Positions 1 to 64,000 of a DNA stretch of 64,000 bases are shown piece after piece (positions within the stretch are counted from its first letter, which is position 1; each line of letters begins with the position of its first letter). The DNA comes from Escherichia phage vB_EcoM_JE01: sequence record PQ471460.1. One strand, given 5' to 3'. A program made the position numbers and the translations under genes. The notes under the pieces are model-generated. The model was not told where the DNA came from and searched no databases. It was given only the letters and a program-made list of their open reading frames with translations.

Positions 1-1149
1 GTTAAGTTTAATGATGATTTCTTAAACGAATTATCGAATTACACTGAATCTGTTCTTAATAGTCTGATCGAAGAATGTGAAAAAGCAGCTACACTTGCTA
101 ACACAAATCAGCTGAACCGTAAAATTCTTATTAACAGTCTTTATGGTGCTCTTGGTAACATTCATTTCCGCTATTATGATTTGCGAAATGCTACTGCTAT
201 CACAATTTTTGGTCAAGTTGGTATTCAGTGGATTGCTCGTAAAATTAATGAATACCTGAATAAGGTGTGTGGAACTGATGGTGAAGATTTCATCGCAGCA
301 GGTGATACTGATTCGGTATATGTCTGCGTAGATAAAGTTATTGAAAAAGTAGGTCTTGACCGCTTTAAAGAACAAAATGATTTAGTTGAATTCATGAATC
401 AGTTCGGTAAGAAAAAGATGGAACCTATGATTGATGCTGCATATCGTGAGTTATGTGATTATATGAATAACCGCGAGCATCTGATGCATATGGACCGTGA
501 AGCTATTTCTTGCCCTCCACTTGGTTCAAAGGGTGTCGGTGGATTTTGGAAAGCGAAAAAACGTTATGCTCTGAACGTTTATGATATGGAAGATAAGCGA
601 TTTGCTGAACCGCATCTAAAAATCATGGGTATGGAAACTCAGCAGAGTTCAACACCAAAAGCAGTACAAGAAGCTCTCGAAGAAAGTATTCGTCGTATTC
701 TTCAGGAAGGCGAAGAGTCTGTCCAAGAATACTACAAGAACTTTGAGAAAGAATATCGTCAACTTGATTATAAAGTTATTGCTGAAGTAAAAACCGCGAA
801 CGATATAGCGAAATATGATGATAAAGGTTGGCCAGGGTTTAAATGCCCGTTCCATATTCGTGGTGTACTAACTTATCGTCGAGCTGTTAGTGGTTTAGGT
901 GTAGCTCCAATTTTGGATGGAAATAAGGTAATGGTTCTTCCATTACGTGAGGGAAATCCATTTGGTGACAAGTGTATTGCTTGGCCGTCGGGCACAGAAC
1001 TTCCAAAAGAAATTCGTTCTGATGTACTGTCTTGGATTGACTACTCAACTTTGTTCCAAAAATCGTTTGTTAAACCGCTTGCGGGCATGTGTGAATCGGC
1101 AGGTATGGACTATGAGGAAAAAGCTTCGTTAGACTTCCTGTTTGGCTGA
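1..1149 (+). CDS. 43: DNA polymerase gp43, C-terminal part (5' end lies outside the window)
   Basis: Open frame from base 1; contains the family-B polymerase motif KILINSLYGALGN; position upstream of imm/42 matches T-even synteny. Confidence 0.9.
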   Translation, partial: VKFNDDFLNELSNYTESVLNSLIEECEKAATLANTNQLNRKILINSLYGALGNIHFRYYDLRNATAITIFGQVGIQWIARKINEYLNKVCGTDGEDFIAAGDTDSVYVCVDKVIEKVGLDRFKEQNDLVEFMNQFGKKKMEPMIDAAYRELCDYMNNREHLMHMDREAISCPPLGSKGVGGFWKAKKRYALNVYDMEDKRFAEPHLKIMGMETQQSSTPKAVQEALEESIRRILQEGEESVQEYYKNFEKEYRQLDYKVIAEVKTANDIAKYDDKGWPGFKCPFHIRGVLTYRRAVSGLGVAPILDGNKVMVLPLREGNPFGDKCIAWPSGTELPKEIRSDVLSWIDYSTLFQKSFVKPLAGMCESAGMDYEEKASLDFLFG

Positions 1150-1162
1150 TAGAATAAATCTA

Positions 1163-1183
1163 GGGACCTCCGGGTCCCTTTTT
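1163..1183 (+). terminator. Intrinsic terminator-like hairpin after gene 43
   Basis: GGGACC-TCCG-GGTCCC stem-loop followed by TTTTT. Confidence 0.6.
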
Positions 1184-1266
1184 CATACAAGTAATATAAA
1201 TCTATACTTAGGAAAAATAGATGATTCTGGACCTCTGGAATTCATTAAAAAATTTTTCACAAAACT

Positions 1267-1296
1267 GTTTACATCCCAGTTCCTTTGTGGTACTAT
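1267..1296 (+). promoter_or_regulatory. T4-type early promoter
   Basis: GTTTAC 1267-1272, 18-bp spacer, TGgTACTAT at 1288-1296; same ~55-bp element recurs at 28235, 31878, 48514. Confidence 0.6.
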
Positions 1297-1330
1297 ACAA
1301 CTATCAACTGATGCGGATTTGGAGAATGAA

Positions 1331-1711
1331 ATGAAAATCGCTATTTTGGTTATTGCATTGGGTCTTACTGGTTGTGTAGCTCAAGGACCAGTAGTAAATC
1401 AGTCTGATGTAGGAAAAATTGTAAACTGTTCAAGCAAATTTTATAATCCTAACGTCAAGTGTTATAAAGAGGCTCCAAAACAGACAGTAGAACAAATGCA
1501 GGCGAATTTTGACGAAGCTATTCGTCCAGATGAATCTGCACAAGCATATCGTAATTCAGATGTGATTACGCGTGAAGAAAAAATTGAAAACTACTGTGCT
1601 GAACTTTGGGCAAATTGGGCTAATAATTACCAATGGCGTACTGGTAAAAATGCTCCGATGGAGTATGTAGTAAATTCTTATAATTCATGTGTAAAAAATT
1701 TGACTAAGTGA
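1331..1711 (+). CDS. Hypothetical lipoprotein (126 aa)
   Basis: ATG at 1331 with GGAG RBS; N-terminus MKIAILVIALGLTGC is a signal peptide with lipobox cysteine; larger ORF 1142..1711 starts upstream of the promoter. Confidence 0.5.
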   Translation: MKIAILVIALGLTGCVAQGPVVNQSDVGKIVNCSSKFYNPNVKCYKEAPKQTVEQMQANFDEAIRPDESAQAYRNSDVITREEKIENYCAELWANWANNYQWRTGKNAPMEYVVNSYNSCVKNLTK

Positions 1712-1718
1712 GGAAAAC

Positions 1719-1970
1719 ATGGAAACTTTAGTAGCAGGTTCAATTTTTATGGTTTTAGTTTCAGGCGTGTTGGCTATTATTATATACATGCTTCCGTGGT
1801 TCATCGCCTTGATGCGTGGGTCAAAATCGACAGTAGGAATCTTTTTCACGTCTTTACTGTTTAACTGGTCAATTATTGGTTGGTTTATTACCTTTATTTG
1901 GTCAATTGCGGGTGAAACTAAAAAATCTGTACAGCAAAATCAAGTAATTATCATCAGAGAGAAGGAATGA
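1719..1970 (+). CDS. imm: Imm superinfection-immunity membrane protein (83 aa)
   Basis: 83-aa hydrophobic protein between 43 and 42, matching T4 Imm length and position. Confidence 0.8.
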   Translation: METLVAGSIFMVLVSGVLAIIIYMLPWFIALMRGSKSTVGIFFTSLLFNWSIIGWFITFIWSIAGETKKSVQQNQVIIIREKE

Positions 1971-2116
1971 AAAGCAAAATTTTAGCAGTATTGCTTTTAA
2001 TCTTGATGATTATAATAAGTATATACTATAGCGTAACAGTTCCTTGTATGATTCCAACGCTTATTATAGGGTGGAGTTTATTACTGTTACAAGTTAAATA
2101 TGAATGCATCAATTGA
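1967..2116 (+). CDS. Small hydrophobic protein (49 aa)
   Basis: ATGA overlap with imm stop; MKSKILAVLLLILMIIISIYY... single predicted TM segment; below ORF-track size cutoff. Confidence 0.4.
   Translation: MKSKILAVLLLILMIIISIYYSVTVPCMIPTLIIGWSLLLLQVKYECIN
1989..2016 (+). promoter_or_regulatory. MotA-dependent middle promoter candidate upstream of gene 42
   Basis: MotA-box-like TGCTT at 1992-1996, 14 nt gap, TATAAT at 2011-2016. Confidence 0.4.
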
Positions 2117-2123
2117 GGTTTAA

Positions 2124-2864
2124 ATGATTAACGATTATATGACAGTTGAAGAAATCCGTCTTGATTTGGGTCTTGCATTAAAGGAAAAAGATTTCGTAAT
2201 TGATAAAACCGGTGTTAAAACTATTGAAATTATTGGTGCATCATTTGTAGCAGATGAACCTTTTATTTTTGGCGCTCTTAATGATGAATACATTCAGCGT
2301 GAACTTGAATGGTATAAGTCTCAAAGTTTGTTTGTTAAAGATATTCCAGGTGAAACACCAAAGATTTGGCAGCAGGTAGCATCTTCTAAAGGCGAAATTA
2401 ACTCGAATTATGGTTGGGCCATCTGGTCAGAAGATAACTATGCCCAGTATGATATGTGTTTAGCTGAACTTGGTCAAAATCCTGATTCTCGACGCGGTAT
2501 CATGATTTATACTCGTCCATCCATGCAGTTTGACTACAATAAAGATGGTATGTCAGATTTCATGTGTACGAATACAGTACAGTATCTGATTCGTGATAAG
2601 AAAGTCAATGCAGTAGTAAGCATGCGTTCAAATGACGTGGTCTTCGGATTCCGTAATGATTATGCATGGCAAAAATACGTACTAGATAAATTAGTATCTG
2701 ATTTGAATGCAGGTGATTCAACTCGTCAGTATAAAGCAGGTTCTATTATATGGAATGTCGGAAGTCTTCATGTGTATTCCCGTCATTTTTATTTGGTTGA
2801 CCATTGGTGGAAAACTGGCGAAACTCATATTGCGAAAAAAGATTATAACGGTGAGTGGAAATGA
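2124..2864 (+). CDS. 42: dCMP hydroxymethylase gp42 (246 aa)
   Basis: Thymidylate-synthase-like protein of exactly 246 aa between imm and uvsX. Confidence 0.9.
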   Translation: MINDYMTVEEIRLDLGLALKEKDFVIDKTGVKTIEIIGASFVADEPFIFGALNDEYIQRELEWYKSQSLFVKDIPGETPKIWQQVASSKGEINSNYGWAIWSEDNYAQYDMCLAELGQNPDSRRGIMIYTRPSMQFDYNKDGMSDFMCTNTVQYLIRDKKVNAVVSMRSNDVVFGFRNDYAWQKYVLDKLVSDLNAGDSTRQYKAGSIIWNVGSLHVYSRHFYLVDHWWKTGETHIAKKDYNGEWK

Positions 2865-3703
2865 TTCAATTCGTAATTCCAAGTTATCAACGCGTAGGGG
2901 CAGTTTCTGCCCTTAATATGTTTCCATCTGATTATGAACCTCATATTGTAGTACGTAAACACGAAGAAAAAGCTTATTATGATGCTTATGGGTCTAGAGC
3001 TAAAATTATAACTATTCCTGATGATGTTAATGGAATTGCTGGTACTCGTAAAGCAATTACTGATATGTATGCAGGCCAACGAATCTGGATGATTGATGAT
3101 GATACTACTATTCGTATGAGTTCAATGCGAAAGAAAGATGATCGTCGTTGCGTAGATAAAATTAATCAATTAACTCGTGAACAGTTCTATGAATTGATTC
3201 AATACGTTGAAGATGCCATGGATTGTGGGTATTATCACGGTCATGCTCGTCTACCTATTTTTAAAATTACTTCATCTTGGGGTAATTATCGTGAAAATTC
3301 ATATGGATTCACGAATACCTGGTATGACCTTGGAAAACTTACAACAGAACAAATTGGGTATGGAAAAATTGATTTATGCGAAGATATGTATGCATTTCTC
3401 AATTTAATTAATCAAGGTTATCCGCATTTGGCCTTGTTCAAATATCTGGTTGTATCTGGAAAAGCACAAGCTCCTGGCGGATGTAGTTCAATTCGTAGTA
3501 ATTCAAAACATAATAGAGCGCTTGAGCAAATCAATAGAGAGTTTCCAGAGCAAGCTCGTTGGAAAACTTCTAATATTGAAAAACGAAAATCATTAGGTGA
3601 AGAAGACGAGCCATTAAAGGTTCTTCGCATGTGTGTTTCGCGCAAAGAAAAATCAGAAGCATTTCATAAGTTTAATGCTATTCATCCAATAGCAGTTGAT
3701 TAA
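2861..3703 (+). CDS. Glycosyltransferase, GT-A-like with DxD motif (280 aa); probable hydroxymethylcytosine sugar transferase
   Basis: ATG overlaps gene 42 stop (ATGA); N-terminal VIPSYQR and IWMIDDDTTI (DxD) motifs; occupies the slot between 42 and uvsX where T4 has beta-gt, but is not T4 beta-gt. Confidence 0.6.
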   Translation: MIQFVIPSYQRVGAVSALNMFPSDYEPHIVVRKHEEKAYYDAYGSRAKIITIPDDVNGIAGTRKAITDMYAGQRIWMIDDDTTIRMSSMRKKDDRRCVDKINQLTREQFYELIQYVEDAMDCGYYHGHARLPIFKITSSWGNYRENSYGFTNTWYDLGKLTTEQIGYGKIDLCEDMYAFLNLINQGYPHLALFKYLVVSGKAQAPGGCSSIRSNSKHNRALEQINREFPEQARWKTSNIEKRKSLGEEDEPLKVLRMCVSRKEKSEAFHKFNAIHPIAVD

Positions 3704-3727
3704 TGCCTAAATTTATTGTGTTATAAT
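3704..3727 (+). promoter_or_regulatory. Middle-promoter-like element upstream of uvsX
   Basis: TGCCT (one mismatch to MotA box TGCTT) at 3704-3708, 13 nt gap, TATAAT 3722-3727. Confidence 0.3.
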
Positions 3728-3780
3728 TACCCTATCTTTAACCAGTGAGGAAAATATAATGATGCCTATGGAAAAAATGA

Positions 3781-4962
3781 ATGTCTATTGCAGATTTAAA
3801 ATCCCGTTTGATTAAAGCTTCCACTTCTAAAATGACTGCTGAACTGACTACATCTAAATTCTTTAATGAAAAGGATGTAATTCGTACAAAAATCCCAATG
3901 CTTAATATTGCTATTTCCGGTGCGATTGATGGCGGTATGCAGTCTGGTTTAACCATTTTTGCAGGTCCTTCTAAACACTTTAAATCAAATATGTCTTTGA
4001 CTATGGTTGCGGCGTATTTGAACAAATATCCTGACGCGGTTTGTCTATTTTATGATAGCGAATTTGGTATTACTCCAGCTTATTTGCGATCCATGGGAGT
4101 TGACCCGGAACGAGTAATTCATACACCAATTCAGTCAGTTGAACAGCTGAAAATTGATATGGTGAATCAGCTTGAAGCTATTGAGCGCGGTGAAAAAGTT
4201 ATTGTATTCATCGACTCAATCGGTAATATGGCTTCTAAGAAAGAAACGGAAGATGCCTTGAATGAAAAATCTGTGGCAGATATGACTCGTGCTAAATCAC
4301 TGAAGTCATTATTCCGTATTGTTACTCCTTATTTTAGCATTAAAAATATTCCATGTGTTGCGGTTAACCATACAATTGAAACAATTGAAATGTTTAGTAA
4401 AACCGTGATGACAGGTGGTACAGGCGTAATGTATTCGGCTGATACTGTATTCATTATCGGTAAGCGCCAGATTAAAGATGGTTCCGATCTTCAGGGATAT
4501 CAATTTGTTCTAAATGTAGAAAAATCTCGTACCGTCAAAGAAAAAAGTAAATTCTTTATTGATGTTAAATTTGACGGCGGCATCGATCCTTATTCTGGAT
4601 TGTTAGATATGGCTCTTGAATTAGGGTTTGTAGTAAAACCTAAAAATGGTTGGTATGCTCGTGAATTTCTTGACGAAGAAACTGGCGAGATGATTCGCGA
4701 AGAAAAATCTTGGCGTGCAAAAGATACCAATTGCACTACATTCTGGGGTCCTTTATTTAAGCATCAACCATTCCGAGATGCTATTAAACGTGCTTATCAG
4801 TTAGGTGCTATTGATAGTAATGAAATTGTTGAAGCTGAAGTCGACGAATTGATTAACTCAAAGGTTGAAAAATTTAAATCTCCAGAAAGTAAAAGTAAAT
4901 CAGCAGCTGATTTAGAAACTGACCTAGAACAGTTAAGTGATATGGAAGAATTTAATGAATAA
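3781..4962 (+). CDS. uvsX: UvsX recombinase (RecA-like), 393 aa
   Basis: Near-identical over most of its length to T4 UvsX as I recall it; Walker A GPSKHFKS. Confidence 0.95.
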   Translation: MSIADLKSRLIKASTSKMTAELTTSKFFNEKDVIRTKIPMLNIAISGAIDGGMQSGLTIFAGPSKHFKSNMSLTMVAAYLNKYPDAVCLFYDSEFGITPAYLRSMGVDPERVIHTPIQSVEQLKIDMVNQLEAIERGEKVIVFIDSIGNMASKKETEDALNEKSVADMTRAKSLKSLFRIVTPYFSIKNIPCVAVNHTIETIEMFSKTVMTGGTGVMYSADTVFIIGKRQIKDGSDLQGYQFVLNVEKSRTVKEKSKFFIDVKFDGGIDPYSGLLDMALELGFVVKPKNGWYAREFLDEETGEMIREEKSWRAKDTNCTTFWGPLFKHQPFRDAIKRAYQLGAIDSNEIVEAEVDELINSKVEKFKSPESKSKSAADLETDLEQLSDMEEFNE

Positions 4963-5299
4963 AGATGATTTAGATTTAGATCTAGAAATTATCGACGAAT
5001 CCCCCTCTTCGGAGGGGGAAGAAGAAAGAAAAGAACGCCTTTTTAATGAATCTCTTAAGATAATTAAATCTGCCATGGAAAATGTTATCCAGGAGATTGT
5101 CATTAAACTAGAAGACGGTTCTACACACATTGTGTATGTGACAAAATTAGATTGGGTTGATGGAAAAGTCGTAATGGACTTTGCTGTTCTTGACCAAGAA
5201 AGAAAAGCTGAGTTAGCTCCTCATGTAGAAAAATGTATTACAATGCAACTACAAGATGCATTTAATAAAAGGTCAAAGAAAAAATTTAAATTCTTTTAA
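4955..5299 (+). CDS. 40: gp40-position protein (head assembly), 114 aa
   Basis: ATG at 4955 overlapping uvsX stop; located between uvsX and 41 as in T4; acidic N-terminus. Confidence 0.5.
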   Translation: MNKDDLDLDLEIIDESPSSEGEEERKERLFNESLKIIKSAMENVIQEIVIKLEDGSTHIVYVTKLDWVDGKVVMDFAVLDQERKAELAPHVEKCITMQLQDAFNKRSKKKFKFF

Positions 5300-5308
5300 G
5301 GAGTAAGT

Positions 5309-6736
5309 GTGGTAGAAATTATTCTTTCTCATCTTATATTTGATCAAGCTTATTTTTCAAAAGTTTGGCCATATATGGATTCAGAATATTTTGAAAGTGG
5401 TCCAGCTAAAAATACATTCAAATTAATTAAATCTCATGTTAATGAGTACCATAGCGTTCCATCTATTAATGCGTTAAATGTTGCATTAGAAAATAGTTCA
5501 TTTACTGAAACAGAATATTCTGGTGTAAAAACACTTATTTCAAAACTAGCTGATTCTCCAGAAGACCACAGCTGGTTAGTAAAAGAAACAGAAAAATATG
5601 TTCAGCAAAGGGCGATGTTTAACGCCACATCTAAAATAATTGAAATTCAAACCAATGCTGAGCTTCCTCCAGAAAAACGAAATAAGAAAATGCCGGATGT
5701 AGGTGCTATTCCTGACATTATGCGCCAAGCATTATCAATTTCATTTGATAGCTACGTTGGCCATGATTGGATGGATGACTATGAAGCACGTTGGCTATCT
5801 TATATGAATAAAGCTCGTAAGGTTCCATTTAAACTCAAAATTCTAAATAAAATTACTAAAGGCGGAGCTGAAACTGGAACACTGAATGTTTTAATGGCTG
5901 GTGTTAACGTCGGTAAGTCATTAGGTCTGTGTTCATTGGCAGCAGATTATTTGCAGCTCGGACATAATGTTCTTTACATTTCAATGGAAATGGCAGAAGA
6001 AGTCTGTGCTAAGCGTATTGACGCTAATATGCTCGATGTTTCTCTTGATGACATTGATGATGGGCATATTTCTTACGCTGAGTATAAAGGAAAAATGGAA
6101 AAATGGCGTGAGAAATCTACTCTTGGACGTTTAATCGTTAAACAGTATCCTACTGGTGGAGCAGACGCTAATACATTTCGTTCTCTTTTGAACGAATTGA
6201 AGCTCAAGAAGAATTTTGTTCCAACAATCATTATTGTTGACTATCTAGGTATTTGTAAATCTTGTCGCATCAGAGTTTATTCAGAAAATAGTTACACAAC
6301 TGTTAAAGCTATCGCAGAGGAATTGCGTGCTCTGGCTGTTGAAACCGAAACTGTTCTTTGGACTGCAGCACAGGTTGGTAAACAAGCTTGGGATTCTTCT
6401 GATGTTAACATGAGCGATATTGCAGAATCCGCCGGTCTTCCAGCAACAGCTGATTTTATGCTTGCGGTCATTGAAACCGAGGAGTTAGCAGCGGCTGAAC
6501 AACAACTCATTAAGCAAATCAAATCACGATATGGTGATAAGAATAAATGGAATAAGTTTTTGATGGGTGTTCAAAAAGGAAATCAGAAATGGGTAGAAAT
6601 TGAACAAGATTCTACTCCAACTGAAGTGAACGAAGTAGCAGGTTCACAGCAGATTCAGGCTGAACAGAACCGCTATCAAAGAAATGAATCGGCTCGAGCT
6701 CAGTTAGATGCTTTAGCAAACGAATTAAAATTTTAG
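5309..6736 (+). CDS. 41: Replicative DNA helicase gp41 (DnaB family), 475 aa
   Basis: 475 aa, Walker A GVNVGKS, RecA-like C-terminal domain; synteny. Confidence 0.9.
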   Translation: MVEIILSHLIFDQAYFSKVWPYMDSEYFESGPAKNTFKLIKSHVNEYHSVPSINALNVALENSSFTETEYSGVKTLISKLADSPEDHSWLVKETEKYVQQRAMFNATSKIIEIQTNAELPPEKRNKKMPDVGAIPDIMRQALSISFDSYVGHDWMDDYEARWLSYMNKARKVPFKLKILNKITKGGAETGTLNVLMAGVNVGKSLGLCSLAADYLQLGHNVLYISMEMAEEVCAKRIDANMLDVSLDDIDDGHISYAEYKGKMEKWREKSTLGRLIVKQYPTGGADANTFRSLLNELKLKKNFVPTIIIVDYLGICKSCRIRVYSENSYTTVKAIAEELRALAVETETVLWTAAQVGKQAWDSSDVNMSDIAESAGLPATADFMLAVIETEELAAAEQQLIKQIKSRYGDKNKWNKFLMGVQKGNQKWVEIEQDSTPTEVNEVAGSQQIQAEQNRYQRNESARAQLDALANELKF

Positions 6737-6765
6737 TTTACAAGCTGACAAGACTATGGTATAGT
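6736..6765 (+). promoter_or_regulatory. T4-type early promoter (IR-flanked -10)
   Basis: GTTTAC 6736-6741, 18-bp spacer, TATAGT 6760-6765; 9-bp inverted repeat ACAAGACTA/TAGTCTTGT at 6748-6756 and 6765-6773. Confidence 0.6.
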
Positions 6766-6794
6766 AGTCTTGTTGGTTAAATGAGGAGATTGTT

Positions 6795-6977
6795 ATGGAA
6801 TTGGTAAAGGTAGTTTTTATGGGGTGGTTTAAGAATGAAAGCATGTTTACTAAAGAAATCACAATGATGAAAGATGACGTTCAATGGGCTACTACTCAAT
6901 ATGCTGAAGTTAATAAAGCATTAGTTAAAGCTTTCATTGATGACAAGAAAGTATGCGAAGTGGATTGCCGAGGGTAA
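6795..6977 (+). CDS. dmd: Dmd antitoxin-like protein (60 aa)
   Basis: 60-aa ORF immediately downstream of gene 41, matching T4 Dmd (61.5) length and position. Confidence 0.7.
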   Translation: MELVKVVFMGWFKNESMFTKEITMMKDDVQWATTQYAEVNKALVKAFIDDKKVCEVDCRG

Positions 6978-6978
6978 T

Positions 6979-7221
6979 ATGCATATCGTTTTATTTAAAC
7001 CTACTCCGTATAATGTCAGGAAAAATACTCAATTCAAGGCACTTATTGCGGATACGTGGGAATTGATGTTAGATATTCCAGCAGAAGAAAGTCCTCCATT
7101 TGGTCGAGTGGAATTTATTAAGTTTGCTGTGCGCCCTACGAAGCGACAGATTCGCCAATGCAAAAGATACTTTCGTAAAATCGTCAAGTTAGAGAAACAG
7201 TTATTGATGCTAGTAAAATAG
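6979..7221 (+). CDS. Hypothetical protein (80 aa; 61.4-position)
   Basis: ATG 6979 with GAGGG RBS; ORF-track frame 6937..7221. Confidence 0.4.
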   Translation: MHIVLFKPTPYNVRKNTQFKALIADTWELMLDIPAEESPPFGRVEFIKFAVRPTKRQIRQCKRYFRKIVKLEKQLLMLVK

Positions 7222-7223
7222 TA

Positions 7224-7253
7224 GTTTACAAGCTGATAGAGTTGTGTTATAGT
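7224..7253 (+). promoter_or_regulatory. T4-type early promoter (IR-flanked -10)
   Basis: GTTTAC 7224-7229, TATAGT 7248-7253; 10-bp inverted repeat AGCTGATAGA/TCTATCAGCT at 7231-7240 and 7257-7266. Confidence 0.6.
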
Positions 7254-7284
7254 AATTCTATCAGCTAATCGCGGAGAAAAGAAA

Positions 7285-7539
7285 ATGATGCTAGTTAATA
7301 GAGAATATCAGTTTAAATCAGAAGAAGATTTGGAAAAATTCGCAAGTGGTTGTGAACTGAATAGACGCACAGCTAAAGTCATAGGATTAAAACCCTTTAC
7401 AGTTCTAGATTGTGAAGTTTCTAAATTCCGCAGAGGGTGTTCTATTAGCGGTCATGCTCTGGTTGATGGAAACACATTTTTCTTTGTTTTTAGCGTCAGA
7501 GAACTTTTATTGATTAACGAACTTGAGGAAATAAAATAG
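7285..7539 (+). CDS. Hypothetical protein (84 aa)
   Basis: ORF downstream of early promoter. Confidence 0.4.
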   Translation: MMLVNREYQFKSEEDLEKFASGCELNRRTAKVIGLKPFTVLDCEVSKFRRGCSISGHALVDGNTFFFVFSVRELLLINELEEIK

Positions 7540-7569
7540 TTTACTTTTGTTAGAAATTGAGATACTATA
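7539..7569 (+). promoter_or_regulatory. T4-type early promoter
   Basis: GTTTAC 7539-7544, 19-bp spacer, TACTAT 7564-7569. Confidence 0.5.
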
Positions 7570-7596
7570 TAAACATAAACTACTGAGGAGATTATC

Positions 7597-7890
7597 ATGA
7601 AAAAATTTGTTTTTGCTGCAATTTTTGCTTTAGCTTCTTGTGCTGCTCAGCCTGCTATGGCAGGTTATGATAAAGATTTGTGCGAATGGTCTATGACTGC
7701 AGATCAGACTGAGGTTGAAACTCAGATTGAAGCAGATATTATGAATATCGTTGAGCGTGATCGCCCTGAAATGAAAGCTGAAGTACAAAAACAGCTTAAA
7801 TCTGGTGGTGTAATGCAGTATAATTATGTTCTGTATTGCGATAAAAACTTCAATAATAAAAATATCATCGCTGAAGTGGTAGGTGAATAA
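7597..7890 (+). CDS. sp: Spackle (Sp) periplasmic protein, 97 aa
   Basis: 97 aa with cleavable signal peptide MKKFVFAAIFALASCAAQPAMA; position in the 61.x cluster as T4 sp. Confidence 0.7.
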   Translation: MKKFVFAAIFALASCAAQPAMAGYDKDLCEWSMTADQTEVETQIEADIMNIVERDRPEMKAEVQKQLKSGGVMQYNYVLYCDKNFNNKNIIAEVVGE

Positions 7891-8516
7891 TGCTTTATCA
7901 AATGCACAAGTGCAAAGACACGTACAAATATAAAGGTGCCCAGTGTTATATCATTAATCGTGAAAACGCAGGTCCAGGTCATTCGCATCAATCGCGGTTT
8001 GTATTCGTTAAAAACAACGAAATTATAGCAGTTGCTAATTACATGCTTGCGACTAGTGATGTTAATCCGGTGCCTTTCACATATTATAATCTAATGGACT
8101 TGGCGTACGATTATAATTGGTTTAATCATGATAATTTGGCTCATATTGAAGGCGTAGGATTTGACATCTCTTATTCTAGTTACTCGTTGTGTCCTATGAG
8201 CCGAGCTCATAAAGAGCCTGAATATTTTTCATTTCGTCGGCGTGTAGACTTTGAACGCAGCACAGAGTATATCGGTGGAATCTTTGTTAAAGATAATCGA
8301 ATTACTCGCATTATTTATCCTTTGGGCTGTGGTCAAAAAGATATTGATGTTGATTTAGACTTTACTGAAAACATCATTAATCATATTGCTTCTGTGTATT
8401 TTGATATTGATCATAAAATTGTAATATGTGGATATGAATTACCATCAGAAAAACAGTCTAAAGTGAATGTTTCTATTGATGACCAAATTTTTAATGCTTT
8501 TATGAATAGAGGTTAA
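7890..8516 (+). CDS. Hypothetical protein (208 aa; 61.2-position)
   Basis: ORF, ATGA-type coupling to sp. Confidence 0.5.
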   Translation: MLYQMHKCKDTYKYKGAQCYIINRENAGPGHSHQSRFVFVKNNEIIAVANYMLATSDVNPVPFTYYNLMDLAYDYNWFNHDNLAHIEGVGFDISYSSYSLCPMSRAHKEPEYFSFRRRVDFERSTEYIGGIFVKDNRITRIIYPLGCGQKDIDVDLDFTENIINHIASVYFDIDHKIVICGYELPSEKQSKVNVSIDDQIFNAFMNRG

Positions 8517-8517
8517 T

Positions 8518-8682
8518 ATGAAAACGTTTAAAGAATTTATCAAAGAAGATATGGTCACTGGAGATTCAGGTGGTAATCCTGAAAATATCTCCACTGGAAC
8601 AACATCAGGTGCTGTAGTAAATAAAGGTCCTGAACAGATTCCTAAAAAGAAAAAAGAGGAATCTAAAGAAAAAGAAGAGTAA
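8518..8682 (+). CDS. Small hydrophilic protein (54 aa)
   Basis: ATG 8518, lysine/glutamate-rich C-terminus; below ORF-track cutoff. Confidence 0.35.
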   Translation: MKTFKEFIKEDMVTGDSGGNPENISTGTTSGAVVNKGPEQIPKKKKEESKEKEE

Positions 8683-8684
8683 AA

Positions 8685-9713
8685 ATGTCATCAATACCTT
8701 GGATTGATAATGAGTTTGCATACCGTGCATTAGCTCATTTACCTAAATTCACACAAGTAAATAATAGTTCAACTTTTAAATTACGGTTTAGATGCCCTGT
8801 TTGTGGAGATTCAAAAACCGACCAAAATAAAGCCCGTGGATGGTATTATGGCGATAATAATGAAGGAAATATTCATTGTTATAACTGTAACTATCATGCA
8901 CCAATCGGAATATATTTAAAGGAGTTTGAACCTGATTTATATCGTGAGTATATCTTTGAAATAAGAAAAGAAAAAGGTAAAAGTCGTCCAGTAGAAAAAC
9001 CTAAAGAACTTCCTAAACAACCCGAGAAGAAAATAATTAAATCTCTTCCGTCATGCATTAGATTAGATAAACTGGCGGAAGACCATCCAATTATAAAATA
9101 CGTAAAAGCTCGTTGTATTCCAAAGGATAAATGGAAATATCTTTGGTTTACAACTGAATGGCCTAAATTAGTTAATAGTATAGCACCAGGAACATATAAA
9201 AAGGAAATACCTGAGCCTCGTCTTGTTATTCCAATTTATAATGCTAATGGAAAAGCTGAGTCTTTTCAAGGACGTGCATTAAAGAAAGATGCTCCCCAAA
9301 AATATATCACCATCAAAGCTTATCCTGAGGCAACAAAAATTTATGGTGTTGAACGAGTTAAAGATGGTGATGTATATGTTCTAGAAGGACCTATAGATTC
9401 ACTTTTTATTGAAAATGGTATAGCTATTACGGGTGGTCAATTAGACCTAGAAATTGTTCCATTTAAAGATAGACGTGTATGGGTTTTAGATAATGAACCT
9501 CGTCACCCTGACACTATTAAACGAATGACTAAATTAGTTGATGCAGGAGAAAGGGTTATGTTTTGGGATAAATCTCCCTGGAAATCAAAAGATGTCAATG
9601 ATATGATTAGAAAGGAAGGTGCAACCCCTGAACAAATTATGGAATATATGAAAAATAATATTGCCCAAGGGCTGATGGCTAAAATGCGGCTATCTAAATA
9701 TGCTAAGATTTAA
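8685..9713 (+). CDS. 61: DNA primase gp61, 342 aa
   Basis: 342 aa; zinc-ribbon CPVCGDS...CYNCN and TOPRIM-like core. Confidence 0.9.
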   Translation: MSSIPWIDNEFAYRALAHLPKFTQVNNSSTFKLRFRCPVCGDSKTDQNKARGWYYGDNNEGNIHCYNCNYHAPIGIYLKEFEPDLYREYIFEIRKEKGKSRPVEKPKELPKQPEKKIIKSLPSCIRLDKLAEDHPIIKYVKARCIPKDKWKYLWFTTEWPKLVNSIAPGTYKKEIPEPRLVIPIYNANGKAESFQGRALKKDAPQKYITIKAYPEATKIYGVERVKDGDVYVLEGPIDSLFIENGIAITGGQLDLEIVPFKDRRVWVLDNEPRHPDTIKRMTKLVDAGERVMFWDKSPWKSKDVNDMIRKEGATPEQIMEYMKNNIAQGLMAKMRLSKYAKI

Positions 9714-9910
9714 ATTAACCCAACCAAAGCAAATGCTAAATCTACGAATGTATCAAGAGTAATTACTGGAATACTAACGCCATGAGCAATAGCAACTGGC
9801 GATAAAACAAAATTCCAAAGTAAAATTCCTATCATAGCAGAAATAGTAAAAGCTATACGTTTTTTATTACCTTTGATGGCATTAACAAGTGCCATTAATT
9901 TTTGTACCAT
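9710..9910 (-). CDS. Hypothetical small membrane protein (66 aa), antisense to the early gene block
   Basis: Strong RBS AGGAGG 4 nt before ATG on minus strand; two hydrophobic segments. Confidence 0.45.
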   Translation of the reverse strand: MVQKLMALVNAIKGNKKRIAFTISAMIGILLWNFVLSPVAIAHGVSIPVITLDTFVDLAFALVGLI

Positions 9911-9920
9911 ATGTCCTCCT

Positions 9921-9947
9921 TATTGCTTTATATATTTATTGTATAAT
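9921..9947 (+). promoter_or_regulatory. MotA-dependent middle promoter candidate upstream of HNH gene
   Basis: Perfect MotA box tatTGCTTTA (TGCTT 9924-9928), 13 nt gap, TATAAT 9942-9947. Confidence 0.5.
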
Positions 9948-9980
9948 TAATCTACTAACCCATGAATTGAAAGGATATAT

Positions 9981-10631
9981 GTGAATTACCAAAAAATTTA
10001 CTCGGCTTTAATTACAAAAGCTAAATGCCGGCATCTTGGTGGATATAAAGAACGCCATCATATAATTCCTAGATGTATGGGAGGAGCAGATGACAAAAAC
10101 AATCTTGTTGAGTTAACTGCGCGTGAGCATTTTATAGCTCATAGATTATTAACCAAAATATATCCAGATGTGAGAGGATTGCATTATGCTGTAAATTTAA
10201 TGCGATATAATAAAGGTGTTAAATTAACAAGTAGATTAATAGAAACCCTTAAAATTCAAAACTCTGTTCTTTTCTCGGGTGAAAATAATCCTAGATATGG
10301 CAAGCCGTCATGGATTAAAGGCAAAAAGACCCCAGAAGAAACTAAAGCCAAAATGCGTCTAGCTCATAAAGGTAAAATTATATCCGATGAAGCCAAGGCT
10401 AATATGAGTAAAGCCCGAAAAGGAAGATTTAGCGGTAAAAATTCACCTCGATATTGTTTACCGAATCCAAGACGTGGTGAGATATGGAATTCGTATGATT
10501 CGCTTTACGAGTTGTGGGTTTATAATAATAGACCTAAGCGCACAAAATTTAATAAAATAGCTGTCAAGGCAGGTTATCCTAATATCTGCTATAGACATAT
10601 GATAGAAAACTTCATAAGAAAGGAAAAATAA
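9981..10631 (+). CDS. HNH homing endonuclease (216 aa, GTG start)
   Basis: HNH motif ERHHIIPRCMGGADDKNNLVELTAREHFIAH plus NUMOD-like repeats (ENNPRYGKP, KAKMRLAHKGK, KANMSKARKG). Confidence 0.7.
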   Translation: MNYQKIYSALITKAKCRHLGGYKERHHIIPRCMGGADDKNNLVELTAREHFIAHRLLTKIYPDVRGLHYAVNLMRYNKGVKLTSRLIETLKIQNSVLFSGENNPRYGKPSWIKGKKTPEETKAKMRLAHKGKIISDEAKANMSKARKGRFSGKNSPRYCLPNPRRGEIWNSYDSLYELWVYNNRPKRTKFNKIAVKAGYPNICYRHMIENFIRKEK

Positions 10632-10632
10632 C

Positions 10633-11151
10633 ATGCCACATTTCAACGAATGTAGTCATCTGATCGAAGGCGCTGATAAAGCTCAAAATGAATACTGGGA
10701 TATTCTCGGTGACGAAAAAGACCCGCTGCAAGTTATGCTTGATATGCAGAAATCTCTGCAAGTTCGTTTAGCTAAAGATAAACCTGAATATAATCGTCAT
10801 CCTGATGATTTGGCTACTGCTGGTGAAGTTGTTGATTGGCTGCGTAATCAGAAAGATTATATTGACGATGAATTCCGTGAACTTCTGACATCTCTTGGTG
10901 GTATGAGCAATGGCGAAAAAGATGCATCTGCTGTATGGAAGCCTTGGAAAGCTCAACATGGTGAACGCCGTGAAACTCTAATTACCGATTTGTCTCCGCA
11001 AGACCAGTTGGAAATTAAATTCGAAATGATTGATATTCTTCATTTCGTTCTGAACATGTTCCAAGGTCTTGGTCTTACAGCTGAAGAAATCTTTAAACTT
11101 TATTATCTGAAAAATGCTGAAAACTTCGCTCGTCAAGACCGAGGTTATTAA
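10633..11151 (+). CDS. 56: dCTPase / dCTP pyrophosphatase gp56 (172 aa)
   Basis: MazG-like protein of T4 gp56 length, upstream of soc. Confidence 0.85.
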   Translation: MPHFNECSHLIEGADKAQNEYWDILGDEKDPLQVMLDMQKSLQVRLAKDKPEYNRHPDDLATAGEVVDWLRNQKDYIDDEFRELLTSLGGMSNGEKDASAVWKPWKAQHGERRETLITDLSPQDQLEIKFEMIDILHFVLNMFQGLGLTAEEIFKLYYLKNAENFARQDRGY

Positions 11152-11184
11152 TATAAACGACAGCTTAAAAGCCGTGAGAATTAT

Positions 11185-11192
11185 TATAAATA
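11185..11192 (+). promoter_or_regulatory. Late promoter TATAAATA for soc
   Basis: Exact TATAAATA 31 nt upstream of soc ATG. Confidence 0.6.
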
Positions 11193-11222
11193 ATCATGTA
11201 ATTTAAATAAAAGGAGAATTAC

Positions 11223-11468
11223 ATGGCTAGTACTCGCGGTTATGTTAATATCAAAACATTTGAGCAGAAATTAGATGGAAATAAGAAAATTGAAGGAAAG
11301 GAAATTTCAGTAGCTTTCCCTCTTTATTCTGACGTTCACAAAATTTCTGGCGCTCATTACCAGACATTCCCTTCAGAAAAAGCAGCATATACTACTGTAT
11401 ATGAAGAAAATCAACGTGATGCATGGATTGCTGCAAACGAAGATTTGTGGAAAGTAACTGGTGAATAA
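11223..11468 (+). CDS. soc: Small outer capsid protein Soc (81 aa)
   Basis: Near-identical to T4 Soc as I recall it (MASTRGYVNIKTFEQKLDGNKK...). Confidence 0.9.
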   Translation: MASTRGYVNIKTFEQKLDGNKKIEGKEISVAFPLYSDVHKISGAHYQTFPSEKAAYTTVYEENQRDAWIAANEDLWKVTGE

Positions 11469-11474
11469 ATTCAA

Positions 11475-11498
11475 GGACTCCTTCGGGAGTCCTTTTTT
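11475..11498 (+). terminator. Intrinsic terminator after soc
   Basis: GGACTCC-TTCG-GGAGTCC hairpin followed by TTTTTT. Confidence 0.7.
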
Positions 11499-11508
11499 CA
11501 TTTTACCG

Positions 11509-11538
11509 GTTTACTTTCCAAAACAAGTATGGTATAAT
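11509..11538 (+). promoter_or_regulatory. T4-type early promoter
   Basis: GTTTAC 11509-11514, 18-bp spacer, TGgTATAAT (TATAAT 11533-11538). Confidence 0.65.
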
Positions 11539-11564
11539 AAAATTATCTTATAGAGGAGAGCACC

Positions 11565-11771
11565 ATGTTAAATCGTTGGATTAAACCAAATGAAGATTTA
11601 GATATTATCATTTCACGGCATGTAATGAAGAAATATGAACTACAACCATGGTCTACAGAAGTTGTTGTGCATTCATTTATGATGTACGCAGATGGTTCTG
11701 TCGAATTTAATGCAGAGATTCGATATGATTATGGTGAGAAGCAAGTTGAATTCAAGAGAGGCTTTTTGTAA
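11565..11771 (+). CDS. Hypothetical protein (68 aa)
   Basis: ORF with GGAG RBS downstream of early promoter. Confidence 0.45.
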   Translation: MLNRWIKPNEDLDIIISRHVMKKYELQPWSTEVVVHSFMMYADGSVEFNAEIRYDYGEKQVEFKRGFL

Positions 11772-12112
11772 TGTTTATCTTTAATTGGTTTAAAAATTTC
11801 TTTACGGATTTTTTCTTTACAGCTCCTGGAGAAGGTGTAGTTCCTATTTCAAATGACTACCTTCCTTTAACTGTAGTTGAATATGTTTATATGGGAGATG
11901 GAACAGTAGAAGCAGTTACTATGACTTATGAAGAAGCCCAGGAATATTATAAAAATCCTTGGCGCTGGTCAACACCTACTACATCATCTAATACACAGAA
12001 TACACAGTCTAATTCTGATTCATATGATACTAATGTTCCTGTTCATGTATGGACGGGCGATTCATGTGGAAGTTCTTGTGATTCTAGTTGTTCATCTACA
12101 TCTTGCGATTGA
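11771..12112 (+). CDS. Hypothetical protein with Cys/Ser-rich C-terminal tail (113 aa)
   Basis: ORF ATGA-coupled to upstream ORF; C-terminus [18 protein letters not shown]. Confidence 0.4.
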
Positions 12113-12120
12113 GGAAAATT

Positions 12121-12606
12121 ATGGAAGCGATTTTGTTTGAAATGTATATTAGCAGTAATAGCATGTCGTTTGCTAAAGATGTTCCAATTACAGTAGCAGT
12201 AATGATTGATAAAAGATATGATAATAGCATGTATCTAGTAGAAGATTTTATTTCAATGCCAGTTCCAGAAGATGTTGAAATAAAACTTAAAAAGATCGGA
12301 ATTATTGAAACTGTACGAAATTCTCCATTTATGTCAATTCAAGCATTTACTAAATCTAACTATATTGATGTTGCTGAAGCATATTATAACAATAAACCGT
12401 TGCCATTATATTCATATGATTCAATATATGACTGGAAAGTAGATAAGGGAAATAAATTTATAATTACGGAAGAAAATGCGCTATCATATTTTATTACCTC
12501 TTTATGGAATAATTTAAATCCAAATTTGCTAAAAATTCATAAATTCGATGATGCTCCTACTGTTGTTTTAGGTAAAATAAATGAAAGTTCTGAAGAAAAT
12601 GTTTGA
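12121..12606 (+). CDS. Hypothetical protein (161 aa)
   Basis: ATG 12121 with GAGGAAAA RBS; frame of ORF 12088..12606. Confidence 0.45.
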
Positions 12607-12784
12607 ATGGTTCAATAGACCAAACTCAATGTACATTGATGATGGTTGGGTTGAACAAGCAAATAAAGAAATGCAGAACGAATCAGAAGAATGGATGAAA
12701 TCAATGATTAATGCTGAGAAAGAAAAGAAATTAGAACGCTCAGCGCTTAAATTGATGAGAGACATCTATGGGGATAAATCATGA
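12581..12784 (+). CDS. Hypothetical protein (67 aa)
   Basis: ORF overlapping neighbours, translational-coupling arrangement. Confidence 0.3.
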
Positions 12785-12945
12785 ACAGAGATATGACGCT
12801 AGAAGAGGCCAAGGCTAAAGCAAATGAAGCATTGGATTTGCTTCTTAAAATTGGCAGTAAAATGATGGAAGAGAATGAAAAATATATCCAGGAAAACAAA
12901 ATTCCTGACGGCCCATTAGTAGGCAAAAGGAAATCACATGATTGA
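12781..12945 (+). CDS. Hypothetical protein (54 aa)
   Basis: ATGA overlap with preceding ORF; below ORF-track cutoff. Confidence 0.3.
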
Positions 12946-13408
12946 AGTAGCAAAACATTATTCAATAGAATTTATGTCTAAAGAAGGTAAATCAGTAAAT
13001 ACGCTTGATAAAAAGTGCTCATTAATTATTCCTTTAGCAGAAAATCCGGATCTTTTAATTAAAGATATAAAAGAAAGAAAATACCCAGAAAATGTTATCC
13101 TAATTATAAAGCATACTGAAGATATTTTGCAGAATACTGATTCACCATTTTCTTCTTCTGAAGCTTTAACTATTAAAGGATATAAAAGAGCTCATGAATA
13201 TGGTCTTTTTGACCTGTTTGAAGATGATAACGTTAAATTAGCGAGTCAACCTTCTAAAAGTAAAACATTCATTATTGAAGATATTAAAGACATAAATGCA
13301 TTTGTTAAGATGGTCTGGGCTCATTTTGATGTTGGACTACGCTGGAGAATGTCCGAAGAAGAAAGAAAGATCATTGAAGCTAATCGTTATTTTGGTTTTT
13401 ATCGCTAG
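12938..13408 (+). CDS. Hypothetical protein (156 aa)
   Basis: ORF in the soc-modB interval. Confidence 0.45.
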
Positions 13409-13416
13409 GAATTAAT

Positions 13417-13599
13417 ATGGATTTATTTGAGATGTTAGAAGATAATCATTCTACGAATATCCAGAATGATTCTAGTGATTATAAGAAAGAGTACCGTATA
13501 GTATTACAGAATTATGGAATTGAAGCCCCAGATGCTCTTCTAGAAGAACTAGCTTCATACCATCTTGACCCTCCGCCCTGGGCTCCCTGGGCAAAATAA
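13417..13599 (+). CDS. Hypothetical protein (60 aa)
   Basis: ORF; C-terminus encoded by unusual GC-rich tandem CCCTGGGC repeat. Confidence 0.35.
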   Translation: MDLFEMLEDNHSTNIQNDSSDYKKEYRIVLQNYGIEAPDALLEELASYHLDPPPWAPWAK

Positions 13600-13610
13600 T
13601 TCAAAAAGTT

Positions 13611-13640
13611 GTTTACTTTCCTTCCTAACAATGATATGAT
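13611..13640 (+). promoter_or_regulatory. T4-type early promoter
   Basis: GTTTAC 13611-13616, 18-bp spacer, TATGAT 13635-13640. Confidence 0.55.
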
Positions 13641-13666
13641 AGCTTCTGAAGTATATGGAGGCTATC

Positions 13667-14290
13667 ATGATTATTAATCTTGCAGATGTTGAACAGTTAT
13701 CTATAAAAGCTGAAAGCGTTGATTTTCAACATGATATGTATAAAAAGGTCTGTGAAAAATTTACTGACTTTGAACAATCAGTTCTTTGGCAATGTATGGA
13801 AGCCAAAAAGAATGAAGCTCTTCATCGGCAGTTGAATAAAATCATTAAAAAGCATTTAACTGAATCACCTTATCAGTTATATCGTGGTATATCAAAATCG
13901 ACAAAAGAACTCATTAAAGATTTACAAGTCGGAGAAGTGTTTTCAACGAACAGAGTAGATTCATTTACTACTAGTTTGCACACAGCGTGTTCTTTTTCTT
14001 ATGCTGAATATTTCACTGAAATAATATTTCGCTTAAAAACTGATAAAGCTTTTAATTATTCTGACCATATCAGCGATATTATACTTTCTTCTCCTAATAC
14101 TGAGTTTAAGTATACATATGAAGATACTGATGGATTAGATTCAGAACGTACTGATAACTTAATGATGATTGTACGTGAACAAGAATGGATGATTCCAATT
14201 GGAAAGTATAAAATAACTTCTATTTCAAAAGAAAAATTACACGATTCATTTGGAACATTTAAAGTGTATGATATTGAGGTAGTTGAATGA
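13667..14290 (+). CDS. modB: ADP-ribosyltransferase ModB (207 aa)
   Basis: ART motifs: YRG, STS-like FTTSL, EQEWMIP; GGAGG RBS before ATG 13667; order modB->modA as in T4. Confidence 0.7.
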   Translation: MIINLADVEQLSIKAESVDFQHDMYKKVCEKFTDFEQSVLWQCMEAKKNEALHRQLNKIIKKHLTESPYQLYRGISKSTKELIKDLQVGEVFSTNRVDSFTTSLHTACSFSYAEYFTEIIFRLKTDKAFNYSDHISDIILSSPNTEFKYTYEDTDGLDSERTDNLMMIVREQEWMIPIGKYKITSISKEKLHDSFGTFKVYDIEVVE

Positions 14291-14889
14291 AATATTCAGC
14301 AATGCAATTAAAAGATTTTAAAATCAAATCAATGGATGCATCGGTGCGTGCTTCTATTCGTGAAGAATTACTTTCTGAAGGATTTAATTTATCTGAAATT
14401 GAACTTTTAATTCATTGTATTACTAATAAGCCAGACGACCACTCTTGGTTAAATGAAATAATCAAATCTCGTTTGGTTCCAAACGATAAACCTCTTTGGA
14501 GAGGTGTTCCAGTTGAGACTAAGCAAGTGTTAAATCAAGGAATTGATATTATTACATTTGATAAAGTAGTATCAGCTTCATATGATAAAAATATAGCTCT
14601 ACATTTTGCTTCTGGATTAGAATACAATACACAAGTTATTTTTGAATTCAAAGCTCCTATGGTATTTAATTTTCAGGAGTATGCTATAAAAGCTCTACGT
14701 TGTAAAGAATATAGTCCAAGTTTTAAGTTTCCAGATAGCCATCGCTATCGTAATATGGAATTAGTTTCAGATGAACAAGAAGTAATGATACCAGCTGGAA
14801 GTGTATTTAGAATTGCGGATAGATACGAGTATAAAAAGTATTCAACATACACTATCTATACTCTTGACTTTGAAGGATTTAATCTATAA
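14287..14889 (+). CDS. modA: ADP-ribosyltransferase ModA (200 aa)
   Basis: ART motifs LWRG, SAS, EQEVMIP; paralog of adjacent modB; 200 aa as T4 ModA. Confidence 0.7.
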   Translation: MKYSAMQLKDFKIKSMDASVRASIREELLSEGFNLSEIELLIHCITNKPDDHSWLNEIIKSRLVPNDKPLWRGVPVETKQVLNQGIDIITFDKVVSASYDKNIALHFASGLEYNTQVIFEFKAPMVFNFQEYAIKALRCKEYSPSFKFPDSHRYRNMELVSDEQEVMIPAGSVFRIADRYEYKKYSTYTIYTLDFEGFNL

Positions 14890-14945
14890 TGGAAGGACTT
14901 AGATTCATTATACCATGAAAGTTTTAAAGCATTTTTCATAAAGTT

Positions 14946-14975
14946 GTTTACAAGCTGAAGTAAAAATGTTATAGT
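14946..14975 (+). promoter_or_regulatory. T4-type early promoter
   Basis: GTTTAC 14946-14951, 18-bp spacer, TATAGT 14970-14975. Confidence 0.55.
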
Positions 14976-15004
14976 ATAAGTAGTTAACCGTCCGTGAGAA
15001 AAAT

Positions 15005-15751
15005 ATGAAACTGTCTAAAAATCAAATTCGTAAAATTACACGTCGTCTAGAGCATACTCAGGCATCTGCTAAAAGACGTTCTAAAGATTTTAACTTAGAC
15101 TTCAATTACATTAAGAACATTTTAGATCAGAAAGTTTGCGCTTACTCGGGAGAACCTTTTGATAATCATATTGAAGGAGAGAAATTATCATTAGAACGTT
15201 TTGATAATAACGTTGGATACATTAAAGGGAATGTTATTGCAGTAAAGAAAAAGTATAATACATTTCGTTCTGATTATACTTTAGAAGAGTTGATTGAAAA
15301 GCGTGATTTATTTGCTTTGCGAATTGGTCGTTCATCTGCGAAAAAAGTTCATAAACTAAATTTAGATGAAAAGAAATGGGCTAAAATCAAAAAGACTTAT
15401 AATCAAATTAAAGCTATACAGAAAAAACGCGAAAACCGAATTGAGCACATTTCTCAGCTTTCTAAATCAAAACAAACCTCTGACGTTAAGCTAACGATTA
15501 TAGCACTTAAAGCTCGTATTGATGGTTCTCGTATAGCAGAAGGCGCTGAAGTTGTTAAACTAAACGTTCTTCTTAAAGGCTCGGATTGGAAAACTGTGAA
15601 AAAATTGTCAGAAGCAGAAATGCAATATGATATGTGTGATAAAATTATTCAAGGTGTAGAGCGGTATCAAAACTTGTCTTTTATTGATAAACTTAAACTG
15701 AAAAGAGGATACCCGCTAAATTGTTCAATTTTTAAACTTATCCGAGGATAA
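15005..15751 (+). CDS. Hypothetical early protein (248 aa), in the srd position
   Basis: ORF between modA and dda; lysine-rich; identity to T4 srd not verifiable from memory. Confidence 0.4.
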   Translation: MKLSKNQIRKITRRLEHTQASAKRRSKDFNLDFNYIKNILDQKVCAYSGEPFDNHIEGEKLSLERFDNNVGYIKGNVIAVKKKYNTFRSDYTLEELIEKRDLFALRIGRSSAKKVHKLNLDEKKWAKIKKTYNQIKAIQKKRENRIEHISQLSKSKQTSDVKLTIIALKARIDGSRIAEGAEVVKLNVLLKGSDWKTVKKLSEAEMQYDMCDKIIQGVERYQNLSFIDKLKLKRGYPLNCSIFKLIRG

Positions 15752-15752
15752 T

Positions 15753-16064
15753 ATGTTTTATGTATATGCGATAGTGTATAGAGATAAAGATGGATTTGCG
15801 GTGCCTGTTCCGCTTGATGAACATCGTCCTGCTGTATTTTTTGAAAGGGAGATTGCTGATAAAGTATTTACTACTCTTAAAGAGCAGTATCAACTAGCTT
15901 TAGGTATGGGAATTCCGAGATTAGTTGAGACTCCACGCAAGTTTTGGTTTAATAAAATAGAAGTTAAACACGTTAAGCCTGATGTAGACACACAAAGATT
16001 ATATCGGCGAATTTTAGATACTGGGCGTATTGTTAGTATACCAATTGCAGGGAATTTACGATGA
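15753..16064 (+). CDS. Hypothetical protein (103 aa)
   Basis: ORF tightly coupled to dda start. Confidence 0.4.
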   Translation: MFYVYAIVYRDKDGFAVPVPLDEHRPAVFFEREIADKVFTTLKEQYQLALGMGIPRLVETPRKFWFNKIEVKHVKPDVDTQRLYRRILDTGRIVSIPIAGNLR

Positions 16065-17380
16065 CATTTGATGATTTGACCGAAGGCCAGAAAAATGCCT
16101 TTAACATCGTTATGAGGGCTATTAAAGAAAAGAAACATCATGTAACTATTAATGGACCTGCTGGTACTGGTAAGACTACTCTTACTAAGTTCATCATTGA
16201 AGCTTTAATATCTACGGGCGAAACTGGAATTATTTTAGCAGCTCCTACACATGCAGCTAAAAAGATTCTTTCAAAACTATCAGGGAAAGAAGCGAGTACT
16301 ATTCACAGTATTCTTAAAATTAACCCAGTAACATACGAAGAAAACGTTCTTTTTGAACAAAAAGAAGTACCGGATTTAGCTAAATGCAGAGTATTAATCT
16401 GCGACGAAGTATCAATGTATGATAGAAAGCTATTTAAAATTCTGCTTTCAACTATTCCACCTTGGTGTACTATAATTGGAATAGGCGATAATAAGCAAAT
16501 TAGACCTGTTGACCCAGGAGAAAACATTGCTTATATCAGTCCATTCTTTACGCACAAAGATTTTTATCAATGTGAACTCACTGAAGTTAAACGCAGTAAT
16601 GCTCCTATTATTGATGTAGCTACTGATGTTCGCAACGGTAAGTGGATTTATGATAAAATTGTTGACGGGCATGGAGTACGTGGATTTACTGGTGATACCG
16701 CTTTACGCGATTTTATGGTAAATTATTTTTCAATCGTCAAATCGCTAGATGATTTGTTTGAAAATCGCGTAATGGCATTTACGAATAAATCTGTTGATAA
16801 GTTAAATAGCATTATTCGCAAAAAGATTTTTGAAACTGATAAAGATTTTATCGTTGGTGAAATTATTGTAATGCAGGAACCATTAATTAAAACATATAAA
16901 ATTGATGGAAAGCCTGTGTCAGAAATTATTTTTAATAATGGACAATTAGTTCGTATTATAGAAGCAGAGTATACATCAACATTTGTTAAAGCTCGTGGTG
17001 TTTCTGGAGAATATCTAATTCGTCATTGGGATTTAACAGTAGAAACTTACGGCGATGATGAATATTATCGTGAAAAGATTAAAATAATTTCATCTGATGA
17101 AGAGCTGTATAAGTTTAACCTATTTTTAGGTAAAACGGCAGAAACGTATAAAAATTGGAATAAAGGTGGAAAAGCTCCGTGGAGTGATTTTTGGGATGCT
17201 AAATCACAGTTTAGTAAAGTGAAAGCACTTCCTGCATCAACATTTCACAAAGCTCAGGGCATGTCTGTAGACCGTGCTTTCATCTATACACCTTGTATTC
17301 ATTATGCAGATGCTGAATTGGCTCAGCAGCTTCTTTATGTTGGTGTCACTCGTGGTCGTTATGATGTGTTTTATGTGTGA
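16061..17380 (+). CDS. dda: Dda DNA helicase (SF1B), 439 aa
   Basis: Walker A GPAGTGKT; near-identical to T4 Dda as I recall it; 439 aa. Confidence 0.9.
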   Translation: MTFDDLTEGQKNAFNIVMRAIKEKKHHVTINGPAGTGKTTLTKFIIEALISTGETGIILAAPTHAAKKILSKLSGKEASTIHSILKINPVTYEENVLFEQKEVPDLAKCRVLICDEVSMYDRKLFKILLSTIPPWCTIIGIGDNKQIRPVDPGENIAYISPFFTHKDFYQCELTEVKRSNAPIIDVATDVRNGKWIYDKIVDGHGVRGFTGDTALRDFMVNYFSIVKSLDDLFENRVMAFTNKSVDKLNSIIRKKIFETDKDFIVGEIIVMQEPLIKTYKIDGKPVSEIIFNNGQLVRIIEAEYTSTFVKARGVSGEYLIRHWDLTVETYGDDEYYREKIKIISSDEELYKFNLFLGKTAETYKNWNKGGKAPWSDFWDAKSQFSKVKALPASTFHKAQGMSVDRAFIYTPCIHYADAELAQQLLYVGVTRGRYDVFYV

Positions 17381-17386
17381 GGATAT

Positions 17387-17647
17387 ATGATTAACATCAA
17401 TTCAAAATATTTAAATCGTCTAATAGATGGTATAAAGAAGCATACTGATAAGCAAGATAACCTCAGTGTTATGATAACAGGAGCTGAGCTCCTTTATAAG
17501 CTTAATCTTATAAGTGATACTATACTAGCAATTAAACGAATTGAAAAACAATCATATCATAGTAATACAGACACGGTAATTACGCTAGATGAAAGTGTCT
17601 GTAAGCTGCTGATTAAATTTGAGGAAGCTATTCGTGGAAATAACTAA
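17387..17647 (+). CDS. Hypothetical protein (86 aa)
   Basis: ORF. Confidence 0.35.
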   Translation: MININSKYLNRLIDGIKKHTDKQDNLSVMITGAELLYKLNLISDTILAIKRIEKQSYHSNTDTVITLDESVCKLLIKFEEAIRGNN

Positions 17648-17879
17648 AGATCAGTTTTATCTTCTTCAAGATAAAGTAAGCGAAATTTATGAAATATCTT
17701 ATAGTAAAAATTATGAAACTGTAAAAATTGAGTCTAGTAAGTTAATGCTTCAATTGGAAGAAATTGAACGAGATTTGACTGCGTTAGAATTCTTTTGCGG
17801 TAGAGTGAAAACTGTCACAATCAGTGATTATATTTTAGGTGAAATTAGCCATCTTTATAAGGCGATTATTAATGTTTGA
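17619..17879 (+). CDS. Hypothetical protein (86 aa)
   Basis: ORF. Confidence 0.35.
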   Translation: MRKLFVEITKDQFYLLQDKVSEIYEISYSKNYETVKIESSKLMLQLEEIERDLTALEFFCGRVKTVTISDYILGEISHLYKAIINV

Positions 17880-18555
17880 TTTTATTATAGATTTTGAAAC
17901 AATGGGAAGCGGTGAAAAGGCAGCTGTTATTGATTTGGCTGTTATTGCCTTTGACCCTAATCCAGAAGTAGTTGAAACATTTGATGAATTAGTTTCACGT
18001 GGCATTAAAATCAAATTTGATTTAAAAAGTCAAAAAGGACATCGTCTTTTTACTAAAAGCACTATCGAATGGTGGAAAAATCAATCTCCTGAAGCTCGAA
18101 AAAATATTGCGCCATCAGATGAAGATGTAAGCACTATCGATGGTATTGCAAAATTTAATGATTACATCAATGCGCATAATATCGATCCTTGGAAATCTCA
18201 GGGCTGGTGCCGTGGAATGTCGTTTGATTTTCCAATTTTAGTTGATCTCATTCGCGATATTCAACGTCTTAACGGCGTTTCCGAGAATGAGCTTGACACA
18301 TTTAAGTTAGAACCTTGTAAATTCTGGAATCAGCGTGATATTCGTACCAGAATTGAAGCACTTCTGCTTGTTCGTGATATGACCACGTGTCCTCTTCCAA
18401 AAGGAACTTTAGATGGATTCGTTGCACATGATTCTATTCATGACTGTGCGAAAGACATCCTGATGATGAAGTATGCTTTGCGATATGCTATGGGTCTTGA
18501 AGACGCTCCGTCAGAGGAAGAGTGCGATCCTCTATCTCTTCCAACAAAACGATAA
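17872..18555 (+). CDS. dexA: Exonuclease A DexA (DEDD family), 227 aa
   Basis: ATG 17872; N-terminal FIIDFETMG exonuclease motif; 227 aa as T4 DexA. Confidence 0.8.
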   Translation: MFDFIIDFETMGSGEKAAVIDLAVIAFDPNPEVVETFDELVSRGIKIKFDLKSQKGHRLFTKSTIEWWKNQSPEARKNIAPSDEDVSTIDGIAKFNDYINAHNIDPWKSQGWCRGMSFDFPILVDLIRDIQRLNGVSENELDTFKLEPCKFWNQRDIRTRIEALLLVRDMTTCPLPKGTLDGFVAHDSIHDCAKDILMMKYALRYAMGLEDAPSEEECDPLSLPTKR

Positions 18556-18561
18556 AAAGTT

Positions 18562-18591
18562 GTTTACTTCCTCGGTTAGTTGTGGTATTAT
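18562..18591 (+). promoter_or_regulatory. T4-type early promoter
   Basis: GTTTAC 18562-18567, 18-bp spacer, TGTGGTATTAT (TATTAT 18586-18591). Confidence 0.55.
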
Positions 18592-18618
18592 AACACCATA
18601 GCTACTGAGGATAATAAA

Positions 18619-19119
18619 ATGAAAATTTATCGTGTTGAATCATCGTTTAGTATTCTTGATTATGAAGATGCTATAACAATACGTCGAAATCTTTGTGTTC
18701 AAATAACGCCGTACAGGAGTATAATAGATTCATGGAGCGAAGAGTGGCTATTACACGTAGGTTATGACAGACCTAATTTTATGCATCATAGCGATAATAA
18801 TAAAAGAATTCCTTTACCACACGAAGATAAATTATTAGTTAAAAACGCTAATATAGTAATTAATACTAAGTTCAAGAAAGATTATGTTGGAGTAGAATAT
18901 CATATTCCAGGATGGTTTATAGCTCTTTATCATTTTGCTTTCGCTAGTGAATATGATATGATGAGATGGTTCACACGAGAAGAGCGTGAAGAATTATCTT
19001 CTAAAGGATTTTATCTTGCTGTATACGAAGTTCCTGAAGATGAAGTTATCATTGGCGGGCACCAAGTAATGTTCCGCAAATCGCATGCTGAACTCATAGA
19101 TTTTATTGAAATGAGATAA
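18619..19119 (+). CDS. Hypothetical protein (166 aa)
   Basis: ATG 18619 with GAGGA RBS downstream of promoter. Confidence 0.45.
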   Translation: MKIYRVESSFSILDYEDAITIRRNLCVQITPYRSIIDSWSEEWLLHVGYDRPNFMHHSDNNKRIPLPHEDKLLVKNANIVINTKFKKDYVGVEYHIPGWFIALYHFAFASEYDMMRWFTREEREELSSKGFYLAVYEVPEDEVIIGGHQVMFRKSHAELIDFIEMR

Positions 19120-19121
19120 TT

Positions 19122-19655
19122 ATGAAATTTAATTATAATCCTGAATACACACCAAATCCGGTAGCTAAACTGATTGATTTTGATGTTGTAAGCACTTATG
19201 TATGCCCTGTTAAACCACTGGAAATTAAGGAACCTACTATGACTACCGCTATTGAAATCGGCAAAACCTACAAACTAGTTGAACCTGAAATTAAAACTAA
19301 TGCCTTGATTTCCGGCTATAAAACTTTGACTGATGTTTTTGGCGAAGGCGAATTTACTGTTGAAGACTTTGGAAAAAGTAAATGGTTTACTAAATCTTAT
19401 ATTGTCCACGGTCGTCGTTTAGACAATAACAAAATAGAGAAAATCCTGGTTTATGAAGCAGAGTTCATCCTCTTTCAAGAATGCGATCCTACTGACCTTT
19501 TGACTCGTGCGGTAGCTATCAAGACTCCATTTATTTCGGTCTGTGGTTGGGTAACAGACCAGTGGATTGAAGATGGTGTTGAGCTTCTGAACGTTGTTCA
19601 TGCAGGTGATTTTAGTGTAGTACCTCGTAGTGCGGTGGTAGCTATTTTAAATTAA
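19122..19655 (+). CDS. Hypothetical protein (177 aa) sharing a C-terminal module with the next ORF
   Basis: C-terminal VTDQWIEDGVELLNVV resembles ITDQWVEDGVKLYNAV of ORF 19732..20229. Confidence 0.45.
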   Translation: MKFNYNPEYTPNPVAKLIDFDVVSTYVCPVKPLEIKEPTMTTAIEIGKTYKLVEPEIKTNALISGYKTLTDVFGEGEFTVEDFGKSKWFTKSYIVHGRRLDNNKIEKILVYEAEFILFQECDPTDLLTRAVAIKTPFISVCGWVTDQWIEDGVELLNVVHAGDFSVVPRSAVVAILN

Positions 19656-19667
19656 TAGTTTACAAAC

Positions 19668-19697
19668 TCTTGGGACCAGAGTATAATGGTCCCGTGG
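19668..19697 (+). promoter_or_regulatory. T4-type early promoter (IR-flanked -10)
   Basis: GTTTAC 19668-19673, TATAAT 19692-19697; 7-bp inverted repeat GGGACCA/TGGTCCC at 19682-19688 and 19697-19703. Confidence 0.6.
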
Positions 19698-19731
19698 AGT
19701 ATAAAATCTTTTTAACAAGTGAGAGATAAGT

Positions 19732-20229
19732 ATGATTATTAATATTGGTGAATTAGCTCGTGTATCTGATAAATCCCGTTCTAAAGCAGCAGGAAAATTG
19801 GTCGAAATTGTAAGCATTCAGCTTAAACACGGCGTTAAAGATGAAGATTCTGAAGTAAAAGTGCGTATCATTCCTAAAGATGGAAAGTCTAAACCTCAGT
19901 TTGGCTATGTTCGTGCGAAATTTCTTGAATCTGCGTTTTTGAAAGCTGTTCCTGCTAAAGGAATTGAAACGATTGATACTTCGCATGTAGGTGTAGACTT
20001 TAAGTGGAAACTCGGTCAGGCTATTAAGTTCATTGCTCCTTATGAATTCGAATTTACCGAAGATGAGGAAGGGGTTGTTCAAAAACGTCGTACTCGTGCT
20101 ATGTGTGCATACATTACCGATCAATGGGTAGAAGATGGCGTTAAGTTGTACAACGCGGTATTTTTAGGAACATACAAAGTCATTCCTGAAAGTTGGATTA
20201 AACACTATAGCAAAGCTCGCTGTGCATAA
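19732..20229 (+). CDS. Hypothetical protein (165 aa), MotB-position candidate
   Basis: ORF between dexA and 39 of size close to T4 MotB; paralogous C-terminus to preceding ORF. Confidence 0.4.
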   Translation: MIINIGELARVSDKSRSKAAGKLVEIVSIQLKHGVKDEDSEVKVRIIPKDGKSKPQFGYVRAKFLESAFLKAVPAKGIETIDTSHVGVDFKWKLGQAIKFIAPYEFEFTEDEEGVVQKRRTRAMCAYITDQWVEDGVKLYNAVFLGTYKVIPESWIKHYSKARCA

Positions 20230-20252
20230 AGTTTAAATTTTTTCATAAAACT

Positions 20253-20299
20253 ATATACATCAGTAGTTGATTATGGTATTATATCAATATCAACTACTG
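20253..20299 (+). promoter_or_regulatory. Promoter-like element inside an 11-bp perfect inverted repeat
   Basis: TGgTATTAT (TATTAT 20277-20282) flanked by CAGTAGTTGAT (20261-20271) and ATCAACTACTG (20289-20299); -35 degenerate (ATATAC). Confidence 0.4.
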
Positions 20300-20400
20300 A
20301 TACAGAAAACAACTTGGAGAATAAAATGGAAAATTTGCCAAAGGTGCTGCTACTCTTCTGAAACGCATCGCTCCACTGTTCAATTAATGAGGAAATTGTA

Positions 20401-20616
20401 ATGAAACGTAAAACTGTTCAGAAATGCACTAATGACGAATTTGAAGATGTATTATTCGATCCAGATTTGGTAGTGGTTCAAAAGGAACACACCATTAAGT
20501 TTACTCACTTGACTTCGGTTTATGTGTATGAAAAGGTTGGTGATAAACAGCCAATTTACGGTGTATTCCGTGAAATCACTGAAGACGGTACAACTTACTG
20601 GAAGGAAATTTATTAA
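20401..20616 (+). CDS. Hypothetical protein (71 aa), cef-position candidate
   Basis: ORF with GAGGAAA RBS. Confidence 0.35.
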
Positions 20617-21035
20617 TGGCTATTAGATTTGAAGTTAATAAATGGTATCAATTTAAAAATAAACAAGCTCAAGAAAATTTTATTAAAGACCATATTAATA
20701 ACGGAATTTATGCGCGCCGTTTAGGTATGTATCCTTTTAAAATTTTAGATGTGGACGCTCTTGGGCGTCCTATTAAAATTTTGTCATCTACTGGAAATTT
20801 AGTACTATCTCCTGATAAAGATGTTTTGGATGAAGACTTTATTTGGCTTTCAAAAAGTGAAGCTGGGTTCTTTGATGAAGTTGAAAATCCATATCAGGCT
20901 GCTGAAGAACAAGAGCAGGAAGAGCAAGAACAAATAGAAGATTTCACAGAATTTCCGGTCATGAAAGTTACTATTGAAAATAATGAACAGGCATGGTCCT
21001 TGTATCAGATGTTGAAAGCACATTTTAAGGAATAA
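20616..21035 (+). CDS. Hypothetical acidic protein (139 aa)
   Basis: ORF; [10 protein letters not shown] acidic tract. Confidence 0.4.
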
Positions 21036-21037
21036 TT

Positions 21038-21214
21038 ATGCCAATGTATGATTATAAATGCCAATCCGAAGATTGCGGGCATGAATATGAAAAAATTAAA
21101 AAGATTTCTGAACGAGAAAATGATGTTTGCCCTAAATGTCATCGTTTGTCTACTCGTCGGCCTTCTGCTCCTAAGCATGTGAATGGTGGATTTTACGACT
21201 TACTTAAAGGGTGA
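21038..21214 (+). CDS. Zinc-ribbon protein (58 aa), FmdB-like CxxxxC...CxxC
   Basis: MPMYDYKCQSEDCGHEYE...DVCPKCH; below ORF-track cutoff. Confidence 0.45.
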   Translation: MPMYDYKCQSEDCGHEYEKIKKISERENDVCPKCHRLSTRRPSAPKHVNGGFYDLLKG

Positions 21215-21216
21215 TT

Positions 21217-21588
21217 ATGTTTAAAATCGGTAAGAAATATCGTGTTCGCGAAGGTGAAGAAAAGAAATATCTACTTTCTTCTATTTATAGGAATGGTTCT
21301 ATTAATGCCGTAATATCTACAAGCGAATTTATCGTTGAAGATATGAAAGGCCATAATGTTACAATGATTAGTACAGCATCTGGAAATGATGGAAAAATTC
21401 TTCACAGTTTTCAGAGTAATGTTCTAATTTATGATGAAGAATTTGACTTCTTCGAAGAAGTTCCTGAAGATTTTGATTTTGAATGCACTATCACTATGAA
21501 ATCTGGCGACCCTCTTTCTTTTACAGTTAAAGATGAAAGAAGTCGCTTGAGAATTATTAGTCTCCTTCAAGCCATTAAATTTGAGTGA
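21217..21588 (+). CDS. Hypothetical protein (123 aa)
   Basis: ATG 21217; ORF-track frame 21211..21588. Confidence 0.4.
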   Translation: MFKIGKKYRVREGEEKKYLLSSIYRNGSINAVISTSEFIVEDMKGHNVTMISTASGNDGKILHSFQSNVLIYDEEFDFFEEVPEDFDFECTITMKSGDPLSFTVKDERSRLRIISLLQAIKFE

Positions 21589-21592
21589 AATT

Positions 21593-21853
21593 ATGAAATA
21601 TGTTAATCGTTCTATCGCGGCATTAGTATTAGCAGTATCTTTAGTAGGATGTACTGATGCTGATAATGCAACCAAAGTTTTGTCTTCAAGTGGTTTTACT
21701 AATATTGAAATCACTGGATATAATTGGTTCGGTTGCTCTGAAAATGATTTCCAACACACTGGATTTCGTGCTATTGGACCTACCGGGCAGAAAGTAGAAG
21801 GAACAGTATGTTCTGGTCTATTCTTCAAGGATTCGACTATCCGTTTTAAATAA
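21593..21853 (+). CDS. Hypothetical lipoprotein (86 aa)
   Basis: Signal peptide with lipobox LVGC; ATG 21593. Confidence 0.4.
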   Translation: MKYVNRSIAALVLAVSLVGCTDADNATKVLSSSGFTNIEITGYNWFGCSENDFQHTGFRAIGPTGQKVEGTVCSGLFFKDSTIRFK

Positions 21854-21854
21854 A

Positions 21855-21870
21855 AGGCCTTCGGGCCTTT
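21855..21870 (+). terminator. Terminator-like hairpin
   Basis: AGGCC-TTCG-GGCCT stem-loop; weak U-tract. Confidence 0.35.
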
Positions 21871-21919
21871 AGCTTTATGATTACCGGAGTATAATATTCC
21901 CGAAACCAAACGAGGATAA

Positions 21920-23740
21920 GTGATGATTAAGAATGAAATTAAAATTCTGAGCGATATTGAACATATCAAAAAGCGTAGCGGCATGTATATTGGCTCTTCT
22001 GCTAATGAAATGCATGAGCGCTTTCTGTTTGGTAAATGGGAAAGTGTTCAGTATGTACCTGGTCTTGTTAAGCTTATTGATGAAATTATTGATAACTCAG
22101 TAGATGAAGGTATTCGTACTAAGTTTAAATTCGCAAATAAAATTAATGTTACTATCAAAAACAATCAAGTAACAGTTGAAGATAACGGTCGTGGTATTCC
22201 ACAGGCGATGGTTAAAACACCTACCGGTGAAGAAATTCCTGGTCCTGTTGCTGCATGGACTATTCCAAAAGCAGGTGGTAACTTTGGTGATGATAAAGAA
22301 CGCGTCACTGGCGGTATGAACGGTGTTGGTTCTAGTTTAACTAACATTTTTTCTGTGATGTTTGTCGGTGAAACTGGCGACGGTCAAAATAATATTGTAG
22401 TTCGCTGCTCGAATGGCATGGAAAATAAATCGTGGGAAGATATTCCTGGAAAATGGAAAGGAACACGTGTTACTTTCATACCTGATTTTATGTCATTTGA
22501 AACTAATGAGCTATCTCAAGTTTATCTTGACATTACACTAGATCGTCTCCAGACACTTGCAGTAGTTTATCCTGATATTCAATTTACCTTTAATGGTAAA
22601 AAGGTTCAGGGTAATTTTAAGAAATATGCACGCCAATATGATGAACATGCTATCGTTCAAGAACAAGAAAATTGTTCTATTGCGGTTGGTCGTTCACCGG
22701 ATGGTTTTCGTCAATTAACATACGTCAATAACATTCATACTAAGAATGGTGGCCATCACATTGACTGCGTTATGGATGATATTTGTGAAGACCTTATTCC
22801 ACAAATCAAACGTAAGTTCAAAATTGATGTAACTAAAGCACGTGTTAAAGAATGTTTGACTATCGTTATGTTTGTTCGTGATATGAAAAACATGCGATTT
22901 GATTCTCAAACTAAAGAGCGTTTGACTTCTCCATTTGGTGAAATTCGTAGTCATATTCAGCTTGATGCTAAAAAGATTTCACGTGCTATTTTAAATAATG
23001 AAGCAATTTTAATGCCAATCATTGAAGCTGCCTTGGCTCGTAAATTGGCGGCAGAAAAAGCAGCAGAAACTAAAGCAGCTAAAAAGGCTTCTAAAGCTAA
23101 GGTTCATAAACATATTAAAGCGAATCTTTGTGGTAAAGATGCTGATACTACTCTTTTCTTGACTGAGGGTGATTCTGCTATTGGATATCTTATTGATGTT
23201 CGTGATAAAGAACTTCATGGTGGTTATCCATTGCGTGGTAAAGTTCTTAACAGTTGGGGCATGTCATATGCTGATATGCTTAAAAACAAAGAACTATTTG
23301 ATATTTGCGCAATCACTAGATTAGTTCTTGGTGAAAAAGCCGAAAACTTGAATTATCATAATATTGCAATTATGACCGATGCTGACCATGATGGTCTAGG
23401 AAGCATTTATCCTTCTCTGCTCGGATTTTTTAGTAATTGGCCAGAATTGTTTGAACAAGGAAGAATTCGCTTTGTCAAAACTCCTGTAATCATCGCTCAG
23501 GTCGGCAAAAAACAAGAATGGTTTTATACAGTCGCTGAATATGAGAGTGCCAAAGATGCTCTACCTAAACATAGCATCCGTTATATTAAAGGACTTGGCT
23601 CTTTGGAAAAATCTGAATATCGTGAGATGATTCAAAATCCAGTATATGATGTTGTTAAACTTCCTGAGAATTGGAAAGAGCTTTTTGAAATGCTCATGGG
23701 AGATAATGCTGACCTTCGTAAAGAATGGATGAGCCAGTAG
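21920..23740 (+). CDS. 39: Topoisomerase II large (GyrB-like) subunit gp39, single uninterrupted 606-aa gene
   Basis: GHKL ATPase N-terminus, TOPRIM motifs EGDSA and MTDADHDG in one continuous ORF; no separate gene 60 between it and rIIA. Confidence 0.85.
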   Translation: MMIKNEIKILSDIEHIKKRSGMYIGSSANEMHERFLFGKWESVQYVPGLVKLIDEIIDNSVDEGIRTKFKFANKINVTIKNNQVTVEDNGRGIPQAMVKTPTGEEIPGPVAAWTIPKAGGNFGDDKERVTGGMNGVGSSLTNIFSVMFVGETGDGQNNIVVRCSNGMENKSWEDIPGKWKGTRVTFIPDFMSFETNELSQVYLDITLDRLQTLAVVYPDIQFTFNGKKVQGNFKKYARQYDEHAIVQEQENCSIAVGRSPDGFRQLTYVNNIHTKNGGHHIDCVMDDICEDLIPQIKRKFKIDVTKARVKECLTIVMFVRDMKNMRFDSQTKERLTSPFGEIRSHIQLDAKKISRAILNNEAILMPIIEAALARKLAAEKAAETKAAKKASKAKVHKHIKANLCGKDADTTLFLTEGDSAIGYLIDVRDKELHGGYPLRGKVLNSWGMSYADMLKNKELFDICAITRLVLGEKAENLNYHNIAIMTDADHDGLGSIYPSLLGFFSNWPELFEQGRIRFVKTPVIIAQVGKKQEWFYTVAEYESAKDALPKHSIRYIKGLGSLEKSEYREMIQNPVYDVVKLPENWKELFEMLMGDNADLRKEWMSQ

Positions 23741-23769
23741 TTTACTTTACCACAAGGATGTGGTATAAT
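23739..23769 (+). promoter_or_regulatory. T4-type early promoter
   Basis: GTTTAC 23739-23744, 19-bp spacer, TGTGGTATAAT (TATAAT 23764-23769). Confidence 0.6.
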
Positions 23770-23794
23770 TAATTGGGCAAATGAGGATATTGAA

Positions 23795-23998
23795 ATGAAA
23801 TCATATAGAGTAAATTTAGAACTTTTTGATAAAGCAGTTCATCGAGAATATAGAATCATTCAACGCTTTTTCGATATGGGAGAAGCCGAAGAGTTTAAAA
23901 ACCGCTTTAAGGATATTAGAGATAAAATTCAATCTGACACCGCAACTAAAGATGAACTACTAGAAGTTGCTGAAGTTATTAAACGCAATATGAATTAA
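23795..23998 (+). CDS. Hypothetical protein (67 aa)
   Basis: ORF between 39 and rIIA. Confidence 0.4.
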
Positions 23999-24008
23999 TG
24001 AGGAAATT

Positions 24009-26186
24009 ATGATTATCACCACTGAAAAAGAAACAATTCTTGGTAATGGTTCTAAATCAAAAGCATTTAGCATCACAGCATCTCCTAAAGTATTTAAAAT
24101 TCTATCATCTGATTTGTACACAAACAAGATTCGCGCAGTAGTCCGTGAATTGATTACCAACATGATTGATGCCCATGCTCTTAATGGAAATCCTGAAAAA
24201 TTTATCATACAAGTTCCAGGACGATTAGATCCGCGATTTGTTTGTCGAGATTTTGGTCCGGGTATGAGCGATTTTGATATTCAGGGTGATGATAATTCTC
24301 CTGGGTTGTATAATTCATACTTCAGTTCATCTAAGGCTGAATCCAACGATTTCATTGGCGGATTTGGTTTAGGTTCTAAATCTCCGTTTAGTTATACTGA
24401 TACATTTAGTATTACTTCGTACCATAAAGGTGAAATTCGCGGTTATGTAGCTTACATGGATGGTGACGGTCCGCAAATTAAACCTACATTCGTAAAAGAA
24501 ATGGGTCCAAATGATAAAACTGGTATTGAAATCGTAGTTCCAGTTGAAGAAAAAGATTTTAGAAACTTTGCTTATGAAGTTTCTTATATCATGCGACCAT
24601 TCAAAGATTTAGCTATCATTAACGGTCTTGACCGCGAAATTGATTATTTTCCGGATTTTGATGACTATTACGGTGTAAATCCAGAAAGATACTGGCCAGA
24701 TCGTGGTGGATTGTATGCTATCTATGGCGGCATTGTTTATCCTATCGAAGGTGTTATTAGAGATCGTAACTGGTTAAGCATCCGCAATGAAGTGAATTAT
24801 ATTAAGTTTCCAATGGGTTCACTTGATATTGCTCCATCGCGTGAGGCTCTTTCACTAGATGATCGTACTCGTAAAAATATTATTGAGCGTGTTAAAGAGC
24901 TCAGTGAGAAGGCATTTAATGAAGATGTAAAACGATTTAAAGAATCTACATCTCCTCGTCATACATACCGTGAATTGATGAAGATGGGATATTCTGCTCG
25001 AGATTATATGATTAGCAATTCGGTCAAATTCACGACTAAAAATCTGTCATATAAAAAGATGCAAAGCATGTTTGAACCTGACAGTAAGTTATGTAATGCA
25101 GGAGTTGTGTATGAAGTAAATCTTGACCCTCGACTGAAACGCATTAAGCAAAGCCATGAAACTTCAGCCGTTGCATCAAGTTATCGTCTGTTTGGTATTA
25201 ACACAACAAAAATTAATATCGTTATTGATAATATTAAAAACCGCGTTAATATTGTCCGTGGATTAGCACGTGCATTAGATGATAGCGAATTTAATAACAC
25301 CTTAAATATTCATCACAATGAGCGTCTTCTGTTTATTAATCCGGAAGTAGAATCACAGATTGATTTACTCCCTGATATTATGGCAATGTTTGAAAGTGAT
25401 GAAGTTAACATTCATTATTTGTCAGAAATTGAAGCTTTAGTTAAAAGTTATATTCCAAAGGCAGTAAAAAGTACAGCTCCTCGTCCTAAAACTGCCACTG
25501 CATTTAAGTTTGAAATTAAAGACGGGCGTTGGGAAAAAGAGGAATTGTTTACGCTCACATCAGAAGCAGATGAAATTACTGGTTATGTAGCATACATGCA
25601 TCGTTCTGATATTTTCTCTATGGATGGTACTACATCGCTTTGTCATCCATCTACGAATATTTTGATTCGTATGGCTAATCTTATTGGCATTAATGAATTT
25701 TATGTTATTCGTCCGCTTTTGCAGAAAAAGGTAAAAGAACTTGGTCAGTGCCAATGTATTTTTGAAACTTTGCGTGATTTATATGTAGATGCTTTTGATG
25801 ATGTAGATTATGATAAGTATGTAGGTTATTCAAGTTCAGCTAAACGATATATTGATAAAATTATCAAGTATCCTGAGTTAGATTTTATGATGAAGTACTT
25901 CAGTGTAGATGAAGTTTCTGAAGAATATACACGACTCGCTAATATGGTTAGTTCATTACAGGGTGTATATTTCAACGGTGGAAAAGATACCATCGGTCAT
26001 GACATCTGGACAGTAACTAATCTTTTTGATGTATTATCAAATAATGCTTCAAAAAACAGTGATAAAATGGTTGCTGAGTTTACCAAGAAATTCCGTATTG
26101 TTTCCGACTTCATCGGTTATCGCAATTCTTTAAGTGATGATGAAGTTTCCCAAATCGCTAAAACTATGAAGGCCCTTGCGGCCTAA
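24009..26186 (+). CDS. rIIA: RIIA protein (725 aa)
   Basis: 725 aa with N-terminal GHKL-type ATPase fold ([12 protein letters not shown]); followed by rIIB. Confidence 0.85.
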
Positions 26187-26197
26187 TAAGGAAAATT

Positions 26198-27136
26198 ATG
26201 TACAATATTAAATGCCTGACCAAAAACGAACAAGCTGAAATTGTTAAATTGTATTCAAGTGGTAATTATACCCAACAGGAATTGGCTGATTGGCAAGGTG
26301 TATCGGTTGACACAATCCGTCGTGTTTTGAAAAATGCTGAAGAAGCTGAACGCTCTAAAGTTACCATTAGCGGTGATATTACAGTTAAAGTTAATAACGA
26401 TACAGTTATTGCTCCAGTTGCTAAATCTGACATTATTTGGAATGCATCTAAAAAATTCATTTCAATTACTGTTGACGGCGTAACTTATAACGCAACTCCT
26501 AATACACATTCAAACTTCCAGGAAATTCTTAATCTGCTTGTTGCAGATAAATTGGAAGAAGCGGCACAAAAAATTAACGTTCGTCGCGCTGTTGAAAAAT
26601 ATATTTCCGGTGATGTTCGAATTGAAGGTGGAAGCTTGTTCTATCAAAACATTGAATTGCGGTCTGGTTTAGTTGATCGTATTCTCGATTCGATGGAAAA
26701 AGGCGAAAACTTTGAATTTTATTTTCCGTTCTTGGAAAATCTGCTGGAAAATCCAAGCCAAAAAGCGGTGTCTCGACTCTTTGATTTCTTGGTAGCAAAC
26801 GATATTGAAATTACAGAAGACGGCTACTTCTATGCTTGGAAAGTAGTTCGTAGCAATTACTTTGACTGTCACTCAAATACCTTTGATAACAGTCCTGGTA
26901 AAGTAGTTAAAATGCCACGTACTCGTGTGAATGACGATGATACACAAACTTGTTCTCGTGGTCTGCATGTGTGTTCTAAATCTTATATTCGTCACTTTGG
27001 CAGTTCAACCAGCCGAGTTGTAAAAGTTAAAGTACATCCTCGCGATGTAGTATCAATTCCGATTGATTACAACGATGCTAAAATGCGTACCTGCCAATAC
27101 GAAGTAGTTGAAGACGTTACTGAACAATTTAAATAA
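26198..27136 (+). CDS. rIIB: RIIB protein (312 aa)
   Basis: 312-aa ORF immediately downstream of rIIA. Confidence 0.8.
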   Translation: MYNIKCLTKNEQAEIVKLYSSGNYTQQELADWQGVSVDTIRRVLKNAEEAERSKVTISGDITVKVNNDTVIAPVAKSDIIWNASKKFISITVDGVTYNATPNTHSNFQEILNLLVADKLEEAAQKINVRRAVEKYISGDVRIEGGSLFYQNIELRSGLVDRILDSMEKGENFEFYFPFLENLLENPSQKAVSRLFDFLVANDIEITEDGYFYAWKVVRSNYFDCHSNTFDNSPGKVVKMPRTRVNDDDTQTCSRGLHVCSKSYIRHFGSSTSRVVKVKVHPRDVVSIPIDYNDAKMRTCQYEVVEDVTEQFK

Positions 27137-27164
27137 GGGCTTCGGCCCCTTACTGAGGAAAATT

Positions 27165-27359
27165 ATGTTAGGTTATCAAGCACGAGTAAAAGAAGAATAC
27201 GATCAATTAATGCTCAAAATTAATGCGCTGAGCAAATTTTTAGAAAGCACAAAGTTTCTAACGATTAATGAAGTTGAGCAAGAACTGCTGCTTTCACAAT
27301 TTATCTCAATGAAATCTTACGCAGATTGTTTAGAGAAAAGAATTGCACAATTCAAATAA
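27165..27359 (+). CDS. Hypothetical protein (64 aa)
   Basis: ATG 27165 with GAGGAAAA RBS; ORF-track frame 27108..27359 starts inside a hairpin. Confidence 0.4.
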   Translation: MLGYQARVKEEYDQLMLKINALSKFLESTKFLTINEVEQELLLSQFISMKSYADCLEKRIAQFK

Positions 27360-27364
27360 AATAA

Positions 27365-27386
27365 GGGGCTTCGGCCCTTTTGTTTT
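27365..27386 (+). terminator. Intrinsic terminator
   Basis: GGGC-TTCG-GCCC hairpin followed by TTTTGTTTT. Confidence 0.6.
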
Positions 27387-27397
27387 AAGGAAAAATT

Positions 27398-27727
27398 ATG
27401 ATTTATTGTATGAATATCGGTGATTCCGACATAAAAGAGATTAAACTGCACGGAAATCATCACGCTAATATTGTGTACTGCAATAAATTTGAGTTTGGTC
27501 ACGAAAAACTTGGGTTTCTTTACTGCAATGATGTTATAGTCATGGATAAAAAGAAACTCGATGAACTTGACCGTGAGTCTTTAAATGAAAATGATCGAAT
27601 TTATTATGGTACTCTTAAAGTATATAACGCTTATCTTAGTGGTAAAAAGGAAAGTCTAAATGCAGAAAACGAATCCAGGTTTACAGAGACTATTTCAGAT
27701 TCCGACATTTACCCTATCGAACAGTGA
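27398..27727 (+). CDS. Hypothetical protein (109 aa)
   Basis: ORF. Confidence 0.4.
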   Translation: MIYCMNIGDSDIKEIKLHGNHHANIVYCNKFEFGHEKLGFLYCNDVIVMDKKKLDELDRESLNENDRIYYGTLKVYNAYLSGKKESLNAENESRFTETISDSDIYPIEQ

Positions 27728-28217
27728 CTTGACTAGTGAAATGAAGGTCAAAATTGCTGATACAGCAAGATACTCTTTAAAACAAAATCCTAATCAGGAT
27801 AAAGCAGAAGTTATTGAAAGATGTCGCATCGCTGTGTACGCAGAATTTTTTGTAGCAGATTGGCTAAGAGGGTATGTTAACAAAGGCCAAGAGGATGTTA
27901 ATGACCCGTATACATATGCGTGGGATGTATTGGCACACCCAAGATACTGTGGACTTCGTGTAGAAGTCAAAACACATCAAACTGACTCACGTTGGATTTC
28001 GGTAACAACCGGATGCAGCGGAGAGTATCCATACGGTTCTGGAATAAATCTAGGGCCCATTCTGAATCATCAGGTCGCTGACTGTATAATTATATTCAAC
28101 ACTAAAGAAATTCATCCAGGTGTCATCCAGTACACTCCGAAGTTCATCGGTGATAGAGAAGACCTTCGTAAGGTTGTAAGAAAAAGCAACTACAACGGAT
28201 GGTATCTTTCTATTTAA
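27660..28217 (+). CDS. denB: Endonuclease IV-position protein DenB candidate (185 aa)
   Basis: 185-aa ORF between rIIB and ndd, same length and position as T4 denB. Confidence 0.5.
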   Translation: MQKTNPGLQRLFQIPTFTLSNSDLTSEMKVKIADTARYSLKQNPNQDKAEVIERCRIAVYAEFFVADWLRGYVNKGQEDVNDPYTYAWDVLAHPRYCGLRVEVKTHQTDSRWISVTTGCSGEYPYGSGINLGPILNHQVADCIIIFNTKEIHPGVIQYTPKFIGDREDLRKVVRKSNYNGWYLSI

Positions 28218-28234
28218 AAAATTTTCACAAAACA

Positions 28235-28264
28235 GTTTACATACCACAAGGACCGTGGTACTAT
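28235..28264 (+). promoter_or_regulatory. T4-type early promoter
   Basis: GTTTAC 28235-28240, 18-bp spacer, TGgTACTAT 28256-28264. Confidence 0.6.
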
Positions 28265-28291
28265 ACAACTATCAGCTACGGAGGAGTAAAA

Positions 28292-28555
28292 ATGAAATTT
28301 AAATTTTATTACGCTAAACATAAAATAACTGATGAGTTCGTGTCAGTTGAATATTCTAGCGACGATGAAGGTATGATTTATACTCACTTGGGACTATCGC
28401 ATTGGGAGTCTGATACGCCTTATTTTTCAACTCCCGAAGAAATTACACGCTTAGTTAATGGTCATATGAATGACCACTGGAATGTAATTCTTTCAGATAG
28501 TCTTAAAGCGGCTATTAATAGTAATGAAATGAAAATCGCTGAGATTGAACTATGA
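28292..28555 (+). CDS. Hypothetical protein (87 aa)
   Basis: ATG 28292 with GGAGG RBS just downstream of promoter. Confidence 0.45.
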   Translation: MKFKFYYAKHKITDEFVSVEYSSDDEGMIYTHLGLSHWESDTPYFSTPEEITRLVNGHMNDHWNVILSDSLKAAINSNEMKIAEIEL

Positions 28556-28750
28556 GTTCATTATGGTGGTGTTTTGTTTGGTTAATTAGTATTCCATTAA
28601 TTTGTTTAACATTTACTTTTGTGATGAGGTTATTATGAAAATTTTTAATTCTGTACTTATTGCTTGTGCGTGGTGGGTTGCACAAGTTTCGGCAGTAGTA
28701 ATTGGTATTCACATTTATTACGAATATTTTTAAAAAAGTTGTTTACAAGA

Positions 28751-28780
28751 CTGTTCCTCTGTGGTATTATTACTCTATCA
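28751..28780 (+). promoter_or_regulatory. T4-type early promoter
   Basis: GTTTAC 28751-28756, 18-bp spacer, TGTGGTATTAT (28775-28780). Confidence 0.6.
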
Positions 28781-28798
28781 ACTACGGAGGAACAGAAA

Positions 28799-28912
28799 AT
28801 GAAAAAGATTGTTAAAGCTATATGGAATGTAGTTATAATACTAGTAGTTTTGAGTATATTCCCAATCGTTTTAATGATTGATGTATTAAACGCTTACTTT
28901 GGATTTATGTGA
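28799..28912 (+). CDS. Hydrophobic micro-protein (37 aa)
   Basis: ATG 28799 with GGAGG RBS; MKKIVKAIWNVVIILVVLSIFPIVLMIDV... Confidence 0.4.
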   Translation: MKKIVKAIWNVVIILVVLSIFPIVLMIDVLNAYFGFM

Positions 28913-28919
28913 GGAAAAT

Positions 28920-29117
28920 ATGAAGCGTAAACGCAGTGCTTTTACATTTATTGAATGGTTTTTCGATAATATTTTTCCGGCTTTATTCATTTTCATGTTG
29001 ATTTTCGCCTTAGGTTCTGTTGTAGTTGGAATCTATTTGATGGCGGTTGTCGGAATGGATATTCACCAAAATGGTTTGAAATCTGTGGTTGAAACAATTT
29101 GGAATGGTGTAAAATAA
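28920..29117 (+). CDS. Small membrane protein (65 aa)
   Basis: ATG 28920 with GAGGAAAA RBS; two hydrophobic segments. Confidence 0.4.
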   Translation: MKRKRSAFTFIEWFFDNIFPALFIFMLIFALGSVVVGIYLMAVVGMDIHQNGLKSVVETIWNGVK

Positions 29118-29224
29118 TGAATTTACTAAGCATTTGGTTTTATATTCTTGTATTTTACATTGGCGCAAATATCCCATATTGGATGGGATGGTCAACAGCT
29201 GCATTTGGATTTTATACTCCTTGA
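29117..29224 (+). CDS. Hydrophobic micro-protein (35 aa)
   Basis: ATGA overlap with previous ORF; MNLLSIWFYILVFYIGANIPYWMGW... Confidence 0.3.
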   Translation: MNLLSIWFYILVFYIGANIPYWMGWSTAAFGFYTP

Positions 29225-29232
29225 GGTGAATT

Positions 29233-29448
29233 ATGAAAATTTTTAAAGATGTAAAAGTTGGTGAAATTTTCTGTTTAGATAATGGTGATCAGTTAATTCG
29301 TATTTCACCTCTTAAGAGCACTAGCGAGAAAATGACAGTTAACGCTACTTTAGCAAATAACAGTAATGAACGTTTCTGTATTGAAAATGATACTGAAACT
29401 TATACTGTAGAAGAGTTCTGGGAATTGAGCGTCGCCTGCGACGATTAA
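29233..29448 (+). CDS. Hypothetical protein (71 aa)
   Basis: ORF with GAGG RBS. Confidence 0.4.
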   Translation: MKIFKDVKVGEIFCLDNGDQLIRISPLKSTSEKMTVNATLANNSNERFCIENDTETYTVEEFWELSVACDD

Positions 29449-29454
29449 TTTATC

Positions 29455-29476
29455 GGCCGTATGAATTCATACGGCC
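29455..29476 (+). other. Perfect 22-bp palindrome GGCCGTATGAATTCATACGGCC upstream of ndd
   Basis: Exact dyad symmetry read directly from sequence; no U-tract follows. Confidence 0.7.
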
Positions 29477-29508
29477 TTGGAGTAGAAAATAATTTAGAGG
29501 AAATTAAC

Positions 29509-29964
29509 ATGAAATATATGACTGTTACTGATTTGAATAATGCAGGCGCAACTGTTATTGGTACAATCAAGGGCGGTGAATGGGTTTTTGGAACTCCGCA
29601 TAAAGACATTTTGTCTAACCCTGGATTTTACTTTTTAGTGAGTAAATTTGGTGGTCCATTTGATAGTCCGTGTGTATCTGCACGATTTTATGTAGGTAAT
29701 CAGCGTTCTAAGCAAGGATTCAGTGCAGTTCTAAGTCATATTCGTCAGCGTCGGTCTCAGCTTGCGCGTACTATTGCAAATAACAATGTTCCATACACAG
29801 TATTTTATCTACCTTCTTCTAAGATGAAACCTCTGACGACTGGATTTGGAAAAGGTCAGTTAGCTTTAGCGTTTACTCGTAATCATCATTCTGAGTATCA
29901 AACGCTTGAAGAAATGAACCGTATGTTGGCTGATAACTTTAAATTTGTTTTGCAGGCATATTAA
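29509..29964 (+). CDS. ndd: Ndd nucleoid-disruption protein (151 aa)
   Basis: ATG 29509 ([13 protein letters not shown]...) with GAGGAAA RBS; matches T4 Ndd as I recall it. Confidence 0.75.
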
Positions 29965-30023
29965 TGAGTAATTTCCATAACGAACATGTGATGCAGTTCT
30001 ATCGTAACAATCTTAAAACTAAA

Positions 30024-30039
30024 GGCGTCTTCGGACGCC
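30024..30039 (+). other. Intercistronic RNA hairpin with UUCG tetraloop
   Basis: GGCGTC-TTCG-GACGCC, no U-tract. Confidence 0.5.
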
Positions 30040-30051
30040 AGTGAGGAAAAT

Positions 30052-30207
30052 ATGAATATTGCAAAATTATTAGGAGTTATTTCATTTATTTGTTGGATAG
30101 TAGCATGTGTTTTAACTATCTGTATAGATGCTAGCAGTGTGTTTTCGCAAGCTTTAGCTCAGGGTATGTGTGCATATTTAACATTTGCGTTGTTATCTAA
30201 TGATTAA
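30052..30207 (+). CDS. ac: Ac acriflavine-sensitivity membrane protein (51 aa)
   Basis: 51-aa hydrophobic ORF between ndd and 52, same size and position as T4 ac; GAGGAAAA RBS. Confidence 0.6.
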   Translation: MNIAKLLGVISFICWIVACVLTICIDASSVFSQALAQGMCAYLTFALLSND

Positions 30208-30340
30208 GAAAATCTTGGGCTACTCGGTAGCCCTTGCTGCTTTATTGGTAGCACTATATTATGGAGTAATGTTCGGATTAATTCAAGTCGTGCTTTTCAT
30301 TTCTGATGTTATTATGGCACTACATTCACTAGTATGGTAA
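30200..30340 (+). CDS. Hydrophobic micro-protein (46 aa)
   Basis: ATG overlaps ac 3' end; MIKKILGYSVALAALLVALYYGVMFGLIQ... Confidence 0.35.
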   Translation: MIKKILGYSVALAALLVALYYGVMFGLIQVVLFISDVIMALHSLVW

Positions 30341-30344
30341 ATTT

Positions 30345-31673
30345 ATGCAACTGAATAATCGCGATTTAAAAAGTATCATTGATAATGAAGCATTGGCTTA
30401 TGCTATGTACACGGTTGAAAATCGTGCTATTCCAAATATGATTGATGGATTTAAGCCAGTCCAACGATTTGTTATCGCTCGAGCTCTTGATTTGGCACGA
30501 GGAAATAAAGATAAGTTTCACAAACTTGCTTCTATTGCAGGTGGTGTAGCTGACCTTGGATATCATCATGGCGAAAACTCTGCACAAGATGCGGGGGCTT
30601 TGATGGCTAACACTTGGAATAATAACTTTCCTTTGTTAGACGGTCAAGGAAACTTTGGTTCTCGTACTGTTCAAAAAGCAGCGGCAAGTCGTTATATTTT
30701 TGCTCGTGTAAGTAAAAATTTCTATAACGTATATAAAGATACTGAATATGCTCCGGTACATCAAGATAAAGAACACATTCCGCCTGCTTTCTATTTGCCT
30801 ATTATTCCTACTGTTCTTCTTAATGGTGTTTCCGGTATTGCAACTGGTTATGCAACTTACATTCTTCCTCATAGTGTTTCTTCTGTTAAGAAAGCTGTAT
30901 TACAAGCTCTTCAAGGAAAGAAAGTAACTAAACCGAAGGTAGAATTCCCAGAATTTCGCGGTGAAGTCGTTGAGATTGACGGGCAATATGAAATTCGTGG
31001 AACATATAAGTTTACTTCACGAACTCAAATGAATATCACTGAGATTCCGTATAAGTATGATCGTGAAACTTATGTGAGTAAAATCTTAGACCCGCTTGAA
31101 GATAAGGGCTTCATTACATGGGATGATGCTTGCGGTGAGCATGGTTTTGGCTTTAAAGTTAAATTCCGCAAAGAATATTCTTTGAGCGATAACGAAGAAG
31201 AACGCCATGCAAAAATCATGAAAGACTTCGGGTTGATTGAGCGTCGTTCCCAGAATATTACAGTCATTAATGAGAAAGGAAAGCTGCAAGTTTACGATAA
31301 CGTAGTTGATTTAATCAAAGACTTCGTTGAAGTTCGTAAAACTTATGTCCAAAAACGAATTGATAACAAAATTAAAGAAACTGAATCAGCATTTCGTTTA
31401 GCCTTTGCCAAGGCACATTTCATTAAGAAAGTAATTTCAGGTGAAATCGTTGTACAGGGTAAAACTCGCAAAGAACTGACCGAAGAACTTTCTAAAATTG
31501 ATATGTATTCTTCTTATGTCGATAAACTAGTCGGAATGAATATTTTTCATATGACTTCTGACGAAGCAAAGAAACTTGCTGAAGAAGCTAAAGCTAAGAA
31601 AGAAGAAAACGAATATTGGAAAACTACTGATGTAGTTACAGAATACACCAAAGATTTAGAGGAAATCAAATGA
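30345..31673 (+). CDS. 52: Topoisomerase II medium (GyrA-like) subunit gp52, 442 aa
   Basis: GyrA-like N-terminal domain with active-site region AASRYIFAR; 442 aa. Confidence 0.9.
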   Translation: MQLNNRDLKSIIDNEALAYAMYTVENRAIPNMIDGFKPVQRFVIARALDLARGNKDKFHKLASIAGGVADLGYHHGENSAQDAGALMANTWNNNFPLLDGQGNFGSRTVQKAAASRYIFARVSKNFYNVYKDTEYAPVHQDKEHIPPAFYLPIIPTVLLNGVSGIATGYATYILPHSVSSVKKAVLQALQGKKVTKPKVEFPEFRGEVVEIDGQYEIRGTYKFTSRTQMNITEIPYKYDRETYVSKILDPLEDKGFITWDDACGEHGFGFKVKFRKEYSLSDNEEERHAKIMKDFGLIERRSQNITVINEKGKLQVYDNVVDLIKDFVEVRKTYVQKRIDNKIKETESAFRLAFAKAHFIKKVISGEIVVQGKTRKELTEELSKIDMYSSYVDKLVGMNIFHMTSDEAKKLAEEAKAKKEENEYWKTTDVVTEYTKDLEEIK

Positions 31674-31819
31674 GTCCATTCATAGGTATTACAAGCGCGG
31701 CATTAGTATCTGGCGGCATTTTACTAGCGGGGGTAGGTGTTGTTCCAGCCGTAGCAGGAGGTCTTCTTGCGTTCGGCATTCAACGTGTTATCATGACAGT
31801 TATCACAGTCATGCAGTAA
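31670..31819 (+). CDS. Hydrophobic micro-protein (49 aa)
   Basis: ATGA overlap with gene 52 stop; Gly/Ala/Val-rich TM peptide. Confidence 0.35.
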   Translation: MSPFIGITSAALVSGGILLAGVGVVPAVAGGLLAFGIQRVIMTVITVMQ

Positions 31820-31825
31820 ATTTTA

Positions 31826-31851
31826 GGGAGAGCCGAGGCTCTCCCTTTTTT
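31826..31851 (+). terminator. Intrinsic terminator
   Basis: GGGAGAGC-CGAG-GCTCTCCC hairpin followed by TTTTTT. Confidence 0.75.
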
Positions 31852-31877
31852 ATTTTAATTTTTTTTTTCACAAAACG

Positions 31878-31907
31878 GTTTACAACCAAAGCATACTATG
31901 GTACTAT
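31878..31907 (+). promoter_or_regulatory. T4-type early promoter (motA)
   Basis: GTTTAC 31878-31883, 18-bp spacer, TGgTACTAT (31902-31907); near-identical to element at 48514. Confidence 0.65.
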
Positions 31908-31948
31908 ACAACTATCAACTACTGATACAGAATTACGGAGATTAGAAA

Positions 31949-32584
31949 ATGTCTAAAGTAACTTACATCATCAAAGCTTCTAACGATGTTCTGAATGAAA
32001 AAACTGCTGCGATTTTAATTACCATTGCTAAGAAAGATTTCATTACAGCTGCAGAAGTTCGTGAGGTGCATCCAGATTTAGGTAATGCAGTAGTTAATAG
32101 TAATATTGGGGTATTGATTAAAAAAGGCCTGGTGGAGAAATCTGGTGATGGATTAATCATTACTGGTGAAGCTCAGGATATTATTTCAAATGCGGCAACT
32201 TTATACGCACAGGAAAACGCTCCTGAACTGCTGAAAAAACGAGCAACTCGTAAAGCTCGCGAGATTACTTCTGATATGGAAGAAGATAAAGACTTCATGT
32301 TAAAACTTTTAGATGAAAATGGATTTGTTCTTAAAAAGGTTGAAACTTATCGTAGTAACTATCTCGCTATTTTAGAAAAACGCACTCACGGAATTCGTAA
32401 TTTTGAAATTAACAACAATGGAAATATGCGAATTTTTGGATACAAAATGATGGAACATCATATTCAGAAATTTACTGATATCGGAATGTCATGTAAAATC
32501 GCTAAAAACGGTAATGTGTATCTTGACATTAAACGCTCGGCTGAAAACATTGAAGCTGTAATCACCGTAGCATCTGAACTGTGA
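31949..32584 (+). CDS. motA: MotA middle-transcription activator (211 aa)
   Basis: 211 aa; matches T4 MotA as I recall it (MSKVTYIIKASNDVLNEKTAAILITIAKKDFITAAEVREVHPDLGNAVVNSNIGVLIKKGLVEKSGDGLIITGEAQDIISNAATLYAQENAPELLKKRATRKAREITSDMEEDKDFMLKLLDENGFVLKKVETYRSNYLAILEKRTHGIRNFEINNNGNMRIFGYKMMEHHIQKFTDIGMSCKIAKNGNVYLDIKRSAENIEAVITVASEL). Confidence 0.85.
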   Translation: MSKVTYIIKASNDVLNEKTAAILITIAKKDFITAAEVREVHPDLGNAVVNSNIGVLIKKGLVEKSGDGLIITGEAQDIISNAATLYAQENAPELLKKRATRKAREITSDMEEDKDFMLKLLDENGFVLKKVETYRSNYLAILEKRTHGIRNFEINNNGNMRIFGYKMMEHHIQKFTDIGMSCKIAKNGNVYLDIKRSAENIEAVITVASEL

Positions 32585-32594
32585 GGAATAAATA

Positions 32595-32924
32595 ATGAAC
32601 AAGTTAGAAATTATCAATGAACTTCGTCGTTGTGCAGAACCCACTCAAGAGGGGTGGGATATCTGGTACCATGGAGCTTATCTTGGAACTATCGTAAAGA
32701 TTAAGACTGGTAAATACATGATTATTCGTGAAAGTAAAGATGCTCCAGTAGGTATTCGCAATAATTTCATGGCAGCGATAAGTTCCTTTACGGATTCAGC
32801 TTACGAAATTTACCTTGCTGATTATAAAGAATTCCAGGAATCTCAACCAGTTATTCGCTCAATTGGTGTTAACAAAGCTCAACAGAAAACTTTATGGCAG
32901 CGTATTAAAGGATGGTTTAAATGA
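32595..32924 (+). CDS. Hypothetical protein (109 aa)
   Basis: ORF. Confidence 0.4.
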
Positions 32925-33382
32925 ACCCATTTATTAATCGTTTAAAAATGCTGAATGTTCCTTTATCTCGTGAAACTCCAGAAAGTCTTGTTGAAAAATT
33001 TAAAGCGCATGGTTATAAATGCACAGAAGAAGATATTCTTACAGAAGTTCCTGAAATCTGTTGGCAGACTGCATACTGGGATGAAAACCAAAAGTATCAA
33101 CGACGAATTGTTTGCGCAGCCAACCGTTTTAAATTAAAAGATGGACGAACTCTTGTTATTCCAGGTGCTCGTCATTATTCTAAAGATATGGCAGAAGTTT
33201 TAGATGTAGTTAAACCTCAATTAGTTACTCAACAAGTTTGTGATGATGACCAAGGGTTTATTGACCAATATAGTAATTATTGGACACGTGAAGAAGCAAT
33301 GATTATTGCAACTTACGCTGGACAAGTACGTATTGAACGCGGTGGTAGTGAAAAAGAACTTTACTCTGAGGACCTTTACTAA
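32921..33382 (+). CDS. Hypothetical protein (153 aa)
   Basis: ORF. Confidence 0.45.
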
Positions 33383-33678
33383 TGAATATTAAAAAGTTTC
33401 AAATTGATGGAATTATGAATCAAATCCAGGCATTGGAATATGCCAATAAAATGATGTCAACCAATTGGGGAATTTATGCCAATGAACCGGCATTTCAGTT
33501 CTGTAATATGGAATTCACTAAAAAGCTCGTAGGAAAAGATTATGTATGTCCATTTAGTTCCCCAATAAATGGAATGCTAAAGCCTGCTTTACGCGATCTT
33601 TATATTGCGATGAACGAAGAGATGATAAAAGAACTAAAACGTCAACTAAAGGTGATTCAATTTGGCCAGGGAAATTAA
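33382..33678 (+). CDS. Hypothetical protein (98 aa)
   Basis: ORF. Confidence 0.4.
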   Translation: MNIKKFQIDGIMNQIQALEYANKMMSTNWGIYANEPAFQFCNMEFTKKLVGKDYVCPFSSPINGMLKPALRDLYIAMNEEMIKELKRQLKVIQFGQGN

Positions 33679-33880
33679 TTCAAAATCCGATTATTTTAAT
33701 TCTCTCAATGATAAAGATAAAAATTTAATACGGCACTTTATCGTTGAGATGGGATATACTGACACACGTGATTTAAGAGAACATATATTTGAATGTGGTG
33801 TAGCTAAAAAGTTTTCATTCACATGCAAATGTTTAAGAGAGGTGATTCAGCACTATGAACAATTTAGTCGCAAAACATAA
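33662..33880 (+). CDS. Hypothetical protein (72 aa)
   Basis: ORF. Confidence 0.35.
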   Translation: MAREINSKSDYFNSLNDKDKNLIRHFIVEMGYTDTRDLREHIFECGVAKKFSFTCKCLREVIQHYEQFSRKT

Positions 33881-33963
33881 TTTTAATAAAGCTTCTGTTC
33901 ATAAAGATAAGAAGAAAGCGTTTAAAGAATCTAATCGCAAACAGAAACATAAGGGGAAGGTCT

Positions 33964-34242
33964 ATGATTATTGATTCTCAATCTGTGGTTCAATATACAA
34001 TCAAAATTGATATTCTAGAAAAGCTATATAAGTTTCTACCAAATTTATACCACTCAATTGTTAATGAATTAGTTGAAGAACTACATCTTGAGAATAATGA
34101 TTTCTTGGTTGGAACTTATAAAGACCTCTCAAAAGCAGGATATTTTTACGTAATTCCAGCTCCAGGAAAAAGTATTGATGATGTATTAAAAACTATAATG
34201 ATTTACGTCCATGATTACGAAATTGAAGATTATTTCGAATGA
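33964..34242 (+). CDS. arn: Arn anti-restriction protein candidate (92 aa, acidic)
   Basis: 92-aa acidic ORF adjacent to asiA, as T4 arn. Confidence 0.5.
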   Translation: MIIDSQSVVQYTIKIDILEKLYKFLPNLYHSIVNELVEELHLENNDFLVGTYKDLSKAGYFYVIPAPGKSIDDVLKTIMIYVHDYEIEDYFE

Positions 34243-34391
34243 GTCATAATCTTGAAAAGGTAATCGAGCATAATGTAGCTCAGGAACGTGAGTCGTTCAA
34301 GGAATTCGTAGAAAAAATTTTTGAAGAAAATAACACAGACCAGTTTACAAATCAAACGTCTGATGATATTATAATAAAGTCAACTAATTGA
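34239..34391 (+). CDS. Hypothetical protein (50 aa)
   Basis: ATGA overlap with arn stop; below ORF-track cutoff. Confidence 0.3.
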   Translation: MSHNLEKVIEHNVAQERESFKEFVEKIFEENNTDQFTNQTSDDIIIKSTN

Positions 34392-34403
34392 GTGGTATAG
34401 TTA

Positions 34404-34676
34404 ATGAATAAAAACATTGATACAGTTCGTGAAATTATTACTGTTGCGTCTATTTTGATTAAATTTTCCAGAGAAGATATTGTTGAGAATCGTGCTAATT
34501 TTATCGCATTTCTGAATGAGATTGGAGTAACGCATGAAGGTAGAAAGTTAAATCAGAATTCATTCCGTAAAATTGTTTCTGAATTAACCCAAGAAGATAA
34601 GAAAACCCTCATCGACGAATTCAACGAGGGTTTTGAGGGTGTATATCGATATCTAGAGATGTATACAAACAAATAA
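34404..34676 (+). CDS. asiA: AsiA anti-sigma70 factor (90 aa)
   Basis: 90 aa; matches T4 AsiA as I recall it (MNKNIDTVREIITVASILIKFSREDIVENRANFIAFLNEIG...). Confidence 0.85.
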   Translation: MNKNIDTVREIITVASILIKFSREDIVENRANFIAFLNEIGVTHEGRKLNQNSFRKIVSELTQEDKKTLIDEFNEGFEGVYRYLEMYTNK

Positions 34677-35333
34677 TTATTTAGCCCTTCCTAATATTCT
34701 GGCCGCCTGAGAACATATTGATTCAAGGCGGTCATTACTTATATGATCATTTCTATACCAGTACATGGTTATCGTTCCAGCATAGATATTATCCAAATTA
34801 AAATATGGACAACTGTACATGTAGTTTATTTCGGGAGTAGGCTTTTTAGTTGGTAAAAAAGCAAATTTTGAGTTGGAATAATAATGACGTCCATTTAAAT
34901 GAACTGTATATTCATCCATAGTTTTATCAACAGGATATCCTCCAAGTGATTTTTCGCTTATTGTTGAAGGTAATTTTCCTTCATATGCTATAATATCAAC
35001 AAAATAGTTTAAGTTTTTAGGGCGGAAAGAATACACCGCACTAAAGTCTGCCTCAGATGATATATGAACTATCTGGAGTTGTTCCAGGGCGACAGATTCA
35101 AAGCGTGCATTTCTTTCCTTTTCAATAATTTCACTGTATGTTTCATACTTTGATTGCTTATAGTACTCAAAGAAACTATCTCCCCTATACCAAACAATCG
35201 CCATTATAAACAAAAGAATTACGACAGCTACTCGGGAAGCAAGAACCTTCCCGGTAGCGTTATCTTTGAACAAGCGATCTAGAACACCCAACAGAATATC
35301 AGAGGGCGAAAATGATATTCTAGGTGCTGCCAT
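34677..35333 (-). CDS. t: Holin T (218 aa)
   Basis: 218 aa, single N-terminal TM then large periplasmic domain; convergent with asiA, downstream of gene 38. Confidence 0.85.
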   Translation of the reverse strand: MAAPRISFSPSDILLGVLDRLFKDNATGKVLASRVAVVILLFIMAIVWYRGDSFFEYYKQSKYETYSEIIEKERNARFESVALEQLQIVHISSEADFSAVYSFRPKNLNYFVDIIAYEGKLPSTISEKSLGGYPVDKTMDEYTVHLNGRHYYSNSKFAFLPTKKPTPEINYMYSCPYFNLDNIYAGTITMYWYRNDHISNDRLESICSQAARILGRAK

Positions 35334-35363
35334 AGACCCTCCTTTTAAGGATATTTATTCAAA

Positions 35364-36143
35364 TTATACTCTTGGACCATATATTGCTCCAACGTTTTGC
35401 CATGTCGGTGTAGACCCTATGACGGCATAACCAGCAGCACCACCGTTATATTCTGTACCGTTCCCATGAATATTACATCTACCTCCTGCTGAGCCAACTT
35501 CACCGCCATTCCCGCCTGTATATACCCAAAGAGACCCCTCACCGACAGATCCTGCACCCGGAGCGGAAATGGTGCCAGCGGTTGCACCAGCACCCATATG
35601 AGAGGAAGACCCGCCAGCACCGAATGGGCGACCACCACCACCACCAAATGATAGTCTACCGTAGTTACCGCCGCCGCCACCGCCACCGCCGCCTGCAATA
35701 GCTCCACCATTATTAATTCTTAGTCTCCCACCAATATCGTTTTGAATACAATGACCTCCAGCTGAGCCAGGACTATTGCTACCGCCATTACCGCCACGTC
35801 CATACATCGTTACGCCGTGTATATTCAACTGAACATATTCATTCGGTGTATCTCCGTACATGAAGAATAAAGGAACATCTTTAGAATATGATACTAAATC
35901 TCCAGTGATATTAAACACTATAGGTGTACTACCTGCCTCAAAACATCTATCTCGGAACCATTGACCATTGAAGTTATGGTCTGCTCCAAGCGTGTGAATA
36001 ATTTCTCTTGAGCGACCTGCAAATTGACTCATCCAGCAAGGAACACCCAATCTTAATTGACCAGCTGCTTGACTCATCCAGCGCTGACCCGTTTCATTTA
36101 CGGCTGAACTTCCAATCCAGCCAGGAACTCCAACTACTGCCAT
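35364..36143 (-). CDS. 38: gp38 tail-fibre adhesin, T2 type (259 aa) with glycine-rich motifs
   Basis: Poly-Gly tracts ([29 protein letters not shown]) characteristic of T2-like gp38 adhesins rather than the shorter T4 gp38 chaperone. Confidence 0.8.
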
Positions 36144-36158
36144 AATTTATACTCCAAA

Positions 36159-36173
36159 GGGGGCATTTCCCCC
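36159..36173 (-). other. GC hairpin between gene 37 stop and gene 38 start
   Basis: GGGGG-AAATG-CCCCC on the minus-strand transcript, immediately upstream of gene 38 RBS. Confidence 0.5.
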
Positions 36174-36179
36174 TTGTTG

Positions 36180-39100
36180 TTAGAATTTAAAATATTTACT
36201 AATTTTGCGAGCAATTTTAGTAAAGAGAGGCGTTTTCAATTCTTTAATTTCTTCACTCATTTCCTGAATAGCCTTAATTAAAAGCGCGTTCACAGCAGAG
36301 TTAGAAATTGTTAAAATTTCTTCCGGGTTATCCTGAGATCCGACACTAGAAGTGCTAACAGCTTCCGGTAATACTTCTTGCAAATCCTGTGCGATAATAC
36401 CAATCTCATGGCCGATAACTTCGCGGTCAGAAAGAGATTTAACTTTATCATAGGTTTTAACTTTGAGTTTATTTACCTTATCCACCGCATTTTCTTCGTA
36501 ATCTTCAACATTAATTTTCAGACGACGATCGGAACGAATATAAACATCGTTAAAGTTTCCGTTACCAGTGGCATGAAATTCTCCACTTGCATGGAATTGA
36601 TAATCAGCACCCTGAACATGAAGAACCGCTGCCGCAGTATTATTACTATCACCGGGACAATGAACGTCCATAGCAGCGATGTAGTTACGCCCCCAATCAA
36701 CCGCTTTCCAAATAGCATGAGCACTATCAACGCTTTGTTGACAGTCAACCAACAAACCAGCAGGTCGGTCTCTCCATGCAACATATGCACCACCAGAAAC
36801 CTCACCACGGATAAGTCCTTGATCTGCGGCATAAGGAACACGCCCTTCCAGTTGAATCATTGCGCCCTTAAAGTGATGACTAAATGGTCCACCGTGGTTA
36901 TTGCGAATATGTAAAATACCCTCATCTGTAGCCCAGATAACAGCCTTTTCTGCCTCGCTATCATCTCTAAACCAGACGCGGCGAGCACCAGCAGAGTTTT
37001 TGATAGTAATCCCGGAAGGTCCATGCACAGTAAAAGCGCCAGCAACATCAAACATCAAACTGTTATCTGTCCTACGTTCAGTATAGAAGTGATAACCTTT
37101 GGAATCACCGACTTCCATCACTGCCGAGCGACCAACTTCTGAATTTCCCCAATTATTGATATGGAATTGTTCAGAGCTATTATTCATCTGATTTAGGTAT
37201 AATGCACCATCAGTAAATGTTTCGCCAAAGAAACGAGTTTTAATTGCACCTGTCGCTAAAGTACGTTCAGTGGAAAAATGAGCGCCTTGACTATCTTCTA
37301 ACTGGATGATGTTATCACGAGCATTATTACTATCACCCCAATGGTTAAATTTAAAATAATCTCGTGATCCTAAACGTCCGGCGTCAAAAGTCATCACGCC
37401 TTTCATGTTAATATCACCGTCGACCAGAACATTATCCGGGAAGTTAACAGTACCGTCTTGATTAAAACGAGACGTATGGCCTTGTGAACCATCTTCTTTC
37501 AGATGATGAATAACGAATGTACCTGAACTAATCTCAGTACCTAAAGACCAAACGGCTTTACCATTTAAAAACTTCTGTTTAACAATAGGATAATATTTGC
37601 TTATAGCATCATCATCAATTTCCTGGAAAATAGGAGCCGCTTGAGCATATTGAATGTCATAACCACCAGCGCCTGCGCCATGACCAGTAAATTTAATATA
37701 GCCGTTTGCTGCGAACGTATTGTAACTTGATTGTAAATCTGGAATAGTAACTTTACCGGTATCTAAAGCCATACTAAACGGGCGAAGTGGACCGATATCG
37801 CCATGTTTACCTTCACCATAAGCAGTTGGAATAATATGAAGACTTCCTTCTGAACGTCTAAAAATGGCTCCATAATCTGCGTTCCAAATACGAAGAGCAT
37901 TCACTGCTCCAGATGAAATTTCACCTGTTGTGTGAACTCCTCTATCTCCAGCAGTAACACCAGATGATTCAAATGAACCATTAACGTTCATTTCTACTTC
38001 GCCAGTAGTAAGTCTTTGAATATAGCTCATCCAGCTAGTTGCATCAGAAATTTCCATAATGTTTTTACGGATACCTCCGCTTGGATCAACAAACGTATTA
38101 CCCCAAACTTTAATATCCATATTATCAACCGAGCTGTATCCTGTTGTGTTACCTCTAAACATCAGCGTAGAAGAATTATTACGACCATCAATATTAACAG
38201 AACCACCAATAACGTCAATATTACCAGGAGTGACTAACAAACCGCCGTGAGTATTAATGTTTGTAGTACCTTTACCACGGAAATAGTGATGATAATTACC
38301 GCCTTGGTAATATCCTAAAAGAGTTTGACCATCTCCAAACGCGTTATTATCGTGATATGTCACGACAGTAGCAAGAGCATAGTTTTCAGTTGGAGGAGTC
38401 GTTAAATCGGTTCCGTTAGTAGAATATCCAGCTACAAATTTTCTTAGGCTAGTTGTTTCACTAGGACTAAATAAAAATGTTTTCGTTCCATTATTGACGC
38501 TGAAATAATATCCATCCTGATGCCATTTAAATCCAGTATCATTATCTCCAAGAGAAATTGAAGCAGTCCCTAATTCAGAATATCCTTTAGAGCCACCTGG
38601 AAGACCTATAGAAACAGAATGGCCTGCTTTCAATCCACCAGACCAGGTAAACGACCAAAGATAGGCATCTAACCCGTCACCAGCGTACCAGGTTATCCCG
38701 TCGTTATCTTTAACTTCATGGAATATACCAGATCCTACGGCATTTCGCATAACACGGAGGTGGTTAATAGCCGTTTCGCTTTCTGCCAATGGAGTGTTAT
38801 TTGCTAATGAATAGATATCATAATCGCCTGTCTTCTTCCCATTTGTAATAACTTTATCGGTCAGAATTTGTGGAGACGAAATAGATTTCCATGCTGATAC
38901 TTCAGGTGAAGTAAATAGGCCACTACCTGAAAATGCATAGGTGCTTTCACTTCCTGCAGCATAATCTTGAACCCTGATATTAAGTACTTGTGTAGTTAAT
39001 CCATCATTAGCCGGGGCATAAATGATTCCGCGTTCGCGGTTATTGCCATCGAAAAAACGAACATGTGATGTACCTGAACTTTTTGTAATAAGTTCTCCAC

Positions 39101-39422
39101 CCTCAGTCATAATCTGCCCGGCAGCAATAATATCGCGAGTTACTCGAGCAATACCAGTTAAATTAAAATTACCTGTCTGAGTGAAAGTGCCATTTAAAGT
39201 ATAATCACCAGTTTGATTATAGTTTCCTATATGAATAACATTCCCGTCAATGCTACCACCTTTAGCAAAACCAAGATCAATGATATTTCCTTGGTCGTCT
39301 TTAGTAAAAAGTACGCGGTCTTTTAAGTTTATAGCCAATTCACCTTCGGCTAATACTGAAGCGGCAGGACGTGCTCCTGCAGTTTTGCTTCTTTTAAATT
39401 GTATTTGTTTTAAAGTAGCCAT
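36180..39422 (-). CDS. 37: Long tail fibre distal subunit gp37 (1080 aa)
   Basis: 1080-aa Gly/Ser/Thr-rich fibre protein downstream of 36 and upstream of 38. Confidence 0.85.
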   Translation of the reverse strand: MATLKQIQFKRSKTAGARPAASVLAEGELAINLKDRVLFTKDDQGNIIDLGFAKGGSIDGNVIHIGNYNQTGDYTLNGTFTQTGNFNLTGIARVTRDIIAAGQIMTEGGELITKSSGTSHVRFFDGNNRERGIIYAPANDGLTTQVLNIRVQDYAAGSESTYAFSGSGLFTSPEVSAWKSISSPQILTDKVITNGKKTGDYDIYSLANNTPLAESETAINHLRVMRNAVGSGIFHEVKDNDGITWYAGDGLDAYLWSFTWSGGLKAGHSVSIGLPGGSKGYSELGTASISLGDNDTGFKWHQDGYYFSVNNGTKTFLFSPSETTSLRKFVAGYSTNGTDLTTPPTENYALATVVTYHDNNAFGDGQTLLGYYQGGNYHHYFRGKGTTNINTHGGLLVTPGNIDVIGGSVNIDGRNNSSTLMFRGNTTGYSSVDNMDIKVWGNTFVDPSGGIRKNIMEISDATSWMSYIQRLTTGEVEMNVNGSFESSGVTAGDRGVHTTGEISSGAVNALRIWNADYGAIFRRSEGSLHIIPTAYGEGKHGDIGPLRPFSMALDTGKVTIPDLQSSYNTFAANGYIKFTGHGAGAGGYDIQYAQAAPIFQEIDDDAISKYYPIVKQKFLNGKAVWSLGTEISSGTFVIHHLKEDGSQGHTSRFNQDGTVNFPDNVLVDGDINMKGVMTFDAGRLGSRDYFKFNHWGDSNNARDNIIQLEDSQGAHFSTERTLATGAIKTRFFGETFTDGALYLNQMNNSSEQFHINNWGNSEVGRSAVMEVGDSKGYHFYTERRTDNSLMFDVAGAFTVHGPSGITIKNSAGARRVWFRDDSEAEKAVIWATDEGILHIRNNHGGPFSHHFKGAMIQLEGRVPYAADQGLIRGEVSGGAYVAWRDRPAGLLVDCQQSVDSAHAIWKAVDWGRNYIAAMDVHCPGDSNNTAAAVLHVQGADYQFHASGEFHATGNGNFNDVYIRSDRRLKINVEDYEENAVDKVNKLKVKTYDKVKSLSDREVIGHEIGIIAQDLQEVLPEAVSTSSVGSQDNPEEILTISNSAVNALLIKAIQEMSEEIKELKTPLFTKIARKISKYFKF

Positions 39423-39430
39423 AAGTCCTC

Positions 39431-40108
39431 TTAATAATAGCCGAAATCTTGAACAGAATCCTTAATAACAATTTGATCAAATCGTGGAACATGTGAGGGT
39501 TGAGATGCAGGATTCTGTGAAAAAAGGTTTGGCGCAGTTAAATTTCCTGTCATAGTATCTCCAGAGCGTAATACCCTAGAGTTTGCGTTTACTGTAACAA
39601 TATTTATTGCTCCATCAACATAATCTTTACGAGTAAGATCGTTAACCGCAACAGGTGCAGCCATGTCTGAACGAACTTGTCCAGAGGCGTAAACACCGCC
39701 TTTAGTATTAATTGTGCCTGTACGAGTATTAATGGATATCGTATATCCTGAATTACCTAATGAAGATTTAAATCCAACACCATACCAAGAAACGATATCT
39801 AGGTTGTTTGCTGTAAAATCGGCCCCATCATCAACTCCAGGAAAAATACCATTAATGTTCCCTGTTTGAATTACGCCGTCTTTAGAAAACGGGATTTGTA
39901 CACCTGCATTAAATGATACTTTGTTTAAATATGTGCCACCTGATGCTTTAGAAACGAAATCGTTATCAGCAGCTTGTGGTTTATTGTATTCTGAATATAT
40001 TTTAAATGATTTATAGAGTACATCGTCACCGGCTGGATTCAATGGAAAATTTCCTTGATGCCAAATGACAGAGCCTCCTGTTGTTGAACCTACTTTTAAA
40101 TCAGCCAT
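39431..40108 (-). CDS. 36: Long tail fibre hinge protein gp36 (225 aa)
   Basis: Size and position between 35 and 37. Confidence 0.8.
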   Translation of the reverse strand: MADLKVGSTTGGSVIWHQGNFPLNPAGDDVLYKSFKIYSEYNKPQAADNDFVSKASGGTYLNKVSFNAGVQIPFSKDGVIQTGNINGIFPGVDDGADFTANNLDIVSWYGVGFKSSLGNSGYTISINTRTGTINTKGGVYASGQVRSDMAAPVAVNDLTRKDYVDGAINIVTVNANSRVLRSGDTMTGNLTAPNLFSQNPASQPSHVPRFDQIVIKDSVQDFGYY

Positions 40109-40131
40109 TGTATGCCCCTTTATTTTAATAG

Positions 40132-40139
40132 TATTTATA
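40132..40139 (-). promoter_or_regulatory. Late promoter TATAAATA upstream of gene 36
   Basis: Exact TATAAATA on minus strand 24 nt upstream of gene 36 ATG. Confidence 0.6.
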
Positions 40140-40140
40140 A

Positions 40141-40165
40141 AGAAAAAGGGAACCCGAAGGCTCCC
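40141..40165 (-). terminator. Intrinsic terminator after gene 35 (minus strand)
   Basis: Minus-strand GGGAGCC-TTCG-GGTTCCC hairpin followed by TTTTTCT. Confidence 0.6.
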
Positions 40166-40170
40166 TCAAT

Positions 40171-41289
40171 TTATACTTCTCTAAATTCTTGCCCAAACAC
40201 TTTACCAGTTTTAGACGATGCTTGTGTAGGAAGTACCATTATATCCGGAGGTGAAGCAGATTCACAGATATAATTAACACGAATACCGTTGACGCCAAAT
40301 TCAGCAGGTTTTGAAATGCCGCCATTTCTTGATACTTCAGAAAAGCTTAAATTTCTCATGCCTCCTTGACCTGCTTGGGCAGTTCTTTGTGCATATATCG
40401 TAAATCCTACCGCATTTTCAGGAACAACTACATAGTCTTCCTTTAATTCCCATGACCCAGCTTGACCAGTAAACTCAGCATATGTTGAAGAAATATATCC
40501 ATCCGATTCATTATAAAATCTAATGGATATATTCGTAGTTCCAAGAGCAAGTAAATCGGCATCAGCATATAGTTGTGCTTTAAGATAAAGAACATCGCCT
40601 GGAATTAAATTATAATCAGATAATTTACTTATAGCAGCTGAAGTTGGTAGACGTGCAATTTCGTTATTAGTTCCACCAACCGCTGACATAAACTGCTCAA
40701 CGCTTTCATATGTTCTTCTTGGAAACCCGGTAGCTCCGACGTCTTCTAAACTGTCAAATACAACATCTAAAACAGTTTGATAATCATCTGTGCTTTTTCT
40801 ATTGCTTAATTTAACATGCTCTAATGCGATAGCTCTTTTAGAAGAAGTATAAAAAGCAGCATATGATACGTCGAATCTTGACAATACAGAGTCAGATGGA
40901 AAAGCAGACGTTCCAGCGGCTCTTAGCCAAGATGCTACTTCAGGAGGAAAATTAACCTTTCCGTTAGTTAATATAGCAACAATTCGATTATTCGTCAAAG
41001 AATTCATGAAACTAACAAAGGCAGCTGATGTAGTATCATTTGAAGTCGAAAAAGCATATGACTTACTATCAACTAATGCTCCGGTGGAAGGGTCAAAAAC
41101 TCTTAAATGAAGGCCTGCGCTAAATGTTTGACTTCCTACAGGATTATCCTGAAATTTAACGTATGGTCCTTCTGCAGTAGAAAGCGGGCAAGAACCCGCT
41201 ATACTTATTTTGTATCTTACTGAATTGCTTTCCGATAAAAATGGCGTTTGGACATATCCTTGTCCAAACTCTGCCATAAATTTTTCCAT
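40171..41289 (-). CDS. 35: Long tail fibre proximal connector gp35 (372 aa)
   Basis: 372 aa as T4 gp35; synteny. Confidence 0.8.
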   Translation of the reverse strand: MEKFMAEFGQGYVQTPFLSESNSVRYKISIAGSCPLSTAEGPYVKFQDNPVGSQTFSAGLHLRVFDPSTGALVDSKSYAFSTSNDTTSAAFVSFMNSLTNNRIVAILTNGKVNFPPEVASWLRAAGTSAFPSDSVLSRFDVSYAAFYTSSKRAIALEHVKLSNRKSTDDYQTVLDVVFDSLEDVGATGFPRRTYESVEQFMSAVGGTNNEIARLPTSAAISKLSDYNLIPGDVLYLKAQLYADADLLALGTTNISIRFYNESDGYISSTYAEFTGQAGSWELKEDYVVVPENAVGFTIYAQRTAQAGQGGMRNLSFSEVSRNGGISKPAEFGVNGIRVNYICESASPPDIMVLPTQASSKTGKVFGQEFREV

Positions 41290-41297
41290 AATACCTC

Positions 41298-44200
41298 TTA
41301 TTCAACCCATTCAAATTTAACCGTTTTATTCACTGGGTCAGGAACAATGCGAACATTACCAATTCGTAAGAAATCACGAATAGTAAGATTACCCATTATA
41401 GCATTATCAGATGGTAAAGCACCAATATCAGATGGCTGAGGAGGGTTACCCCCATCAAATACCTGAACAAAACTTGACCAAGAGTTTTTGGTTTTCTGCC
41501 ATGTGCGCGTCCAGCGAGTGGTACGTGCTTCTGGCGTCGTTGGATAAGTAATCCAATCTTGGTAAAGCGAATCAAGTGTATTACCAAACTGAGTCAATGT
41601 ACCAGGAGATTTAACTTCTTCGCCACGTTCTAAGTATGGAAGTCCAGTCACTTCATTAGTTTTTTCAACCATTTTAAAATAACCCGGGAACTGGTTATAA
41701 GTGGCTGAATCGTTAATATCGATTGACCAGAATCCGACAGTATCAGATGTTGGTGCGCGGGTATATAAATCAGATGTTTTAGTGCCCTGAGAACGAATTC
41801 TCGAGTTAACAGTCAAACCGCCTGAATTTATAGTAGCACCTTTGGCAATAATTAAGCTTTCGCCAATCGTTACTTGGCCAGATGCATTATTAATAGCTAA
41901 AGGACGTAATCCATTAAATCCACCAGTCTGATCACCTGATGCAGTAAACATAAAATTCGTTACTGATCCATCATTGCGAACAATGAAACCATAATTTCCG
42001 TTAATAGCACGGAAAGCATTTGCACTTCGAGAAATAATTTCACCAGTTGCAGTGACTGAATTACCAAATGTTGCTACACCATTTGCATTCAATGTTCCTG
42101 AAGCATTAACATTTATAGGTGTTACTGTACCATTGATATTAAATGTTATATTTCCAGCTTTATTGCGCTGAGAATAAAAGTGATTAGACGTTTCATCACC
42201 AACTTCAAATACAGTCGAACGTGTTGTATCTGATTCCCCACTAAATTGATTACCCCACACTCTAATAGTCACCGTCTGTGCTTGGTTAGTTCCAGTTTGA
42301 GGTCCTTTCTCAAAAATCAGATGAGTTTCTGTTCCAGTATTAGAAATAGTTAGTACACTATTTGCCGAAACTGAACCACCAAACGTAGCAGTACTAGATG
42401 ATACAAGAGGGGCACTCAGATTCGTTTGTTGGGTTAAGGTTAGTGAACCATTAACCGTCTGCGCAATGTCCCTACGAATGAACTGAGATGAATCTAGACC
42501 ATCCAATAAATTACTATCTACAGCTTTTGCTTTTAATGGCAAATAATTTGCTAATACACGGTTTAATTCATATGGTGATACTGCATAACTATTTTTCTCA
42601 TACAGTTCTAAATCTTGGGTAGAACCGACTGTATCATTACCAACGAATGTAATTGAACCAGATGAAGTTTTAACAAAACCTCTTATCGCAGTAGTAGCTG
42701 CCCAGGTAGGTTCACTCTGCACAATCCATTTTAAATTTTTTGGAGATACAGCAGTATTTGCTGACGTTCCAGTCACAGTTTCAGACTGAGTTGCAACTTT
42801 AATAACACCTTCTTGTGCTTCAGTAGATTTAGTACCTAAAAGCTTTTTAGGAGTTATTAAAACATTATCTAATGTTCCTGTAGCAGCTTCGACTTGTGTA
42901 GCTACACGAAGTGTACCACGCTGTGTCTCATTTGCTTCAAGAATATTAAGGGTATAATGGTCCCAGAGAGTTCCTGATTCAACTAATCCAGATAGAGCAA
43001 CAACAGAAGTACGATCAGTACTATTAAATCTGGTTTTAATTTTTAATGGTGTAGAGATACGAGTATCGTCGACGCCTGCGTCGAATTCAACCTGTGTAGC
43101 AATTTCAGCTATACCACTTAAACTTTCAGTTGCTCTACGGTCATTTAAAGTTTTAGGAGTGACTGCACGAGTATAATCAGTTCCTGTATTAACTTCGCTT
43201 TGCGTAGCAATTTCAATTAAACCAATTCTTCCATCAGTTGATGTCTTTTTATGTAACGTTTCTGGCGTTACAACCGCATTTGCCCATCCTTCCTGACTTT
43301 GTCCAGCAATTACTTCACTTTCAACTGCTAAAATTACTGCACCTTGTTGGGTTGGAGTAGCTTTATACTGATCCAAAGCTTTAGGTGAAACAACTAAATT
43401 ATCAGTGTTTTTATTATAAACATTCGTACCATTTAATTCACGGCTAGAAGCTGGAGTAGCACCTGCAGTAGATACAAAGGTTACAATACCAGATAATGAT
43501 TCAGAACCTTGACGAGCTTGAAGCTTTTTAGGAGTGATGATTGTAGTATCATCGGTTCCTGCATTAGTTTCTTGCTGCGTAGCAATTTCAGCAACACCTC
43601 TGCGAGTTTCAGTAGCTGTTCTTTCATTCAGCTTTTTAGGAGTGATGATAATATCATCAGCAAAAGAGAATGTAGTATCCTGGTTAACTTGAGCAGTTGT
43701 TGCTATTCTTGCGATACCTCTACGAGTTTCTGTAGCAGTACGGTTAGCTAACGTTTCTGGAGTAATTGCCAATTCTTTTTGTGGAGAATTTTCTAAATCA
43801 GCATTAGCTTGAGCTTGTGTAGCTAAAGCAATTACGCCTAATCTTGCTCTAGTAGAATCATTTAAAGAATCTACTCTTTCTACGGTTGGAACGTTTTGCT
43901 GTACAACCCAATATTTTCCATCAGAATCTTCTATATAAGCAAGCTCCAAAACTGGAACATAATTAGTTTCACCGTTAAAAACTAATTCTTGAACTGTTAC
44001 CCATTCAGCTTCAGGCGGATATTCTGAGCGTTTTGGGAATTGCAACAATTGAACTGAAGAAGCAATTTTATCTTCACCTGCAGCTTTGATTTTAACTGTT
44101 TGTCCTTTTCTCATGTAATTCATGGAAATTTTGACAGTATCACCAACAGAAATATCAGTCGGAAGCTGAAGTTCAATTGTTTGGGTTGTTCCATTATTCG

Positions 44201-45167
44201 CGCCAAATACCATGACTTCTTCATTTGGACGAATATTAGAATTAGTTGTTATAATGCGTAAACGTGCTTTACTATCCCCGTCAAACAATCTCCACAATTT
44301 CTCATTATCATCAAACATCAAGAAACCGTCAATCGATGTACGGCCTTCAATGGAATGAGTTCCAACTTCTTGTACTGAAGTTGTTTCATCATATGTAGTA
44401 ACAATTGTGTGATAAAGAGGATTTAATTTATCCAAATCAACGAAATTAATAATATCGCCATGATTGGCAAATCTTGGAAGTTTAATATTAATTGCTGATG
44501 CAGAAGTAAATCTACGTACGATAAAATCGTTTGATTGCGCCTGATAGAGACTCGCAGGCGTTACAACTACAGCTTCTCTGCTATAATCAGCAACGTACAT
44601 TTGCCACAGACGATTACTAAAAATTAAAACTATCTGTGATTTTGGATGAGTCATTAGTACTGATCGTACTTGCTGACCTCTAAAATTTACAATGCTTTGT
44701 ACCGGAGCTGTAATTAAAACTTGATTAACTCCAGGTTTTCCTCCAATATCTTGGAGAACGATAGTATCACCGTCAATTGGGGTAGATGGTAAAGTAAATG
44801 TAATGTCATTACCAGCTGCAGTATCAACTGAAATTGATTCGCCTGATTTTAATTGATAAGGTCCTGATGAAACAGTTGTCCAGTTTGCATCAGTACGTAA
44901 TGCTCTCCAGCGTACGCTATTAAAAGCTCCTGCTGGTTTTGGAATATCATTTATAGCAGCCCAAAAGCGGTTATCATAAATGATTACAAAATCTTTTAAA
45001 TATCCACGAGTTGGATCGTATTGTTGAACTGTGTTTTCTTGAATTAAGTAATCAACGTTGACACCGTCAGTTCCTACGGTACGATCAGCTAAAGCTACGT
45101 TGATTATTTTATCGCCACCTGCGTCCAGACCGTCTTCTGCTCTGAACTTTCTTTTAATCTCGGCCAT
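41298..45167 (-). CDS. 34: Long tail fibre proximal subunit gp34 (1289 aa)
   Basis: 1289 aa as T4 gp34; repetitive fibre sequence. Confidence 0.85.
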   Translation of the reverse strand: MAEIKRKFRAEDGLDAGGDKIINVALADRTVGTDGVNVDYLIQENTVQQYDPTRGYLKDFVIIYDNRFWAAINDIPKPAGAFNSVRWRALRTDANWTTVSSGPYQLKSGESISVDTAAGNDITFTLPSTPIDGDTIVLQDIGGKPGVNQVLITAPVQSIVNFRGQQVRSVLMTHPKSQIVLIFSNRLWQMYVADYSREAVVVTPASLYQAQSNDFIVRRFTSASAINIKLPRFANHGDIINFVDLDKLNPLYHTIVTTYDETTSVQEVGTHSIEGRTSIDGFLMFDDNEKLWRLFDGDSKARLRIITTNSNIRPNEEVMVFGANNGTTQTIELQLPTDISVGDTVKISMNYMRKGQTVKIKAAGEDKIASSVQLLQFPKRSEYPPEAEWVTVQELVFNGETNYVPVLELAYIEDSDGKYWVVQQNVPTVERVDSLNDSTRARLGVIALATQAQANADLENSPQKELAITPETLANRTATETRRGIARIATTAQVNQDTTFSFADDIIITPKKLNERTATETRRGVAEIATQQETNAGTDDTTIITPKKLQARQGSESLSGIVTFVSTAGATPASSRELNGTNVYNKNTDNLVVSPKALDQYKATPTQQGAVILAVESEVIAGQSQEGWANAVVTPETLHKKTSTDGRIGLIEIATQSEVNTGTDYTRAVTPKTLNDRRATESLSGIAEIATQVEFDAGVDDTRISTPLKIKTRFNSTDRTSVVALSGLVESGTLWDHYTLNILEANETQRGTLRVATQVEAATGTLDNVLITPKKLLGTKSTEAQEGVIKVATQSETVTGTSANTAVSPKNLKWIVQSEPTWAATTAIRGFVKTSSGSITFVGNDTVGSTQDLELYEKNSYAVSPYELNRVLANYLPLKAKAVDSNLLDGLDSSQFIRRDIAQTVNGSLTLTQQTNLSAPLVSSSTATFGGSVSANSVLTISNTGTETHLIFEKGPQTGTNQAQTVTIRVWGNQFSGESDTTRSTVFEVGDETSNHFYSQRNKAGNITFNINGTVTPINVNASGTLNANGVATFGNSVTATGEIISRSANAFRAINGNYGFIVRNDGSVTNFMFTASGDQTGGFNGLRPLAINNASGQVTIGESLIIAKGATINSGGLTVNSRIRSQGTKTSDLYTRAPTSDTVGFWSIDINDSATYNQFPGYFKMVEKTNEVTGLPYLERGEEVKSPGTLTQFGNTLDSLYQDWITYPTTPEARTTRWTRTWQKTKNSWSSFVQVFDGGNPPQPSDIGALPSDNAIMGNLTIRDFLRIGNVRIVPDPVNKTVKFEWVE

Positions 45168-45201
45168 TCTCCCGGGCTCCTATTGTGTTTTCAATAATAA
45201 G

Positions 45202-45209
45202 TATTTATA
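45202..45209 (-). promoter_or_regulatory. Late promoter TATAAATA upstream of gene 34
   Basis: Exact TATAAATA on minus strand 35 nt upstream of gene 34 ATG. Confidence 0.6.
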
Positions 45210-45212
45210 CTT

Positions 45213-45242
45213 GTTTACTTTAAGATTTGGATAGTATATAAT
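45213..45242 (+). promoter_or_regulatory. T4-type early promoter (rnh), divergent from the gene 34 late promoter
   Basis: GTTTAC 45213-45218, 18-bp spacer, TATAAT 45237-45242. Confidence 0.55.
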
Positions 45243-45271
45243 AGAAATCTCACTAATTGAACGAGGTTCAT

Positions 45272-46189
45272 ATGGATTTAGAAATGATGCTGGATGAAGA
45301 TTACAAAGAAGGAATTTGCTTAATTGACTTTAGTCAGATTGCGCTTTCAACTGCTTTAGTAAACTTTCCAGATAAAGAAAAAATTAATTTATCAATGGTT
45401 CGTCATTTGATATTGAACTCAATTAAGTTTAATGTCAAAAAAGCAAAAACTCTTGGATACACTAAAATTATACTGTGTATCGATAACGCGAAATCTGGAT
45501 ACTGGCGTCGTGATTTTGCTTATTATTATAAGAAAAACCGTGGAAAAGCACGAGAAGAATCTACTTGGGACTGGGAAGGTTATTTTGAATCCAGTCATAA
45601 AGTTATAGATGAATTGAAAGCTTATATGCCATACATTGTTATGGATATTGATAAGTATGAAGCAGATGACCACATTGCTGTTCTTGTTAAAAAATTCTCT
45701 TTAGAAGGACATAAGATTTTAATCATTTCGTCGGATGGTGACTTTACTCAACTTCATAAATACCCAAACGTTAAGCAATGGTCACCGATGCACAAGAAAT
45801 GGGTTAAAATTAAAAGCGGTTCTGCTGAAATTGACTGTATGACTAAAATCCTTAAAGGCGATAAAAAGGATAACGTTGCTTCAGTTAAAGTACGATCTGA
45901 CTTTTGGTTTACTAGAGTTGAAGGTGAACGAACTCCTTCAATGAAAACATCTGTTGTTGAAGCTATTGCTAATGACCGTGAGCAAGCTAAGGTGCTTCTC
46001 ACTGAATCTGAATATAATCGTTATAAAGAAAATTTAGTTCTAATTGATTTTGATTATATTCCTGATAATATTGCTTCAAACATTGTGAATTACTATAATT
46101 CATATAAATTACCACCGCGTGGCAAAATTTATTCATATTTTGTAAAAGCGGGTCTTTCTAAATTAACTAATAGCATTAATGAATTTTGA
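45272..46189 (+). CDS. rnh: RNase H / 5'-3' exonuclease (FEN family), 305 aa
   Basis: ATG 45272 (MDLEMMLDEDYKEG...), GAGG RBS; near-identical to T4 RNase H as I recall it. Confidence 0.9.
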   Translation: MDLEMMLDEDYKEGICLIDFSQIALSTALVNFPDKEKINLSMVRHLILNSIKFNVKKAKTLGYTKIILCIDNAKSGYWRRDFAYYYKKNRGKAREESTWDWEGYFESSHKVIDELKAYMPYIVMDIDKYEADDHIAVLVKKFSLEGHKILIISSDGDFTQLHKYPNVKQWSPMHKKWVKIKSGSAEIDCMTKILKGDKKDNVASVKVRSDFWFTRVEGERTPSMKTSVVEAIANDREQAKVLLTESEYNRYKENLVLIDFDYIPDNIASNIVNYYNSYKLPPRGKIYSYFVKAGLSKLTNSINEF

Positions 46190-46197
46190 GGTGAATA

Positions 46198-46467
46198 ATG
46201 GCTAAAAAAGAAATGGTTGAATTTGATGAAGCTATCCATGGCGAAGACTTGGCTAAATTTATTAAAGAAGCATCTGATCATAAACTGAAAATTTCCGGTT
46301 ATAATGAATTGATTAAAGATATTCGAATTCGTGCTAAAGATGAACTTGGCGTTGATGGAAAGATGTTTAATCGTTTATTAGCTTTGTATCATAAAGATAA
46401 CCGTGATGTGTTTGAAGCTGAAACTGAAGAGGTAGTTGAACTTTATGACACAGTTTTCTCTAAATGA
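46198..46467 (+). CDS. dsbA: DsbA dsDNA-binding late transcription protein (89 aa)
   Basis: 89 aa between rnh and 33. Confidence 0.75.
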   Translation: MAKKEMVEFDEAIHGEDLAKFIKEASDHKLKISGYNELIKDIRIRAKDELGVDGKMFNRLLALYHKDNRDVFEAETEEVVELYDTVFSK

Positions 46468-46783
46468 TATTCGTCCGGTCGATGAGACCGGTCTTTCAGA
46501 AAAAGAACTTTCAATTAAGAAAGAAAAGGATGAAATTGCAAAACTGCTTGATCGTCAAGAAAATGGATTTATTATTGAAAAAATGGTAGAAGAGTTTGGA
46601 ATGAGTTATCTTGAAGCTACAACAGCATTCTTGGAAGAAAATTCTATTCCTGAAACCCAATTTGCTAAATTTATTCCTTCGGGTATAATTGAAAAAATTC
46701 AGTCAGAAGCTATCGACGAAAATCTTTTACGTCCTTCTGTTGTTCGTTGTGAAAAAACTAATACATTAGATTTTCTACTATGA
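46445..46783 (+). CDS. 33: Late transcription co-activator gp33 (112 aa)
   Basis: ATG 46445 overlapping dsbA 3' end in another frame; 112 aa; upstream of 59. Confidence 0.75.
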   Translation: MTQFSLNDIRPVDETGLSEKELSIKKEKDEIAKLLDRQENGFIIEKMVEEFGMSYLEATTAFLEENSIPETQFAKFIPSGIIEKIQSEAIDENLLRPSVVRCEKTNTLDFLL

Positions 46784-47433
46784 TTAAACTCCGCATGCCT
46801 GCTGGTGGTGAAAGATACATTGATGGTAAATCAGTTTATAAATTATACTTAATGATAAAACAACATATGAATGGAAAGTATGATGTAATTAAGTATAATT
46901 GGTGCATGCGGGTGTCTGATGCCGCTTATCAAAAGCGAAGGGATAAGTATTTTTTCCAGAAGTTATCAGAAAAATATAAATTAAAGGAACTTGCTTTAAT
47001 CTTTATAAGCAATCTGGTTGCTAACCAGGATGCTTGGATTGGTGACATCTCTGACGCTGATGCACTTGTGTTTTATCGTGAATATATCGGACGCTTAAAG
47101 CAAATTAAATTTAAGTTTGAAGAAGATATTCGCAACATTTATTATTTTAGTAAAAAAGTTGAAGTTTCTGCTTTTAAAGAAATTTTTGAATATAATCCAA
47201 AAGTTCAATCAAGTTATATTTTTAAACTACTTCAATCGAATATAATTTCGTTTGAGACGTTTATCTTGCTTGATTCGTTTTTAAATATAATTGATAAACA
47301 TGATGAACAGACTGATAATTTAGTCTGGAATAATTATTCTATAAAGTTAAAGGCTTATAGAAAAATTTTAAATATTGATTCGCAGAAAGCCAAAAGTGTT
47401 TTTATTGAAACTGTGAAATCATGCAAGTATTAA
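46780..47433 (+). CDS. 59: Helicase loader gp59 (217 aa)
   Basis: 217 aa immediately upstream of gene 32. Confidence 0.85.
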   Translation: MIKLRMPAGGERYIDGKSVYKLYLMIKQHMNGKYDVIKYNWCMRVSDAAYQKRRDKYFFQKLSEKYKLKELALIFISNLVANQDAWIGDISDADALVFYREYIGRLKQIKFKFEEDIRNIYYFSKKVEVSAFKEIFEYNPKVQSSYIFKLLQSNIISFETFILLDSFLNIIDKHDEQTDNLVWNNYSIKLKAYRKILNIDSQKAKSVFIETVKSCKY

Positions 47434-47458
47434 TTGCTTATTATAAATAGATTATAAT
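47432..47458 (+). promoter_or_regulatory. Stacked middle and late promoters upstream of gene 32
   Basis: MotA-box-like aatTGCTTa (47432-47440), late TATAAATA 47442-47449, TATAAT 47453-47458. Confidence 0.5.
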
Positions 47459-47466
47459 TATCTCAC

Positions 47467-47498
47467 TGACCAGCTATGAGGTCATACATCGTCATAGC
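47467..47498 (+). promoter_or_regulatory. Gene 32 mRNA leader pseudoknot (autoregulatory translational operator)
   Basis: H-type pseudoknot: S1 TGACC (47467-47471) pairs GGTCA (47480-47484); S2 GCTATG (47473-47478) pairs CATAGC (47493-47498); followed by A/U-rich unstructured leader to the ATG. Confidence 0.7.
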
Positions 47499-47532
47499 AC
47501 CAACTGTTAATTAAATTAAAAAGGAAATAAAA

Positions 47533-48441
47533 ATGTTTAAACGTAAATCTACTGCTGAACTCGCTGCACAAATGGCTAAACTGGCTGGAAATAAAGGTGG
47601 TTTTTCTTCTGAAGATAAAGGCGAGTGGAAACTGAAACTCGATAATGCGGGTAACGGTCAAGCAGTAATTCGTTTTCTTCCGTCTAAAAATGATGAACAA
47701 GCACCATTCGCAATTCTTGTAAATCACGGTTTCAAGAAAAACGGTAAATGGTATATCGAAAATTGCTCATCTACCCACGGTGATTACGATTCTTGCCCAG
47801 TATGTCAGTACATCAGTAAAAATGATTTGTATAACACTGACAATAAAGAGTACGGTCTTGTTAAACGTAAAACTTCTTACTGGGCTAACATTCTTGTAGT
47901 AAAAGACCCAGCTGCTCCAGAAAATGAAGGTAAAGTATTTAAATATCGTTTCGGTAAGAAAATCTGGGATAAAATCAACGCAATGATTGCAGTTGATGTT
48001 GAAATGGGTGAAACCCCAGTTGATGTAACTTGTCCGTGGGAAGGTGCTAACTTTGTACTGAAAGTTAAACAAGTTTCTGGTTTTAGTAACTACGATGAAT
48101 CTAAATTCCTGAATCAATCTGCGATTCCAAACATTGATGATGAATCTTTCCAGAAAGAACTGTTCGAACAAATGGTTGACCTTTCTGAAATGACTTCTAA
48201 AGATAAATTCAAATCGTTTGAAGAACTGAGCACTAAGTTCAGTCAAGTTATGGGAACTGCTGCTATGGGTGGTGCCGCAGCAACTGCCGCTAAGAAAGCT
48301 GATAAAGTTGCTGATGATTTGGATGCATTCAATGTTGATGACTTCAAAACAAAAACTGAAGATGATTTTATGAGCTCAAGCTCTGGCAGTTCATCTAGTG
48401 CTGATGACACGGACCTGGATGACCTTTTGAATGACCTTTAA
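47533..48441 (+). CDS. 32: Single-stranded DNA-binding protein gp32 (302 aa)
   Basis: Zn-binding H...C...C...C core and acidic C-terminus; near-identical to T4 gp32 as I recall it. Confidence 0.95.
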
Positions 48442-48463
48442 TAGATTATATTACTAATTAATT

Positions 48464-48488
48464 GGGGACCCTAGAGGTCCCCTTTTTT
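48464..48488 (+). terminator. Intrinsic terminator after gene 32
   Basis: GGGGACC-CTAGA-GGTCCCC hairpin followed by TTTTTT. Confidence 0.75.
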
Positions 48489-48513
48489 ATTTCAAAATTT
48501 TTTTCACAAAACT

Positions 48514-48543
48514 GTTTACAACCAAAGCATACTGTGGTACTAT
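48514..48543 (+). promoter_or_regulatory. T4-type early promoter
   Basis: GTTTAC 48514-48519, 18-bp spacer, TGTGGTACTAT (48538-48543). Confidence 0.65.
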
Positions 48544-48589
48544 ACAACTATCGGCAATACTGCTGATGATGATTAAAGAGGAAAATAAC

Positions 48590-48817
48590 ATGGCTAAAAT
48601 TGATATTGATGTTGTTGATTTTGAATATATTGAAGAAATTATTCGTAATCGTTATCCTGAACTCCGTATCATAAGCGCACTAAATGATCCTAATTGCAAT
48701 GTTTCAGTTGTTATTGAAGGTCCTTTAAATCGTCTTAAACAATTTATGGTTAATGAATATTGTGACGGTATGGATGCTGAAGATGTAGAATTTTACACAG
48801 GATTTATTGAGCAGTAA
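48590..48817 (+). CDS. Hypothetical protein (75 aa)
   Basis: ATG 48590 with GAGGAAAA RBS. Confidence 0.45.
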
Positions 48818-48824
48818 TTATTAA

Positions 48825-48840
48825 GGGGCTATCAAGCCCC
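48825..48840 (+). other. Intercistronic hairpin
   Basis: GGGGCT-ATCA-AGCCCC. Confidence 0.45.
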
Positions 48841-48861
48841 TATTAAAATGAGGAAAACACA

Positions 48862-49227
48862 ATGTATATTGGTAGAAAATATGAACTTGTTCCAAGACTT
48901 ATTGATACATTTATTAATTATCGCCCGCGTTCTAATTCATCAATAGTTAAAATTATTCAAGAAAATGGCGGATGGTTTGAAGTTAAAGAAGCTTTCTTTG
49001 CTGATGGATTTAGAGTAATAAAACACATTGAATGCGCTAATGGAAAGCATTTTTACTTCAACGTCTGTGAAGACGAATTTCATTGTTTCCGCGAGTATAA
49101 AGAACTGACTTCTGAAGAAGATGAAGTCGAAGACAAGATTTCTGGCGTAACAAAAATTCACTGCATTGTAGACGAAAACAATGTAGATGAAATCATTGAA
49201 CTTTTGCGAAAAACTTTCAAAAAGTAG
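48862..49227 (+). CDS. Hypothetical protein (121 aa)
   Basis: ORF with GAGGAAAA RBS. Confidence 0.45.
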   Translation: MYIGRKYELVPRLIDTFINYRPRSNSSIVKIIQENGGWFEVKEAFFADGFRVIKHIECANGKHFYFNVCEDEFHCFREYKELTSEEDEVEDKISGVTKIHCIVDENNVDEIIELLRKTFKK

Positions 49228-49256
49228 TTTACAGAAGGGTAGTAGTGTGATACTAT
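49227..49256 (+). promoter_or_regulatory. T4-type early promoter (IR-flanked -10)
   Basis: GTTTAC 49227-49232, TACTAT 49251-49256; imperfect 9-bp inverted repeat GGGTAGTAG/CTATTACCC at 49237-49245 and 49253-49261. Confidence 0.55.
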
Positions 49257-49281
49257 TACCCTATCAACTAAGGAGAATAAA

Positions 49282-49524
49282 ATGAGATTACAACGTCAGA
49301 GCATCAAAGATTCAGAAGTTAAAGGTAAATGGTATTTTAATATCATCGGTAAAGATTCTGAACTTGTTGAAAAAGCTGAACATCTTTTACGTGACATGGG
49401 GTGGGAAGATGAATGTGATGGATGCCCTCTTTATGAAGATGGAGAAAGCGCAGGATTCTGGATTTACCATTCTGACGTTGATCAGTTTAAAGCTGATTGG
49501 AAAATTGTGAAAAAGTCTATTTGA
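49282..49524 (+). CDS. Hypothetical protein (80 aa)
   Basis: ORF. Confidence 0.4.
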   Translation: MRLQRQSIKDSEVKGKWYFNIIGKDSELVEKAEHLLRDMGWEDECDGCPLYEDGESAGFWIYHSDVDQFKADWKIVKKSI

Positions 49525-49534
49525 GGAAAATAAT

Positions 49535-49777
49535 ATGATTTTTGTATTTGAATTTATGAATGATGAATTCGATTATGCAATTTTTAACGCATTGCATAAT
49601 CCTGATTTAAATGAATTTAATGAAATGTTTTCTGACGCTTTGAGTATGTCAGAAGAATACTGCGGAGAATGTCAACGTGTTTGTGTGACAGTCTTTGAAA
49701 ACAAAGAAAAGACATATGAAGAATTATTCTTTGACGCTAATAAAGCCACTGAATGGTTTATTGAAAGGGGATTTTGA
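49535..49777 (+). CDS. Hypothetical protein (80 aa)
   Basis: ORF. Confidence 0.4.
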   Translation: MIFVFEFMNDEFDYAIFNALHNPDLNEFNEMFSDALSMSEEYCGECQRVCVTVFENKEKTYEELFFDANKATEWFIERGF

Positions 49778-50365
<588 letters not shown>

Positions 50366-50385
50366 AATAACACGTGGCGGAAAAT

Positions 50386-50733
50386 ATGAGCTTTAATTAT
50401 TACCCTATTCTATTAGAAAAAGACGCGAAACAACCAAAATGGCAGGGTCCTCAGTTTATTAAAGGTGTCTATCAATTAGTAGTTCCTAAAGACAAAATTT
50501 ATAGCAGTTGTTTCACTGAATCCGCTTGCAGTATTTTTGGTAATAGTTCTCCGTATTGGAATTTTGATATAAAGCTGGATAGAAATATCGATATTTGGTT
50601 GAAAGCTATGGATATTGGCAATATCACGTTTGATGAGAATAATTATCATATTATTGGTCGTTTTTCCAAACGTGGTAAAGAATTATATTTCATGCCTGAA
50701 ATTGAAAGAAAATTTGACGCTAAACCGTATTGA
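50386..50733 (+). CDS. Hypothetical protein (115 aa) inserted between frd and td
   Basis: ATG 50386; ORF-track frame 50374..50733 uses a GTG start. Confidence 0.45.
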   Translation: MSFNYYPILLEKDAKQPKWQGPQFIKGVYQLVVPKDKIYSSCFTESACSIFGNSSPYWNFDIKLDRNIDIWLKAMDIGNITFDENNYHIIGRFSKRGKELYFMPEIERKFDAKPY

Positions 50734-50778
50734 TTATTTAGCTTCATAAAATGTATTATAATTTATATAAGGTACTAA

Positions 50779-51327
50779 ATGAAACAATACCAAGATTTAA
50801 TTAAAGACATTTTTGAAAATGGCTATGAAACCGATGACCGAACAGGCACAGGAACAATTGCTTTGTTCGGTACTAAATTACGCTGGGATTTAACTAAAGG
50901 TTTTCCTGCGGTAACAACTAAGAAGCTCGCCTGGAAAGCTTGCATTGCTGAGCTAATATGGTTTTTATCGGGAAGCACAAATGTCAATGATTTACGATTA
51001 ATTCAGCATGATTCATTAATTCAAGGCAAAACAGTCTGGGATGAAAATTACGAAAATCAAGCAAAAGATTTAGGATACCATAGCGGTGAACTTGGTCCAA
51101 TTTATGGAAAACAGTGGCGTGATTTTGGTGGTGTAGACCAAATTGTAGAAGTTATTGATCGTATTAAAAAACTACCAAATGATAGGCGTCAAATTGTTTC
51201 TGCGTGGAATCCAGCTGAACTTAAATATATGGCATTACCGCCTTGTCATATGTTCTATCAGTTTAATGTGCGTAATGGCTATTTGGATTTGCAGTGGTAT
51301 CAAAGAAGTGTAGATGTTTTCTTGGGT
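50779..51327 (+). CDS. td: Thymidylate synthase, exon 1 (183 codons)
   Basis: TS N-terminal domain; reading frame hits the in-frame TAA that is the first triplet of the group I intron. Confidence 0.9.
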
Positions 51328-52343
51328 TAATTGAGGCCTGAGTATAAGGTGACTTATACTTGTAATCTATCTAAACGGGGAAACTCTCTAGTAGACAATC
51401 CCGTGCTAAATTGTAGGACCACCCTTTAATAAATACCTTTATATTTAAAGAGGTATTTATGAAAAGTGGAATTTATCAGATTAAAAATACTTTAAACAAT
51501 AAAGTATATGTAGGAAGTGCTAAAGATTTTGAAAAGAGATGGAAGAGGCATTTTAAAGACTTAGAAAAAGGATGCCATTCTTCTATAAAACTTCAAAGGT
51601 CTTTTAACAAACACGGTAATGTGTTTGAATGCTCTATTTTGGAAGAAATTCCATATGAGAAAGATTTGATTATTGAACGAGAAAATTTTTGGATTAAAGA
51701 GCTTAATTCTAAAATTAATGGATATAATATTGCTGATGCAACGTTTGGTGATACATATTCTGTGCATCCATTAAAAGAAGAAATTATTAAGAAACGTTCT
51801 GAAACTGTTAAAGCTAAGATGCTTAAGCTTGGAACTGATGGTCGGAAAGCTCTTTACGGTAAACCCGGAAGTAAAAACGGACGATGGAATCCAGAAAAAC
51901 ACAAATTTTGTAAGTGCGGTGTTCGTATACAAACTTCTGCTTATACTTGTAGTAAATGCAGAAATCGTTCAGGTGAAAATAATTCATTCTTTAATCATAA
52001 GCATTCAGACATAACTAAATCTAAAATATCAGAAAAGATGAAAGGTAAAAAGCCTAGTAATATTAAAAAGATTTCATGTGATGGGGTTATTTTTGAATGT
52101 GCAGCTGACGCAGCTAGACATTTTGAAATTTCATCCGGATTAGTTACTTACCGTGTAAAATCTGATAAGTGGAATTGGTTCTACATAAATGCCTAACGAC
52201 TATCCCTTTAGGGAGTAGGGTCAAGTGACTCGAAACGATAGACAACTTGCTTTAACAAGTTGGAGATATAGTCTGCTCTGTATGGTGACATGCAGCTGGA
52301 TATAATTCCGGGATAAGATTAACGACCTTATCTGAACATAATG
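51328..52343 (+). mobile_element. td group I self-splicing intron (1016 nt) carrying the I-TevI homing endonuclease gene
   Basis: Begins TAATTGAGGCCTGAGTATAAGGTGACTTATAC..., ends ...GGGATAAGATTAACGACCTTATCTGAACATAATG; TS frame resumes at 52344; length and sequence match the T4 td intron as I recall it. Confidence 0.9.
51459..52196 (+). CDS. I-TevI GIY-YIG homing endonuclease (245 aa), intron-encoded
   Basis: GIY-YIG motif GIYQIKN...KVYVGSA; 245 aa inside the td intron. Confidence 0.9.
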   Translation: MKSGIYQIKNTLNNKVYVGSAKDFEKRWKRHFKDLEKGCHSSIKLQRSFNKHGNVFECSILEEIPYEKDLIIERENFWIKELNSKINGYNIADATFGDTYSVHPLKEEIIKKRSETVKAKMLKLGTDGRKALYGKPGSKNGRWNPEKHKFCKCGVRIQTSAYTCSKCRNRSGENNSFFNHKHSDITKSKISEKMKGKKPSNIKKISCDGVIFECAADAARHFEISSGLVTYRVKSDKWNWFYINA

Positions 52344-52655
52344 CTTCCATTCAACATTGCATCATATGCTGCATTAGTTCATATTGTAGCTAAGATGTGT
52401 AATCTTATTCCAGGAGATTTGATATTTTCTGGTGGTAATACTCATATCTATATGAATCACGTAGAACAATGTAAAGAAATTTTGCGTCGTGAACCTAAAG
52501 AGCTCTGTGAACTGGTAATAGGCGGATTGCCTTATAAATTCCGCTATCTTTCTACTAAAGAACAATTGGAATACATTCTTAAACTCAGGCCTAAAGATTT
52601 CGTTCTCAAAGATTATCAGTCCCATGGTGTCTTGAAAGGAAAAATGGCGGTGTAA
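52344..52655 (+). CDS. td: Thymidylate synthase, exon 2 (103 codons)
   Basis: LPFNIASYAALVHIVAKMCNL... continues TS C-terminal domain; exon1+exon2 = 286 aa. Confidence 0.9.
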   Translation, partial: LPFNIASYAALVHIVAKMCNLIPGDLIFSGGNTHIYMNHVEQCKEILRREPKELCELVIGGLPYKFRYLSTKEQLEYILKLRPKDFVLKDYQSHGVLKGKMAV

Positions 52656-52678
52656 TTTTAATTTAATTGAGAGGATAT

Positions 52679-52942
52679 ATGATTTTACGATTTAAGGATA
52701 CTTCTGGTGTCGTTCTTTTTACACTTCCTAACCCAAGTGAGTTAGAAGTTCCAGGACCAAATCAGCCTATTATCATTTATGGCAAAAAATATTATACTCA
52801 TAAAATGACCCGTGAGTATTTTGATAATAAAATTTCCACAGTTAAAACTTCTTCTGACTGTTATTATGATATTACTGTTTTAACGGAAAAACAATATGAC
52901 GAATTATCACCGCACGGGCCGTCTATGCCAGGTAGTGAATAA
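52679..52942 (+). CDS. Hypothetical protein (87 aa)
   Basis: ATG 52679 with GAGGA RBS. Confidence 0.4.
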
Positions 52943-53222
52943 ATATAAATCCGACTTTGATGTTAATATTCACCGTGGTACATTTTGGGGAAATTACGTC
53001 GGTAAAGATGCTGGCAGCCGGGAGGCTGCCATTGAATTATTCAAAAAAGATTTTATACGTCGAATTAAATCCGGAGAAATAACTAAAGCACATTTAGAGC
53101 CTTTACGTGGAATGAGGCTAGGATGCACATGTAAACCAAAGCCGTGTCATGGTGATATAATAGCTCATATAGTTAACCGATTGTTTAAAGACGATTTTCA
53201 AGTTGAGGACTTATGCAATTAA
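52896..53222 (+). CDS. Hypothetical protein (108 aa)
   Basis: ORF overlapping neighbours. Confidence 0.4.
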
Positions 53223-55477
53223 TTAATGTTATCAAAAGTAGTGGTGTTTCTCAGAGCTTTGACCCGCAAAAAATTATTAAAGTTTTATCTTGGGCAGCTG
53301 AAGGAACATCTGTAGATCCTTATGAATTATATGAAAATATTAAATCATATCTCCGTGATGGAATGACAACTGATGACATTCAGACTATTGTCATTAAGGC
53401 TGCTGCGAATTCTATTTCAGTTGAAGAGCCTGATTATCAATACGTAGCCGCTCGCTGTTTAATGTTTGCTCTTCGTAAGCATGTTTACGGACAATATGAA
53501 CCACGTTCATTTATTGACCATATTTCTTACTGTGTAAATGAAGGTAAATATGACCCTGAACTGCTGTCAAAATATTCAGCAGAAGAAATTACATTTTTAG
53601 AATCAAAAATTAAGCACGAGCGGGATATGGAATTTACTTATTCCGGGGCGATGCAATTAAAAGAAAAATATCTCGTTAAAGATAAAACCACTGGTCAAAT
53701 TTATGAAACTCCGCAGTTTGCATTTATGACTATTGGAATGGCATTGCATCAAGATGAACCCGTTGATAGACTAAAACACGTTATTCGTTTTTATGAAGCA
53801 GTATCTACTCGACAGATTTCACTGCCAACTCCTATTATGGCTGGTTGTCGTACTCCAACTCGGCAGTTTAGTTCATGCGTTGTTATTGAGGCAGGTGATT
53901 CGCTGAAGTCTATCAATAAGGCTTCCGCTTCAATTGTTGAGTATATTTCTAAACGAGCTGGAATTGGCATTAACGTTGGTATGATTCGTGCCGAAGGTTC
54001 TAAGATTGGCACAGGTGAAGTGCGTCATACTGGTGTTATTCCTTTTTGGAAACATTTTCAGACTGCTGTTAAATCATGCTCACAGGGTGGAATTCGTGGC
54101 GGCGCTGCTACTGCTTATTATCCTATTTGGCATTTGGAAGTTGAAAATCTTCTCGTTTTGAAAAATAACAAAGGCGTAGAAGAAAACCGTATTCGTCATA
54201 TGGATTATGGCGTTCAACTGAATGACCTAATGATGGAACGATTCGGAAAGAACGACTACATTACCTTGTTCAGTCCGCATGAAATGGGTGGCGAGCTTTA
54301 TTATTCTTATTTTAAAGACCAAGACCGTTTCCGTGAATTATATGAAGCCGCAGAAAAAGACCCTAATATTCGTAAAAAGCGTATTAAAGCCCGTGAACTG
54401 TTTGAATTGCTCATGACTGAACGATCAGGAACAGCAAGGATTTATGTACAGTTCATTGATAATACGAATAACTATACTCCATTTATTCGTGAAAAGGCAC
54501 CTATTCGTCAGAGTAACTTGTGTTGTGAAATTGCTATTCCAACAAATGATGTGAATAGTCCTGATGCTGAAATTGGATTGTGTACCCTTAGCGCATTCGT
54601 GTTGGATAACTTCGATTGGCAAGACCAAGATAAAATTAATGAATTAGCAGAAGTTCAAGTTCGCGCTCTTGATAATCTTTTGGATTACCAAGGATATCCA
54701 GTTCCTGAAGCAGAAAAAGCTAAAAAGCGTCGAAATCTTGGTGTAGGTGTTACTAACTATGCAGCTTGGCTGGCAAGTAACTTTGCTTCTTATGAAGATG
54801 CTAACGATTTAACACATGAACTATTTGAGAGATTACAGTATGGACTCATTAAAGCATCCATTAAGCTCGCCAAAGAAAAAGGACCTTGCGAATATTATTC
54901 AGACACTCGTTGGTCTCGAGGCGAATTACCTATCGACTGGTACAATAAAAAGATTGACCAAATCGCAGCTCCAAAATACGTTTGTGACTGGTCGTCGCTG
55001 CGGGAAGACCTTAAGCTCTTTGGCATCCGTAATAGCACATTATCAGCACTTATGCCATGTGAGTCATCTTCCCAAGTTTCTAACAGTACAAACGGTATCG
55101 AGCCTCCACGTGGACCAGTCTCTGTTAAAGAATCAAAAGAGGGTTCCTTTAATCAAGTCGTGCCCAATATTGAGCATAACATAGACCTCTATGATTATAC
55201 GTGGAAATTAGCTAAGAAAGGCAATAAACCTTATCTTACGCAGGTAGCTATTATGCTGAAATGGGTATGTCAATCAGCTTCAGCGAATACATATTATGAC
55301 CCGCAGATTTTTCCAAAAGGAAAGGTTCCAATGTCTGTAATGATTGATGACCTTTTGTACTTTTGGTATTTTGGCGGAAAAAATTTCTATTATCATAATA
55401 CCCGCGACGGTTCTGGTACTGATGATTATGAAATAGAAACTCCAAAAGCTGAAGATTGTTCATCCTGTAAATTATGA
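53213..55477 (+). CDS. nrdA: Aerobic ribonucleotide reductase large subunit NrdA (754 aa)
   Basis: ATP-cone N-terminus and class I RNR catalytic core; 754 aa. Confidence 0.9.
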   Translation: MQLINVIKSSGVSQSFDPQKIIKVLSWAAEGTSVDPYELYENIKSYLRDGMTTDDIQTIVIKAAANSISVEEPDYQYVAARCLMFALRKHVYGQYEPRSFIDHISYCVNEGKYDPELLSKYSAEEITFLESKIKHERDMEFTYSGAMQLKEKYLVKDKTTGQIYETPQFAFMTIGMALHQDEPVDRLKHVIRFYEAVSTRQISLPTPIMAGCRTPTRQFSSCVVIEAGDSLKSINKASASIVEYISKRAGIGINVGMIRAEGSKIGTGEVRHTGVIPFWKHFQTAVKSCSQGGIRGGAATAYYPIWHLEVENLLVLKNNKGVEENRIRHMDYGVQLNDLMMERFGKNDYITLFSPHEMGGELYYSYFKDQDRFRELYEAAEKDPNIRKKRIKARELFELLMTERSGTARIYVQFIDNTNNYTPFIREKAPIRQSNLCCEIAIPTNDVNSPDAEIGLCTLSAFVLDNFDWQDQDKINELAEVQVRALDNLLDYQGYPVPEAEKAKKRRNLGVGVTNYAAWLASNFASYEDANDLTHELFERLQYGLIKASIKLAKEKGPCEYYSDTRWSRGELPIDWYNKKIDQIAAPKYVCDWSSLREDLKLFGIRNSTLSALMPCESSSQVSNSTNGIEPPRGPVSVKESKEGSFNQVVPNIEHNIDLYDYTWKLAKKGNKPYLTQVAIMLKWVCQSASANTYYDPQIFPKGKVPMSVMIDDLLYFWYFGGKNFYYHNTRDGSGTDDYEIETPKAEDCSSCKL

Positions 55478-55528
55478 TATAATTTGACTCACGGACGAGT
55501 CACTATCTATTAACTAAGCGGAAAATTT

Positions 55529-56707
55529 ATGAGCACAGTTTTTAATACAAACCCAGTTGATGTTTTAAAAGAACCTATGTTCTTCGGTTCAGGTCTTGGT
55601 ATTGCGCGTTATGATATTCAACGTCATAAAGTTTTTGAAGATTTAACCGAAAAGCAGTTGTCATTTTTCTGGCGTCCTGAAGAAGTAAACTTAATGATGG
55701 ATGCTGCACAATTTAACAAGCTTCCTCAATATCAGCAAGATATTTTTACTAATAATCTGAAGTATCAATCACTTCTAGATAGCATTCAGGGTCGTGCGCC
55801 ATCTGCTGTACTTATGTCATTAATTTCAGACCCAAGTCTTGATACATGGGTTGCTACATGGACTTTTAGTGAAACTATTCACAGTCGTTCATATACTCAT
55901 ATCATGCGAAATCTTTATACTGATCCATCGAAGGTATTTGATGAGATTGTACTAGATGAAGCTATCATGAAACGTGCTGAATCTATCGGTCGCTATTATG
56001 ATGATGTTCTGACTAAAACCCGTGAATGGGAAAATGCTAAAGAATTTACAGAACTAGCTAAAGAATCTCCTGATGCTGTTTTTCGTTTAAATCGAGCTAT
56101 TAAACAAGAAGCCGAAGCTAAACGAGCACTAATGAAATCTCTTTACCTCTGTTTGCACGTTATTAATGCCTTAGAAGCTATTCGTTTTTATGTATCTTTT
56201 GCATGTACCTTTAACTTCCATAAGAACATGGAAATCATGGAAGGTAATGCCAAGATTATGAAGTTCATTGCACGTGATGAGCAGCTTCACCTTAAAGGCA
56301 CACAATATATTATTCGTCAACTTCAATCCGGTACTGATGGCGATGAATGGGTTAAAATTGCTCAAGAGTGTGAACAAGAAGCAGTTGATATTTTCATGGA
56401 AGTTAACCGCCAAGAAAAAGATTGGGCAGTTCATTTATTTAAAGATGGCGATGTTCCTGGATTAAATACAAATAGCATGTGGAGCTTTATTGATTACTTA
56501 ACTGTATCTCGTATGAAACAGTGCGGTCTTCCATGCCCAATTACCGATGCTCCGGTTAAACATCCATATCCTTGGATTCGTGAATATCTTAATTCTGATA
56601 ATGTTCAATCCGCGCCACAAGAAGTAGAACTGTCATCTTACCTTGTTGCACAGATTGATAATGATGTTGATGATAAAGTTATGATGAGTTTTAAAAAATA
56701 CTTTTAA
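55529..56707 (+). CDS. nrdB: Ribonucleotide reductase small subunit NrdB (392 aa), intron-less
   Basis: Single continuous ORF with the di-iron/tyrosyl-radical ferritin-like fold; no intervening sequence. Confidence 0.9.
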   Translation: MSTVFNTNPVDVLKEPMFFGSGLGIARYDIQRHKVFEDLTEKQLSFFWRPEEVNLMMDAAQFNKLPQYQQDIFTNNLKYQSLLDSIQGRAPSAVLMSLISDPSLDTWVATWTFSETIHSRSYTHIMRNLYTDPSKVFDEIVLDEAIMKRAESIGRYYDDVLTKTREWENAKEFTELAKESPDAVFRLNRAIKQEAEAKRALMKSLYLCLHVINALEAIRFYVSFACTFNFHKNMEIMEGNAKIMKFIARDEQLHLKGTQYIIRQLQSGTDGDEWVKIAQECEQEAVDIFMEVNRQEKDWAVHLFKDGDVPGLNTNSMWSFIDYLTVSRMKQCGLPCPITDAPVKHPYPWIREYLNSDNVQSAPQEVELSSYLVAQIDNDVDDKVMMSFKKYF

Positions 56708-56712
56708 GGAGT

Positions 56713-56726
56713 GGGCCGCAAGGCCC
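56713..56726 (+). other. Hairpin after nrdB
   Basis: GGGCC-GCAA-GGCCC followed by ATTTTATT. Confidence 0.45.
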
Positions 56727-56734
56727 ATTTTATT

Positions 56735-58322
<1,588 letters not shown>

Positions 58323-58325
58323 GCT

Positions 58326-58355
58326 GTTTACAAGTCCCTCGTGTTGTGTTATAGT
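58326..58355 (+). promoter_or_regulatory. T4-type early promoter
   Basis: GTTTAC 58326-58331, 18-bp spacer, TATAGT 58350-58355. Confidence 0.55.
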
Positions 58356-58386
58356 AGACTTACTGACATAACATGAGGACTTTATG

Positions 58387-58890
58387 ATGGATTTACAGCT
58401 TATTACTACTGAAATGGTCGTTGAAGCATATGGTGATACTACAGATGGGATTTCTGTATTTAAAGGAAATCGTCGAGTTGGATATATCACCGATCTTAAG
58501 AAAGATTTAGCTAAGCAAGTCAAGCGGAAAACGACCATTAAAGAATATCGAAATCGTCGTCTTGAGCAAGCCCGTGATATGCTTCCTGATGCGGTTGAGG
58601 AGATGAAAGTCTTTTTAGAAAATCAGCTTGCGAAATATGATTGTGATGTGTTCATTAATCAGACTCAACCTAATGTTCATATCAATAATTGTAAATGCTA
58701 CATCATCGTTAATCCTTTGACGGGAAAACATCGTCTTGGAATTAGTAATCCAAATCGTAGTGCATCAGATATGGCAGAAGATGTTGAGGCATGCTTTAAA
58801 ATTTCTAAATCTCCGGCTGAACATCATATTTTAATTAACGGTCTTTCTCAAGACGATATTGTAGAGGTTATTAAAACTTTATGCAATTAA
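58387..58890 (+). CDS. alc: Alc transcription terminator for cytosine DNA (167 aa)
   Basis: 167 aa between rnlA and pseT region, as T4 alc. Confidence 0.7.
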   Translation: MDLQLITTEMVVEAYGDTTDGISVFKGNRRVGYITDLKKDLAKQVKRKTTIKEYRNRRLEQARDMLPDAVEEMKVFLENQLAKYDCDVFINQTQPNVHINNCKCYIIVNPLTGKHRLGISNPNRSASDMAEDVEACFKISKSPAEHHILINGLSQDDIVEVIKTLCN

Positions 58891-59234
58891 GTAATACGAC
58901 AGCAGGTTTGTTATTAATTGTAATTGCATTGGGCGGAACTTCTTTAATTTTAAAAAATAAAATTGAAAGATTAGAAACGTCTGTTGTAGAAATTACAAAA
59001 ACGGCCAATGAAAACGCTTTAGCATTAGATAATTTGCGAATTCAGTATAATTATATTGATGCGATGAATAATAAAAATCGTGAGGCAATTGCTGCTATTG
59101 AGCGTGAAAATGAAAAACTGCGCAAAGACGCAAAGAAGGCGGATGTGGTGGCTCATAAGCCAGGATTGGTTGAAAAACAAATCAACAACTCCTTCAACAA
59201 GTTCGCAGAAGACATCCAGGACCTTTCTAAATGA
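58881..59234 (+). CDS. Hypothetical membrane-anchored coiled-coil protein (117 aa)
   Basis: N-terminal TM segment then coiled-coil-like sequence. Confidence 0.4.
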   Translation: MQLSNTTAGLLLIVIALGGTSLILKNKIERLETSVVEITKTANENALALDNLRIQYNYIDAMNNKNREAIAAIERENEKLRKDAKKADVVAHKPGLVEKQINNSFNKFAEDIQDLSK

Positions 59235-59530
59235 TTAAACTATCGGCAGTAATATTATCTATTGGTCTTCTAGTTGGTTGTTCGACAAAGCCTCTAGAAG
59301 TAAAGAAAGAAACAGTTCATCCTAATTGGCCTGTGCAAATAAAGTCATATGACGAAGCTAAACTATCTTGGCAAGTTAAAGTTATTGATGGTAAAGCTTG
59401 GGTCGGTATGCCATTTGAAGATTCCCAGGAATTTCGCATTTGGCTTAATGATGTAAAACGATATGTACATGACCAGAAAACTATGATATGTTATTATCGT
59501 CAAGAGCTAAAAGAGGATAAATGTAAATGA
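59231..59530 (+). CDS. Hypothetical lipoprotein (99 aa)
   Basis: Signal peptide with lipobox LVGC. Confidence 0.4.
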   Translation: MIKLSAVILSIGLLVGCSTKPLEVKKETVHPNWPVQIKSYDEAKLSWQVKVIDGKAWVGMPFEDSQEFRIWLNDVKRYVHDQKTMICYYRQELKEDKCK

Positions 59531-59753
59531 TTTCATGGCATCAATTTGAACATCTCAAAGGATTGATTTATGAATCCGAGATGGCTGCAATGATTTATGG
59601 ACGCCAGATTCAACGATTAGAATCTTTGCCTCCAACTAATGATGTTTTATTAGCTCAATCACGCGCTAATCTTAAAAATGAATACCAAAATAAGTGGGGT
59701 AAAGCATCTAAAGACCTGCATGATTATATTCAATCATTGGTTGAGAAAAATAA

Positions 59754-59757
<4 letters not shown>
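59527..59757 (+). CDS. Hypothetical protein (76 aa)
   Basis: ORF, ATGA coupling. Confidence 0.35.
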
Positions 59758-60975
<1,218 letters not shown>

Positions 60976-60976
<1 letters not shown>

Positions 60977-61173
60977 TGGCTTTGCATCATGAAACTTGGG
61001 CTATTGTTATTGTAAATAGCGGTTTAGTTGGTACTAGTAATGGGCAATTTTGTGTATTCACTAGTGAAATTAGAGCTTGGGAGGAATGTCTTAAATTAAG
61101 AGAAAAGAATCCTGATGTTGAACTAACAGTAAAGAAAACTAAACTGCCTTTACCATGGAAAACTTATGAATAA
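60976..61173 (+). CDS. Hypothetical protein (65 aa)
   Basis: ORF. Confidence 0.35.
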
Positions 61174-61366
61174 CATAGAAAAGATTTATCGACTTTGTGA
61201 TAAAATTGAAAAAGAAAAGAAATATCTATTTTGTTTATGGCCTATTGTTGATGGAAGAGTAGGCTTAGATGTTCTTGATTATGAAACAGAAGACAAAGTA
61301 GATGGTTCAGTTTTTGATAACGCTTTGGATGTTATTGATTGGCTTGAAGAAAATTATGTGAGGTAA
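61166..61366 (+). CDS. Hypothetical protein (66 aa)
   Basis: ORF. Confidence 0.35.
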   Translation: MNNIEKIYRLCDKIEKEKKYLFCLWPIVDGRVGLDVLDYETEDKVDGSVFDNALDVIDWLEENYVR

Positions 61367-61368
61367 AT

Positions 61369-61644
61369 ATGTTTCCGACTTATTCTAAAATCGTAGAAGT
61401 AGTGTTTAGCCAAATTATCGCTAATAATATGTTTGAAAAGCTTGATACCGCAGCTGAGCTTCGAATCCACGCTCAAGTGACTCATGTATTGAACGCTTTG
61501 CTTCCAGACCAAGTGGATTCTATTGCAATTACGCTGTATCCAGGTTCCGCGCATATCATTGTCGTATTTGGTCTTGATGCTGAGTTAGTTATCAAGGGCG
61601 ATATTCGCTTTGAATCACAGACATCAGAATTCAAAGCAATTTAA
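61369..61644 (+). CDS. Hypothetical protein (91 aa)
   Basis: ORF. Confidence 0.35.
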   Translation: MFPTYSKIVEVVFSQIIANNMFEKLDTAAELRIHAQVTHVLNALLPDQVDSIAITLYPGSAHIIVVFGLDAELVIKGDIRFESQTSEFKAI

Positions 61645-61646
61645 CA

Positions 61647-61676
61647 GTTTACTTTACGATAGAGTTGTGATATTAT
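61647..61676 (+). promoter_or_regulatory. T4-type early promoter
   Basis: GTTTAC 61647-61652, 18-bp spacer, TGTGATATTAT (TATTAT 61671-61676). Confidence 0.55.
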
Positions 61677-61706
61677 AGCTCTACCAAAACAAATGAGGAA
61701 ATTGAA

Positions 61707-62234
61707 ATGAGCGAATGGTTTGAAGAAGGTAAGGTTTATCGCTTTAAAGCTGGATATAAAGATATTTTTAATGAAACTTGCGGGGCTAATAAACGAATTG
61801 CCCAGTTTATTGGGGAAAATTCATTTAAAGTAAAAATAGATCCTGCGAAAAATGTTATTAGCATTAAACGCGAAATTGATGATTGTTGGTATAAAGCTGT
61901 TGATGTAATGGGTGAATCCTATAAAGTTAGCCCGTTATTTTCAATTGCCTATATGTTAGAATATTCTTTTTTCGAAGAAGTTCAAAAAGATGATTCTGTC
62001 AGTAAATTTGAAATTAAAGCTGATAAAGAAATTAAGTGGAAAGTAGTAGGTATTACTGGTTGTATGTTCTATATCTATGCTCAAACTGATACGAAGGAAG
62101 AAGCTAAACAGAAAGCTCTAGAATATCTTGAAGAGTATGAAGAAGGTCCGGTAATGATTACTCAAGATGCTGAATTAGTTTCTGTCAAATTAGTTAAAAA
62201 CGTTGAAAGTAAGGAGCTAGGATCAACATGCTAA
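61707..62234 (+). CDS. Hypothetical protein (175 aa)
   Basis: ORF with GAGGAAA RBS. Confidence 0.45.
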   Translation: MSEWFEEGKVYRFKAGYKDIFNETCGANKRIAQFIGENSFKVKIDPAKNVISIKREIDDCWYKAVDVMGESYKVSPLFSIAYMLEYSFFEEVQKDDSVSKFEIKADKEIKWKVVGITGCMFYIYAQTDTKEEAKQKALEYLEEYEEGPVMITQDAELVSVKLVKNVESKELGSTC

Positions 62235-62464
62235 GTGAAAAACCAATTACTGTTAAAGAATTCCAAGAAAAAGTTAAACTATTTGCTCAAGAATTGGTAA
62301 ATAAGGTTTCTGAACGATTTCCTGAAACGTCGGTTCGTGTTATTACCGAAACTCCTCGTTCAGTATTAGTAATTGTGAATCCAGGTGATGGTGACCAAAT
62401 AACACATCTTAAACTGGATTTTGATGGATTAGTTGAAGCACAAAGGGTGTATGGCGTACTATGA
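62228..62464 (+). CDS. Hypothetical protein (78 aa)
   Basis: ORF. Confidence 0.35.
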   Translation: MLSEKPITVKEFQEKVKLFAQELVNKVSERFPETSVRVITETPRSVLVIVNPGDGDQITHLKLDFDGLVEAQRVYGVL

Positions 62465-62799
62465 TGAATTTAACTGATATAATTGATAATTGTCTTGAAA
62501 ATGATACTGGCGATCATAGAGCGCTTGATTCTGAAACAGCTCAGTTCATTAGAATAACTTTAATGAACGATACTCTAGTGAATAGTATTCATCCTTCTGT
62601 GTATGATGCTATTATTGTGACGAAGTACCCAGTTGAGCTTCACAAAAAGATGGCTGGTGCAATTTTTATTGATAAGAAAAACCGCTTTAAAGACGGGCAG
62701 AATATAATTAGTTCTGTTATTAAAAGTATAACTAAACTTCGTCACGAAATTTATCGTGTTGAAACTGCTAAATCTGCTTATCTGGTGATTATGAAATGA
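62461..62799 (+). CDS. Hypothetical protein (112 aa)
   Basis: ORF. Confidence 0.35.
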   Translation: MMNLTDIIDNCLENDTGDHRALDSETAQFIRITLMNDTLVNSIHPSVYDAIIVTKYPVELHKKMAGAIFIDKKNRFKDGQNIISSVIKSITKLRHEIYRVETAKSAYLVIMK

Positions 62800-63377
62800 A
62801 AGCGAGTACAGTACTTCAAATTGCATATTTAGTATCACAAGAATCCAAATGTTGCTCCTGGAAGGTAGGAGCGGTAATTGAAAAGAATGGACGTATTATT
62901 TCTACTGGATATAACGGTTCTCCGGCAGGTGGTGTGAATTGTTGTGATTATGCTGCCGAGCAAGGTTGGTTGCTGAATAAGCCTAAATATACTATCATTC
63001 AAGGTCATAAGCCTGAATGCGTATCGTTTGGTTCAACTGACCGTTTTGTTTTGGCGAAAGAACACCGCAGCGCTCACTCTGAATGGTCGTCTAAAAATGA
63101 AATTCATGCTGAACTAAATGCGATTTTGTTTGCTGCACGAAATGGTTCTTCAATTGAAGGTGCTACTATGTATGTAACACTTTCTCCTTGCCCAGATTGC
63201 GCAAAAGCGATAGCTCAATCTGGAATTAAAAAGTTGGTTTATTGTGAAACATACGATAAAAATAAACCTGGCTGGGATGATATTCTGCGAAATGCGGGTA
63301 TTGAAGTGTTTAATGTTCCTAAGAAAAACTTGAATAAGTTAAACTGGGAAAATATCAACGAATTCTGTGGTGAATAA
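62796..63377 (+). CDS. cd: dCMP deaminase (193 aa)
   Basis: Cytidine/dCMP deaminase zinc motifs HAE and PCPDC; 193 aa. Confidence 0.9.
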   Translation: MKASTVLQIAYLVSQESKCCSWKVGAVIEKNGRIISTGYNGSPAGGVNCCDYAAEQGWLLNKPKYTIIQGHKPECVSFGSTDRFVLAKEHRSAHSEWSSKNEIHAELNAILFAARNGSSIEGATMYVTLSPCPDCAKAIAQSGIKKLVYCETYDKNKPGWDDILRNAGIEVFNVPKKNLNKLNWENINEFCGE

Positions 63378-63613
63378 TGAAATTTCGTTTGGTACAACTC
63401 ACAGCAATTAGTTCTTATTCCAACGAGAACATTTCATTTGCTGTAGAGTATAAGAAGTATTTTTTCTCTAAATGGAAGCAGTATTATAAGTCAAACTGGG
63501 TTTGTATTGATAGACCGCATAGTTGGAAGTCTGATTTAGAAAAATGCCAAAAATTGCTTTCCACTCTTAAAGAACGTGGAACAACTCATATTAAAACTGT
63601 AATAGGTAAATAA
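63377..63613 (+). CDS. Hypothetical protein (78 aa)
   Basis: ORF. Confidence 0.35.
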   Translation: MKFRLVQLTAISSYSNENISFAVEYKKYFFSKWKQYYKSNWVCIDRPHSWKSDLEKCQKLLSTLKERGTTHIKTVIGK

Positions 63614-63922
63614 ATGAAACTGACAACTGAACAGAAAGTAGCAATTCGTGAAATTTTGAAAACTAAATTGTCCATGGGTATTTCAAACGTGGTTTTTGAA
63701 AAGTCTGATGGTACTATTCGTACCATGAAAGGTACTCGTGATGCAGACTTTATGCCAACCATGCAAACTGGTAAATTGACTGAATCTACTCGGAAAGAAT
63801 CTACTGATATGATTCCAGTATTTGATGTTGAGCTTGGTGCATGGCGAGGTTTTTCTATTGACAAATTGATTTCCGTTAATGGTATGAAAGTTGAGCATTT
63901 GCTTCAATTTATTGGTAAATAA
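63614..63922 (+). CDS. Hypothetical protein (102 aa)
   Basis: ORF. Confidence 0.4.
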   Translation: MKLTTEQKVAIREILKTKLSMGISNVVFEKSDGTIRTMKGTRDADFMPTMQTGKLTESTRKESTDMIPVFDVELGAWRGFSIDKLISVNGMKVEHLLQFIGK

Positions 63923-63923
63923 A

Positions 63924-63948
63924 TGCTTTAAGAATTATTTGTTATTAT
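63924..63948 (+). promoter_or_regulatory. MotA-dependent middle promoter candidate upstream of gene 31
   Basis: Perfect MotA box aaaTGCTTTA (63921-63930), 14 nt gap, TATTAT 63943-63948. Confidence 0.45.
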
Positions 63949-63978
63949 TAATTCATCTGTTAACAAAAAGGAAAAACG

Positions 63979-64000
63979 ATGTCTGAAGTACAACAGCTAC
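63979..64000 (+). CDS. 31: Start of co-chaperonin gp31 (GroES-like); 3' end outside window
   Basis: ATG at 63979 with AAAGGAAAAA RBS; first codons MSEVQQL match the T4 gp31 N-terminus as I recall it. Confidence 0.5.

Follow-up and report, generated by a model that had tools for sequence, protein, structure and literature searches.

What makes four promoter-like segments, scattered over tens of kilobases of one phage genome, resemble each other over about 52 nucleotides, and have they exchanged sequence? The question arises from a 64,000-nucleotide stretch of Escherichia phage vB_EcoM_JE01 (PQ471460.1), which was analysed as a whole and is referred to here as the window. It comes from a Tequatrovirus (T4-like phage), runs in the direction of the early genes and is 95–97% identical to many coliphages. 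A preliminary description of its letters had listed four directly oriented, near-identical copies of an early-promoter cassette and suggested that recombination between them was possible.

Extent of the repeat family

We searched the window with the full core, TTTTCACAAAAC-N-GTTTACA-N14-TGGTACTATACAACTATC, written as a regular expression. It matches exactly four places, all on the + strand: 1254–1305 (copy 1), 28222–28273 (copy 2), 31865–31916 (copy 3) and 48501–48552 (copy 4). The exact 17-mer GGTACTATACAACTATC likewise occurs four times, on the + strand only, at 1289, 28257, 31900 and 48536. In shuffled sequence 0.12 matches to this 17-mer were expected at up to three mismatches and four were never reached, and a repeat search of the window returned the same four copies as one family (D2). 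The four direct copies first described are thus real. We rejected a transposon or MITE-like origin of the repeats, as terminal inverted repeats and target duplications were not apparent.

Copies 3 and 4, which had been called almost identical, differ at 2 of 52 core positions and show 88% identity over 75 nt. Pairwise comparison of all four copies from -60 to +9 (69 nt) gave identities of 70–86% with a mean of 74%, as opposed to a mean of 50% and a maximum of 68% between the four copies and the 15 other early promoters of the window. Invariant columns number 41 out of 69, and only 20 of these 41 are also consensus in the other 15 promoters. The likeness therefore reaches beyond the -35 and -10 hexamers; a similarity confined to the hexamers, the contrary case named in the preliminary description, is not what we observe. 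The four copies share two invariant blocks of about 18–21 nt each, compared with 6–7 nt in other promoters. Among the 19 early promoters in the window, this subfamily is also marked by the -10 TACTAT, the discriminator ACAACT and the upstream CACAAAAC.

Some details had to be corrected. The ranges first given did locate the four segments, but that of copy 4 ended 7 nt short, since the block reaches 48552. The shared downstream block ACAACTATC is common to all four copies, whereas only copies 1 and 3 extend it by AACT. With a predicted start 7 nt past the -10, the shared block would enter the transcribed leader, as had been proposed, but by about 3 nt in all four copies and no further. The family is also wider than four. 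A diverged fifth member lies at 20238–20307 on the + strand, with the -35 altered to ATATAC and a -10 TATTAT, and its leader, ATCAACTACTGATACAGAA, matches that of motA exactly. Close relatives are found at 28726–28795 (+ strand), an early promoter with -10 TATTAT and discriminator TACTCTATC, and at about 49212–49265.

Promoter anatomy and T4 orthology

The four copies are built alike, with an A/T-rich UP element, a -35 GTTTACA, a 17-nt spacer, TGG (TGn) and a -10 TACTAT. The 25 nt upstream of the -35 are 80–84% A+T in all four and contain AAAAATTTTT and AAAA tracts. Each copy points in the same direction as its downstream early gene, and GGAG or GAGG stands before the starts at 1331, 28292, 31949 and 48590.

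Copy 1 (1243–1305, + strand) lies just past gene 43 and upstream of imm.1 and was recognized by its sequence and its T4 orthologue. It consists of a UP-like A/T tract (1243–1267), the -35 TTTACA (1268–1273) and the -10 TACTAT (1291–1296), with a predicted +1 at 1303; the first gene it would serve is the imm.1 orthologue of 126 aa (1331–1711, + strand). Copy 2 (28211–28273, + strand; -35 28236–28241, -10 28259–28264, predicted +1 28271) follows denB and is succeeded by an 87-aa ORF (28292–28555, + strand) that belongs to a variable module. Copy 3 (31853–31916, + strand; -35 31879–31884, -10 31902–31907, predicted +1 31914) is the motA early promoter and precedes motA (31949–32584, + strand), which encodes the 211-aa activator of middle transcription. 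Copy 4 (48490–48552, + strand; -35 48515–48520, -10 48538–48543, predicted +1 48550) is the frd.3 early promoter, followed by a diverged allele of the frd.3 orthologue (75 aa, 48590–48817, + strand).

The gene context around the four copies matches that of T4, which carries the same cassettes at the same four sites and in nearly the same sequence. The T4 orthologues of the copies are the promoters ahead of imm.1, ndd.6, motA and frd.3. The orthologue of copy 1 is located between T4 genes 43 and imm.1, and the record X75802 labels that of copy 2 a promoter and marks its -35 and -10. Promoter features are absent from the RefSeq and GenBank T4 records.

T4 early promoters as a class have been known for decades to carry an extended consensus. 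They are of the UP/-35/TGn/-10 type with extra consensus regions (PMC2988021) and have been compared across T4-like phages (Nolan et al. 2006, PMC1524935). Like the four copies, they precede early genes and combine GTTTAC at -36 to -31 with an A-rich UP-like region, a spacer of 17 nt, TGn and a TAnnnT -10, and their consensus goes beyond the sigma-70 elements (Hinton 2010, PMC2988021; Nolan et al. 2006, PMC1524935). We see no essential difference between them and the four copies, which form one subfamily known here from sequence. The designation as early-promoter cassettes was therefore apt, given this geometry and the genes that the copies precede (the orthologues of imm.1, motA and frd.3 and, beyond denB, a small ORF).

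From this anatomy and the T4 orthology, host sigma-70 RNA polymerase would be expected to use the promoters immediately after infection; in T4 infection motA mRNA is present at 1 min (PMC9697503). The alpha C-terminal domains would contact the A/T-rich UP tract AAAAATTTTTCACAAAAC, sigma region 4 GTTTACA, region 3 TGn and region 2 TACTAT. Transcription would begin about 7 nt downstream of the -10, at the A of ATC, with imm.1/imm, the small ORFs beyond denB, motA and frd.3/frd as the genes served.

Spacer exchange between promoter sites

Two causes could together account for likeness beyond the hexamers: functional constraint on the regions contacted by polymerase, and repeated ectopic homologous recombination between the copies. 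To compare the sites across relatives we used 50-kb stretches of seven phage genomes together with T4-like IMG/VR contigs, of which a scan with the 17-mer returned about a dozen. The 11 genomes compared at the frd.3 site have four unrelated classes of the 17-nt spacer among them, and each class is also present at another promoter site. F13076 shares the motA type with the window, KNP5 shares the T4 type with T4 itself, the T2 type is found in T2, ES26, BCH953P4 and three IMG/VR contigs, and LF73P3 has the copy-2 type. The frd.3 spacer of the window (copy 4) equals exactly that of the T4 motA promoter, and the motA site of LF73P3 holds the T4 frd.3-type spacer. The imm.1 site alternates between two classes, both of which are present at other sites too; the spacer class of the promoter at 28726–28795 (agactgttc...) also occupies the imm.1 site in T4, T2 and other phages.

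These replacements are found in nearly identical surroundings. Between KNP5 and LF73P3 the flanks of the frd.3 site are 99.6% (upstream) and 99.0% (downstream) identical, and 9 of 17 spacer positions differ. The motA sites of ES26 and LF73P3 also differ at 9 of 17 spacer positions, between flanks of 98.3% and 99.3% identity. Of the promoters compared outside the subfamily, most show a single spacer class across relatives, with 0–5 substitutions.

Could selection alone have produced this pattern? Each site would then converge on, or be held by purifying selection at, an optimum for the host or Alt-modified RNA polymerase, with no recombination. The invariant blocks do coincide with known polymerase contacts (UP, -35, TGn, -10 and discriminator; PMC2988021), and the 20 invariant positions that recur as consensus in the other 15 early promoters fit such constraint. 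The frd.3 site, however, is served by at least four unrelated spacers, so that the spacer does not count as constrained. Moreover, non-orthologous sites can share all 17 spacer positions, whereas orthologous sites differ at 9–11 of 17 within flanks of 97–99.6% identity. Selection as the sole cause is therefore very improbable.

We give equally little credence to a single ancient duplication or cassette insertion followed by independent evolution of the copies, with shared ancestry as the only link. The copies are old, because the four sites are occupied in nearly all Tequatrovirus genomes examined. Independent evolution predicts that spacers track site orthology, but the classes are reshuffled among sites in close relatives, and each of the four alleles of the frd.3 site is common in public records. 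We counted these alleles by megablast of 77 nt against public records. Each has exact or near matches in tens to hundreds of phage records. The count is workable for three alleles; for the copy-2 type, hits to the copy-2 promoter itself probably raise it. For the T4-type and T2-type alleles, the records at ≥99% identity number 63 to 109, with several independent T2 records among them.

In a third explanation, general homologous recombination on short homology gives way to a dedicated, sequence-specific system; an endonuclease or a DNA-binding protein that recognises CACAAAAC..GTTTACA or ACAACTATC would be an example. T-even phages encode many homing endonucleases, which are also present in T4 annotations, and the swapping falls mainly within the subfamily, whose members have the two long invariant blocks. 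A specific factor was raised as a possibility by the authors of the PeSL work (PMC2839356). Our analysis identified no protein or cleavage site of this sort, and the length of homology explains the pattern equally well (blocks of 18–21 nt versus 6–7 nt elsewhere). Some promoters outside the subfamily also lie at mosaic boundaries, for example that at 18586 in T2 and F13076. We thus regard a dedicated system as highly unlikely. Finally, the swaps are almost certainly not assembly errors: short-read assemblers can be misled by repeats, but a repeat of about 52 nt is shorter than a typical read, and the same alleles recur exactly in the many independent records counted above.

Taken together, the comparisons make it very likely that the four repeats are one subfamily of T4-type early promoters whose spacers were swapped by ectopic homologous recombination between copies. 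In the pathway that we infer, the two invariant blocks (about 21 and 18 nt) would act as crossover points, and the 17-nt spacer, sometimes with the leader or downstream ORF, would therefore be copied from site to site. The idea of recombination between distant sites thus holds for short spacers, which were exchanged between the imm.1, denB-downstream, motA and frd.3 sites, but in the form of short patches and local indels, not long deletions. As for the deletion variants that the preliminary description had proposed to look for, the seven related genomes compared show none that removes the DNA between any two of the copies. This absence is expected, because essential genes, as we take them to be from T4 genetics, lie between the four copies. 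The data support short-patch ectopic exchange, combined with local gain and loss of ORFs, as the way in which distant copies probably traded short pieces of sequence.

On balance, though with less assurance, we favour a broader reading in which the two-block subfamily is a dispersed recombination network. Short-patch conversion would move 17-nt spacers, and sometimes leaders, between sites as much as tens of kilobases apart, natural populations would carry a small segregating set of interchangeable alleles, and promoters that lack the blocks would change by point mutation only. If true, such a network would offer a simple natural readout of minimal-homology recombination in T4, and spacer shuffling would be a possible way of tuning promoter strength.

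The pattern resembles interlocus (ectopic) gene conversion in its short tracts bounded by conserved sequence and in the closer similarity between sites than between orthologues. It differs in that the repeats are only about 52 nt long and regulatory, not genes, and in that a few discrete spacer alleles are shuffled instead of homogenised. In the literature we searched, nothing specific was found on gene conversion or ectopic exchange among T-even promoters, and we regard promoter-internal spacer swapping, which we did not find described there, as a modest addition.

Terminators and ORF turnover beside the cassettes

Two of the copies directly follow intrinsic terminators. The one upstream of copy 3 (31825–31856, + strand) has a 9-bp stem and a T run that merges into the A/T tract of the promoter (dG -19.4 kcal/mol, z -4.3). 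The one upstream of copy 4 (48464–48489, + strand), downstream of gene 32, is the stem-loop GGGGACCCTAGAGGTCCCC with a T run. Because of this PeSL arrangement, copies 3 and 4 would each open a new transcription unit. We did not find a convincing terminator upstream of copy 1 (z -1.1) or copy 2 (a hairpin that lacks a T run), and therefore only two of the four copies fit the PeSL architecture.

In that architecture, as in copies 3 and 4, a terminator stem-loop is followed by an early promoter and then by a Shine-Dalgarno sequence and start codon, and it is likewise tied to insertion, deletion and replacement of ORFs between close relatives (Arbiol et al. 2010, PMC2839356; Comeau et al. 2014, PMC4122927). 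The PST/T4 PeSL consensus is TTTACW-N17-TAYWAT (PMC4122927), and the ndd.4/.5 exchange example of the PeSL work concerns the rIIB-52 region, the locus of copy 2 (PMC4122927). That terminator/promoter cassettes serve as recombination linkers has thus been proposed before. Unlike the PeSL cassettes, copies 1 and 2 have no clear stem-loop terminator, and it is here mainly the spacer of the promoter itself that is replaced between distant sites, which is not in the PeSL papers (PMC2839356, PMC4122927).

The 52-nt cassettes are real breakpoints of T-even mosaicism, as seen from borrowed spacers in near-identical genomes. The recombination idea is directly checkable in public genomes, and it holds; annotators and phage engineers should regard cassette sites as prone to exchange. 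Copy 2 lies in the variable rIIB-52 region, and copies 1, 3 and 4 abut conserved genes (43, 52/motA and 32). Small variable ORFs come after copies 1, 3 and 4 despite these conserved neighbours. T2 has extra ORFs after copy 1. The 87-aa ORF after copy 2 is missing in T4 and diverged in ES26, and in LF73P3 an extra ORF lies ahead of it. ES26 and LF73P3 carry a 75-aa ORF and a second promoter inserted before motA, between 23-nt direct repeats CTATCAAATAAATGAACTGAAAC.

Identity profiles break at the cassettes, and the divergence of frd.3 starts at copy 4. The frd.3 allele of the window is about 71–83% identical in nucleotides to those of T4 and T2 and 96–100% identical to that of phage F13076. At this site the swapped spacer is linked to the diverged frd.3 allele, and a module may have been replaced here, with a single crossover inside the cassette, instead of a patch being converted on its own.

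Four closely related early promoters

Three large pieces of the window matched hundreds of Escherichia, Shigella and Yersinia Tequatrovirus genomes at ~95–97% identity (megablast, GenBank phages), and gene order relative to T4 identified the + strand as the early-gene strand. Starting at the end of gene 43, the order is imm, 42, uvsX, 41, 61, dda, 39 and rIIA/B, then denB, ndd, 52 and motA, followed by tail-fibre genes in the opposite orientation and by rnh, 59, 32 and frd. Short direct repeats in the tail-fibre block (42841–43659 and 36006–36082; AGCTTTTTAGGAGTGATGAT three times and one 32-nt pair with 45-nt spacing) probably correspond to repeated peptide motifs of the opposite-strand fibre proteins. 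A pattern scan (TTTAC-like −35, 17-nt spacer, TAnnnT, plus TGn, a preceding G or A/T-rich upstream sequence) detected 19 T4-type early promoters on the + strand.

Four of these promoters (copies 1–4) form a subfamily. The sequence GGTACTATACAACTATC occurs exactly four times in the window, always on the + strand, compared with 0.12 matches expected by chance when three mismatches were permitted (shuffles). The full core, TTTTCACAAAAC-N-GTTTACA-N14-TGGTACTATACAACTATC, was found at 1254–1305, 28222–28273, 31865–31916 and 48501–48552 and nowhere else in the window, and a repeat search placed the same copies in one family (D2). Together with direct reading of the segments, these searches confirmed the four-copy repeat of the preliminary description, whose coordinates were off by no more than a few bases apart from the end of copy 4, which lies at 48552. 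Two of the 52 core positions distinguish copy 3 from copy 4. Between −60 and +9 the copies are 70–86% identical to one another (mean 74%) versus a mean of 50% (maximum 68%) to the 15 other early promoters, which show 47% identity to each other. Of the 69 columns, 41 do not vary among the copies, and only 20 of those 41 are consensus in the other 15. The likeness therefore extends well past the −35 and −10 hexamers. The downstream sequence ACAACTATCAACT, thought to be shared, is present only in copies 1 and 3, whereas ACAACTATC is common to all four. Part of the downstream block (..CTATC AACTAc) is family-wide and is present too at promoters 7248, 28765 and 49251.

In each copy, GTTTACA follows an A/T-rich tract and is separated from TACTAT by a 17-nt spacer with TGG at its end. 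The arrangement is the one published for T4 early promoters, made up of UP, −35, TGn and −10 elements with additional consensus regions (PMC2988021; PMC1524935). The copies also conform to TTTACW-N17-TAYWAT, the PST/T4 consensus of the promoter-early stem-loop (PeSL) cassette, in which a terminator stem-loop lies just upstream of an early promoter (PMC4122927). Downstream lie an imm.1 orthologue (copy 1; ATG at 1331), an 87-aa ORF after denB (copy 2; 28292), motA (copy 3; 31949) and a frd.3 orthologue (copy 4; 48590). T4 has near-identical cassettes at the same four places, and GenBank X75802 annotates −35 and −10 signals for the T4 orthologue of copy 2 and for the neighbouring T4 promoter equivalent to 28765. 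Thus, calling the copies early-promoter cassettes was essentially correct. During T4 infection motA mRNA is detectable at 1 min (PMC9697503).

Strong terminator hairpins with T runs precede copy 3 (31825–31856, dG −19.4 kcal/mol, z −4.3) and copy 4 (the stem-loop after gene 32, 48464–48489), and the hairpin search found no such structure directly upstream of copies 1 and 2. The full PeSL layout is therefore present in two of the four copies. Terminator-like hairpins are also enriched across 28000–32100 (9 versus 1.8 expected from shuffles), several lying within or antisense to gene 52; the copy-3 hairpin (31825–31846) is one of the nine. The copies are of a known kind: all four are T4 early promoters with orthologues among the known promoters of T4, and two have the PeSL form. 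Judging from promoter geometry, transcription would start at the A of ATC, 7 nt past the −10 element, in each copy, and we infer that all four are active in this phage.

Spacer alleles at the four sites

To compare spacers, we used ~50-kb stretches spanning all four sites from KNP5, LF73P3, ES26, BCH953P4, F13076 and T2, two T4 stretches, and 30 IMG/VR loci containing the 17-mer GGTACTATACAACTATC. Each promoter was placed at a window site according to BLAST matches of its flanking sequence. At the frd.3 site, the window and F13076 carry accaaagcatactgtgg, which is the motA type and exactly the T4 motA spacer; T4 and KNP5 carry agcataaagctttatgg; T2, ES26, BCH953P4 and three IMG/VR contigs carry tccttgtccttccatgg and close variants; and LF73P3 carries the copy-2 type, taccacaaggactgtgg. 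The motA site has accaaagcatactgtgg in 10 of 11 genomes and agcataaagctttatgg in LF73P3. At the imm.1 site, tccctgttcttccatgg-like spacers (window, LF73P3, ES26, F13076, two IMG/VR contigs) alternate with agactgttcttccatgg, the class also of the 28765 site (T4, T2, BCH953P4, three IMG/VR contigs). The copy-2 site has taccacaaggac(c/t)gtgg in all 13 genomes.

Individual swaps can cover very little sequence. At the frd.3 site, 9 of 17 spacer positions separate KNP5 from LF73P3, within flanks of 99.6% (237 nt upstream) and 99.0% (300 nt downstream) identity, and ES26 and LF73P3 likewise differ at 9 of 17 at the motA site, within flanks of 98.3% and 99.3%. Assembly error is an unlikely source of these patterns because the alleles recur in many independent records. 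With allele-specific 77-nt queries, the motA-type frd.3 allele matched 83 public records (RB14 among them), the T4 type 116 and the T2 type 287, each at ≥95% identity; the copy-2 type matched 72 at ≥99%, though hits to copy 2 itself probably raise this count. With that reservation, every one of these alleles is common in public genomes. Shared ancestry alone cannot explain why spacer classes are reshuffled between sites, nor can convergence account for identity at 17 of 17 positions in a region where four or more unrelated sequences are functional at a single site.

The reshuffling is most simply read as homologous exchange between ectopic copies, with crossing over inside the two invariant blocks flanking the spacer, a recombination pathway that we infer. 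The earlier suggestion that distant copies could recombine is supported by the reshuffled classes within near-identical flanks and was essentially correct. Nine ordinary promoters (6760, 11533, 13635, 14970, 18586, 19682, 23764, 34367 and 45237) have one spacer lineage per site among relatives, with 0–5 substitutions. Exchange is concentrated among the subfamily members, whose invariant blocks are long. The searchable literature yielded no description of such a concentration, or of promoters trading their own spacers in short patches between sites far apart. In our view, spacer swapping modestly extends the PeSL idea and does not amount to a new category.

ORF turnover and mosaic boundaries

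A check for deletion variants bounded by copies 1–4 had also been proposed; none spanning two copies was seen among the seven related genomes. T4 genetics places essential genes between the members of every pair of copies, with the possible exception of copies 2 and 3. Smaller events adjoin the cassettes. In ES26 and LF73P3, an insert between the copy-3 promoter and motA (stretch positions 31378–31747 and 31640–32005, respectively) contains a 75-aa ORF (MKFKIENEIVKAKNALTANKLVVDG...) and then a second early promoter, and is limited by a 23-nt direct repeat, CTATCAAATAAATGAACTGAAAC; two IMG/VR contigs with the same altered leader appear to carry it too. After copy 2, LF73P3 has one additional ORF; in T2, copy 1 is followed by extra ORFs. 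T4 lacks the 87-aa ORF: its copy-2 promoter is followed by an imm.1-like leader and then by the ORF's final eight codons. In the window, the 18-nt exact repeat AATGAAATGAAAATCGCT spans the imm.1 leader and start codon (1325–1342) and occurs again at the 3′ end of the 87-aa ORF (28523–28540). Because the T4 junction lies exactly at this point, the arrangement suggests deletion by recombination at the 18-nt homology. These events, together with the frd.3 allele change at copy 4 (below), agree with the PeSL modular-shuffling model (PMC2839356; PMC4122927), whose worked example, ndd.4/.5 (Comeau et al.; PMC4122927), lies, like copy 2, in the rIIB-52 region.

Copy 4 is also a mosaic boundary, because sequence upstream of the frd.3 promoter is 97–100% identical to all compared phages, whereas the frd.3 allele that starts at the copy in the window (48553–48940) is diverged, with 71–83% nucleotide identity to T4, T2, KNP5 and others but 96–100% to Salmonella phage F13076, in which it likewise starts at copy 4. 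A diverged fifth cassette lies at 20238–20307 (TTTTTTCATAAAACTATATACA...TATGGTATTAT...ATCAACTACTGATACAGAA). It has ATATAC in place of GTTTAC, a leader identical to that of motA, and only an 11-codon ORF (20326–20361) after it. The altered −35 is kept in T4, KNP5, LF73P3, ES26 and BCH953P4; the corresponding sequence differs in T2 and F13076.

Promoter 18586, outside the subfamily, likewise marks a mosaic boundary, since T2 and F13076 are 96–99% identical to the window upstream and fall to ~40–70% only past it. The window also has an extra promoter-plus-ORF module at 7214–7560 relative to T4, KNP5, LF73P3 and BCH953P4, which have a single promoter matching the 7248 upstream flank and the 7563 downstream flank. 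In the repeat search, promoter 7248 was 70% identical to its neighbour 6760 over 64 nt.

Follow-up and report, generated by a model that had tools for sequence, protein, structure and literature searches.

Escherichia phage vB_EcoM_JE01 (PQ471460.1) was analysed over a stretch of 64,000 nucleotides, hereafter the window. It is a T4-like (Tequatrovirus) genome segment that shares 95-97% identity with numerous Escherichia and Shigella phages across 25 kb. The gene under study, ba-gt, is an unbroken open reading frame on the plus strand that encodes 280 amino acids followed by a stop codon at 3701-3703. Its earliest possible start is a GTG at 2855 (282 amino acids), and the ATG at 2861 yields exactly 280 residues. 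This ATG overlaps the TGA stop codon of gene 42 as ATGA and is the same start as annotated in T2 and other phages. A first-pass annotation had proposed a 280-residue protein between gene 42 and uvsX. The reading frame, its ATG and the Pfam matches of the flanking genes bear this out, and both motifs quoted there occur in the translation, VIPSYQR at residues 5-11 and IWMIDDDTTI at residues 75-84. Upstream of gene 42 lie imm, imm.1 (DUF5481) and the 3' end of gene 43, and uvsX is followed by genes 40 and 41. The gene 42 region of the window shares 94% DNA identity with T4. The GC content of ba-gt (35.3%) gives no compositional sign of foreign origin when set against that of the 64-kb window (35.5%).

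Table 1. Features at the ba-gt locus, with positions counted from the first base of the window.
Feature	Position	Strand	Basis
Gene 42, dCMP hydroxymethylase, 246 aa	2124-2864	+	Pfam Thymidylat_synt E = 1e-15; annotation in matching records
Cassette without T4 DNA counterpart	2847-3792	.	Local blastn against T4 and T4 annotation
ba-gt / ggt / TAGT CDS, probable beta-glucosyl-HMC-alpha-glucosyltransferase	2861-3703	+	ORF, PF20691, PHROG 842, T2/T6 identity
IPSYQR (aa 6-11), at and just beyond strand beta-1 in the nucleotide-binding half of the GT-A fold	2876-2893	+	Alignment; model strand E3-7
DDD (aa 79-81), DxD-type acidic motif immediately following strand beta-4 (aa 74-77)	3095-3103	+	Alignment, model
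Conserved loop, aa 132-149, low confidence	3254-3307	+	pLDDT <50
E174-D175 (CEDMY), candidate catalytic base region	3380-3385	+	Alignment; start of helix 174-184 in model
GGCSSIR (aa 206-212), conserved family motif	3476-3496	+	Alignment
uvsX, 393 aa, directly downstream of ba-gt	3781-4962		T4_UVSX_C E = 5e-39

Local blastn aligns window positions 1-2846 with T4 at 94% identity and positions 3793-6848 at 92.5%, and finds no T4 DNA match for the stretch in between. T4 carries b-gt (351 aa) and the homing endonuclease gene segA from gene 42 to uvsX; T2 and T6 carry a gene of the window type there. The stretch is a clean cassette swap in which some 1.9 kb of T4 DNA with b-gt and segA, from the last codons of gene 42 to the first codons of uvsX, has been replaced. 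The gene had been assigned to the slot where T4 has its beta-glucosyltransferase, and T4 b-gt and segA do occupy this interval; it had also been taken not to be that GT-B enzyme. The latter also holds. Kinship with T4 b-gt is rejected on a BLASTP E value of 3.3 and on fold, GT-A versus GT-B, and there are no homologues of T4 b-gt (tblastn) or T4 a-gt and no second TAGT copy within the 64-kb window. The GT-A fold of TAGT and the synteny with T4 beta-gt have been described already (PMC13216743).

The gene 42-uvsX interval is a hotspot for extra cargo. In phage G4498 (NC_054918) an additional 213-residue hypothetical ORF (3576-4217) separates gene 42 from ba-gt, and in T4 segA (3071-3736) follows b-gt. 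The window has neither of these genes.

Several possible expression signals surround ba-gt. The mRNA at its start (window 2850-2915, plus strand) has a stable predicted fold (91 nt, -23.4 kcal/mol, z = -3.1) in which a Shine-Dalgarno-like GGUGAG and the AUG pair with downstream sequence. This region includes a 9-bp hairpin at 2895-2915 with the same DNA sequence in T2 and T6. Such a fold would be compatible with translational coupling of ba-gt to gene 42, although the conserved DNA may just as well reflect conservation of the protein. Between the ba-gt stop codon and uvsX, positions 3704-3727 (plus strand) hold TGCCTAA, 11 nt and then TATAAT. This resembles a T4 MotA-dependent middle promoter, with a Mot-box-like element about 30 nt upstream, a -10 hexamer and no -35 element. 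A promoter and terminator scan of 1100-5400 gave counts at the level of shuffled sequence; the sole elements flagged were a terminator downstream of gene 43 and a hairpin within the ba-gt ORF.

The ba-gt protein matches Pfam PF20691 (TET-associated glycosyltransferase, TAGT) with 39.1 bits against a cutoff of 27.5 (E = 1e-9, profile positions 2-205 of 205) and PHROG 842, 'beta-glucosyl-HMC-alpha-glucosyltransferase', with E = 3e-88 (positions 4-269 of 270). Searches of NCBIfam gave no match. Over its full length the protein is 98% identical to that of T2 (AP018813, LC348380) and 97% identical to that of T6 (MH550421, AP018814). Megablast found the gene in 479 phage records, 421 of which are 95-99% identical, and tblastn found homologues in 689 records. 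The matching records adjoin a dCMP hydroxymethylase gene and are nearly always labelled beta-glucosyl-HMC-alpha-glucosyltransferase or 'glucosyl transferase'; about 470 annotated Tequatrovirus records have a protein of at least 95% identity in the same slot. Among 5.8 billion clustered proteins only 12 clusters match, all of the TAGT type, and the nearest has 485 members (representative P0001).

Because the PF20691 and PHROG 842 matches, the 97-98% identity, synteny, distribution, motifs, the alpha-gt of relatives and published LC-MS data all agree, we conclude that 2861-3703 very probably encodes the T2/T6-type beta-glucosyl-HMC-alpha-glucosyltransferase (Pfam TAGT). The identities and family matches uphold the first-pass suggestion of a T2/T6-type glucosyltransferase in this slot. 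Adjacency to gene 42 had further suggested a hydroxymethylcytosine (hmC) sugar transferase, in agreement with the match to TAGT, a DNA-modification family. The ba-gt of the window is a standard, intact and already known family member in its standard position; published work and hundreds of annotated genomes already cover the gene, its type of fold, the slot it shares with T4 beta-gt and its connection to gentiobiosyl-hmC. Winkler and Rueger reportedly cloned and sequenced the T2 and T6 genes (Nucleic Acids Res 1993).

Public naming of these genes is muddled. The GT-B beta-gt of RB55, 100% identical to that of T4, is labelled 'beta-glucosyl-HMC-alpha-glucosyl-transferase', and the GT-A gene of the window type is labelled 'b-gt' in T2 (LC348380), PP01, RB10 and RB27. 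Annotation text alone therefore cannot separate the GT-B beta-gt from the GT-A enzyme.

No solved structure is detectable by sequence for the ba-gt protein, and the TAGT family has neither a solved structure nor a sequence-detectable solved relative. An AlphaFold2 model was built on a family alignment of 11 sequences that reaches down to 30% identity (mean pLDDT 80.3, pTM 0.81). The N-terminal half of the model consists of alternating strands and helices, and structure matches to it indicate a GT-A fold with a conserved acidic DxD-type motif. A Foldseek search against viral models returned phage proteins annotated as TAGT, and the best structural matches are cellular GT2-type enzymes that act on lipid-linked glycans, teichoic acid or polysaccharides, at 7-17% identity. 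The GT-A signature read from the motifs in the first-pass annotation gains support from these matches and from the invariance of DDD in the family alignment. As modelled, ba-gt is a single-domain GT-A enzyme that resembles inverting GT2 transferases, a resemblance that is structural only. A published AF3 model of TAGT is also GT-A and sister to GT2 (PMC13216743).

Such top matches could point to an enzyme that glycosylates something other than DNA, for example host LPS or cell-wall polymers in the manner of prophage Gtr-type or teichoic-acid GT2 transferases. We regard this as extremely improbable. The likeness is at the level of the fold, no Pfam GT2 family (Glycos_transf_2) matches at E<=0.1, and the strong homology to a non-DNA glycosyltransferase that had been named as a possible counterargument was not found. 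The protein instead matches a family of DNA-modifying enzymes, and its gene is translationally abutted to the dCMP hydroxymethylase gene and co-occurs with DNA alpha- or beta-gt. Furthermore, gene presence tracks with gentiobiosyl-hmC detected by LC-MS (PMC13390438).

The family alignment highlights candidate active-site residues. I6, P7, S8, Y9 and R11 are invariant across the 11 sequences, as are D79, D80 and D81. By analogy with GT-A enzymes in general, IPSYQR may have a role in UDP binding and DDD may bind metal and the UDP-sugar. D175 is invariant and E174 nearly so, and one of this pair could be the catalytic base, as in inverting GT2 enzymes. G206, G207, S209 and R212 are invariant in the third motif. 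The low-confidence loop includes the invariant P132 and N146, and S147, G149, F150, T151 and N152 are nearly invariant in this region. The loop is possibly a mobile active-site or DNA-acceptor loop.

An enzyme that adds a sugar to alpha-glucosyl-hmC requires a partner that supplies this acceptor. There is no alpha-gt within the 64-kb window; its T4 position, near genes 47 and 55, falls upstream of base 1, so that relatives are the basis for assuming that the acceptor is made. In G4498, the nearest relative, alpha-gt occupies the T4 position and ba-gt lies between gene 42 and uvsX. Tequatrovirus-level matches to alpha-gt number about 500, which parallels the TAGT count, and approximately 436 records carry a gene that is ~91% identical to that of T4. 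Only 29 records have a T4-type beta-gt at >=90% identity. We infer that this genome also encodes an alpha-gt and that the second glucose brings a biological benefit.

Orthology, fold, motifs and synteny are observed for the gene itself, and the product chemistry comes from the literature on T2, T6 and related phages. Phages T2 and T6 encode only alpha-GT, and their TAGT glucosylates alpha-glucosyl-hmC to 5-gentiobiosyl-methylcytosine (PMC13216743, citing Lehman and Pratt 1960, Kornberg et al. 1961, and Kuno and Lehman 1962). Ten Tequatroviruses of the Durham collection that encode alpha-GT and TAGT without beta-GT contain hmC, alpha-glucosyl-hmC and alpha-gentiobiosyl-hmC (alpha-5-gent-mdC) by LC-MS and no beta-glucosyl-hmC (PMC13390438). 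TAGT is described there as only 'likely responsible' for the second glucose, and the biological function of TAGTs is called 'yet-to-be defined' in PMC13216743.

The pathway in this phage would begin with hm-dCMP made by the gene 42 product, from which phage DNA would be built with hydroxymethylcytosine. An alpha-glucosyltransferase encoded outside the window would then alpha-link one glucose to most hmC after replication. The ba-gt enzyme would transfer a second glucose from UDP-glucose in beta-1,6 linkage onto the first, which would give gentiobiosyl-hmC. In this scheme UDP-glucose and a divalent cation would be bound at the N-terminal IPSYxR strand and D79-D81, and an acidic residue of the conserved ED pair (E174/D175) would take the proton from the 6-OH of the glucose on the DNA. 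As the donor is alpha-linked, inversion would lead to a beta product, and an inverting GT-A enzyme that uses UDP-alpha-glucose thus fits the beta-1,6 linkage. With the larger sugar, the DNA would presumably be better protected from host nucleases or glycosylases directed at hmC or mono-glucosyl-hmC.

The presence of ba-gt helps to predict the state of the phage DNA, namely hmC, alpha-glucosyl-hmC and gentiobiosyl-hmC with no beta-glucosyl-hmC. Such a state matters for how sensitive the DNA is to type IV restriction (McrBC, GmrSD/BrxU), to a Brig1-type glycosylase and to restriction enzymes, as well as for its behaviour in sequencing and cloning.

The extent of gentiobiosylation varies between close relatives. 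Gentiobiosyl-hmC reportedly accounts for ~5% of the cytidines in T2 and for 72% in T6 (quoted in PMC13390438) despite enzymes that are ~98% identical in our alignment, and the gentiobiosylated fraction of hmC in this phage is consequently not predictable. The T2 and T6 figures also leave room for an orthologue that contributes little here, as in T2, with DNA that is essentially alpha-mono-glucosylated and otherwise carries free hmC. The window protein is slightly nearer to T2 than to T6, which would favour such a reading. We nevertheless consider it unlikely. The window ORF has no lesion and keeps Arg11 like T6 and the cluster representative P0001, where T2 has His at this otherwise invariant position (AP018813 1783-2625; LC348380 2295-3137). 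Moreover, all ten Durham phages measured have substantial gentiobiosyl-hmC, with ~40% of the modified cytosines in this form in one group and roughly two-thirds in the second (PMC13390438). An active T2/T6-type enzyme remains the preferred reading, and His11 of T2 in the otherwise invariant IPSYxR is possibly tied to the low level in that phage. Given Arg11, a high level of gentiobiosyl-hmC in vB_EcoM_JE01 is plausible as a hypothesis.

The T6 records differ from the window and from each other. In MH550421 (2397-2423 region), a TAG amber codon occupies codon 10, where the others have CAA or CAG (Gln10), and for this reason 'ggt' is annotated from Met20 with 261 residues. In AP018814 (3135-3974), codon 10 is intact and one GAT of the DDD run is missing, which gives 279 residues and the string WMIDDTTI. 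Both changes fall in family-invariant regions, and the window copy has neither. They may be laboratory-stock mutations or sequencing errors. Each of the two T6 changes is potentially disabling, which hints at a gene that is not needed, or is selected against, in laboratory hosts. We speculate, with considerable doubt, that natural alleles set the extent of gentiobiosylation and that the window allele, with Gln10, Arg11 and an intact DDD, could be the fully active wild form. If so, it would lead to high gentiobiosylation, similar to T6 or the Durham phages.

Acceptor use in the wider family appears more varied. Karamvirus, Moon/Merlin, Gelderlandvirus-type and Serratia phages encode a TAGT homologue directly beside a beta-gt that is about 49-53% identical to that of T4; examples are CC31 (GU323318 22120-24020), Merlin, STP4-a and Muldoon. 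Many of the homologues that are 47-65% identical to the window protein, including those at ~63-65%, pair with beta-gt instead of alpha-gt. Such pairing implies a different disaccharide or an enzyme indifferent to linkage, and the acceptor linkage, and so the product, probably differs in these phages. Acceptor specificity across the TAGT family is therefore not uniform or not strict. TAGT beside beta-gt is an open question also in PMC13216743.

These pairings, in Karamvirus, Moon, Muldoon and Gelderlandvirus-type phages, raise the alternative that the ba-gt product uses a different acceptor, sugar or linkage, for example beta-glucosyl-hmC, bare hmC or another nucleotide sugar. TAGTs also occur alone in many phages (PMC13216743), so that members must differ in acceptor, and sequence cannot reveal sugar specificity. 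For the window gene we give this alternative only a slight chance, as an identity of 97-98% to T2/T6 with all family-invariant residues makes a change of specificity very unlikely, neither the window nor the slot has a beta-gt, and the relatives have alpha-gt. At this level of identity, the assignment of ba-gt as a T2/T6-type enzyme appears unaffected by the non-uniform acceptor specificity of the wider family.

Other loci in the window depart from T4 as well. Between gene 61 (8685-9713) and gene 56 (10633-11151), the T4 dam slot holds a 216-residue HNH/NUMOD3 ORF (9981-10631, plus strand) that is homing-endonuclease-like and 40% identical to T4 MobE. Homologues of Dam and SegF were not found within the 64-kb window, and the phage probably has no T4-type Dam methyltransferase in the usual place. 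The topoisomerase large subunit (21920-23740, plus strand) is encoded by a single 606-residue ORF that aligns with T4 gp39 (aa 1-473) and then gp60 (aa 1-114); the T4 split, with its mobA insertion and gene 60 translational bypass, is thus absent. The td gene (50779-52196, plus strand) has an intron with I-TevI at 51459-52193 that is 97% identical to that of T4. The nrdB gene (55529-56707, plus strand) is apparently intronless, a single 392-residue ORF with no I-TevIII match. Furthermore, positions 61707-62234 (plus strand) hold a 175-residue ORF without a Pfam match. It falls in a segment of 519 bp that shows no DNA similarity to the T4 pieces compared, and on both sides the sequence matches the cd.2-cd.5 region of T4, downstream of pseT.

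The tail-fibre genes differ from those of T4 too. The gp38 protein (259 aa, 35364-36143; PF05268, PF21721) is a T2-type tail-fibre adhesin and not a T4-type assembly chaperone, and most of gene 37 at 35359-39235 (minus strand) has no DNA match to T4. Together these suggest T2/T6-like receptor recognition, consistent with the T2/T6-like DNA sugar genes.

Among known systems, T4 b-gt shares with ba-gt the slot 3' of gene 42, dependence on UDP-glucose and a beta linkage on phage hmC DNA. It differs in its GT-B fold (PMC13216743) and in its acceptor, which is the hydroxymethyl group of hmC and not an attached glucose. The a-gt of T4, T2 and T6 belongs to the same hypermodification pathway, supplies the acceptor of ba-gt and co-occurs with the window-type gene across Tequatrovirus and Klebsiella T4-like phages. 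In contrast to ba-gt, it is an unrelated GT-B enzyme that forms an alpha linkage and is encoded ~13 kb away near genes 47 and 55.

Cellular GT-A/GT2-type enzymes such as WrtF (9omh), AvpGT (9jma), RmlT (8bz4), TarP (6h1j) and BcsA (4p00) resemble ba-gt at 7-17% identity. Their acceptors are lipid-linked glycans, teichoic acid or polysaccharides, whereas the acceptor of ba-gt would be a sugar on duplex DNA, and ba-gt has no membrane or accessory domain. Closer are the TAGT homologues of Karamvirus, Moon, Muldoon, Gelderlandvirus-type and Klebsiella T4-like phages, which are 47-65% identical and adjoin gene 42. Closest of all is the ggt of T2 and T6, with 97-98% identity, the same 280 residues, the same place between gene 42 and uvsX and the same ATGA overlap with gene 42. 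The T2 protein differs from that of the window by seven substitutions, at positions 11, 19, 23, 33, 92, 101 and 251, and the window protein retains all family-invariant residues.

Follow-up and report, generated by a model that had tools for sequence, protein, structure and literature searches.

Cassettes that combine an early promoter with a stem-loop, the PeSL (promoter-early stem-loop) elements, have been described in T4-type phages (Arbiol et al. 2010, Genome Biol Evol 2:140, PMC2839356) and extended to the PST/T4 pair (Comeau, Arbiol & Krisch 2014, Genome Biol Evol 6:1611, PMC4122927). Promoter-containing hairpins that mask the ribosome-binding site are also established for the T4 genes e, soc, 49 and I-TevI, the logic there being that a late protein is kept silent early (Uzan & Miller 2010, PMC3014915).

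The window analyzed here is a 64-kb segment of a T4-like phage (Tequatrovirus), Escherichia phage vB_EcoM_JE01 (PQ471460.1), in which 9 of the 20 early promoters have a hairpin across the -10 element (RNA dG -9.6 to -24.4 kcal/mol, z -4.4 to -7.4; Table 1). The element is already known: it is the PeSL, rather than a novel operator or cruciform in DNA. As in the published PeSLs, a sigma-70-type early promoter preceded by A/T-rich sequence has the stop codon of the upstream gene at its 5' edge and a Shine-Dalgarno and ATG at its 3' edge, with a stem-loop of variable arm sequence, G-T pairs allowed, lying between -35 and -10 or over the latter. The elements likewise cluster among small non-essential early genes, some adjoining indels, and the consensus given there for PST/T4 (TTTACW-N17-TAYWAT, with 'AGNA-loop-TCNT' stems) matches the sites here. 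Judging from comparative sequence evidence, we consider it likely that these PeSLs work as RNA hairpins in read-through transcripts. The sequence-only reading of this DNA, which had flagged five of the sites, did not recognize the published element.

Table 1. Early promoters with -10-spanning hairpins in the window, and intrinsic terminators near other promoters. Energies are dG in kcal/mol, with z and the antisense energy where available.
Feature	Position	Strand	Details	dG	z	Antisense dG
Promoter P6736	6736..6765	+	upstream of dmd; -35 GTTTAC 6736-6741, overlapped by gene 41 stop codon (6734-6736); -10 TATAGT 6760-6765; ATG downstream at 6795			
P6736 hairpin, class A	6743..6778	+	arms 6743-6757/6764-6778: 15 pairs, 4 G.U; most of -10 in loop; Shine-Dalgarno GAGGAG free, 4 nt past hairpin	-18.9	-6.2	-10.1
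Promoter P7224	7224..7253	+	-35 7224-7229; -10 TATAGT 7248-7253; drives 84-aa ORF (7285-7539) absent from T4			
P7224 hairpin, class A	7231..7266	+	arms 7231-7244/7253-7266: about 14-15 pairs, 2 G.U	-18.0	-5.6	-12.5
Promoter P18562	18562..18591	+	= T4 promoter at 8218			
P18562 hairpin, class B	18569..18611	+	arms 18569-18586/18595-18611: 17 pairs; spacer CCTC pairs with GAGG Shine-Dalgarno of next gene (ATG 18619)	-23.7	-6.7	-13.7
Promoter P19658	19658..19687	+	upstream of motB homologue; -10 TATAAT 19682-19687			
P19658 hairpin, class A	19666..19700	+	arms 19666-19678/19687-19700: 13 pairs	-19.7	-5.2	
Variant early promoter P20253	20253..20282	+	-35 ATATAC 20253-20258; -10 TATTAT 20277-20282; upstream region A/T-rich, as at other early promoters			
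P20253 hairpin, class A	20259..20301	+	perfect 13-bp arms 20259-20271/20289-20301; additional inner helix, 5 pairs	-20.2	-7.4	
Promoter P28741	28741..28770	+	ndd region; = T4 promoter at 166807			
P28741 hairpin, class B	28751..28795	+	arms 28751-28765/28781-28795: 15 pairs; GGAGG Shine-Dalgarno of gene starting 28799 within right arm	-23.2	-6.9	-14.9
Promoter P49227	49227..49256	+	-35 overlapped by upstream stop codon (49225-49227); -10 TACTAT 49251-49256; ATG downstream at 49282			
P49227 hairpin, class A	49234..49265	+	core arms 49236-49246/49252-49262: 10 Watson-Crick + 1 G.U; right arm holds most of -10	-15.9	-5.2	
Promoter P58326	58326..58355	+	between rnlA and alc; = T4 promoter at 136336			
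P58326 hairpin, class B	58332..58382	+	arms 58332-58350/58365-58382: 18 pairs; spacer CCTC pairs with GAGG Shine-Dalgarno of alc (ATG 58384)	-24.4	-6.2	-15.4
Promoter P61647	61647..61676	+	= T4 promoter at 133331 (Pe133295 in T4 record)			
P61647 hairpin, class A	61658..61685	+	arms 61658-61669/61674-61685: 11 pairs, 3 G.U	-9.6	-4.4	
Intrinsic terminator, upstream of another promoter	11473-11494					
Intrinsic terminator, upstream of another promoter	31816-31853					
Intrinsic terminator, upstream of another promoter	48464-48482					

The nine sites form two classes, i.e., three class B sites (P18562, P28741 and P58326), in which the promoter spacer pairs with a Shine-Dalgarno in the right arm, and six class A sites (P6736, P7224, P19658, P20253, P49227 and P61647), in which the Shine-Dalgarno is free. 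The five flagged sites all belong to class A, and as a full list they were incomplete, the hairpins at P18562, P28741, P58326 and P61647 having been overlooked. All five inverted repeats do exist, with several details wrong. Those at P6736 (9 bp, 6748-6756/6765-6773) and P7224 (10 bp, 7231-7240/7257-7266) lie exactly where they had been placed and are the Watson-Crick cores of their hairpins. At P19658 the 7-bp repeat is real, but its arms (the core GGGACCA/TGGTCCC) occupy 19672-19678/19687-19693, not 19682-19703; position 19682 is the start of the -10 hexamer. The repeat at P20253 is perfect, as described, with arms of 13 bp and not 11, and the one at P49227 does have a single mismatch, a G.T beside 10 Watson-Crick pairs. 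All five promoters had been called GTTTAC-type, which fails for P20253 because its -35 is ATATAC, and the bracketing of the -10 by the arms is only approximate, the right arm including part of the -10 at P6736 and P49227. The promoters at 1267, 28235, 31878 and 48514, listed as having no repeat, indeed have none.

One explanation to be weighed is that chance palindromes in AT-rich sequence produce the inverted repeats. Repeats of 4-6 bp are common, and with a liberal helix finder (at least 7 Watson-Crick pairs) 62 of 248 promoters scored even in shuffles. In contrast, once 9 or more Watson-Crick pairs were required around the -10, 90 of the 248 promoters scored against 9.3 in shuffles. For the 121 dereplicated promoters, drawn from about 35 T4-like phages, the dyad-symmetry scan that the sequence-only reading had proposed gave 39, compared to 5.3 in flank shuffles and 7.5 +/- 2.8 in a left/right chimera control; the sequences in these sets are kin, so p-values are inflated, dereplication notwithstanding. 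At each of the nine window sites, the observed energy was matched by 0 of 200 dinucleotide shuffles. A 50-nt MFE of -12 kcal/mol or below was reached by 8 of 19 strict window promoters versus 4.8% of background windows, and by 16 of 36 promoters in the T4 genome itself versus 4.9% (i.e., 42-44% against ~5%), and in a position profile the stability maximum coincides with the -10. With orthologs showing covariation as well, chance is refuted.

The comparison with orthologous promoters, also proposed earlier, found the helix retained while arm sequences changed, with compensatory pairs. Of the 25 distinct ortholog sequences of P49227, 24 have the hairpin, with about 10 different arm sequences; 90% of cells are paired, against 32-52% in slid controls, and 7 of 15 pairs are compensatory. 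For P58326, the hairpin is present in 17 of 19 orthologs, with 94.5% paired and 4 of 13 pairs compensatory. Pairs are maintained despite substitutions in P6736 orthologs, and the three differences between P28741 and T4 all preserve pairing via G-C to G.U exchanges. In a relative whose protein is 52% identical, GAGAGCCAT/ATGGCTCTC stands in place of the P19658 core arms. The P61647 hairpin is weakened in this phage by an A.C mismatch where relatives have G-C, and its T4 counterpart has a dG of -16.3. The view that this is a structural pattern and not one shared operator was therefore sound, as arms differ among promoters, even among orthologs, with pairing kept. The same observations bear on the earlier suggestion of sites for a dimeric DNA-binding protein, taken here as one operator per promoter. 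Dyad symmetry over the -10 is classical repressor geometry; nevertheless, such a protein would require a shared half-site, and none is common to the arms of different promoters. Arms are replaced wholesale between orthologs, the sites vary widely (arms of 7-18 bp, loops of 3-28 nt), and a bias toward G.T pairs is meaningless for duplex recognition. We regard such regulator sites as extremely improbable, close to refuted.

That bias is strong. On the sense strand, helix mismatches are G.T in 78 cases and A.C in 18, where about 1:1 is expected (29 and 8 after dereplication). All nine window sites fold more stably on the sense than on the antisense strand, and mean fold energy is -11.6 for sense versus -8.2 kcal/mol for antisense. 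We would like to note that a sense-strand single-stranded DNA hairpin would give an equal G.T bias. A promoter element acting at the DNA level, in which a cruciform or a fold of the non-template strand modulates open-complex formation or supercoil sensitivity, would account for a repeat centered on the -10, and the antisense fold does beat its own shuffles (z -2.9 to -6.1), as any inverted repeat would. However, a cruciform requires pairing in both strands, against which the tolerated mismatches are G.T far above A.C, and loops of 6-16 nt (up to 28 nt) disfavor extrusion. The helices cover about -27 to +8, far outside the 13-nt transcription bubble, and those of class B extend to the Shine-Dalgarno at about +25; because this span is impossible for a non-template hairpin in the open complex, that version is unsupported. 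Furthermore, hairpin occurrence tracks an abutting upstream gene and not any promoter feature. The cruciform or non-template hairpin offered by the sequence-only reading is accordingly disfavored, and we consider a DNA-level element quite improbable.

The association with the upstream gene is clear: among promoters with an upstream stop codon at most 30 nt from the -35, 33 of 74 have a hairpin, compared with 4 of 45 among the rest (p = 2e-5, inflated by kin sequences). As the other 41 of the 74 compact junctions have none, the element is not obligatory. This association is consistent with an element that acts in read-through RNA, and the same is suggested by the promoter's own start lying inside or beyond the right arm. 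In such a model, the -35, -10 and ribosome-binding site would fill the whole of a minimal spacer between early genes, and an intercistronic RNA hairpin would be left with sequence-free positions only: the left arm in the 18-nt promoter spacer and the right arm at the +1 region or farther on, with the -10 ending up in or beside the loop. The hairpin would be formed only by transcription from an upstream promoter, while transcripts of the embedded promoter would start within or past the right arm and be devoid of the left arm. In class B, since the right arm holds the Shine-Dalgarno, translation is predicted to be masked in read-through transcripts and open in promoter-proximal ones. Class A hairpins would most likely serve as an intercistronic barrier insulating neighboring cistrons; possible roles are pausing or attenuation of read-through polymerase, or alternatively protection of the upstream mRNA 3' end after cleavage (A-rich leader or GGAG).

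Published PeSL work favors a different role, in which class A hairpins would be true terminators or attenuators of upstream transcription. One RB49 PeSL stem-loop lowered lacZ expression to the same degree as the rrnB T1 terminator, although altered mRNA stability or translation would look like termination in this assay. Canonical terminators also stand just upstream of the looser-junction promoters P11509, P31878 and P48514, which suggests that the two arrangements are functionally equivalent. Nevertheless, a U-tract (5 or more T within 8 nt) follows only 1 of 106 class A stems, the tail being 50% A; the stems are rich in A-U and G-U; and a terminator scan picked up no class A hairpin. With a free Shine-Dalgarno and no U-tract, class A hairpins are not canonical terminators, and the missing U-tract and scan match make the published role doubtful for this class, though we still give it some weight as an unlikely alternative.

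The published accounts also raise the possibility that the stem-loops are mainly recombination signals ('modular shuffling'), moving promoter-plus-ORF cassettes, with any RNA effect secondary; the stem-loop would be a recombinase target or would promote exchange as a hairpin. Mini-circle crossovers were mapped within or next to the stem-loop (Arbiol et al. 2010, PMC2839356), and 4 of 22 indels between the window and T4 abut GTTTAC promoters, one being a 329-nt cassette (P7224 and its 84-aa ORF) between two promoters. However, most indels are homing-endonuclease genes away from promoters, homologous exchange requires shared sequence while no part of the promoter is less conserved than the arms, and compensatory evolution, G.U bias and Shine-Dalgarno pairing are not predicted. 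A mainly recombinational function seems improbable to us; a recombination role and an RNA role are not exclusive and can coexist.

Set beside the described systems, the RNA hairpins proposed here depart from the PeSL accounts in emphasis. In the parts consulted, those publications call the stem-loop a terminator and stress recombination, whereas the T4-type -10-spanning hairpins here have no U-tract; the sense-strand G.U bias, the covariation across genera and the split into Shine-Dalgarno-masking and Shine-Dalgarno-free classes found here are not reported in that text. Rho-independent terminators are similar in placing a stable nascent-RNA hairpin directly after a gene, but the hairpins here have neither a U-rich tract nor G+C-rich stems. 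Class B resembles the T4 e, soc, 49 and I-TevI hairpins in that a 5' arm upstream of an embedded start pairs with the Shine-Dalgarno, so that only embedded-promoter transcripts should be translatable. In contrast, the T4 examples embed a late promoter (TATAAATA) and class B an early sigma-70 promoter, and the five sites flagged earlier are not of the masking class. Polycistronic mRNAs also contain intercistronic stabilizer hairpins, e.g., of the REP type, or 3' hairpins left by processing. Like the sites here, these are intergenic, have no U-tract and conserve structure rather than sequence; what sets the phage hairpins apart is that each is superimposed on a functional promoter.

The window is Tequatrovirus DNA, 96-99% identical to many T4-like coliphages and collinear with T4, where the matching stretch runs from coordinate ~28.3 kb downward past the origin and on to ~131.5 kb, with the + strand as the direction of early transcription. 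The early promoter pattern GTTTAC-N18-TAnnnT has 19 matches in the window, all 19 on the + strand, and 36 matches in T4 itself, all 36 on the corresponding strand. Early promoters are designated here by the letter P and the window position of the first base of the -35 hexamer. The sequence-only reading had described inverted repeats around the -10 hexamer at five of them (sites 1-5: P6736, P7224, P19658, P20253, and P49227), and all five repeats are present. The arms of sites 1 and 2 lie exactly where they had been placed, and their helices reach 14-15 pairs once G.U is allowed. At site 3 the 7-bp arm length stands but the position does not, as the interval assigned to it starts at the -10. 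The site 4 repeat is perfect, as had been said, but longer than described, and with its degenerate -35 (ATATAC) P20253 is not the GTTTAC-type promoter it was taken for; P6736, P7224, and P19658 are among the best matches of a consensus promoter scan. The repeats are real and non-random, though partly mislocated by that reading.

Four further promoters (P18562, P28741, P58326, and P61647) carry comparable or stronger helices, while the four listed as having no repeat (P1267, P28235, P31878, and P48514) indeed have none. Nine window promoters thus contain a stable stem-loop, G-T pairs allowed, with dG of -9.6 to -24.4 and z of -4.4 to -7.4. Each is a sigma-70-like early promoter (-35, spacer of about 17 nt, -10) with an A/T-rich upstream region, set between an upstream stop codon and a 3' Shine-Dalgarno sequence and start codon, and at 9/9 hairpin sites the distance from the start of the stop codon to the first -35 base is 2-26 nt. 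Coordinates of these and other features are collected in the table.

Coordinates of hairpin arms and of other features in the window
Feature	Window position	Description
Site 1 (P6736), arms	6748-6756/6765-6773	9 bp
Site 2 (P7224), arms	7231-7240/7257-7266	10 bp
Site 3 (P19658), arms	19672-19678/19687-19693	7 bp
Site 4 (P20253), arms	20259-20271/20289-20301	13 bp, perfect
Site 5 (P49227), arms	49236-49246/49252-49262	10 Watson-Crick pairs and one G.T
Leader hairpin of P19658	19706-19727	AUCUUUU...GAGAGAU
Terminators upstream of P11509, P31878, P48514	11473-11494, 31816-31853, 48464-48482	G+C-rich hairpin and T-run
Shared cassette of ~65 nt (P1267, P28235, P31878, P48514)	1242-1310, 28210-28280, 31853-31925, 48489-48560	TTTTTCACAAAAC-N-GTTTACA...TGGTACTATACAACTATC
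Insertion relative to T4	7203-7531	329 nt; P7224 and 84-aa ORF (7285-7539)
Variable spot right after P20253	20326-20361	also in comparison loci L002/L014
TATCAA motif, examples	49259-49266, 28773-28780
Ortholog of T4 133300-133313	~61665-61678	8300-8313 in comparison locus L016
Segment collinear with T4 145115-140420	50776-55473	95% identity

Chance palindromes of AT-rich sequence were rejected on shuffle, chimera, and background-window controls, an excess being seen against every one of them. The 50-nt RNA folding energy is -12 kcal/mol or lower in 8/19 window promoters as against 4.8% of background windows, and in T4 in 16 of the 36 promoters as against 4.9%. In a sliding profile, stability is highest precisely at the -10 and the flanks are unstructured, and for the nine window hairpins the observed energy was reached by none of 200 dinucleotide shuffles. 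For a wider comparison, promoters of the window and of T4 were pooled with those in IMG/VR loci, some 35 T4-like phages being represented; this gave 248 distinct sequences, which dereplication reduced to 121 clusters. Nine or more Watson-Crick pairs surround the -10 in 90 of the 248 (9.3 in flank shuffles) and in 39 of the 121 (5.3 in flank shuffles). Chimeras whose two halves, left and right, came from different promoters, and which retain any position-specific consensus, gave 7.5 +/- 2.8 against the same 39.

The pairing is also conserved at orthologous promoters, the other point on which the repeats could have failed. For the promoter of the gene at 49282 (P49227), a hairpin across the -10 is found in 24 of 25 distinct ortholog sequences (z -3.6 to -7.2), in a set reaching phages with protein identity down to about 42%, and it is built from about ten different arms, e.g., GGGTAGTAGT, GGCTATGGTA, GGTGTAGAGG, GGTGTAAGAT, and GGAGCTATGC. 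No structure came out of RNAalifold run on 17 MAFFT-aligned class B orthologs (class B being hairpins whose right arm contains the downstream Shine-Dalgarno: P18562, P28741, and P58326). From clade to clade the register of the helix moves by 1-3 nt; ortholog sequences were therefore folded singly, and formal pair counts were restricted to same-register subsets. In the P49227 subset, 90% of cells are paired (32-52% in slid-register controls) and 7/15 pairs are compensatory. The helix of P58326, which precedes alc, is kept in 17/19 orthologs, with 94.5% of cells paired and 4/13 pairs compensatory in the corresponding subset. At site 3, a relative at 52% protein identity has GAGAGCCAT/ATGGCTCTC in place of the window's GGGACCA/TGGTCCC, and among close relatives the stem substitutions are nearly all transitions exchanging G-C or A-U with G.U. 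A different PeSL (promoter-early stem-loop) sub-architecture occurs at a weakly matched locus of one distant relative, on IMG/VR contig 650627005 (L026) ahead of a gene distantly homologous (30% identity) to the one at 49282, where the hairpin (GGGAACAG...CTGTTCC, then TTTTGTTG) has a T-rich tail and encloses the -35 hexamer, not the -10.

The repeats had been read as a structural pattern and not a shared operator, and this was right: the arms differ between sites and are replaced in orthologs with pairing kept. The DNA-level mechanisms offered for the pattern are not supported. An operator for a dimeric protein would call for a shared half-site, and the same exchange of arms leaves none. A cruciform would call for near-perfect complementarity on both strands and a short central spacer. 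Only site 4 comes close to an ideal palindrome; most loops measure 6-16 nt, and among isolated in-helix mismatches G.T outnumbers A.C by 78 to 18 (29 to 8 after dereplication), where shuffles give about 1:1. The sense fold is moreover the more stable at 9/9 window hairpins. The right arm holds the next gene's Shine-Dalgarno in 30 of 106 well-formed hairpins, its partner being CCTC or CTCC just 3' of the -35. Finally, hairpins are found in 33/74 promoters with an upstream stop codon within 30 nt of the -35 and otherwise in 4/45 (p = 2e-5), the median gap from stop to -35 being 2 nt for hairpin promoters versus 31 nt. Because a mismatch bias, sense-strand stability, Shine-Dalgarno pairing, and an abutting upstream stop all favour the sense-strand transcript, these sequence comparisons point to the helix mattering on that RNA. 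A duplex operator or cruciform predicts none of the four, and a hairpin on the non-template strand of the open complex cannot span -27 to +8, nor reach the ribosome-binding site.

On the RNA, PeSL stem-loops terminate or attenuate transcription in the published view, and reduced downstream expression is reported for one RB49 PeSL stem-loop only. The hairpins studied here are not canonical intrinsic terminators, which combine a G+C-rich hairpin with a U-rich tract: only 1/106 hairpins is followed by 8 nt with five or more T, the tail is 50% A, and a terminator scan called none of the hairpin sites in 6000-21000. Our literature search found no usable T4 transcript 3'-end maps. Canonical intrinsic terminators do lie immediately upstream of three other early promoters (P11509, P31878, and P48514), their T-run continuing into the promoter's A/T-rich upstream region, and none of these three has a -10-spanning hairpin. 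Upstream terminators (three promoters) and -10-spanning hairpins (nine) are suggestive of complementary arrangements with no overlap, a pattern that falls short of significance on the window's own numbers (P ~0.15, calculated by hand).

What such hairpins might do depends on where the RNA begins. The left arms lie in the spacer, from -27 to -12, and the expected start of the embedded promoter, about 7 nt after the -10, is 3' of the left arm and would fall in or beyond the right arm, so that the helix would form only in RNA begun upstream. At the class B promoters the Shine-Dalgarno is paired in the helix, and the ribosome-binding site would be masked on read-through RNA. At the five flagged sites neither Shine-Dalgarno nor AUG is paired, the Shine-Dalgarno lying 4-25 nt past the helix; for these and P61647 (class A, hairpins that leave it free) we favour an intercistronic barrier, on account of the A-rich rather than U-rich tail and the silence of the terminator scan. 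Such a barrier may pause or attenuate polymerase, or, once the leader has been cleaved, may shield the upstream mRNA at its 3' end. The position of the helix may itself follow from the compactness of the junction: in about 60 nt only the 18-nt spacer and the start region would be free to vary, so that a helix of at least 9 bp would have to straddle the -10. A broader reading, which we offer tentatively and think somewhat improbable, is that the hairpins are a phage-wide "promoter-gated" RNA switch and not terminators. The leader would be open when RNA starts at its own early promoter and closed into a hairpin when RNA starts upstream, and this would apply to about one in three early genes of T4-like phages. 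Class B hairpins would then silence translation of read-through copies, so that immediate-early proteins (e.g., Alc) would stop being made once early promoters are off, despite middle-mode read-through, and class A hairpins would uncouple decay or processing of neighbouring cistrons. If true, the early-to-middle switch would include a general layer of post-transcriptional control, one absent from the T4 reviews PMC2988021 and PMC3014915; a literature search for early-promoter hairpins masking a Shine-Dalgarno gave nothing usable. A second small hairpin in the leader of P19658's own transcript, which takes in the purine-rich stretch before ATG 19732 and is kept in close relatives, would, unlike the P19658 promoter hairpin, occur in promoter-proximal RNA.

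Several further features adjoin these promoters. The insertion that brings in P7224 is a PeSL-type promoter-plus-ORF cassette indel, situated between a pair of promoters; on its 3' side it adjoins a second early promoter, P7539, present in T4 too, and in RefSeq records this stretch includes the annotation 'goF mRNA metabolism modulator'. The association of PeSLs with indels is partly seen in the window, where 4/22 indels relative to T4, the P7224 cassette among them, adjoin GTTTAC promoters (raw count) and most others are homing-endonuclease genes. The nearly identical cassettes at P1267, P28235, P31878, and P48514 form a dispersed repeat long enough for homologous exchange, with a -10-spanning hairpin in 0/4. 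A TATCAA motif is conserved at a fixed position 6-11 nt 3' of the -10 in many early promoters and is often the 3' end of the right arm; in 36 of the 121 dereplicated promoters, which come from diverse T4-like phages, ATCAA has its first base exactly 7 nt past the -10, and in 42 it lies anywhere within an 18-nt stretch around the start (6.8 expected from shuffles of that stretch). The 14-nt stretch T4 133300-133313, loop and inner stem of the P61647-type hairpin, carries the RefSeq note 'inverted complement of previously reported sequence; corrects the early promoter Pe133295', so that the sequence enclosed by the inverted arms had at one time been read the other way round, either as an artefact or through a real flip. 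The ORF 3' of P20253 has only 11 codons from its ATG (MENLPKVLLLF), and some relatives (L002) have different sequence after the same ATG and first 5-6 codons. An Rfam gathering scan of the whole window returned no family, including in the segment collinear with T4 145115-140420, where T4 carries td, the group I intron of td, and I-TevI; an ORF interrupts this intron and is presumably the reason why the scan missed it.

PeSLs were defined in RB49 and phi1 by Arbiol et al. 2010 (PMC2839356) as early promoters of the sigma-70 kind whose upstream region is A/T-rich, with an upstream stop codon at one edge and a downstream Shine-Dalgarno and ATG at the other, and recombination between neighbouring PeSLs is shown experimentally to yield mini-circles. 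The stem-loop of a PeSL mostly sits between -35 and -10 or overlaps the -10, and PeSLs are described as preferentially associated with variable small ORFs and with indels that separate close relatives. Comeau et al. 2014 (PMC4122927) describe PeSLs in the PST/T4 pair, with the consensus TTTACW-N17-TAYWAT and variable 'AGNA-loop-TCNT' stems, and the window sites fit both. Since all sequence-testable defining features are present, the window element is, at the level of sequence, the known PeSL published in 2010 and 2014. As such the finding is ordinary, a rediscovery, and its remaining value is mechanistic: the literature casts PeSL stem-loops as terminators and recombination sites, and the comparative data point to selection on sense-strand pairing, without a terminator tail and with a subset pairing with the ribosome-binding site. 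The sense-strand bias, cross-genus covariation, missing terminator tail, and A/B split are unreported in the text of PMC2839356 and PMC4122927, and we claim no novelty for them. If confirmed, T4-like phages would routinely tell 'own-promoter' from 'read-through' copies of early mRNA, which would bear on immediate-early shut-off and on the insulation of shuffled promoter-plus-ORF cassettes, with practical relevance for the annotation and engineering of T4-like therapeutic phages. The logic of class B is that of the T4 e, soc, 49, and I-TevI hairpins (PMC3014915); in those the embedded promoter is late (TATAAATA), whereas here that late motif is replaced by a promoter of the early sigma-70 type.

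Follow-up and report, generated by a model that had tools for sequence, protein, structure and literature searches.

Organisation of the gene 61–gene 56 interval

The window analysed here is a stretch of 64,000 nucleotides from Escherichia phage vB_EcoM_JE01 (PQ471460.1). Between gene 61, encoding the primase gp61 (8685–9713), and gene 56, encoding the dCTPase/dUTPase (10633–11151, + strand), it holds two open reading frames, both confirmed as originally predicted: a 216-aa HNH endonuclease gene with a GTG start directly upstream of gene 56 (9981–10631, + strand), and a 66-aa frame on the opposite strand, here called orf66 (9710–9910, − strand), the stop of which overlaps that of gene 61 by 4 nt. 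Gene 56 is the presumed target gene of the endonuclease. Its product shows 100% protein identity to that of phage W143 and only 74% to that of T4. Downstream, soc (11223–11468) follows after a spacer of 71 bp; segF is absent there, in keeping with the earlier statement that this interval is empty. Rfam returned no RNA family in 9000–11600, and base composition gave no foreign signal in the HNH cassette.

The 5′ end of orf66 contains, on the + strand, a terminator-like hairpin (9873–9905) with an 11-bp stem and a 4-nt loop, followed by TTTTTGT. Its folding energy is −12.4 kcal/mol (z = −4.3), and none of 200 shuffled sequences was as stable. A terminator is annotated at the same place in phage fPS-90, and the hairpin is the probable terminator of the gene 61 transcript.

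Middle-mode promoters of T4 have a mot box with the consensus (a/t)(a/t)TGCTT(t/c)A, centred near −30 and 11–13 bp upstream of a TAnnnT −10 element. The sequence at 9922–9947 (+ strand) matches this pattern, with the mot box ATTGCTTTA at 9922–9930, an 11-nt spacer and the −10 element TATAAT at 9942–9947, and is presumably used as a MotA-dependent promoter. Alignment with the T4 dam-56 spacer identified it as the homologue of P(M)16.53, the promoter of gene 56 and of the oriA transcript; the T4 record X01416 annotates mot box, −10 element and Shine-Dalgarno sequence in the same order and spacing, and in fPS-90 the site is annotated as ‘predicted middle promoter’. The endonuclease gene had been predicted to be driven by its own near-consensus MotA-type promoter. 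The type was assigned correctly, but the promoter is the resident P(M)16.53 of the dam-56 intergenic region. Together with the same Shine-Dalgarno sequence it is also found in genomes without the HNH gene (T4, T2, W143 and JK42), and an element carrying its own promoter was therefore rejected. A scan for sigma-70 promoters performed no better than on shuffled sequences (6 found, 5.6 expected), an unsurprising outcome, as such a scan does not extend to the middle and late promoters of T4.

orf66 is a resident gene

orf66 encodes a small membrane protein of PHROG 2024 (E 1.9e-30; labelled function unknown), and neither Pfam nor NCBIfam gave a match. This is the family annotated as ‘hypothetical protein’ in most T4-like genomes of the Tevenvirinae, where it lies between gene 61 and either dam or gene 56. 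The AlphaFold model (pLDDT 81) places helices at residues 2–12, 16–42 and 52–62. The description as a two-helix membrane ORF proved roughly right, given that hydropathy and the model together indicate one long hydrophobic helix (residues 16–42) and a short C-terminal helix (residues 52–62). One UniRef entry names an orf66 homologue ‘Holin’. The neighbours here are primase and dCTPase genes, the T4 holin is the product of gene t, and the label is unsupported.

The strong Shine-Dalgarno sequence reported for this frame, AGGAGG, was located at 9915–9920 on the − strand (CCTCCT on the + strand), 4 nt before the ATG. Further upstream on the same strand, 22 nt from the ATG, lies AATAAATA (9933–9940), which agrees in 7 of 8 positions with the box of T4 late promoters, TATAAATA. 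Every genus examined has a NATAAATA box at the corresponding position; on the reverse strand it reads GATAAATA in T4, ELT1 and IME537, CATAAATA in the Klebsiella phage and AATAAATA in SSE1 and ESCO10. The box may function as a late promoter, and orf66 is probably expressed late. A literature search on T4 ribosome profiling and small proteins yielded nothing relevant to orf66.

orf66 was found in 692 phage records, T4 and T2 included, with or without the HNH gene. The T4 copy is 92–94% identical (two aligners) and is unannotated in NC_000866, as it is in the T2 record. Tequatrovirus, Mosigvirus and Jiaodavirus all keep the frame, at 63–66 aa and with the core WN..P..HG..P..L(D/E) conserved, and its dN/dS of 0.13–0.29 indicates purifying selection. 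By this distribution orf66 is to be regarded as an old resident gene outside the HNH insertion, and its earlier treatment as part of the novelty had to be given up. The original prediction, which took neither ORF to be resident in the well-characterised T-even genomes, holds for the endonuclease gene, found in 69 phages other than the classical T-evens, but not for orf66.

The 216-aa protein belongs to the Mob family

The HNH core, ERHHIIPRCMGGADDKNNLVELTAREH, is contained in the 216-aa frame, and three regions can be distinguished in the protein (all on the + strand): an HNH catalytic domain (aa 1–62; nt 9981–10166), NUMOD3 repeats (about aa 103–150; nt about 10287–10430) and a C-terminal three-helix, HTH-like domain (aa 167–215; nt 10479–10625). 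The original assignment as an HNH endonuclease with NUMOD-like repeats is borne out by several profile comparisons. Pfam detected NUMOD3 (PF07460) in two stretches at 28.5 bits against a gathering cut-off of 20.4, and this family is present in most homologues; the NUMOD3 region also matches the profile of the I-TevI DNA-binding domain (1i3j, E 0.0039). The Pfam HNH family (PF01844) scored 18.4 bits (E = 0.0024), just under its gathering cut-off of 21.4, as is typical for short HNH motifs. The protein further matches PHROG 655, ‘homing endonuclease’ (3e-59), and its HNH motif is aligned by profile to the HNH domain of McrA (E 0.0014) and to the En domain of group II intron maturases (E 0.002). 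In an alignment of 44 family sequences H26/H27, N41, H50 and H54 are invariant, in line with the general-base His and the metal-binding Asn and His of the HNH (beta-beta-alpha-metal) nuclease superfamily, and the AlphaFold model shows in the HNH part two strands (24–27 and 42–45) followed by a helix (47–60), with pLDDT above 90.

Foldseek comparison of the whole AlphaFold model with the PDB returned nothing significant, the best match being a Cas8-HNH domain (E 0.86), probably because whole-chain comparison copes poorly with an elongated multi-domain model. A single-sequence phmmer search of the PDB gave no match below E 0.1, and NCBIfam has no family for this protein. The literature search found no paper on the 216-aa protein; the publication on fPS-2 and fPS-90 does not discuss the gene.

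Mob genes combine an HNH domain with a distinct C-terminal region (PMC2988022). The 216-aa protein conforms to this definition in having a MobE-like N-terminal HNH domain (73% identity to T4 MobE over aa 1–62) and a divergent remainder (about 30–43%), encoded by an intergenic gene. As had been proposed, the gene is free-standing, since it lies outside any intron. The dN/dS of about 0.1 indicates strong purifying selection, and every copy inspected is intact. Judged on its sequence, the frame very probably belongs with the Mob genes of T4 as a free-standing gene for a homing endonuclease, with cleavage activity and a target site to be expected from this membership.

The cassette separates gene 56 from its Shine-Dalgarno sequence

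Comparison of empty and occupied junctions defined an HNH cassette of 649 bp (+ strand), the ends of which can be written as 9976–10624 or equally as 9969–10617 because the boundary is ambiguous within a 7-bp repeat, GAAAGGA. Positions 2070–2076 of W143 align to two stretches of the window, 9969–9975 and 10618–10624. The empty site reads GAATTGAAAGGAAAAATAACATG, and the occupied site reads GAATTGAAAGGA up to the junction and TATATGTG... beyond it. The cassette, which has no promoter of its own, thus parts gene 56 from its Shine-Dalgarno sequence, precisely between that sequence and the ATG. The upstream copy of the repeat (9969–9975, + strand) is the one that gene 56 originally used as its Shine-Dalgarno sequence; it now serves the GTG start of the HNH gene, and the downstream copy (10618–10624, + strand) now serves gene 56; bounded in this way, the cassette leaves both genes with a ribosome-binding site. 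The HNH gene ends with a TAA stop codon (10629–10631) in what is natively the leader of gene 56, leaving 1 nt between it and the ATG of that gene.

The site is empty in T4 and T2, and none of the 15 homing endonucleases listed for T4 is located there (PMC2988022), in agreement with the earlier view of a non-T4 insertion site.

An in-frame HNH–gp56 fusion was seen in two Mosigvirus isolates, SSE1 and AV111. The fused form differs by one A in the A-run before gene 56, and may have arisen by recent slippage or be an artefact of sequencing.

Absence of dam is an independent polymorphism

The original prediction correctly placed dam between genes 61 and 56 in T4, as the T4 genome confirmed, and also the reported lack of a methyltransferase was upheld, given that tblastn with T4 Dam found no homologue in the 61-56 interval or in the whole window (best E = 0.96). 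The further suggestion that the HNH gene may have replaced dam was not sustained. BLAST breakpoints put the junction of the dam cassette, which measures 878 bp in ELT1 and is also present in T4, T2 and IME537, at 9921/9922, about 50 bp upstream of the HNH junction at 9975/9976. All four combinations exist: dam without HNH (T4, T2), both (ELT1, IME537), neither (W143, JK42), and HNH without dam, as in the present window. T4-type Dam was found in only 182 records, compared with about 500 with a Tequatrovirus-type locus, and its absence is therefore the commoner state. By these comparisons the lack of dam is an indel in its own right, frequent among relatives and situated at a neighbouring junction.

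Distribution and transfer between genera

Orthologues of the HNH gene were found in 69 of the phage records, about 10% of the 692 with the locus, and in every record examined (Tequatrovirus, Mosigvirus, Jiaodavirus, Dhakavirus and Kosakonia phage 305) the gene adjoins gene 56. The uninterrupted junction occurs in at least 293 records. The gene is already annotated at gene 56 in dozens of sequenced phages, and such sporadic presence at one fixed site among relatives is what characterises homing genes.

Across three genera the HNH protein is 93–98% identical, whereas gp61 is 61–74%, orf66 30–52% and Soc 46–63% identical; dS of the HNH gene is only 0.13–0.30 in comparisons of genera with saturated or 61–74% identical flanking genes. 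Recent lateral transfer is required by these values. Orthologues of 79–80% identity occupy the same site in Dhakavirus and Kosakonia phages, so that the association must also be old and some of the patchiness may reflect loss.

The boundaries of one transfer are visible in Mosigvirus SSE1, which carries the HNH gene. On either side of the insert SSE1 shares 98–100% identity with JK42, a congener without the HNH gene, and from about 9960 to about 10670 it matches the Tequatrovirus window at 97–100%, with the mosaic boundary at about +34 of gene 56. The segment 10625–10666 (+ strand), ATGCCACATTTCAACGAATGTAGTCA(A/T)CTGATCG, made up of the leader of gene 56 and its initial ~34 nt, thus travels with the HNH gene between genera, and is best read as a co-conversion tract, on the basis of one clear event, SSE1/AV111. 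In Jiaodavirus no such tract could be defined, the HNH-less KPV15 already having the same 34 nt of gene 56. The segment is also a candidate for the recognition or cleavage region. Downstream of the cassette everything from GAAAGGA onward is preserved, and genomes with the HNH gene may therefore still carry much of the presumed target.

Discussion

The anatomy of the locus suggests how the element could be expressed and spread. Transcription of the HNH gene would begin at the MotA-dependent middle promoter that gene 56 already had, and its translation at the GTG start with the former gene 56 Shine-Dalgarno sequence. During mixed infection the endonuclease would nick or cut an HNH-less allele near the start of gene 56, and recombinational repair from the HNH-bearing genome would bring the cassette into the recipient, along with a short stretch of adjoining sequence, about 34 nt of gene 56. 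The majority of the free-standing endonucleases of T4 are likewise encoded by cassettes that lack promoters and rely on those upstream (PMC2988022).

That the HNH gene, a middle promoter of its own and the antisense frame arrived as one unit and displaced dam from the 61-56 interval would account for dam standing in T4 where the window has the HNH gene and for the lack of a Dam homologue in the window. However, orf66 and the promoter are present in HNH-less T4, T2, W143 and JK42, dam and HNH coexist in ELT1 and IME537, the two junctions differ (9921/9922 for dam, 9975/9976 for HNH), and genomes with neither gene are common. This four-way pattern of presence and absence, combined with the distinct junctions, refutes such a replacement, to which we assign a negligible probability. 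Loss deserves more attention. The HNH gene may have been ancestral at the site and its patchiness mainly the result of repeated precise excision through recombination between the 7-bp GAAAGGA repeats, in place of ongoing homing. Clean excision could indeed be mediated by the direct repeats, the empty sites of W143 and KPV15 carry exactly the gene 56 5′ sequence that is linked to HNH elsewhere, and the Dhakavirus and Kosakonia orthologues speak for an old association. The high protein identity and low dS across divergent genera, on the other hand, call for recent lateral transfer, and in the SSE1/JK42 mosaic a foreign tract has been imported into a Mosigvirus backbone. The incongruence between the divergence of the HNH gene and that of its flanking genes argues against loss as the sole explanation, and we regard loss as the main cause as unlikely.

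A slightly smaller chance still is given to the possibility that the protein has become a domesticated, non-homing nuclease kept for a benefit to the phage, such as exclusion of competitors, processing at oriA or gene 56, or partnership with the dCTPase. Such a role would agree with the strong purifying selection and the tight translational juxtaposition with gene 56, with the in-frame fusion, and with the position of T4 oriA, annotated at +23 of gene 56 and within the segment that is passed on together with the HNH gene. Presence in so small a share of the locus-bearing genomes shows, however, that the gene is dispensable; distribution and mosaic boundaries fit a homing element, the fusion hangs on that single A, and there is no sign of interaction with gp56.

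The homing reading can be taken further, into a combined proposal that we consider improbable, if marginally less so than loss. The endonuclease would specifically target the promoter-proximal start of gene 56, where oriA is annotated in T4; gene 56 and oriA would be contested from both sides by two unrelated homing endonucleases, SegF downstream in T4 and the HNH enzyme upstream; the fusion would be a first step of domestication; and orf66 would be a genuine late T4 membrane-protein gene. Nicking in the region of the origin transcript would, if this were true, couple homing to origin-dependent or recombination-dependent replication.

Taken as a homing element of the Mob family, the 216-aa gene adds one member and one site to the catalogue of free-standing T-even homing endonucleases and leaves the current view of how such systems work unchanged. 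As a natural example it is clean: the cassette is a precise 649 bp, the ribosome-binding site has been duplicated, the middle promoter is hijacked, and a co-conversion tract of ~34 nt is seen across genera. Which selfish nuclease flanks gene 56, beside origin A, varies from phage to phage, and this helps to explain the unusual divergence of its alleles (74% between T4 and JE01) in genomes that are otherwise 95–99% identical. For annotation, the absence of dam from the window should be treated as a separate, common polymorphism, and the T4 reference genome has an unannotated, conserved gene for a 66-aa membrane protein between gene 61 and dam.

Among known systems, the 216-aa endonuclease is an ordinary member of its class. 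With I-HmuI and I-TevIII it shares the modular arrangement of an HNH domain and an extended DNA-binding region with NUMOD modules, but those enzymes are intron-encoded and this gene is free-standing; no direct structural match of the protein to I-HmuI was recovered. T4 SegF, which targets gene 56, is, like it, a free-standing homing endonuclease flanking that gene and is tied to divergent gene 56 alleles (PMC2988022). SegF belongs, however, to the GIY-YIG family, lies on the other side, between gene 56 and soc, and is absent from the window. T4 MobE, which makes nicks in its target and has a high frequency of inheritance (PMC2988022), has the same NUMOD3-type repeats after the HNH domain and is equally free-standing, promoter-less and packed against an essential gene of nucleotide metabolism. 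MobE lies between nrdA and nrdB, whereas the 216-aa gene stands upstream of gene 56, and the stop/start overlap of MobE contrasts with a GTG start that has its own Shine-Dalgarno sequence. In view of the low identity beyond residue 62, the DNA-binding part, and presumably the specificity, of the two enzymes differs.

Organization of the gene 61–gene 56 interval

The interval between the primase gene 61 (8685-9713; preceded by 61.1, 61.2 and sp) and the dCTPase gene 56 (10633-11151, + strand) contains two open reading frames, both exactly where the original prediction had placed them. These are the HNH gene (9981-10631, +), a GTG-initiated frame whose 216-aa product contains ERHHIIPRCMGGADDKNNLVELTAREH close to the N-terminus, and the antisense orf66 (9710-9910, −; 66 aa). 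Gene 56 is followed by soc (11223-11468), and since the spacer between them is only 71 bp, segF is absent from the window. In T4 (NC_000866) gene 61 is followed by a 309-bp gap without annotation and then by dam, 56, segF and soc, which confirms the position given for dam in the original prediction; oriA is annotated at +23 of gene 56 in the same record. The window represents a Tequatrovirus of mosaic make-up, sharing 95-97% identity with its best 25-kb matches; no near-identical record was found among the database matches.

The HNH cassette and its promoter

The empty site in phage W143 reads CCCATGAATTGAAAGGAAAAATAACATGCCACATTTC. In the occupied site of the window, CCCATGAATTGAAAGGA is joined to TATATGTGAATTACC ahead of the HNH gene, and CTTCATAAGAAAGGA to AAAATAACATGCCACATTTC behind it. 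The inserted cassette comprises 649 bp (9976-10624 or, equivalently, 9969-10617), its ends being ambiguous within GAAAGGA, a 7-bp sequence repeated directly at both boundaries (9969-9975 and 10618-10624), which is the gene 56 Shine-Dalgarno. Of the two copies, the upstream one now stands in front of the HNH GTG as its Shine-Dalgarno, while the downstream one lies within the final HNH codons and serves gene 56. The HNH stop codon (10629-10631) is located in the native gene 56 leader, 1 nt ahead of the ATG.

A middle promoter is present at 9922-9947 (+), consisting of ATTGCTTTA (9922-9930), an 11-nt spacer and TATAAT (9942-9947). The positionally homologous dam-56 spacer of T4 shows ATTGCTTA, 13 nt, TATAAT, 23 nt, AAGGA and ATG, which record X01416 assigns to promoter P(M)16.53, naming its mot box, -10 and Shine-Dalgarno; the fPS-90 record carries a predicted middle promoter at the equivalent position. 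Because the promoter also occurs in HNH-less genomes, the HNH cassette is, as judged from these alignments, promoter-less and would use the resident gene 56 promoter, and not a middle promoter of its own as had been proposed. T4 free-standing endonucleases usually lack their own promoter and use resident upstream ones (PMC2988022).

orf66 is a resident gene

The antisense frame had been regarded as part of the insertion. However, T4 and T2 both carry it, and tblastn hits came from 692 phage records: Tequatrovirus accounts for about 500, with at least 80% identity, while Mosigvirus and others make up about 190, at close to 50%. orf66 is a resident gene of the subfamily, unconnected with the HNH insertion. 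The T4 copy (NC_000866 17738-17938, +; 92-94% identical by two aligners) lies in the 309-bp gap and is unannotated, as is that of T2 (LC348380 16642-16842, +); most newer T4-like genomes list it as ‘hypothetical’.

The protein belongs to PHROG 2024, a family labelled as of unknown function. Three genera keep the frame at a length of 63-66 codons; its conserved core is WN(F/Y)..P....HG...P...L(D/E), and its dN/dS is 0.13-0.29. In an AlphaFold model, aa 2-12 form an amphipathic helix at the N-terminus, aa 16-42 a hydrophobic helix of 27 residues and aa 52-62 a short helix at the C-terminus. orf66 very probably is a real gene for a small membrane protein; the ‘Holin’ label on one database homologue was without support. 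Its ribosome-binding site is AGGAGG, and about 20 nt upstream of the ATG a NATAAATA box, matching 7/8 of the T4 late-promoter consensus, occurs in every genus examined, pointing to likely late expression. In dam-less genomes this late-promoter-like box (9933-9940, −) falls within the spacer of the + strand middle promoter.

A strong hairpin with an 11-bp stem and a T-run behind it (9873-9905, +; dG -12.4, z -4.3) overlaps the orf66 5' coding region on the opposite strand, about 160 nt beyond the gene 61 stop. It looks like the gene 61 terminator, and the fPS-90 record annotates a terminator at this position.

In ESCO10 (Dhakavirus; about 2250-2470, −, of the compared locus) the orf66 homologue appears frameshifted or shortened, its N- and C-terminal parts being in different frames. 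Product names nearby look misassigned, e.g. ‘molybdenum ABC transporter’, or ‘anti-sigma factor’ for gene 56.

dam and the HNH gene are independent indels

The original prediction considered that the HNH gene might replace dam, and no Dam homologue was found anywhere within the 64-kb window. Comparison of fetched loci and BLAST breakpoints nevertheless revealed two independent indels. The dam cassette (878 bp in ELT1) is joined between 9921 and 9922, where the orf66 ribosome-binding site directly precedes it and the middle promoter follows; the HNH junction lies ~50 bp downstream of this point. Each of the four combinations occurs: dam alone (T4, T2), both (ELT1 and IME537 only), neither (W143, JK42 and many others, the uninterrupted junction being covered in at least 293 records) and HNH alone (the window and about 28 Tequatrovirus records). 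With separate junctions and every combination seen, the HNH gene has not taken the place of dam. Counting matches of at least 90% identity, T4-type Dam was found in 182 records, less than half of those with a Tequatrovirus-type locus, where absence of dam is the commoner state.

The dam cassettes of T2 and IME537 are longer, with an additional 181-186-aa ORF between orf66 and dam (T2_032, 1865-2410, −, of the T2 locus; gp144, 1621-2181 of the IME537 locus). This ORF contains an FDIV...EIK motif and gives weak, sub-threshold Pfam matches to the DpnII (GATC) restriction endonuclease (E 0.0096), BanI and HSDR_N. In T4 only its last 13 codons remain upstream of dam (about 3130-3170 of the T4 locus). 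A restriction-modification module of the DpnII type may have been the ancestor of the dam cassette.

Distribution and evidence of movement

At a cut-off of E of 1e-60 or better, HNH orthologues were found in 69 records. These include about 33 Tequatrovirus records (Escherichia, Yersinia and Salmonella phages and one labelled Pseudomonas), 2 Mosigvirus and 22 Klebsiella Jiaodavirus records, Kosakonia phage 305 (80% identity), and VR5 and ESCO10 (79%). The gene is directly 5' of gene 56 in all records examined. Its product is 98% identical to that of the window in Mosigvirus and 93.5% in Jiaodavirus; the respective values in the same genomes are 74% and 61% for gp61, 52% and 30% for orf66, and 56-63% and 46% for Soc. 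Between these genera the HNH gene differs at synonymous sites by only 0.13-0.30; its dN/dS is about 0.1, and inspected copies were all intact.

In a sliding comparison, Mosigvirus SSE1 was 98-100% identical to its HNH-less congener JK42 on either side of the HNH tract and matched the Tequatrovirus window at 97-100% from about 9960 to about 10670. At the nucleotide level the upstream crossover lies within shared TGAATTGAAAGGA. The downstream one falls between +34 and +38 of gene 56, where JK42 has ATGGCACACTTTAACGAATGTTCACAACTTATTTCTGG and SSE1 ATGCCACATTTCAACGAATGTAGTCAACTGATCGAAGG, SSE1 then being identical to JK42. This mosaic looks like the outcome of homing with a short co-conversion tract, and its boundaries put the likely break site somewhere from the insertion point to about +37 of gene 56. 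Inference of a candidate target is limited by two features: downstream of the cassette, the sequence from GAAAGGA on stays intact in HNH-containing genomes, which may thus retain much of the candidate target and would need another basis for immunity, and the HNH-less W143 (Tequatrovirus) and KPV15 (Jiaodavirus) already have the HNH-linked 34 nt. The latter two may represent the empty cognate site, or they may descend from carriers that lost the cassette via the 7-bp repeat.

Identity of the HNH protein and comparison with T4 endonucleases

Pfam detected NUMOD3 above threshold in two stretches and HNH slightly under threshold, and PHROGs assigned the protein to PHROG 655 ‘homing endonuclease’ (3e-59). 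Nearly all of more than 3000 relatives carry NUMOD3. Residues E24, H26, H27, P30, G35, N41, E49, H50 and H54, which include the HNH catalytic residues, are invariant in a 44-sequence alignment. A profile built from it matched the McrA HNH motif (E 0.0014) and, in a group II intron maturase, the En domain (E 0.002); the NUMOD3 region of the profile matched the I-TevI DNA-binding domain (E 0.0039).

No second copy of the family was detected within the window, the only other homing endonuclease being I-TevI. The td (thymidylate synthase) gene (50779-52655, +) is interrupted by an intron-like insert encoding this 245-aa GIY-YIG enzyme (51459-52196; Pfam I-TevI_DNA-bd 4e-32, I-TevI_ZnF 1.5e-20, GIY-YIG 2.4e-18), the classical layout of the td intron in T4.

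Among T4 proteins, MobE is the closest. The HNH domains are alike (73% identity across the first 62 residues), whereas the repeats are divergent (about 30-43%), which implies a target that would differ from that of MobE. Edgell et al. (PMC2988022) described this combination, a common HNH domain with a distinct DNA-binding region, as the pattern of the Mob proteins. In dozens of GenBank/RefSeq records the gene at this locus is labelled ‘homing endonuclease’, ‘HNH endonuclease’, ‘MobE’ or ‘mobile endonuclease D’, and a literature search found no paper characterising it. None of the 15 endonucleases in the T4 catalogue lies at the site upstream of gene 56 (PMC2988022). The proposal of a mobile HNH endonuclease at a non-T4 site held, and the gene is best regarded as an uncharacterised Mob family member at a site not used in T4.

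In SSE1 (Shigella phage; 2564-3736 of its locus) and AV111 (Escherichia phage; 2519-3691 of its locus), Mosigvirus isolates from China and Denmark, a 390-aa in-frame HNH-dCTPase ORF combines NUMOD3 and dUTPase_2 domains. The A-run before the gene 56 ATG is A4, not A5, and the HNH stop codon is therefore removed. The fusion could be real or a homopolymer sequencing error.

The gp56 of the window is 100% identical to that of W143 and 74% to that of T4 (1771-2286 of the T4 locus), whereas identity to T4 is 96-99% for gp61, Soc and Mrh.2. Such low identity beside well-matched neighbours is in keeping with a locus where endonuclease-driven replacement of alleles has recurred. In T4 the divergent gene 56 allele accompanies segF, which the window lacks; SegF targets gene 56 from the other side, whereas the HNH gene described here flanks it upstream.
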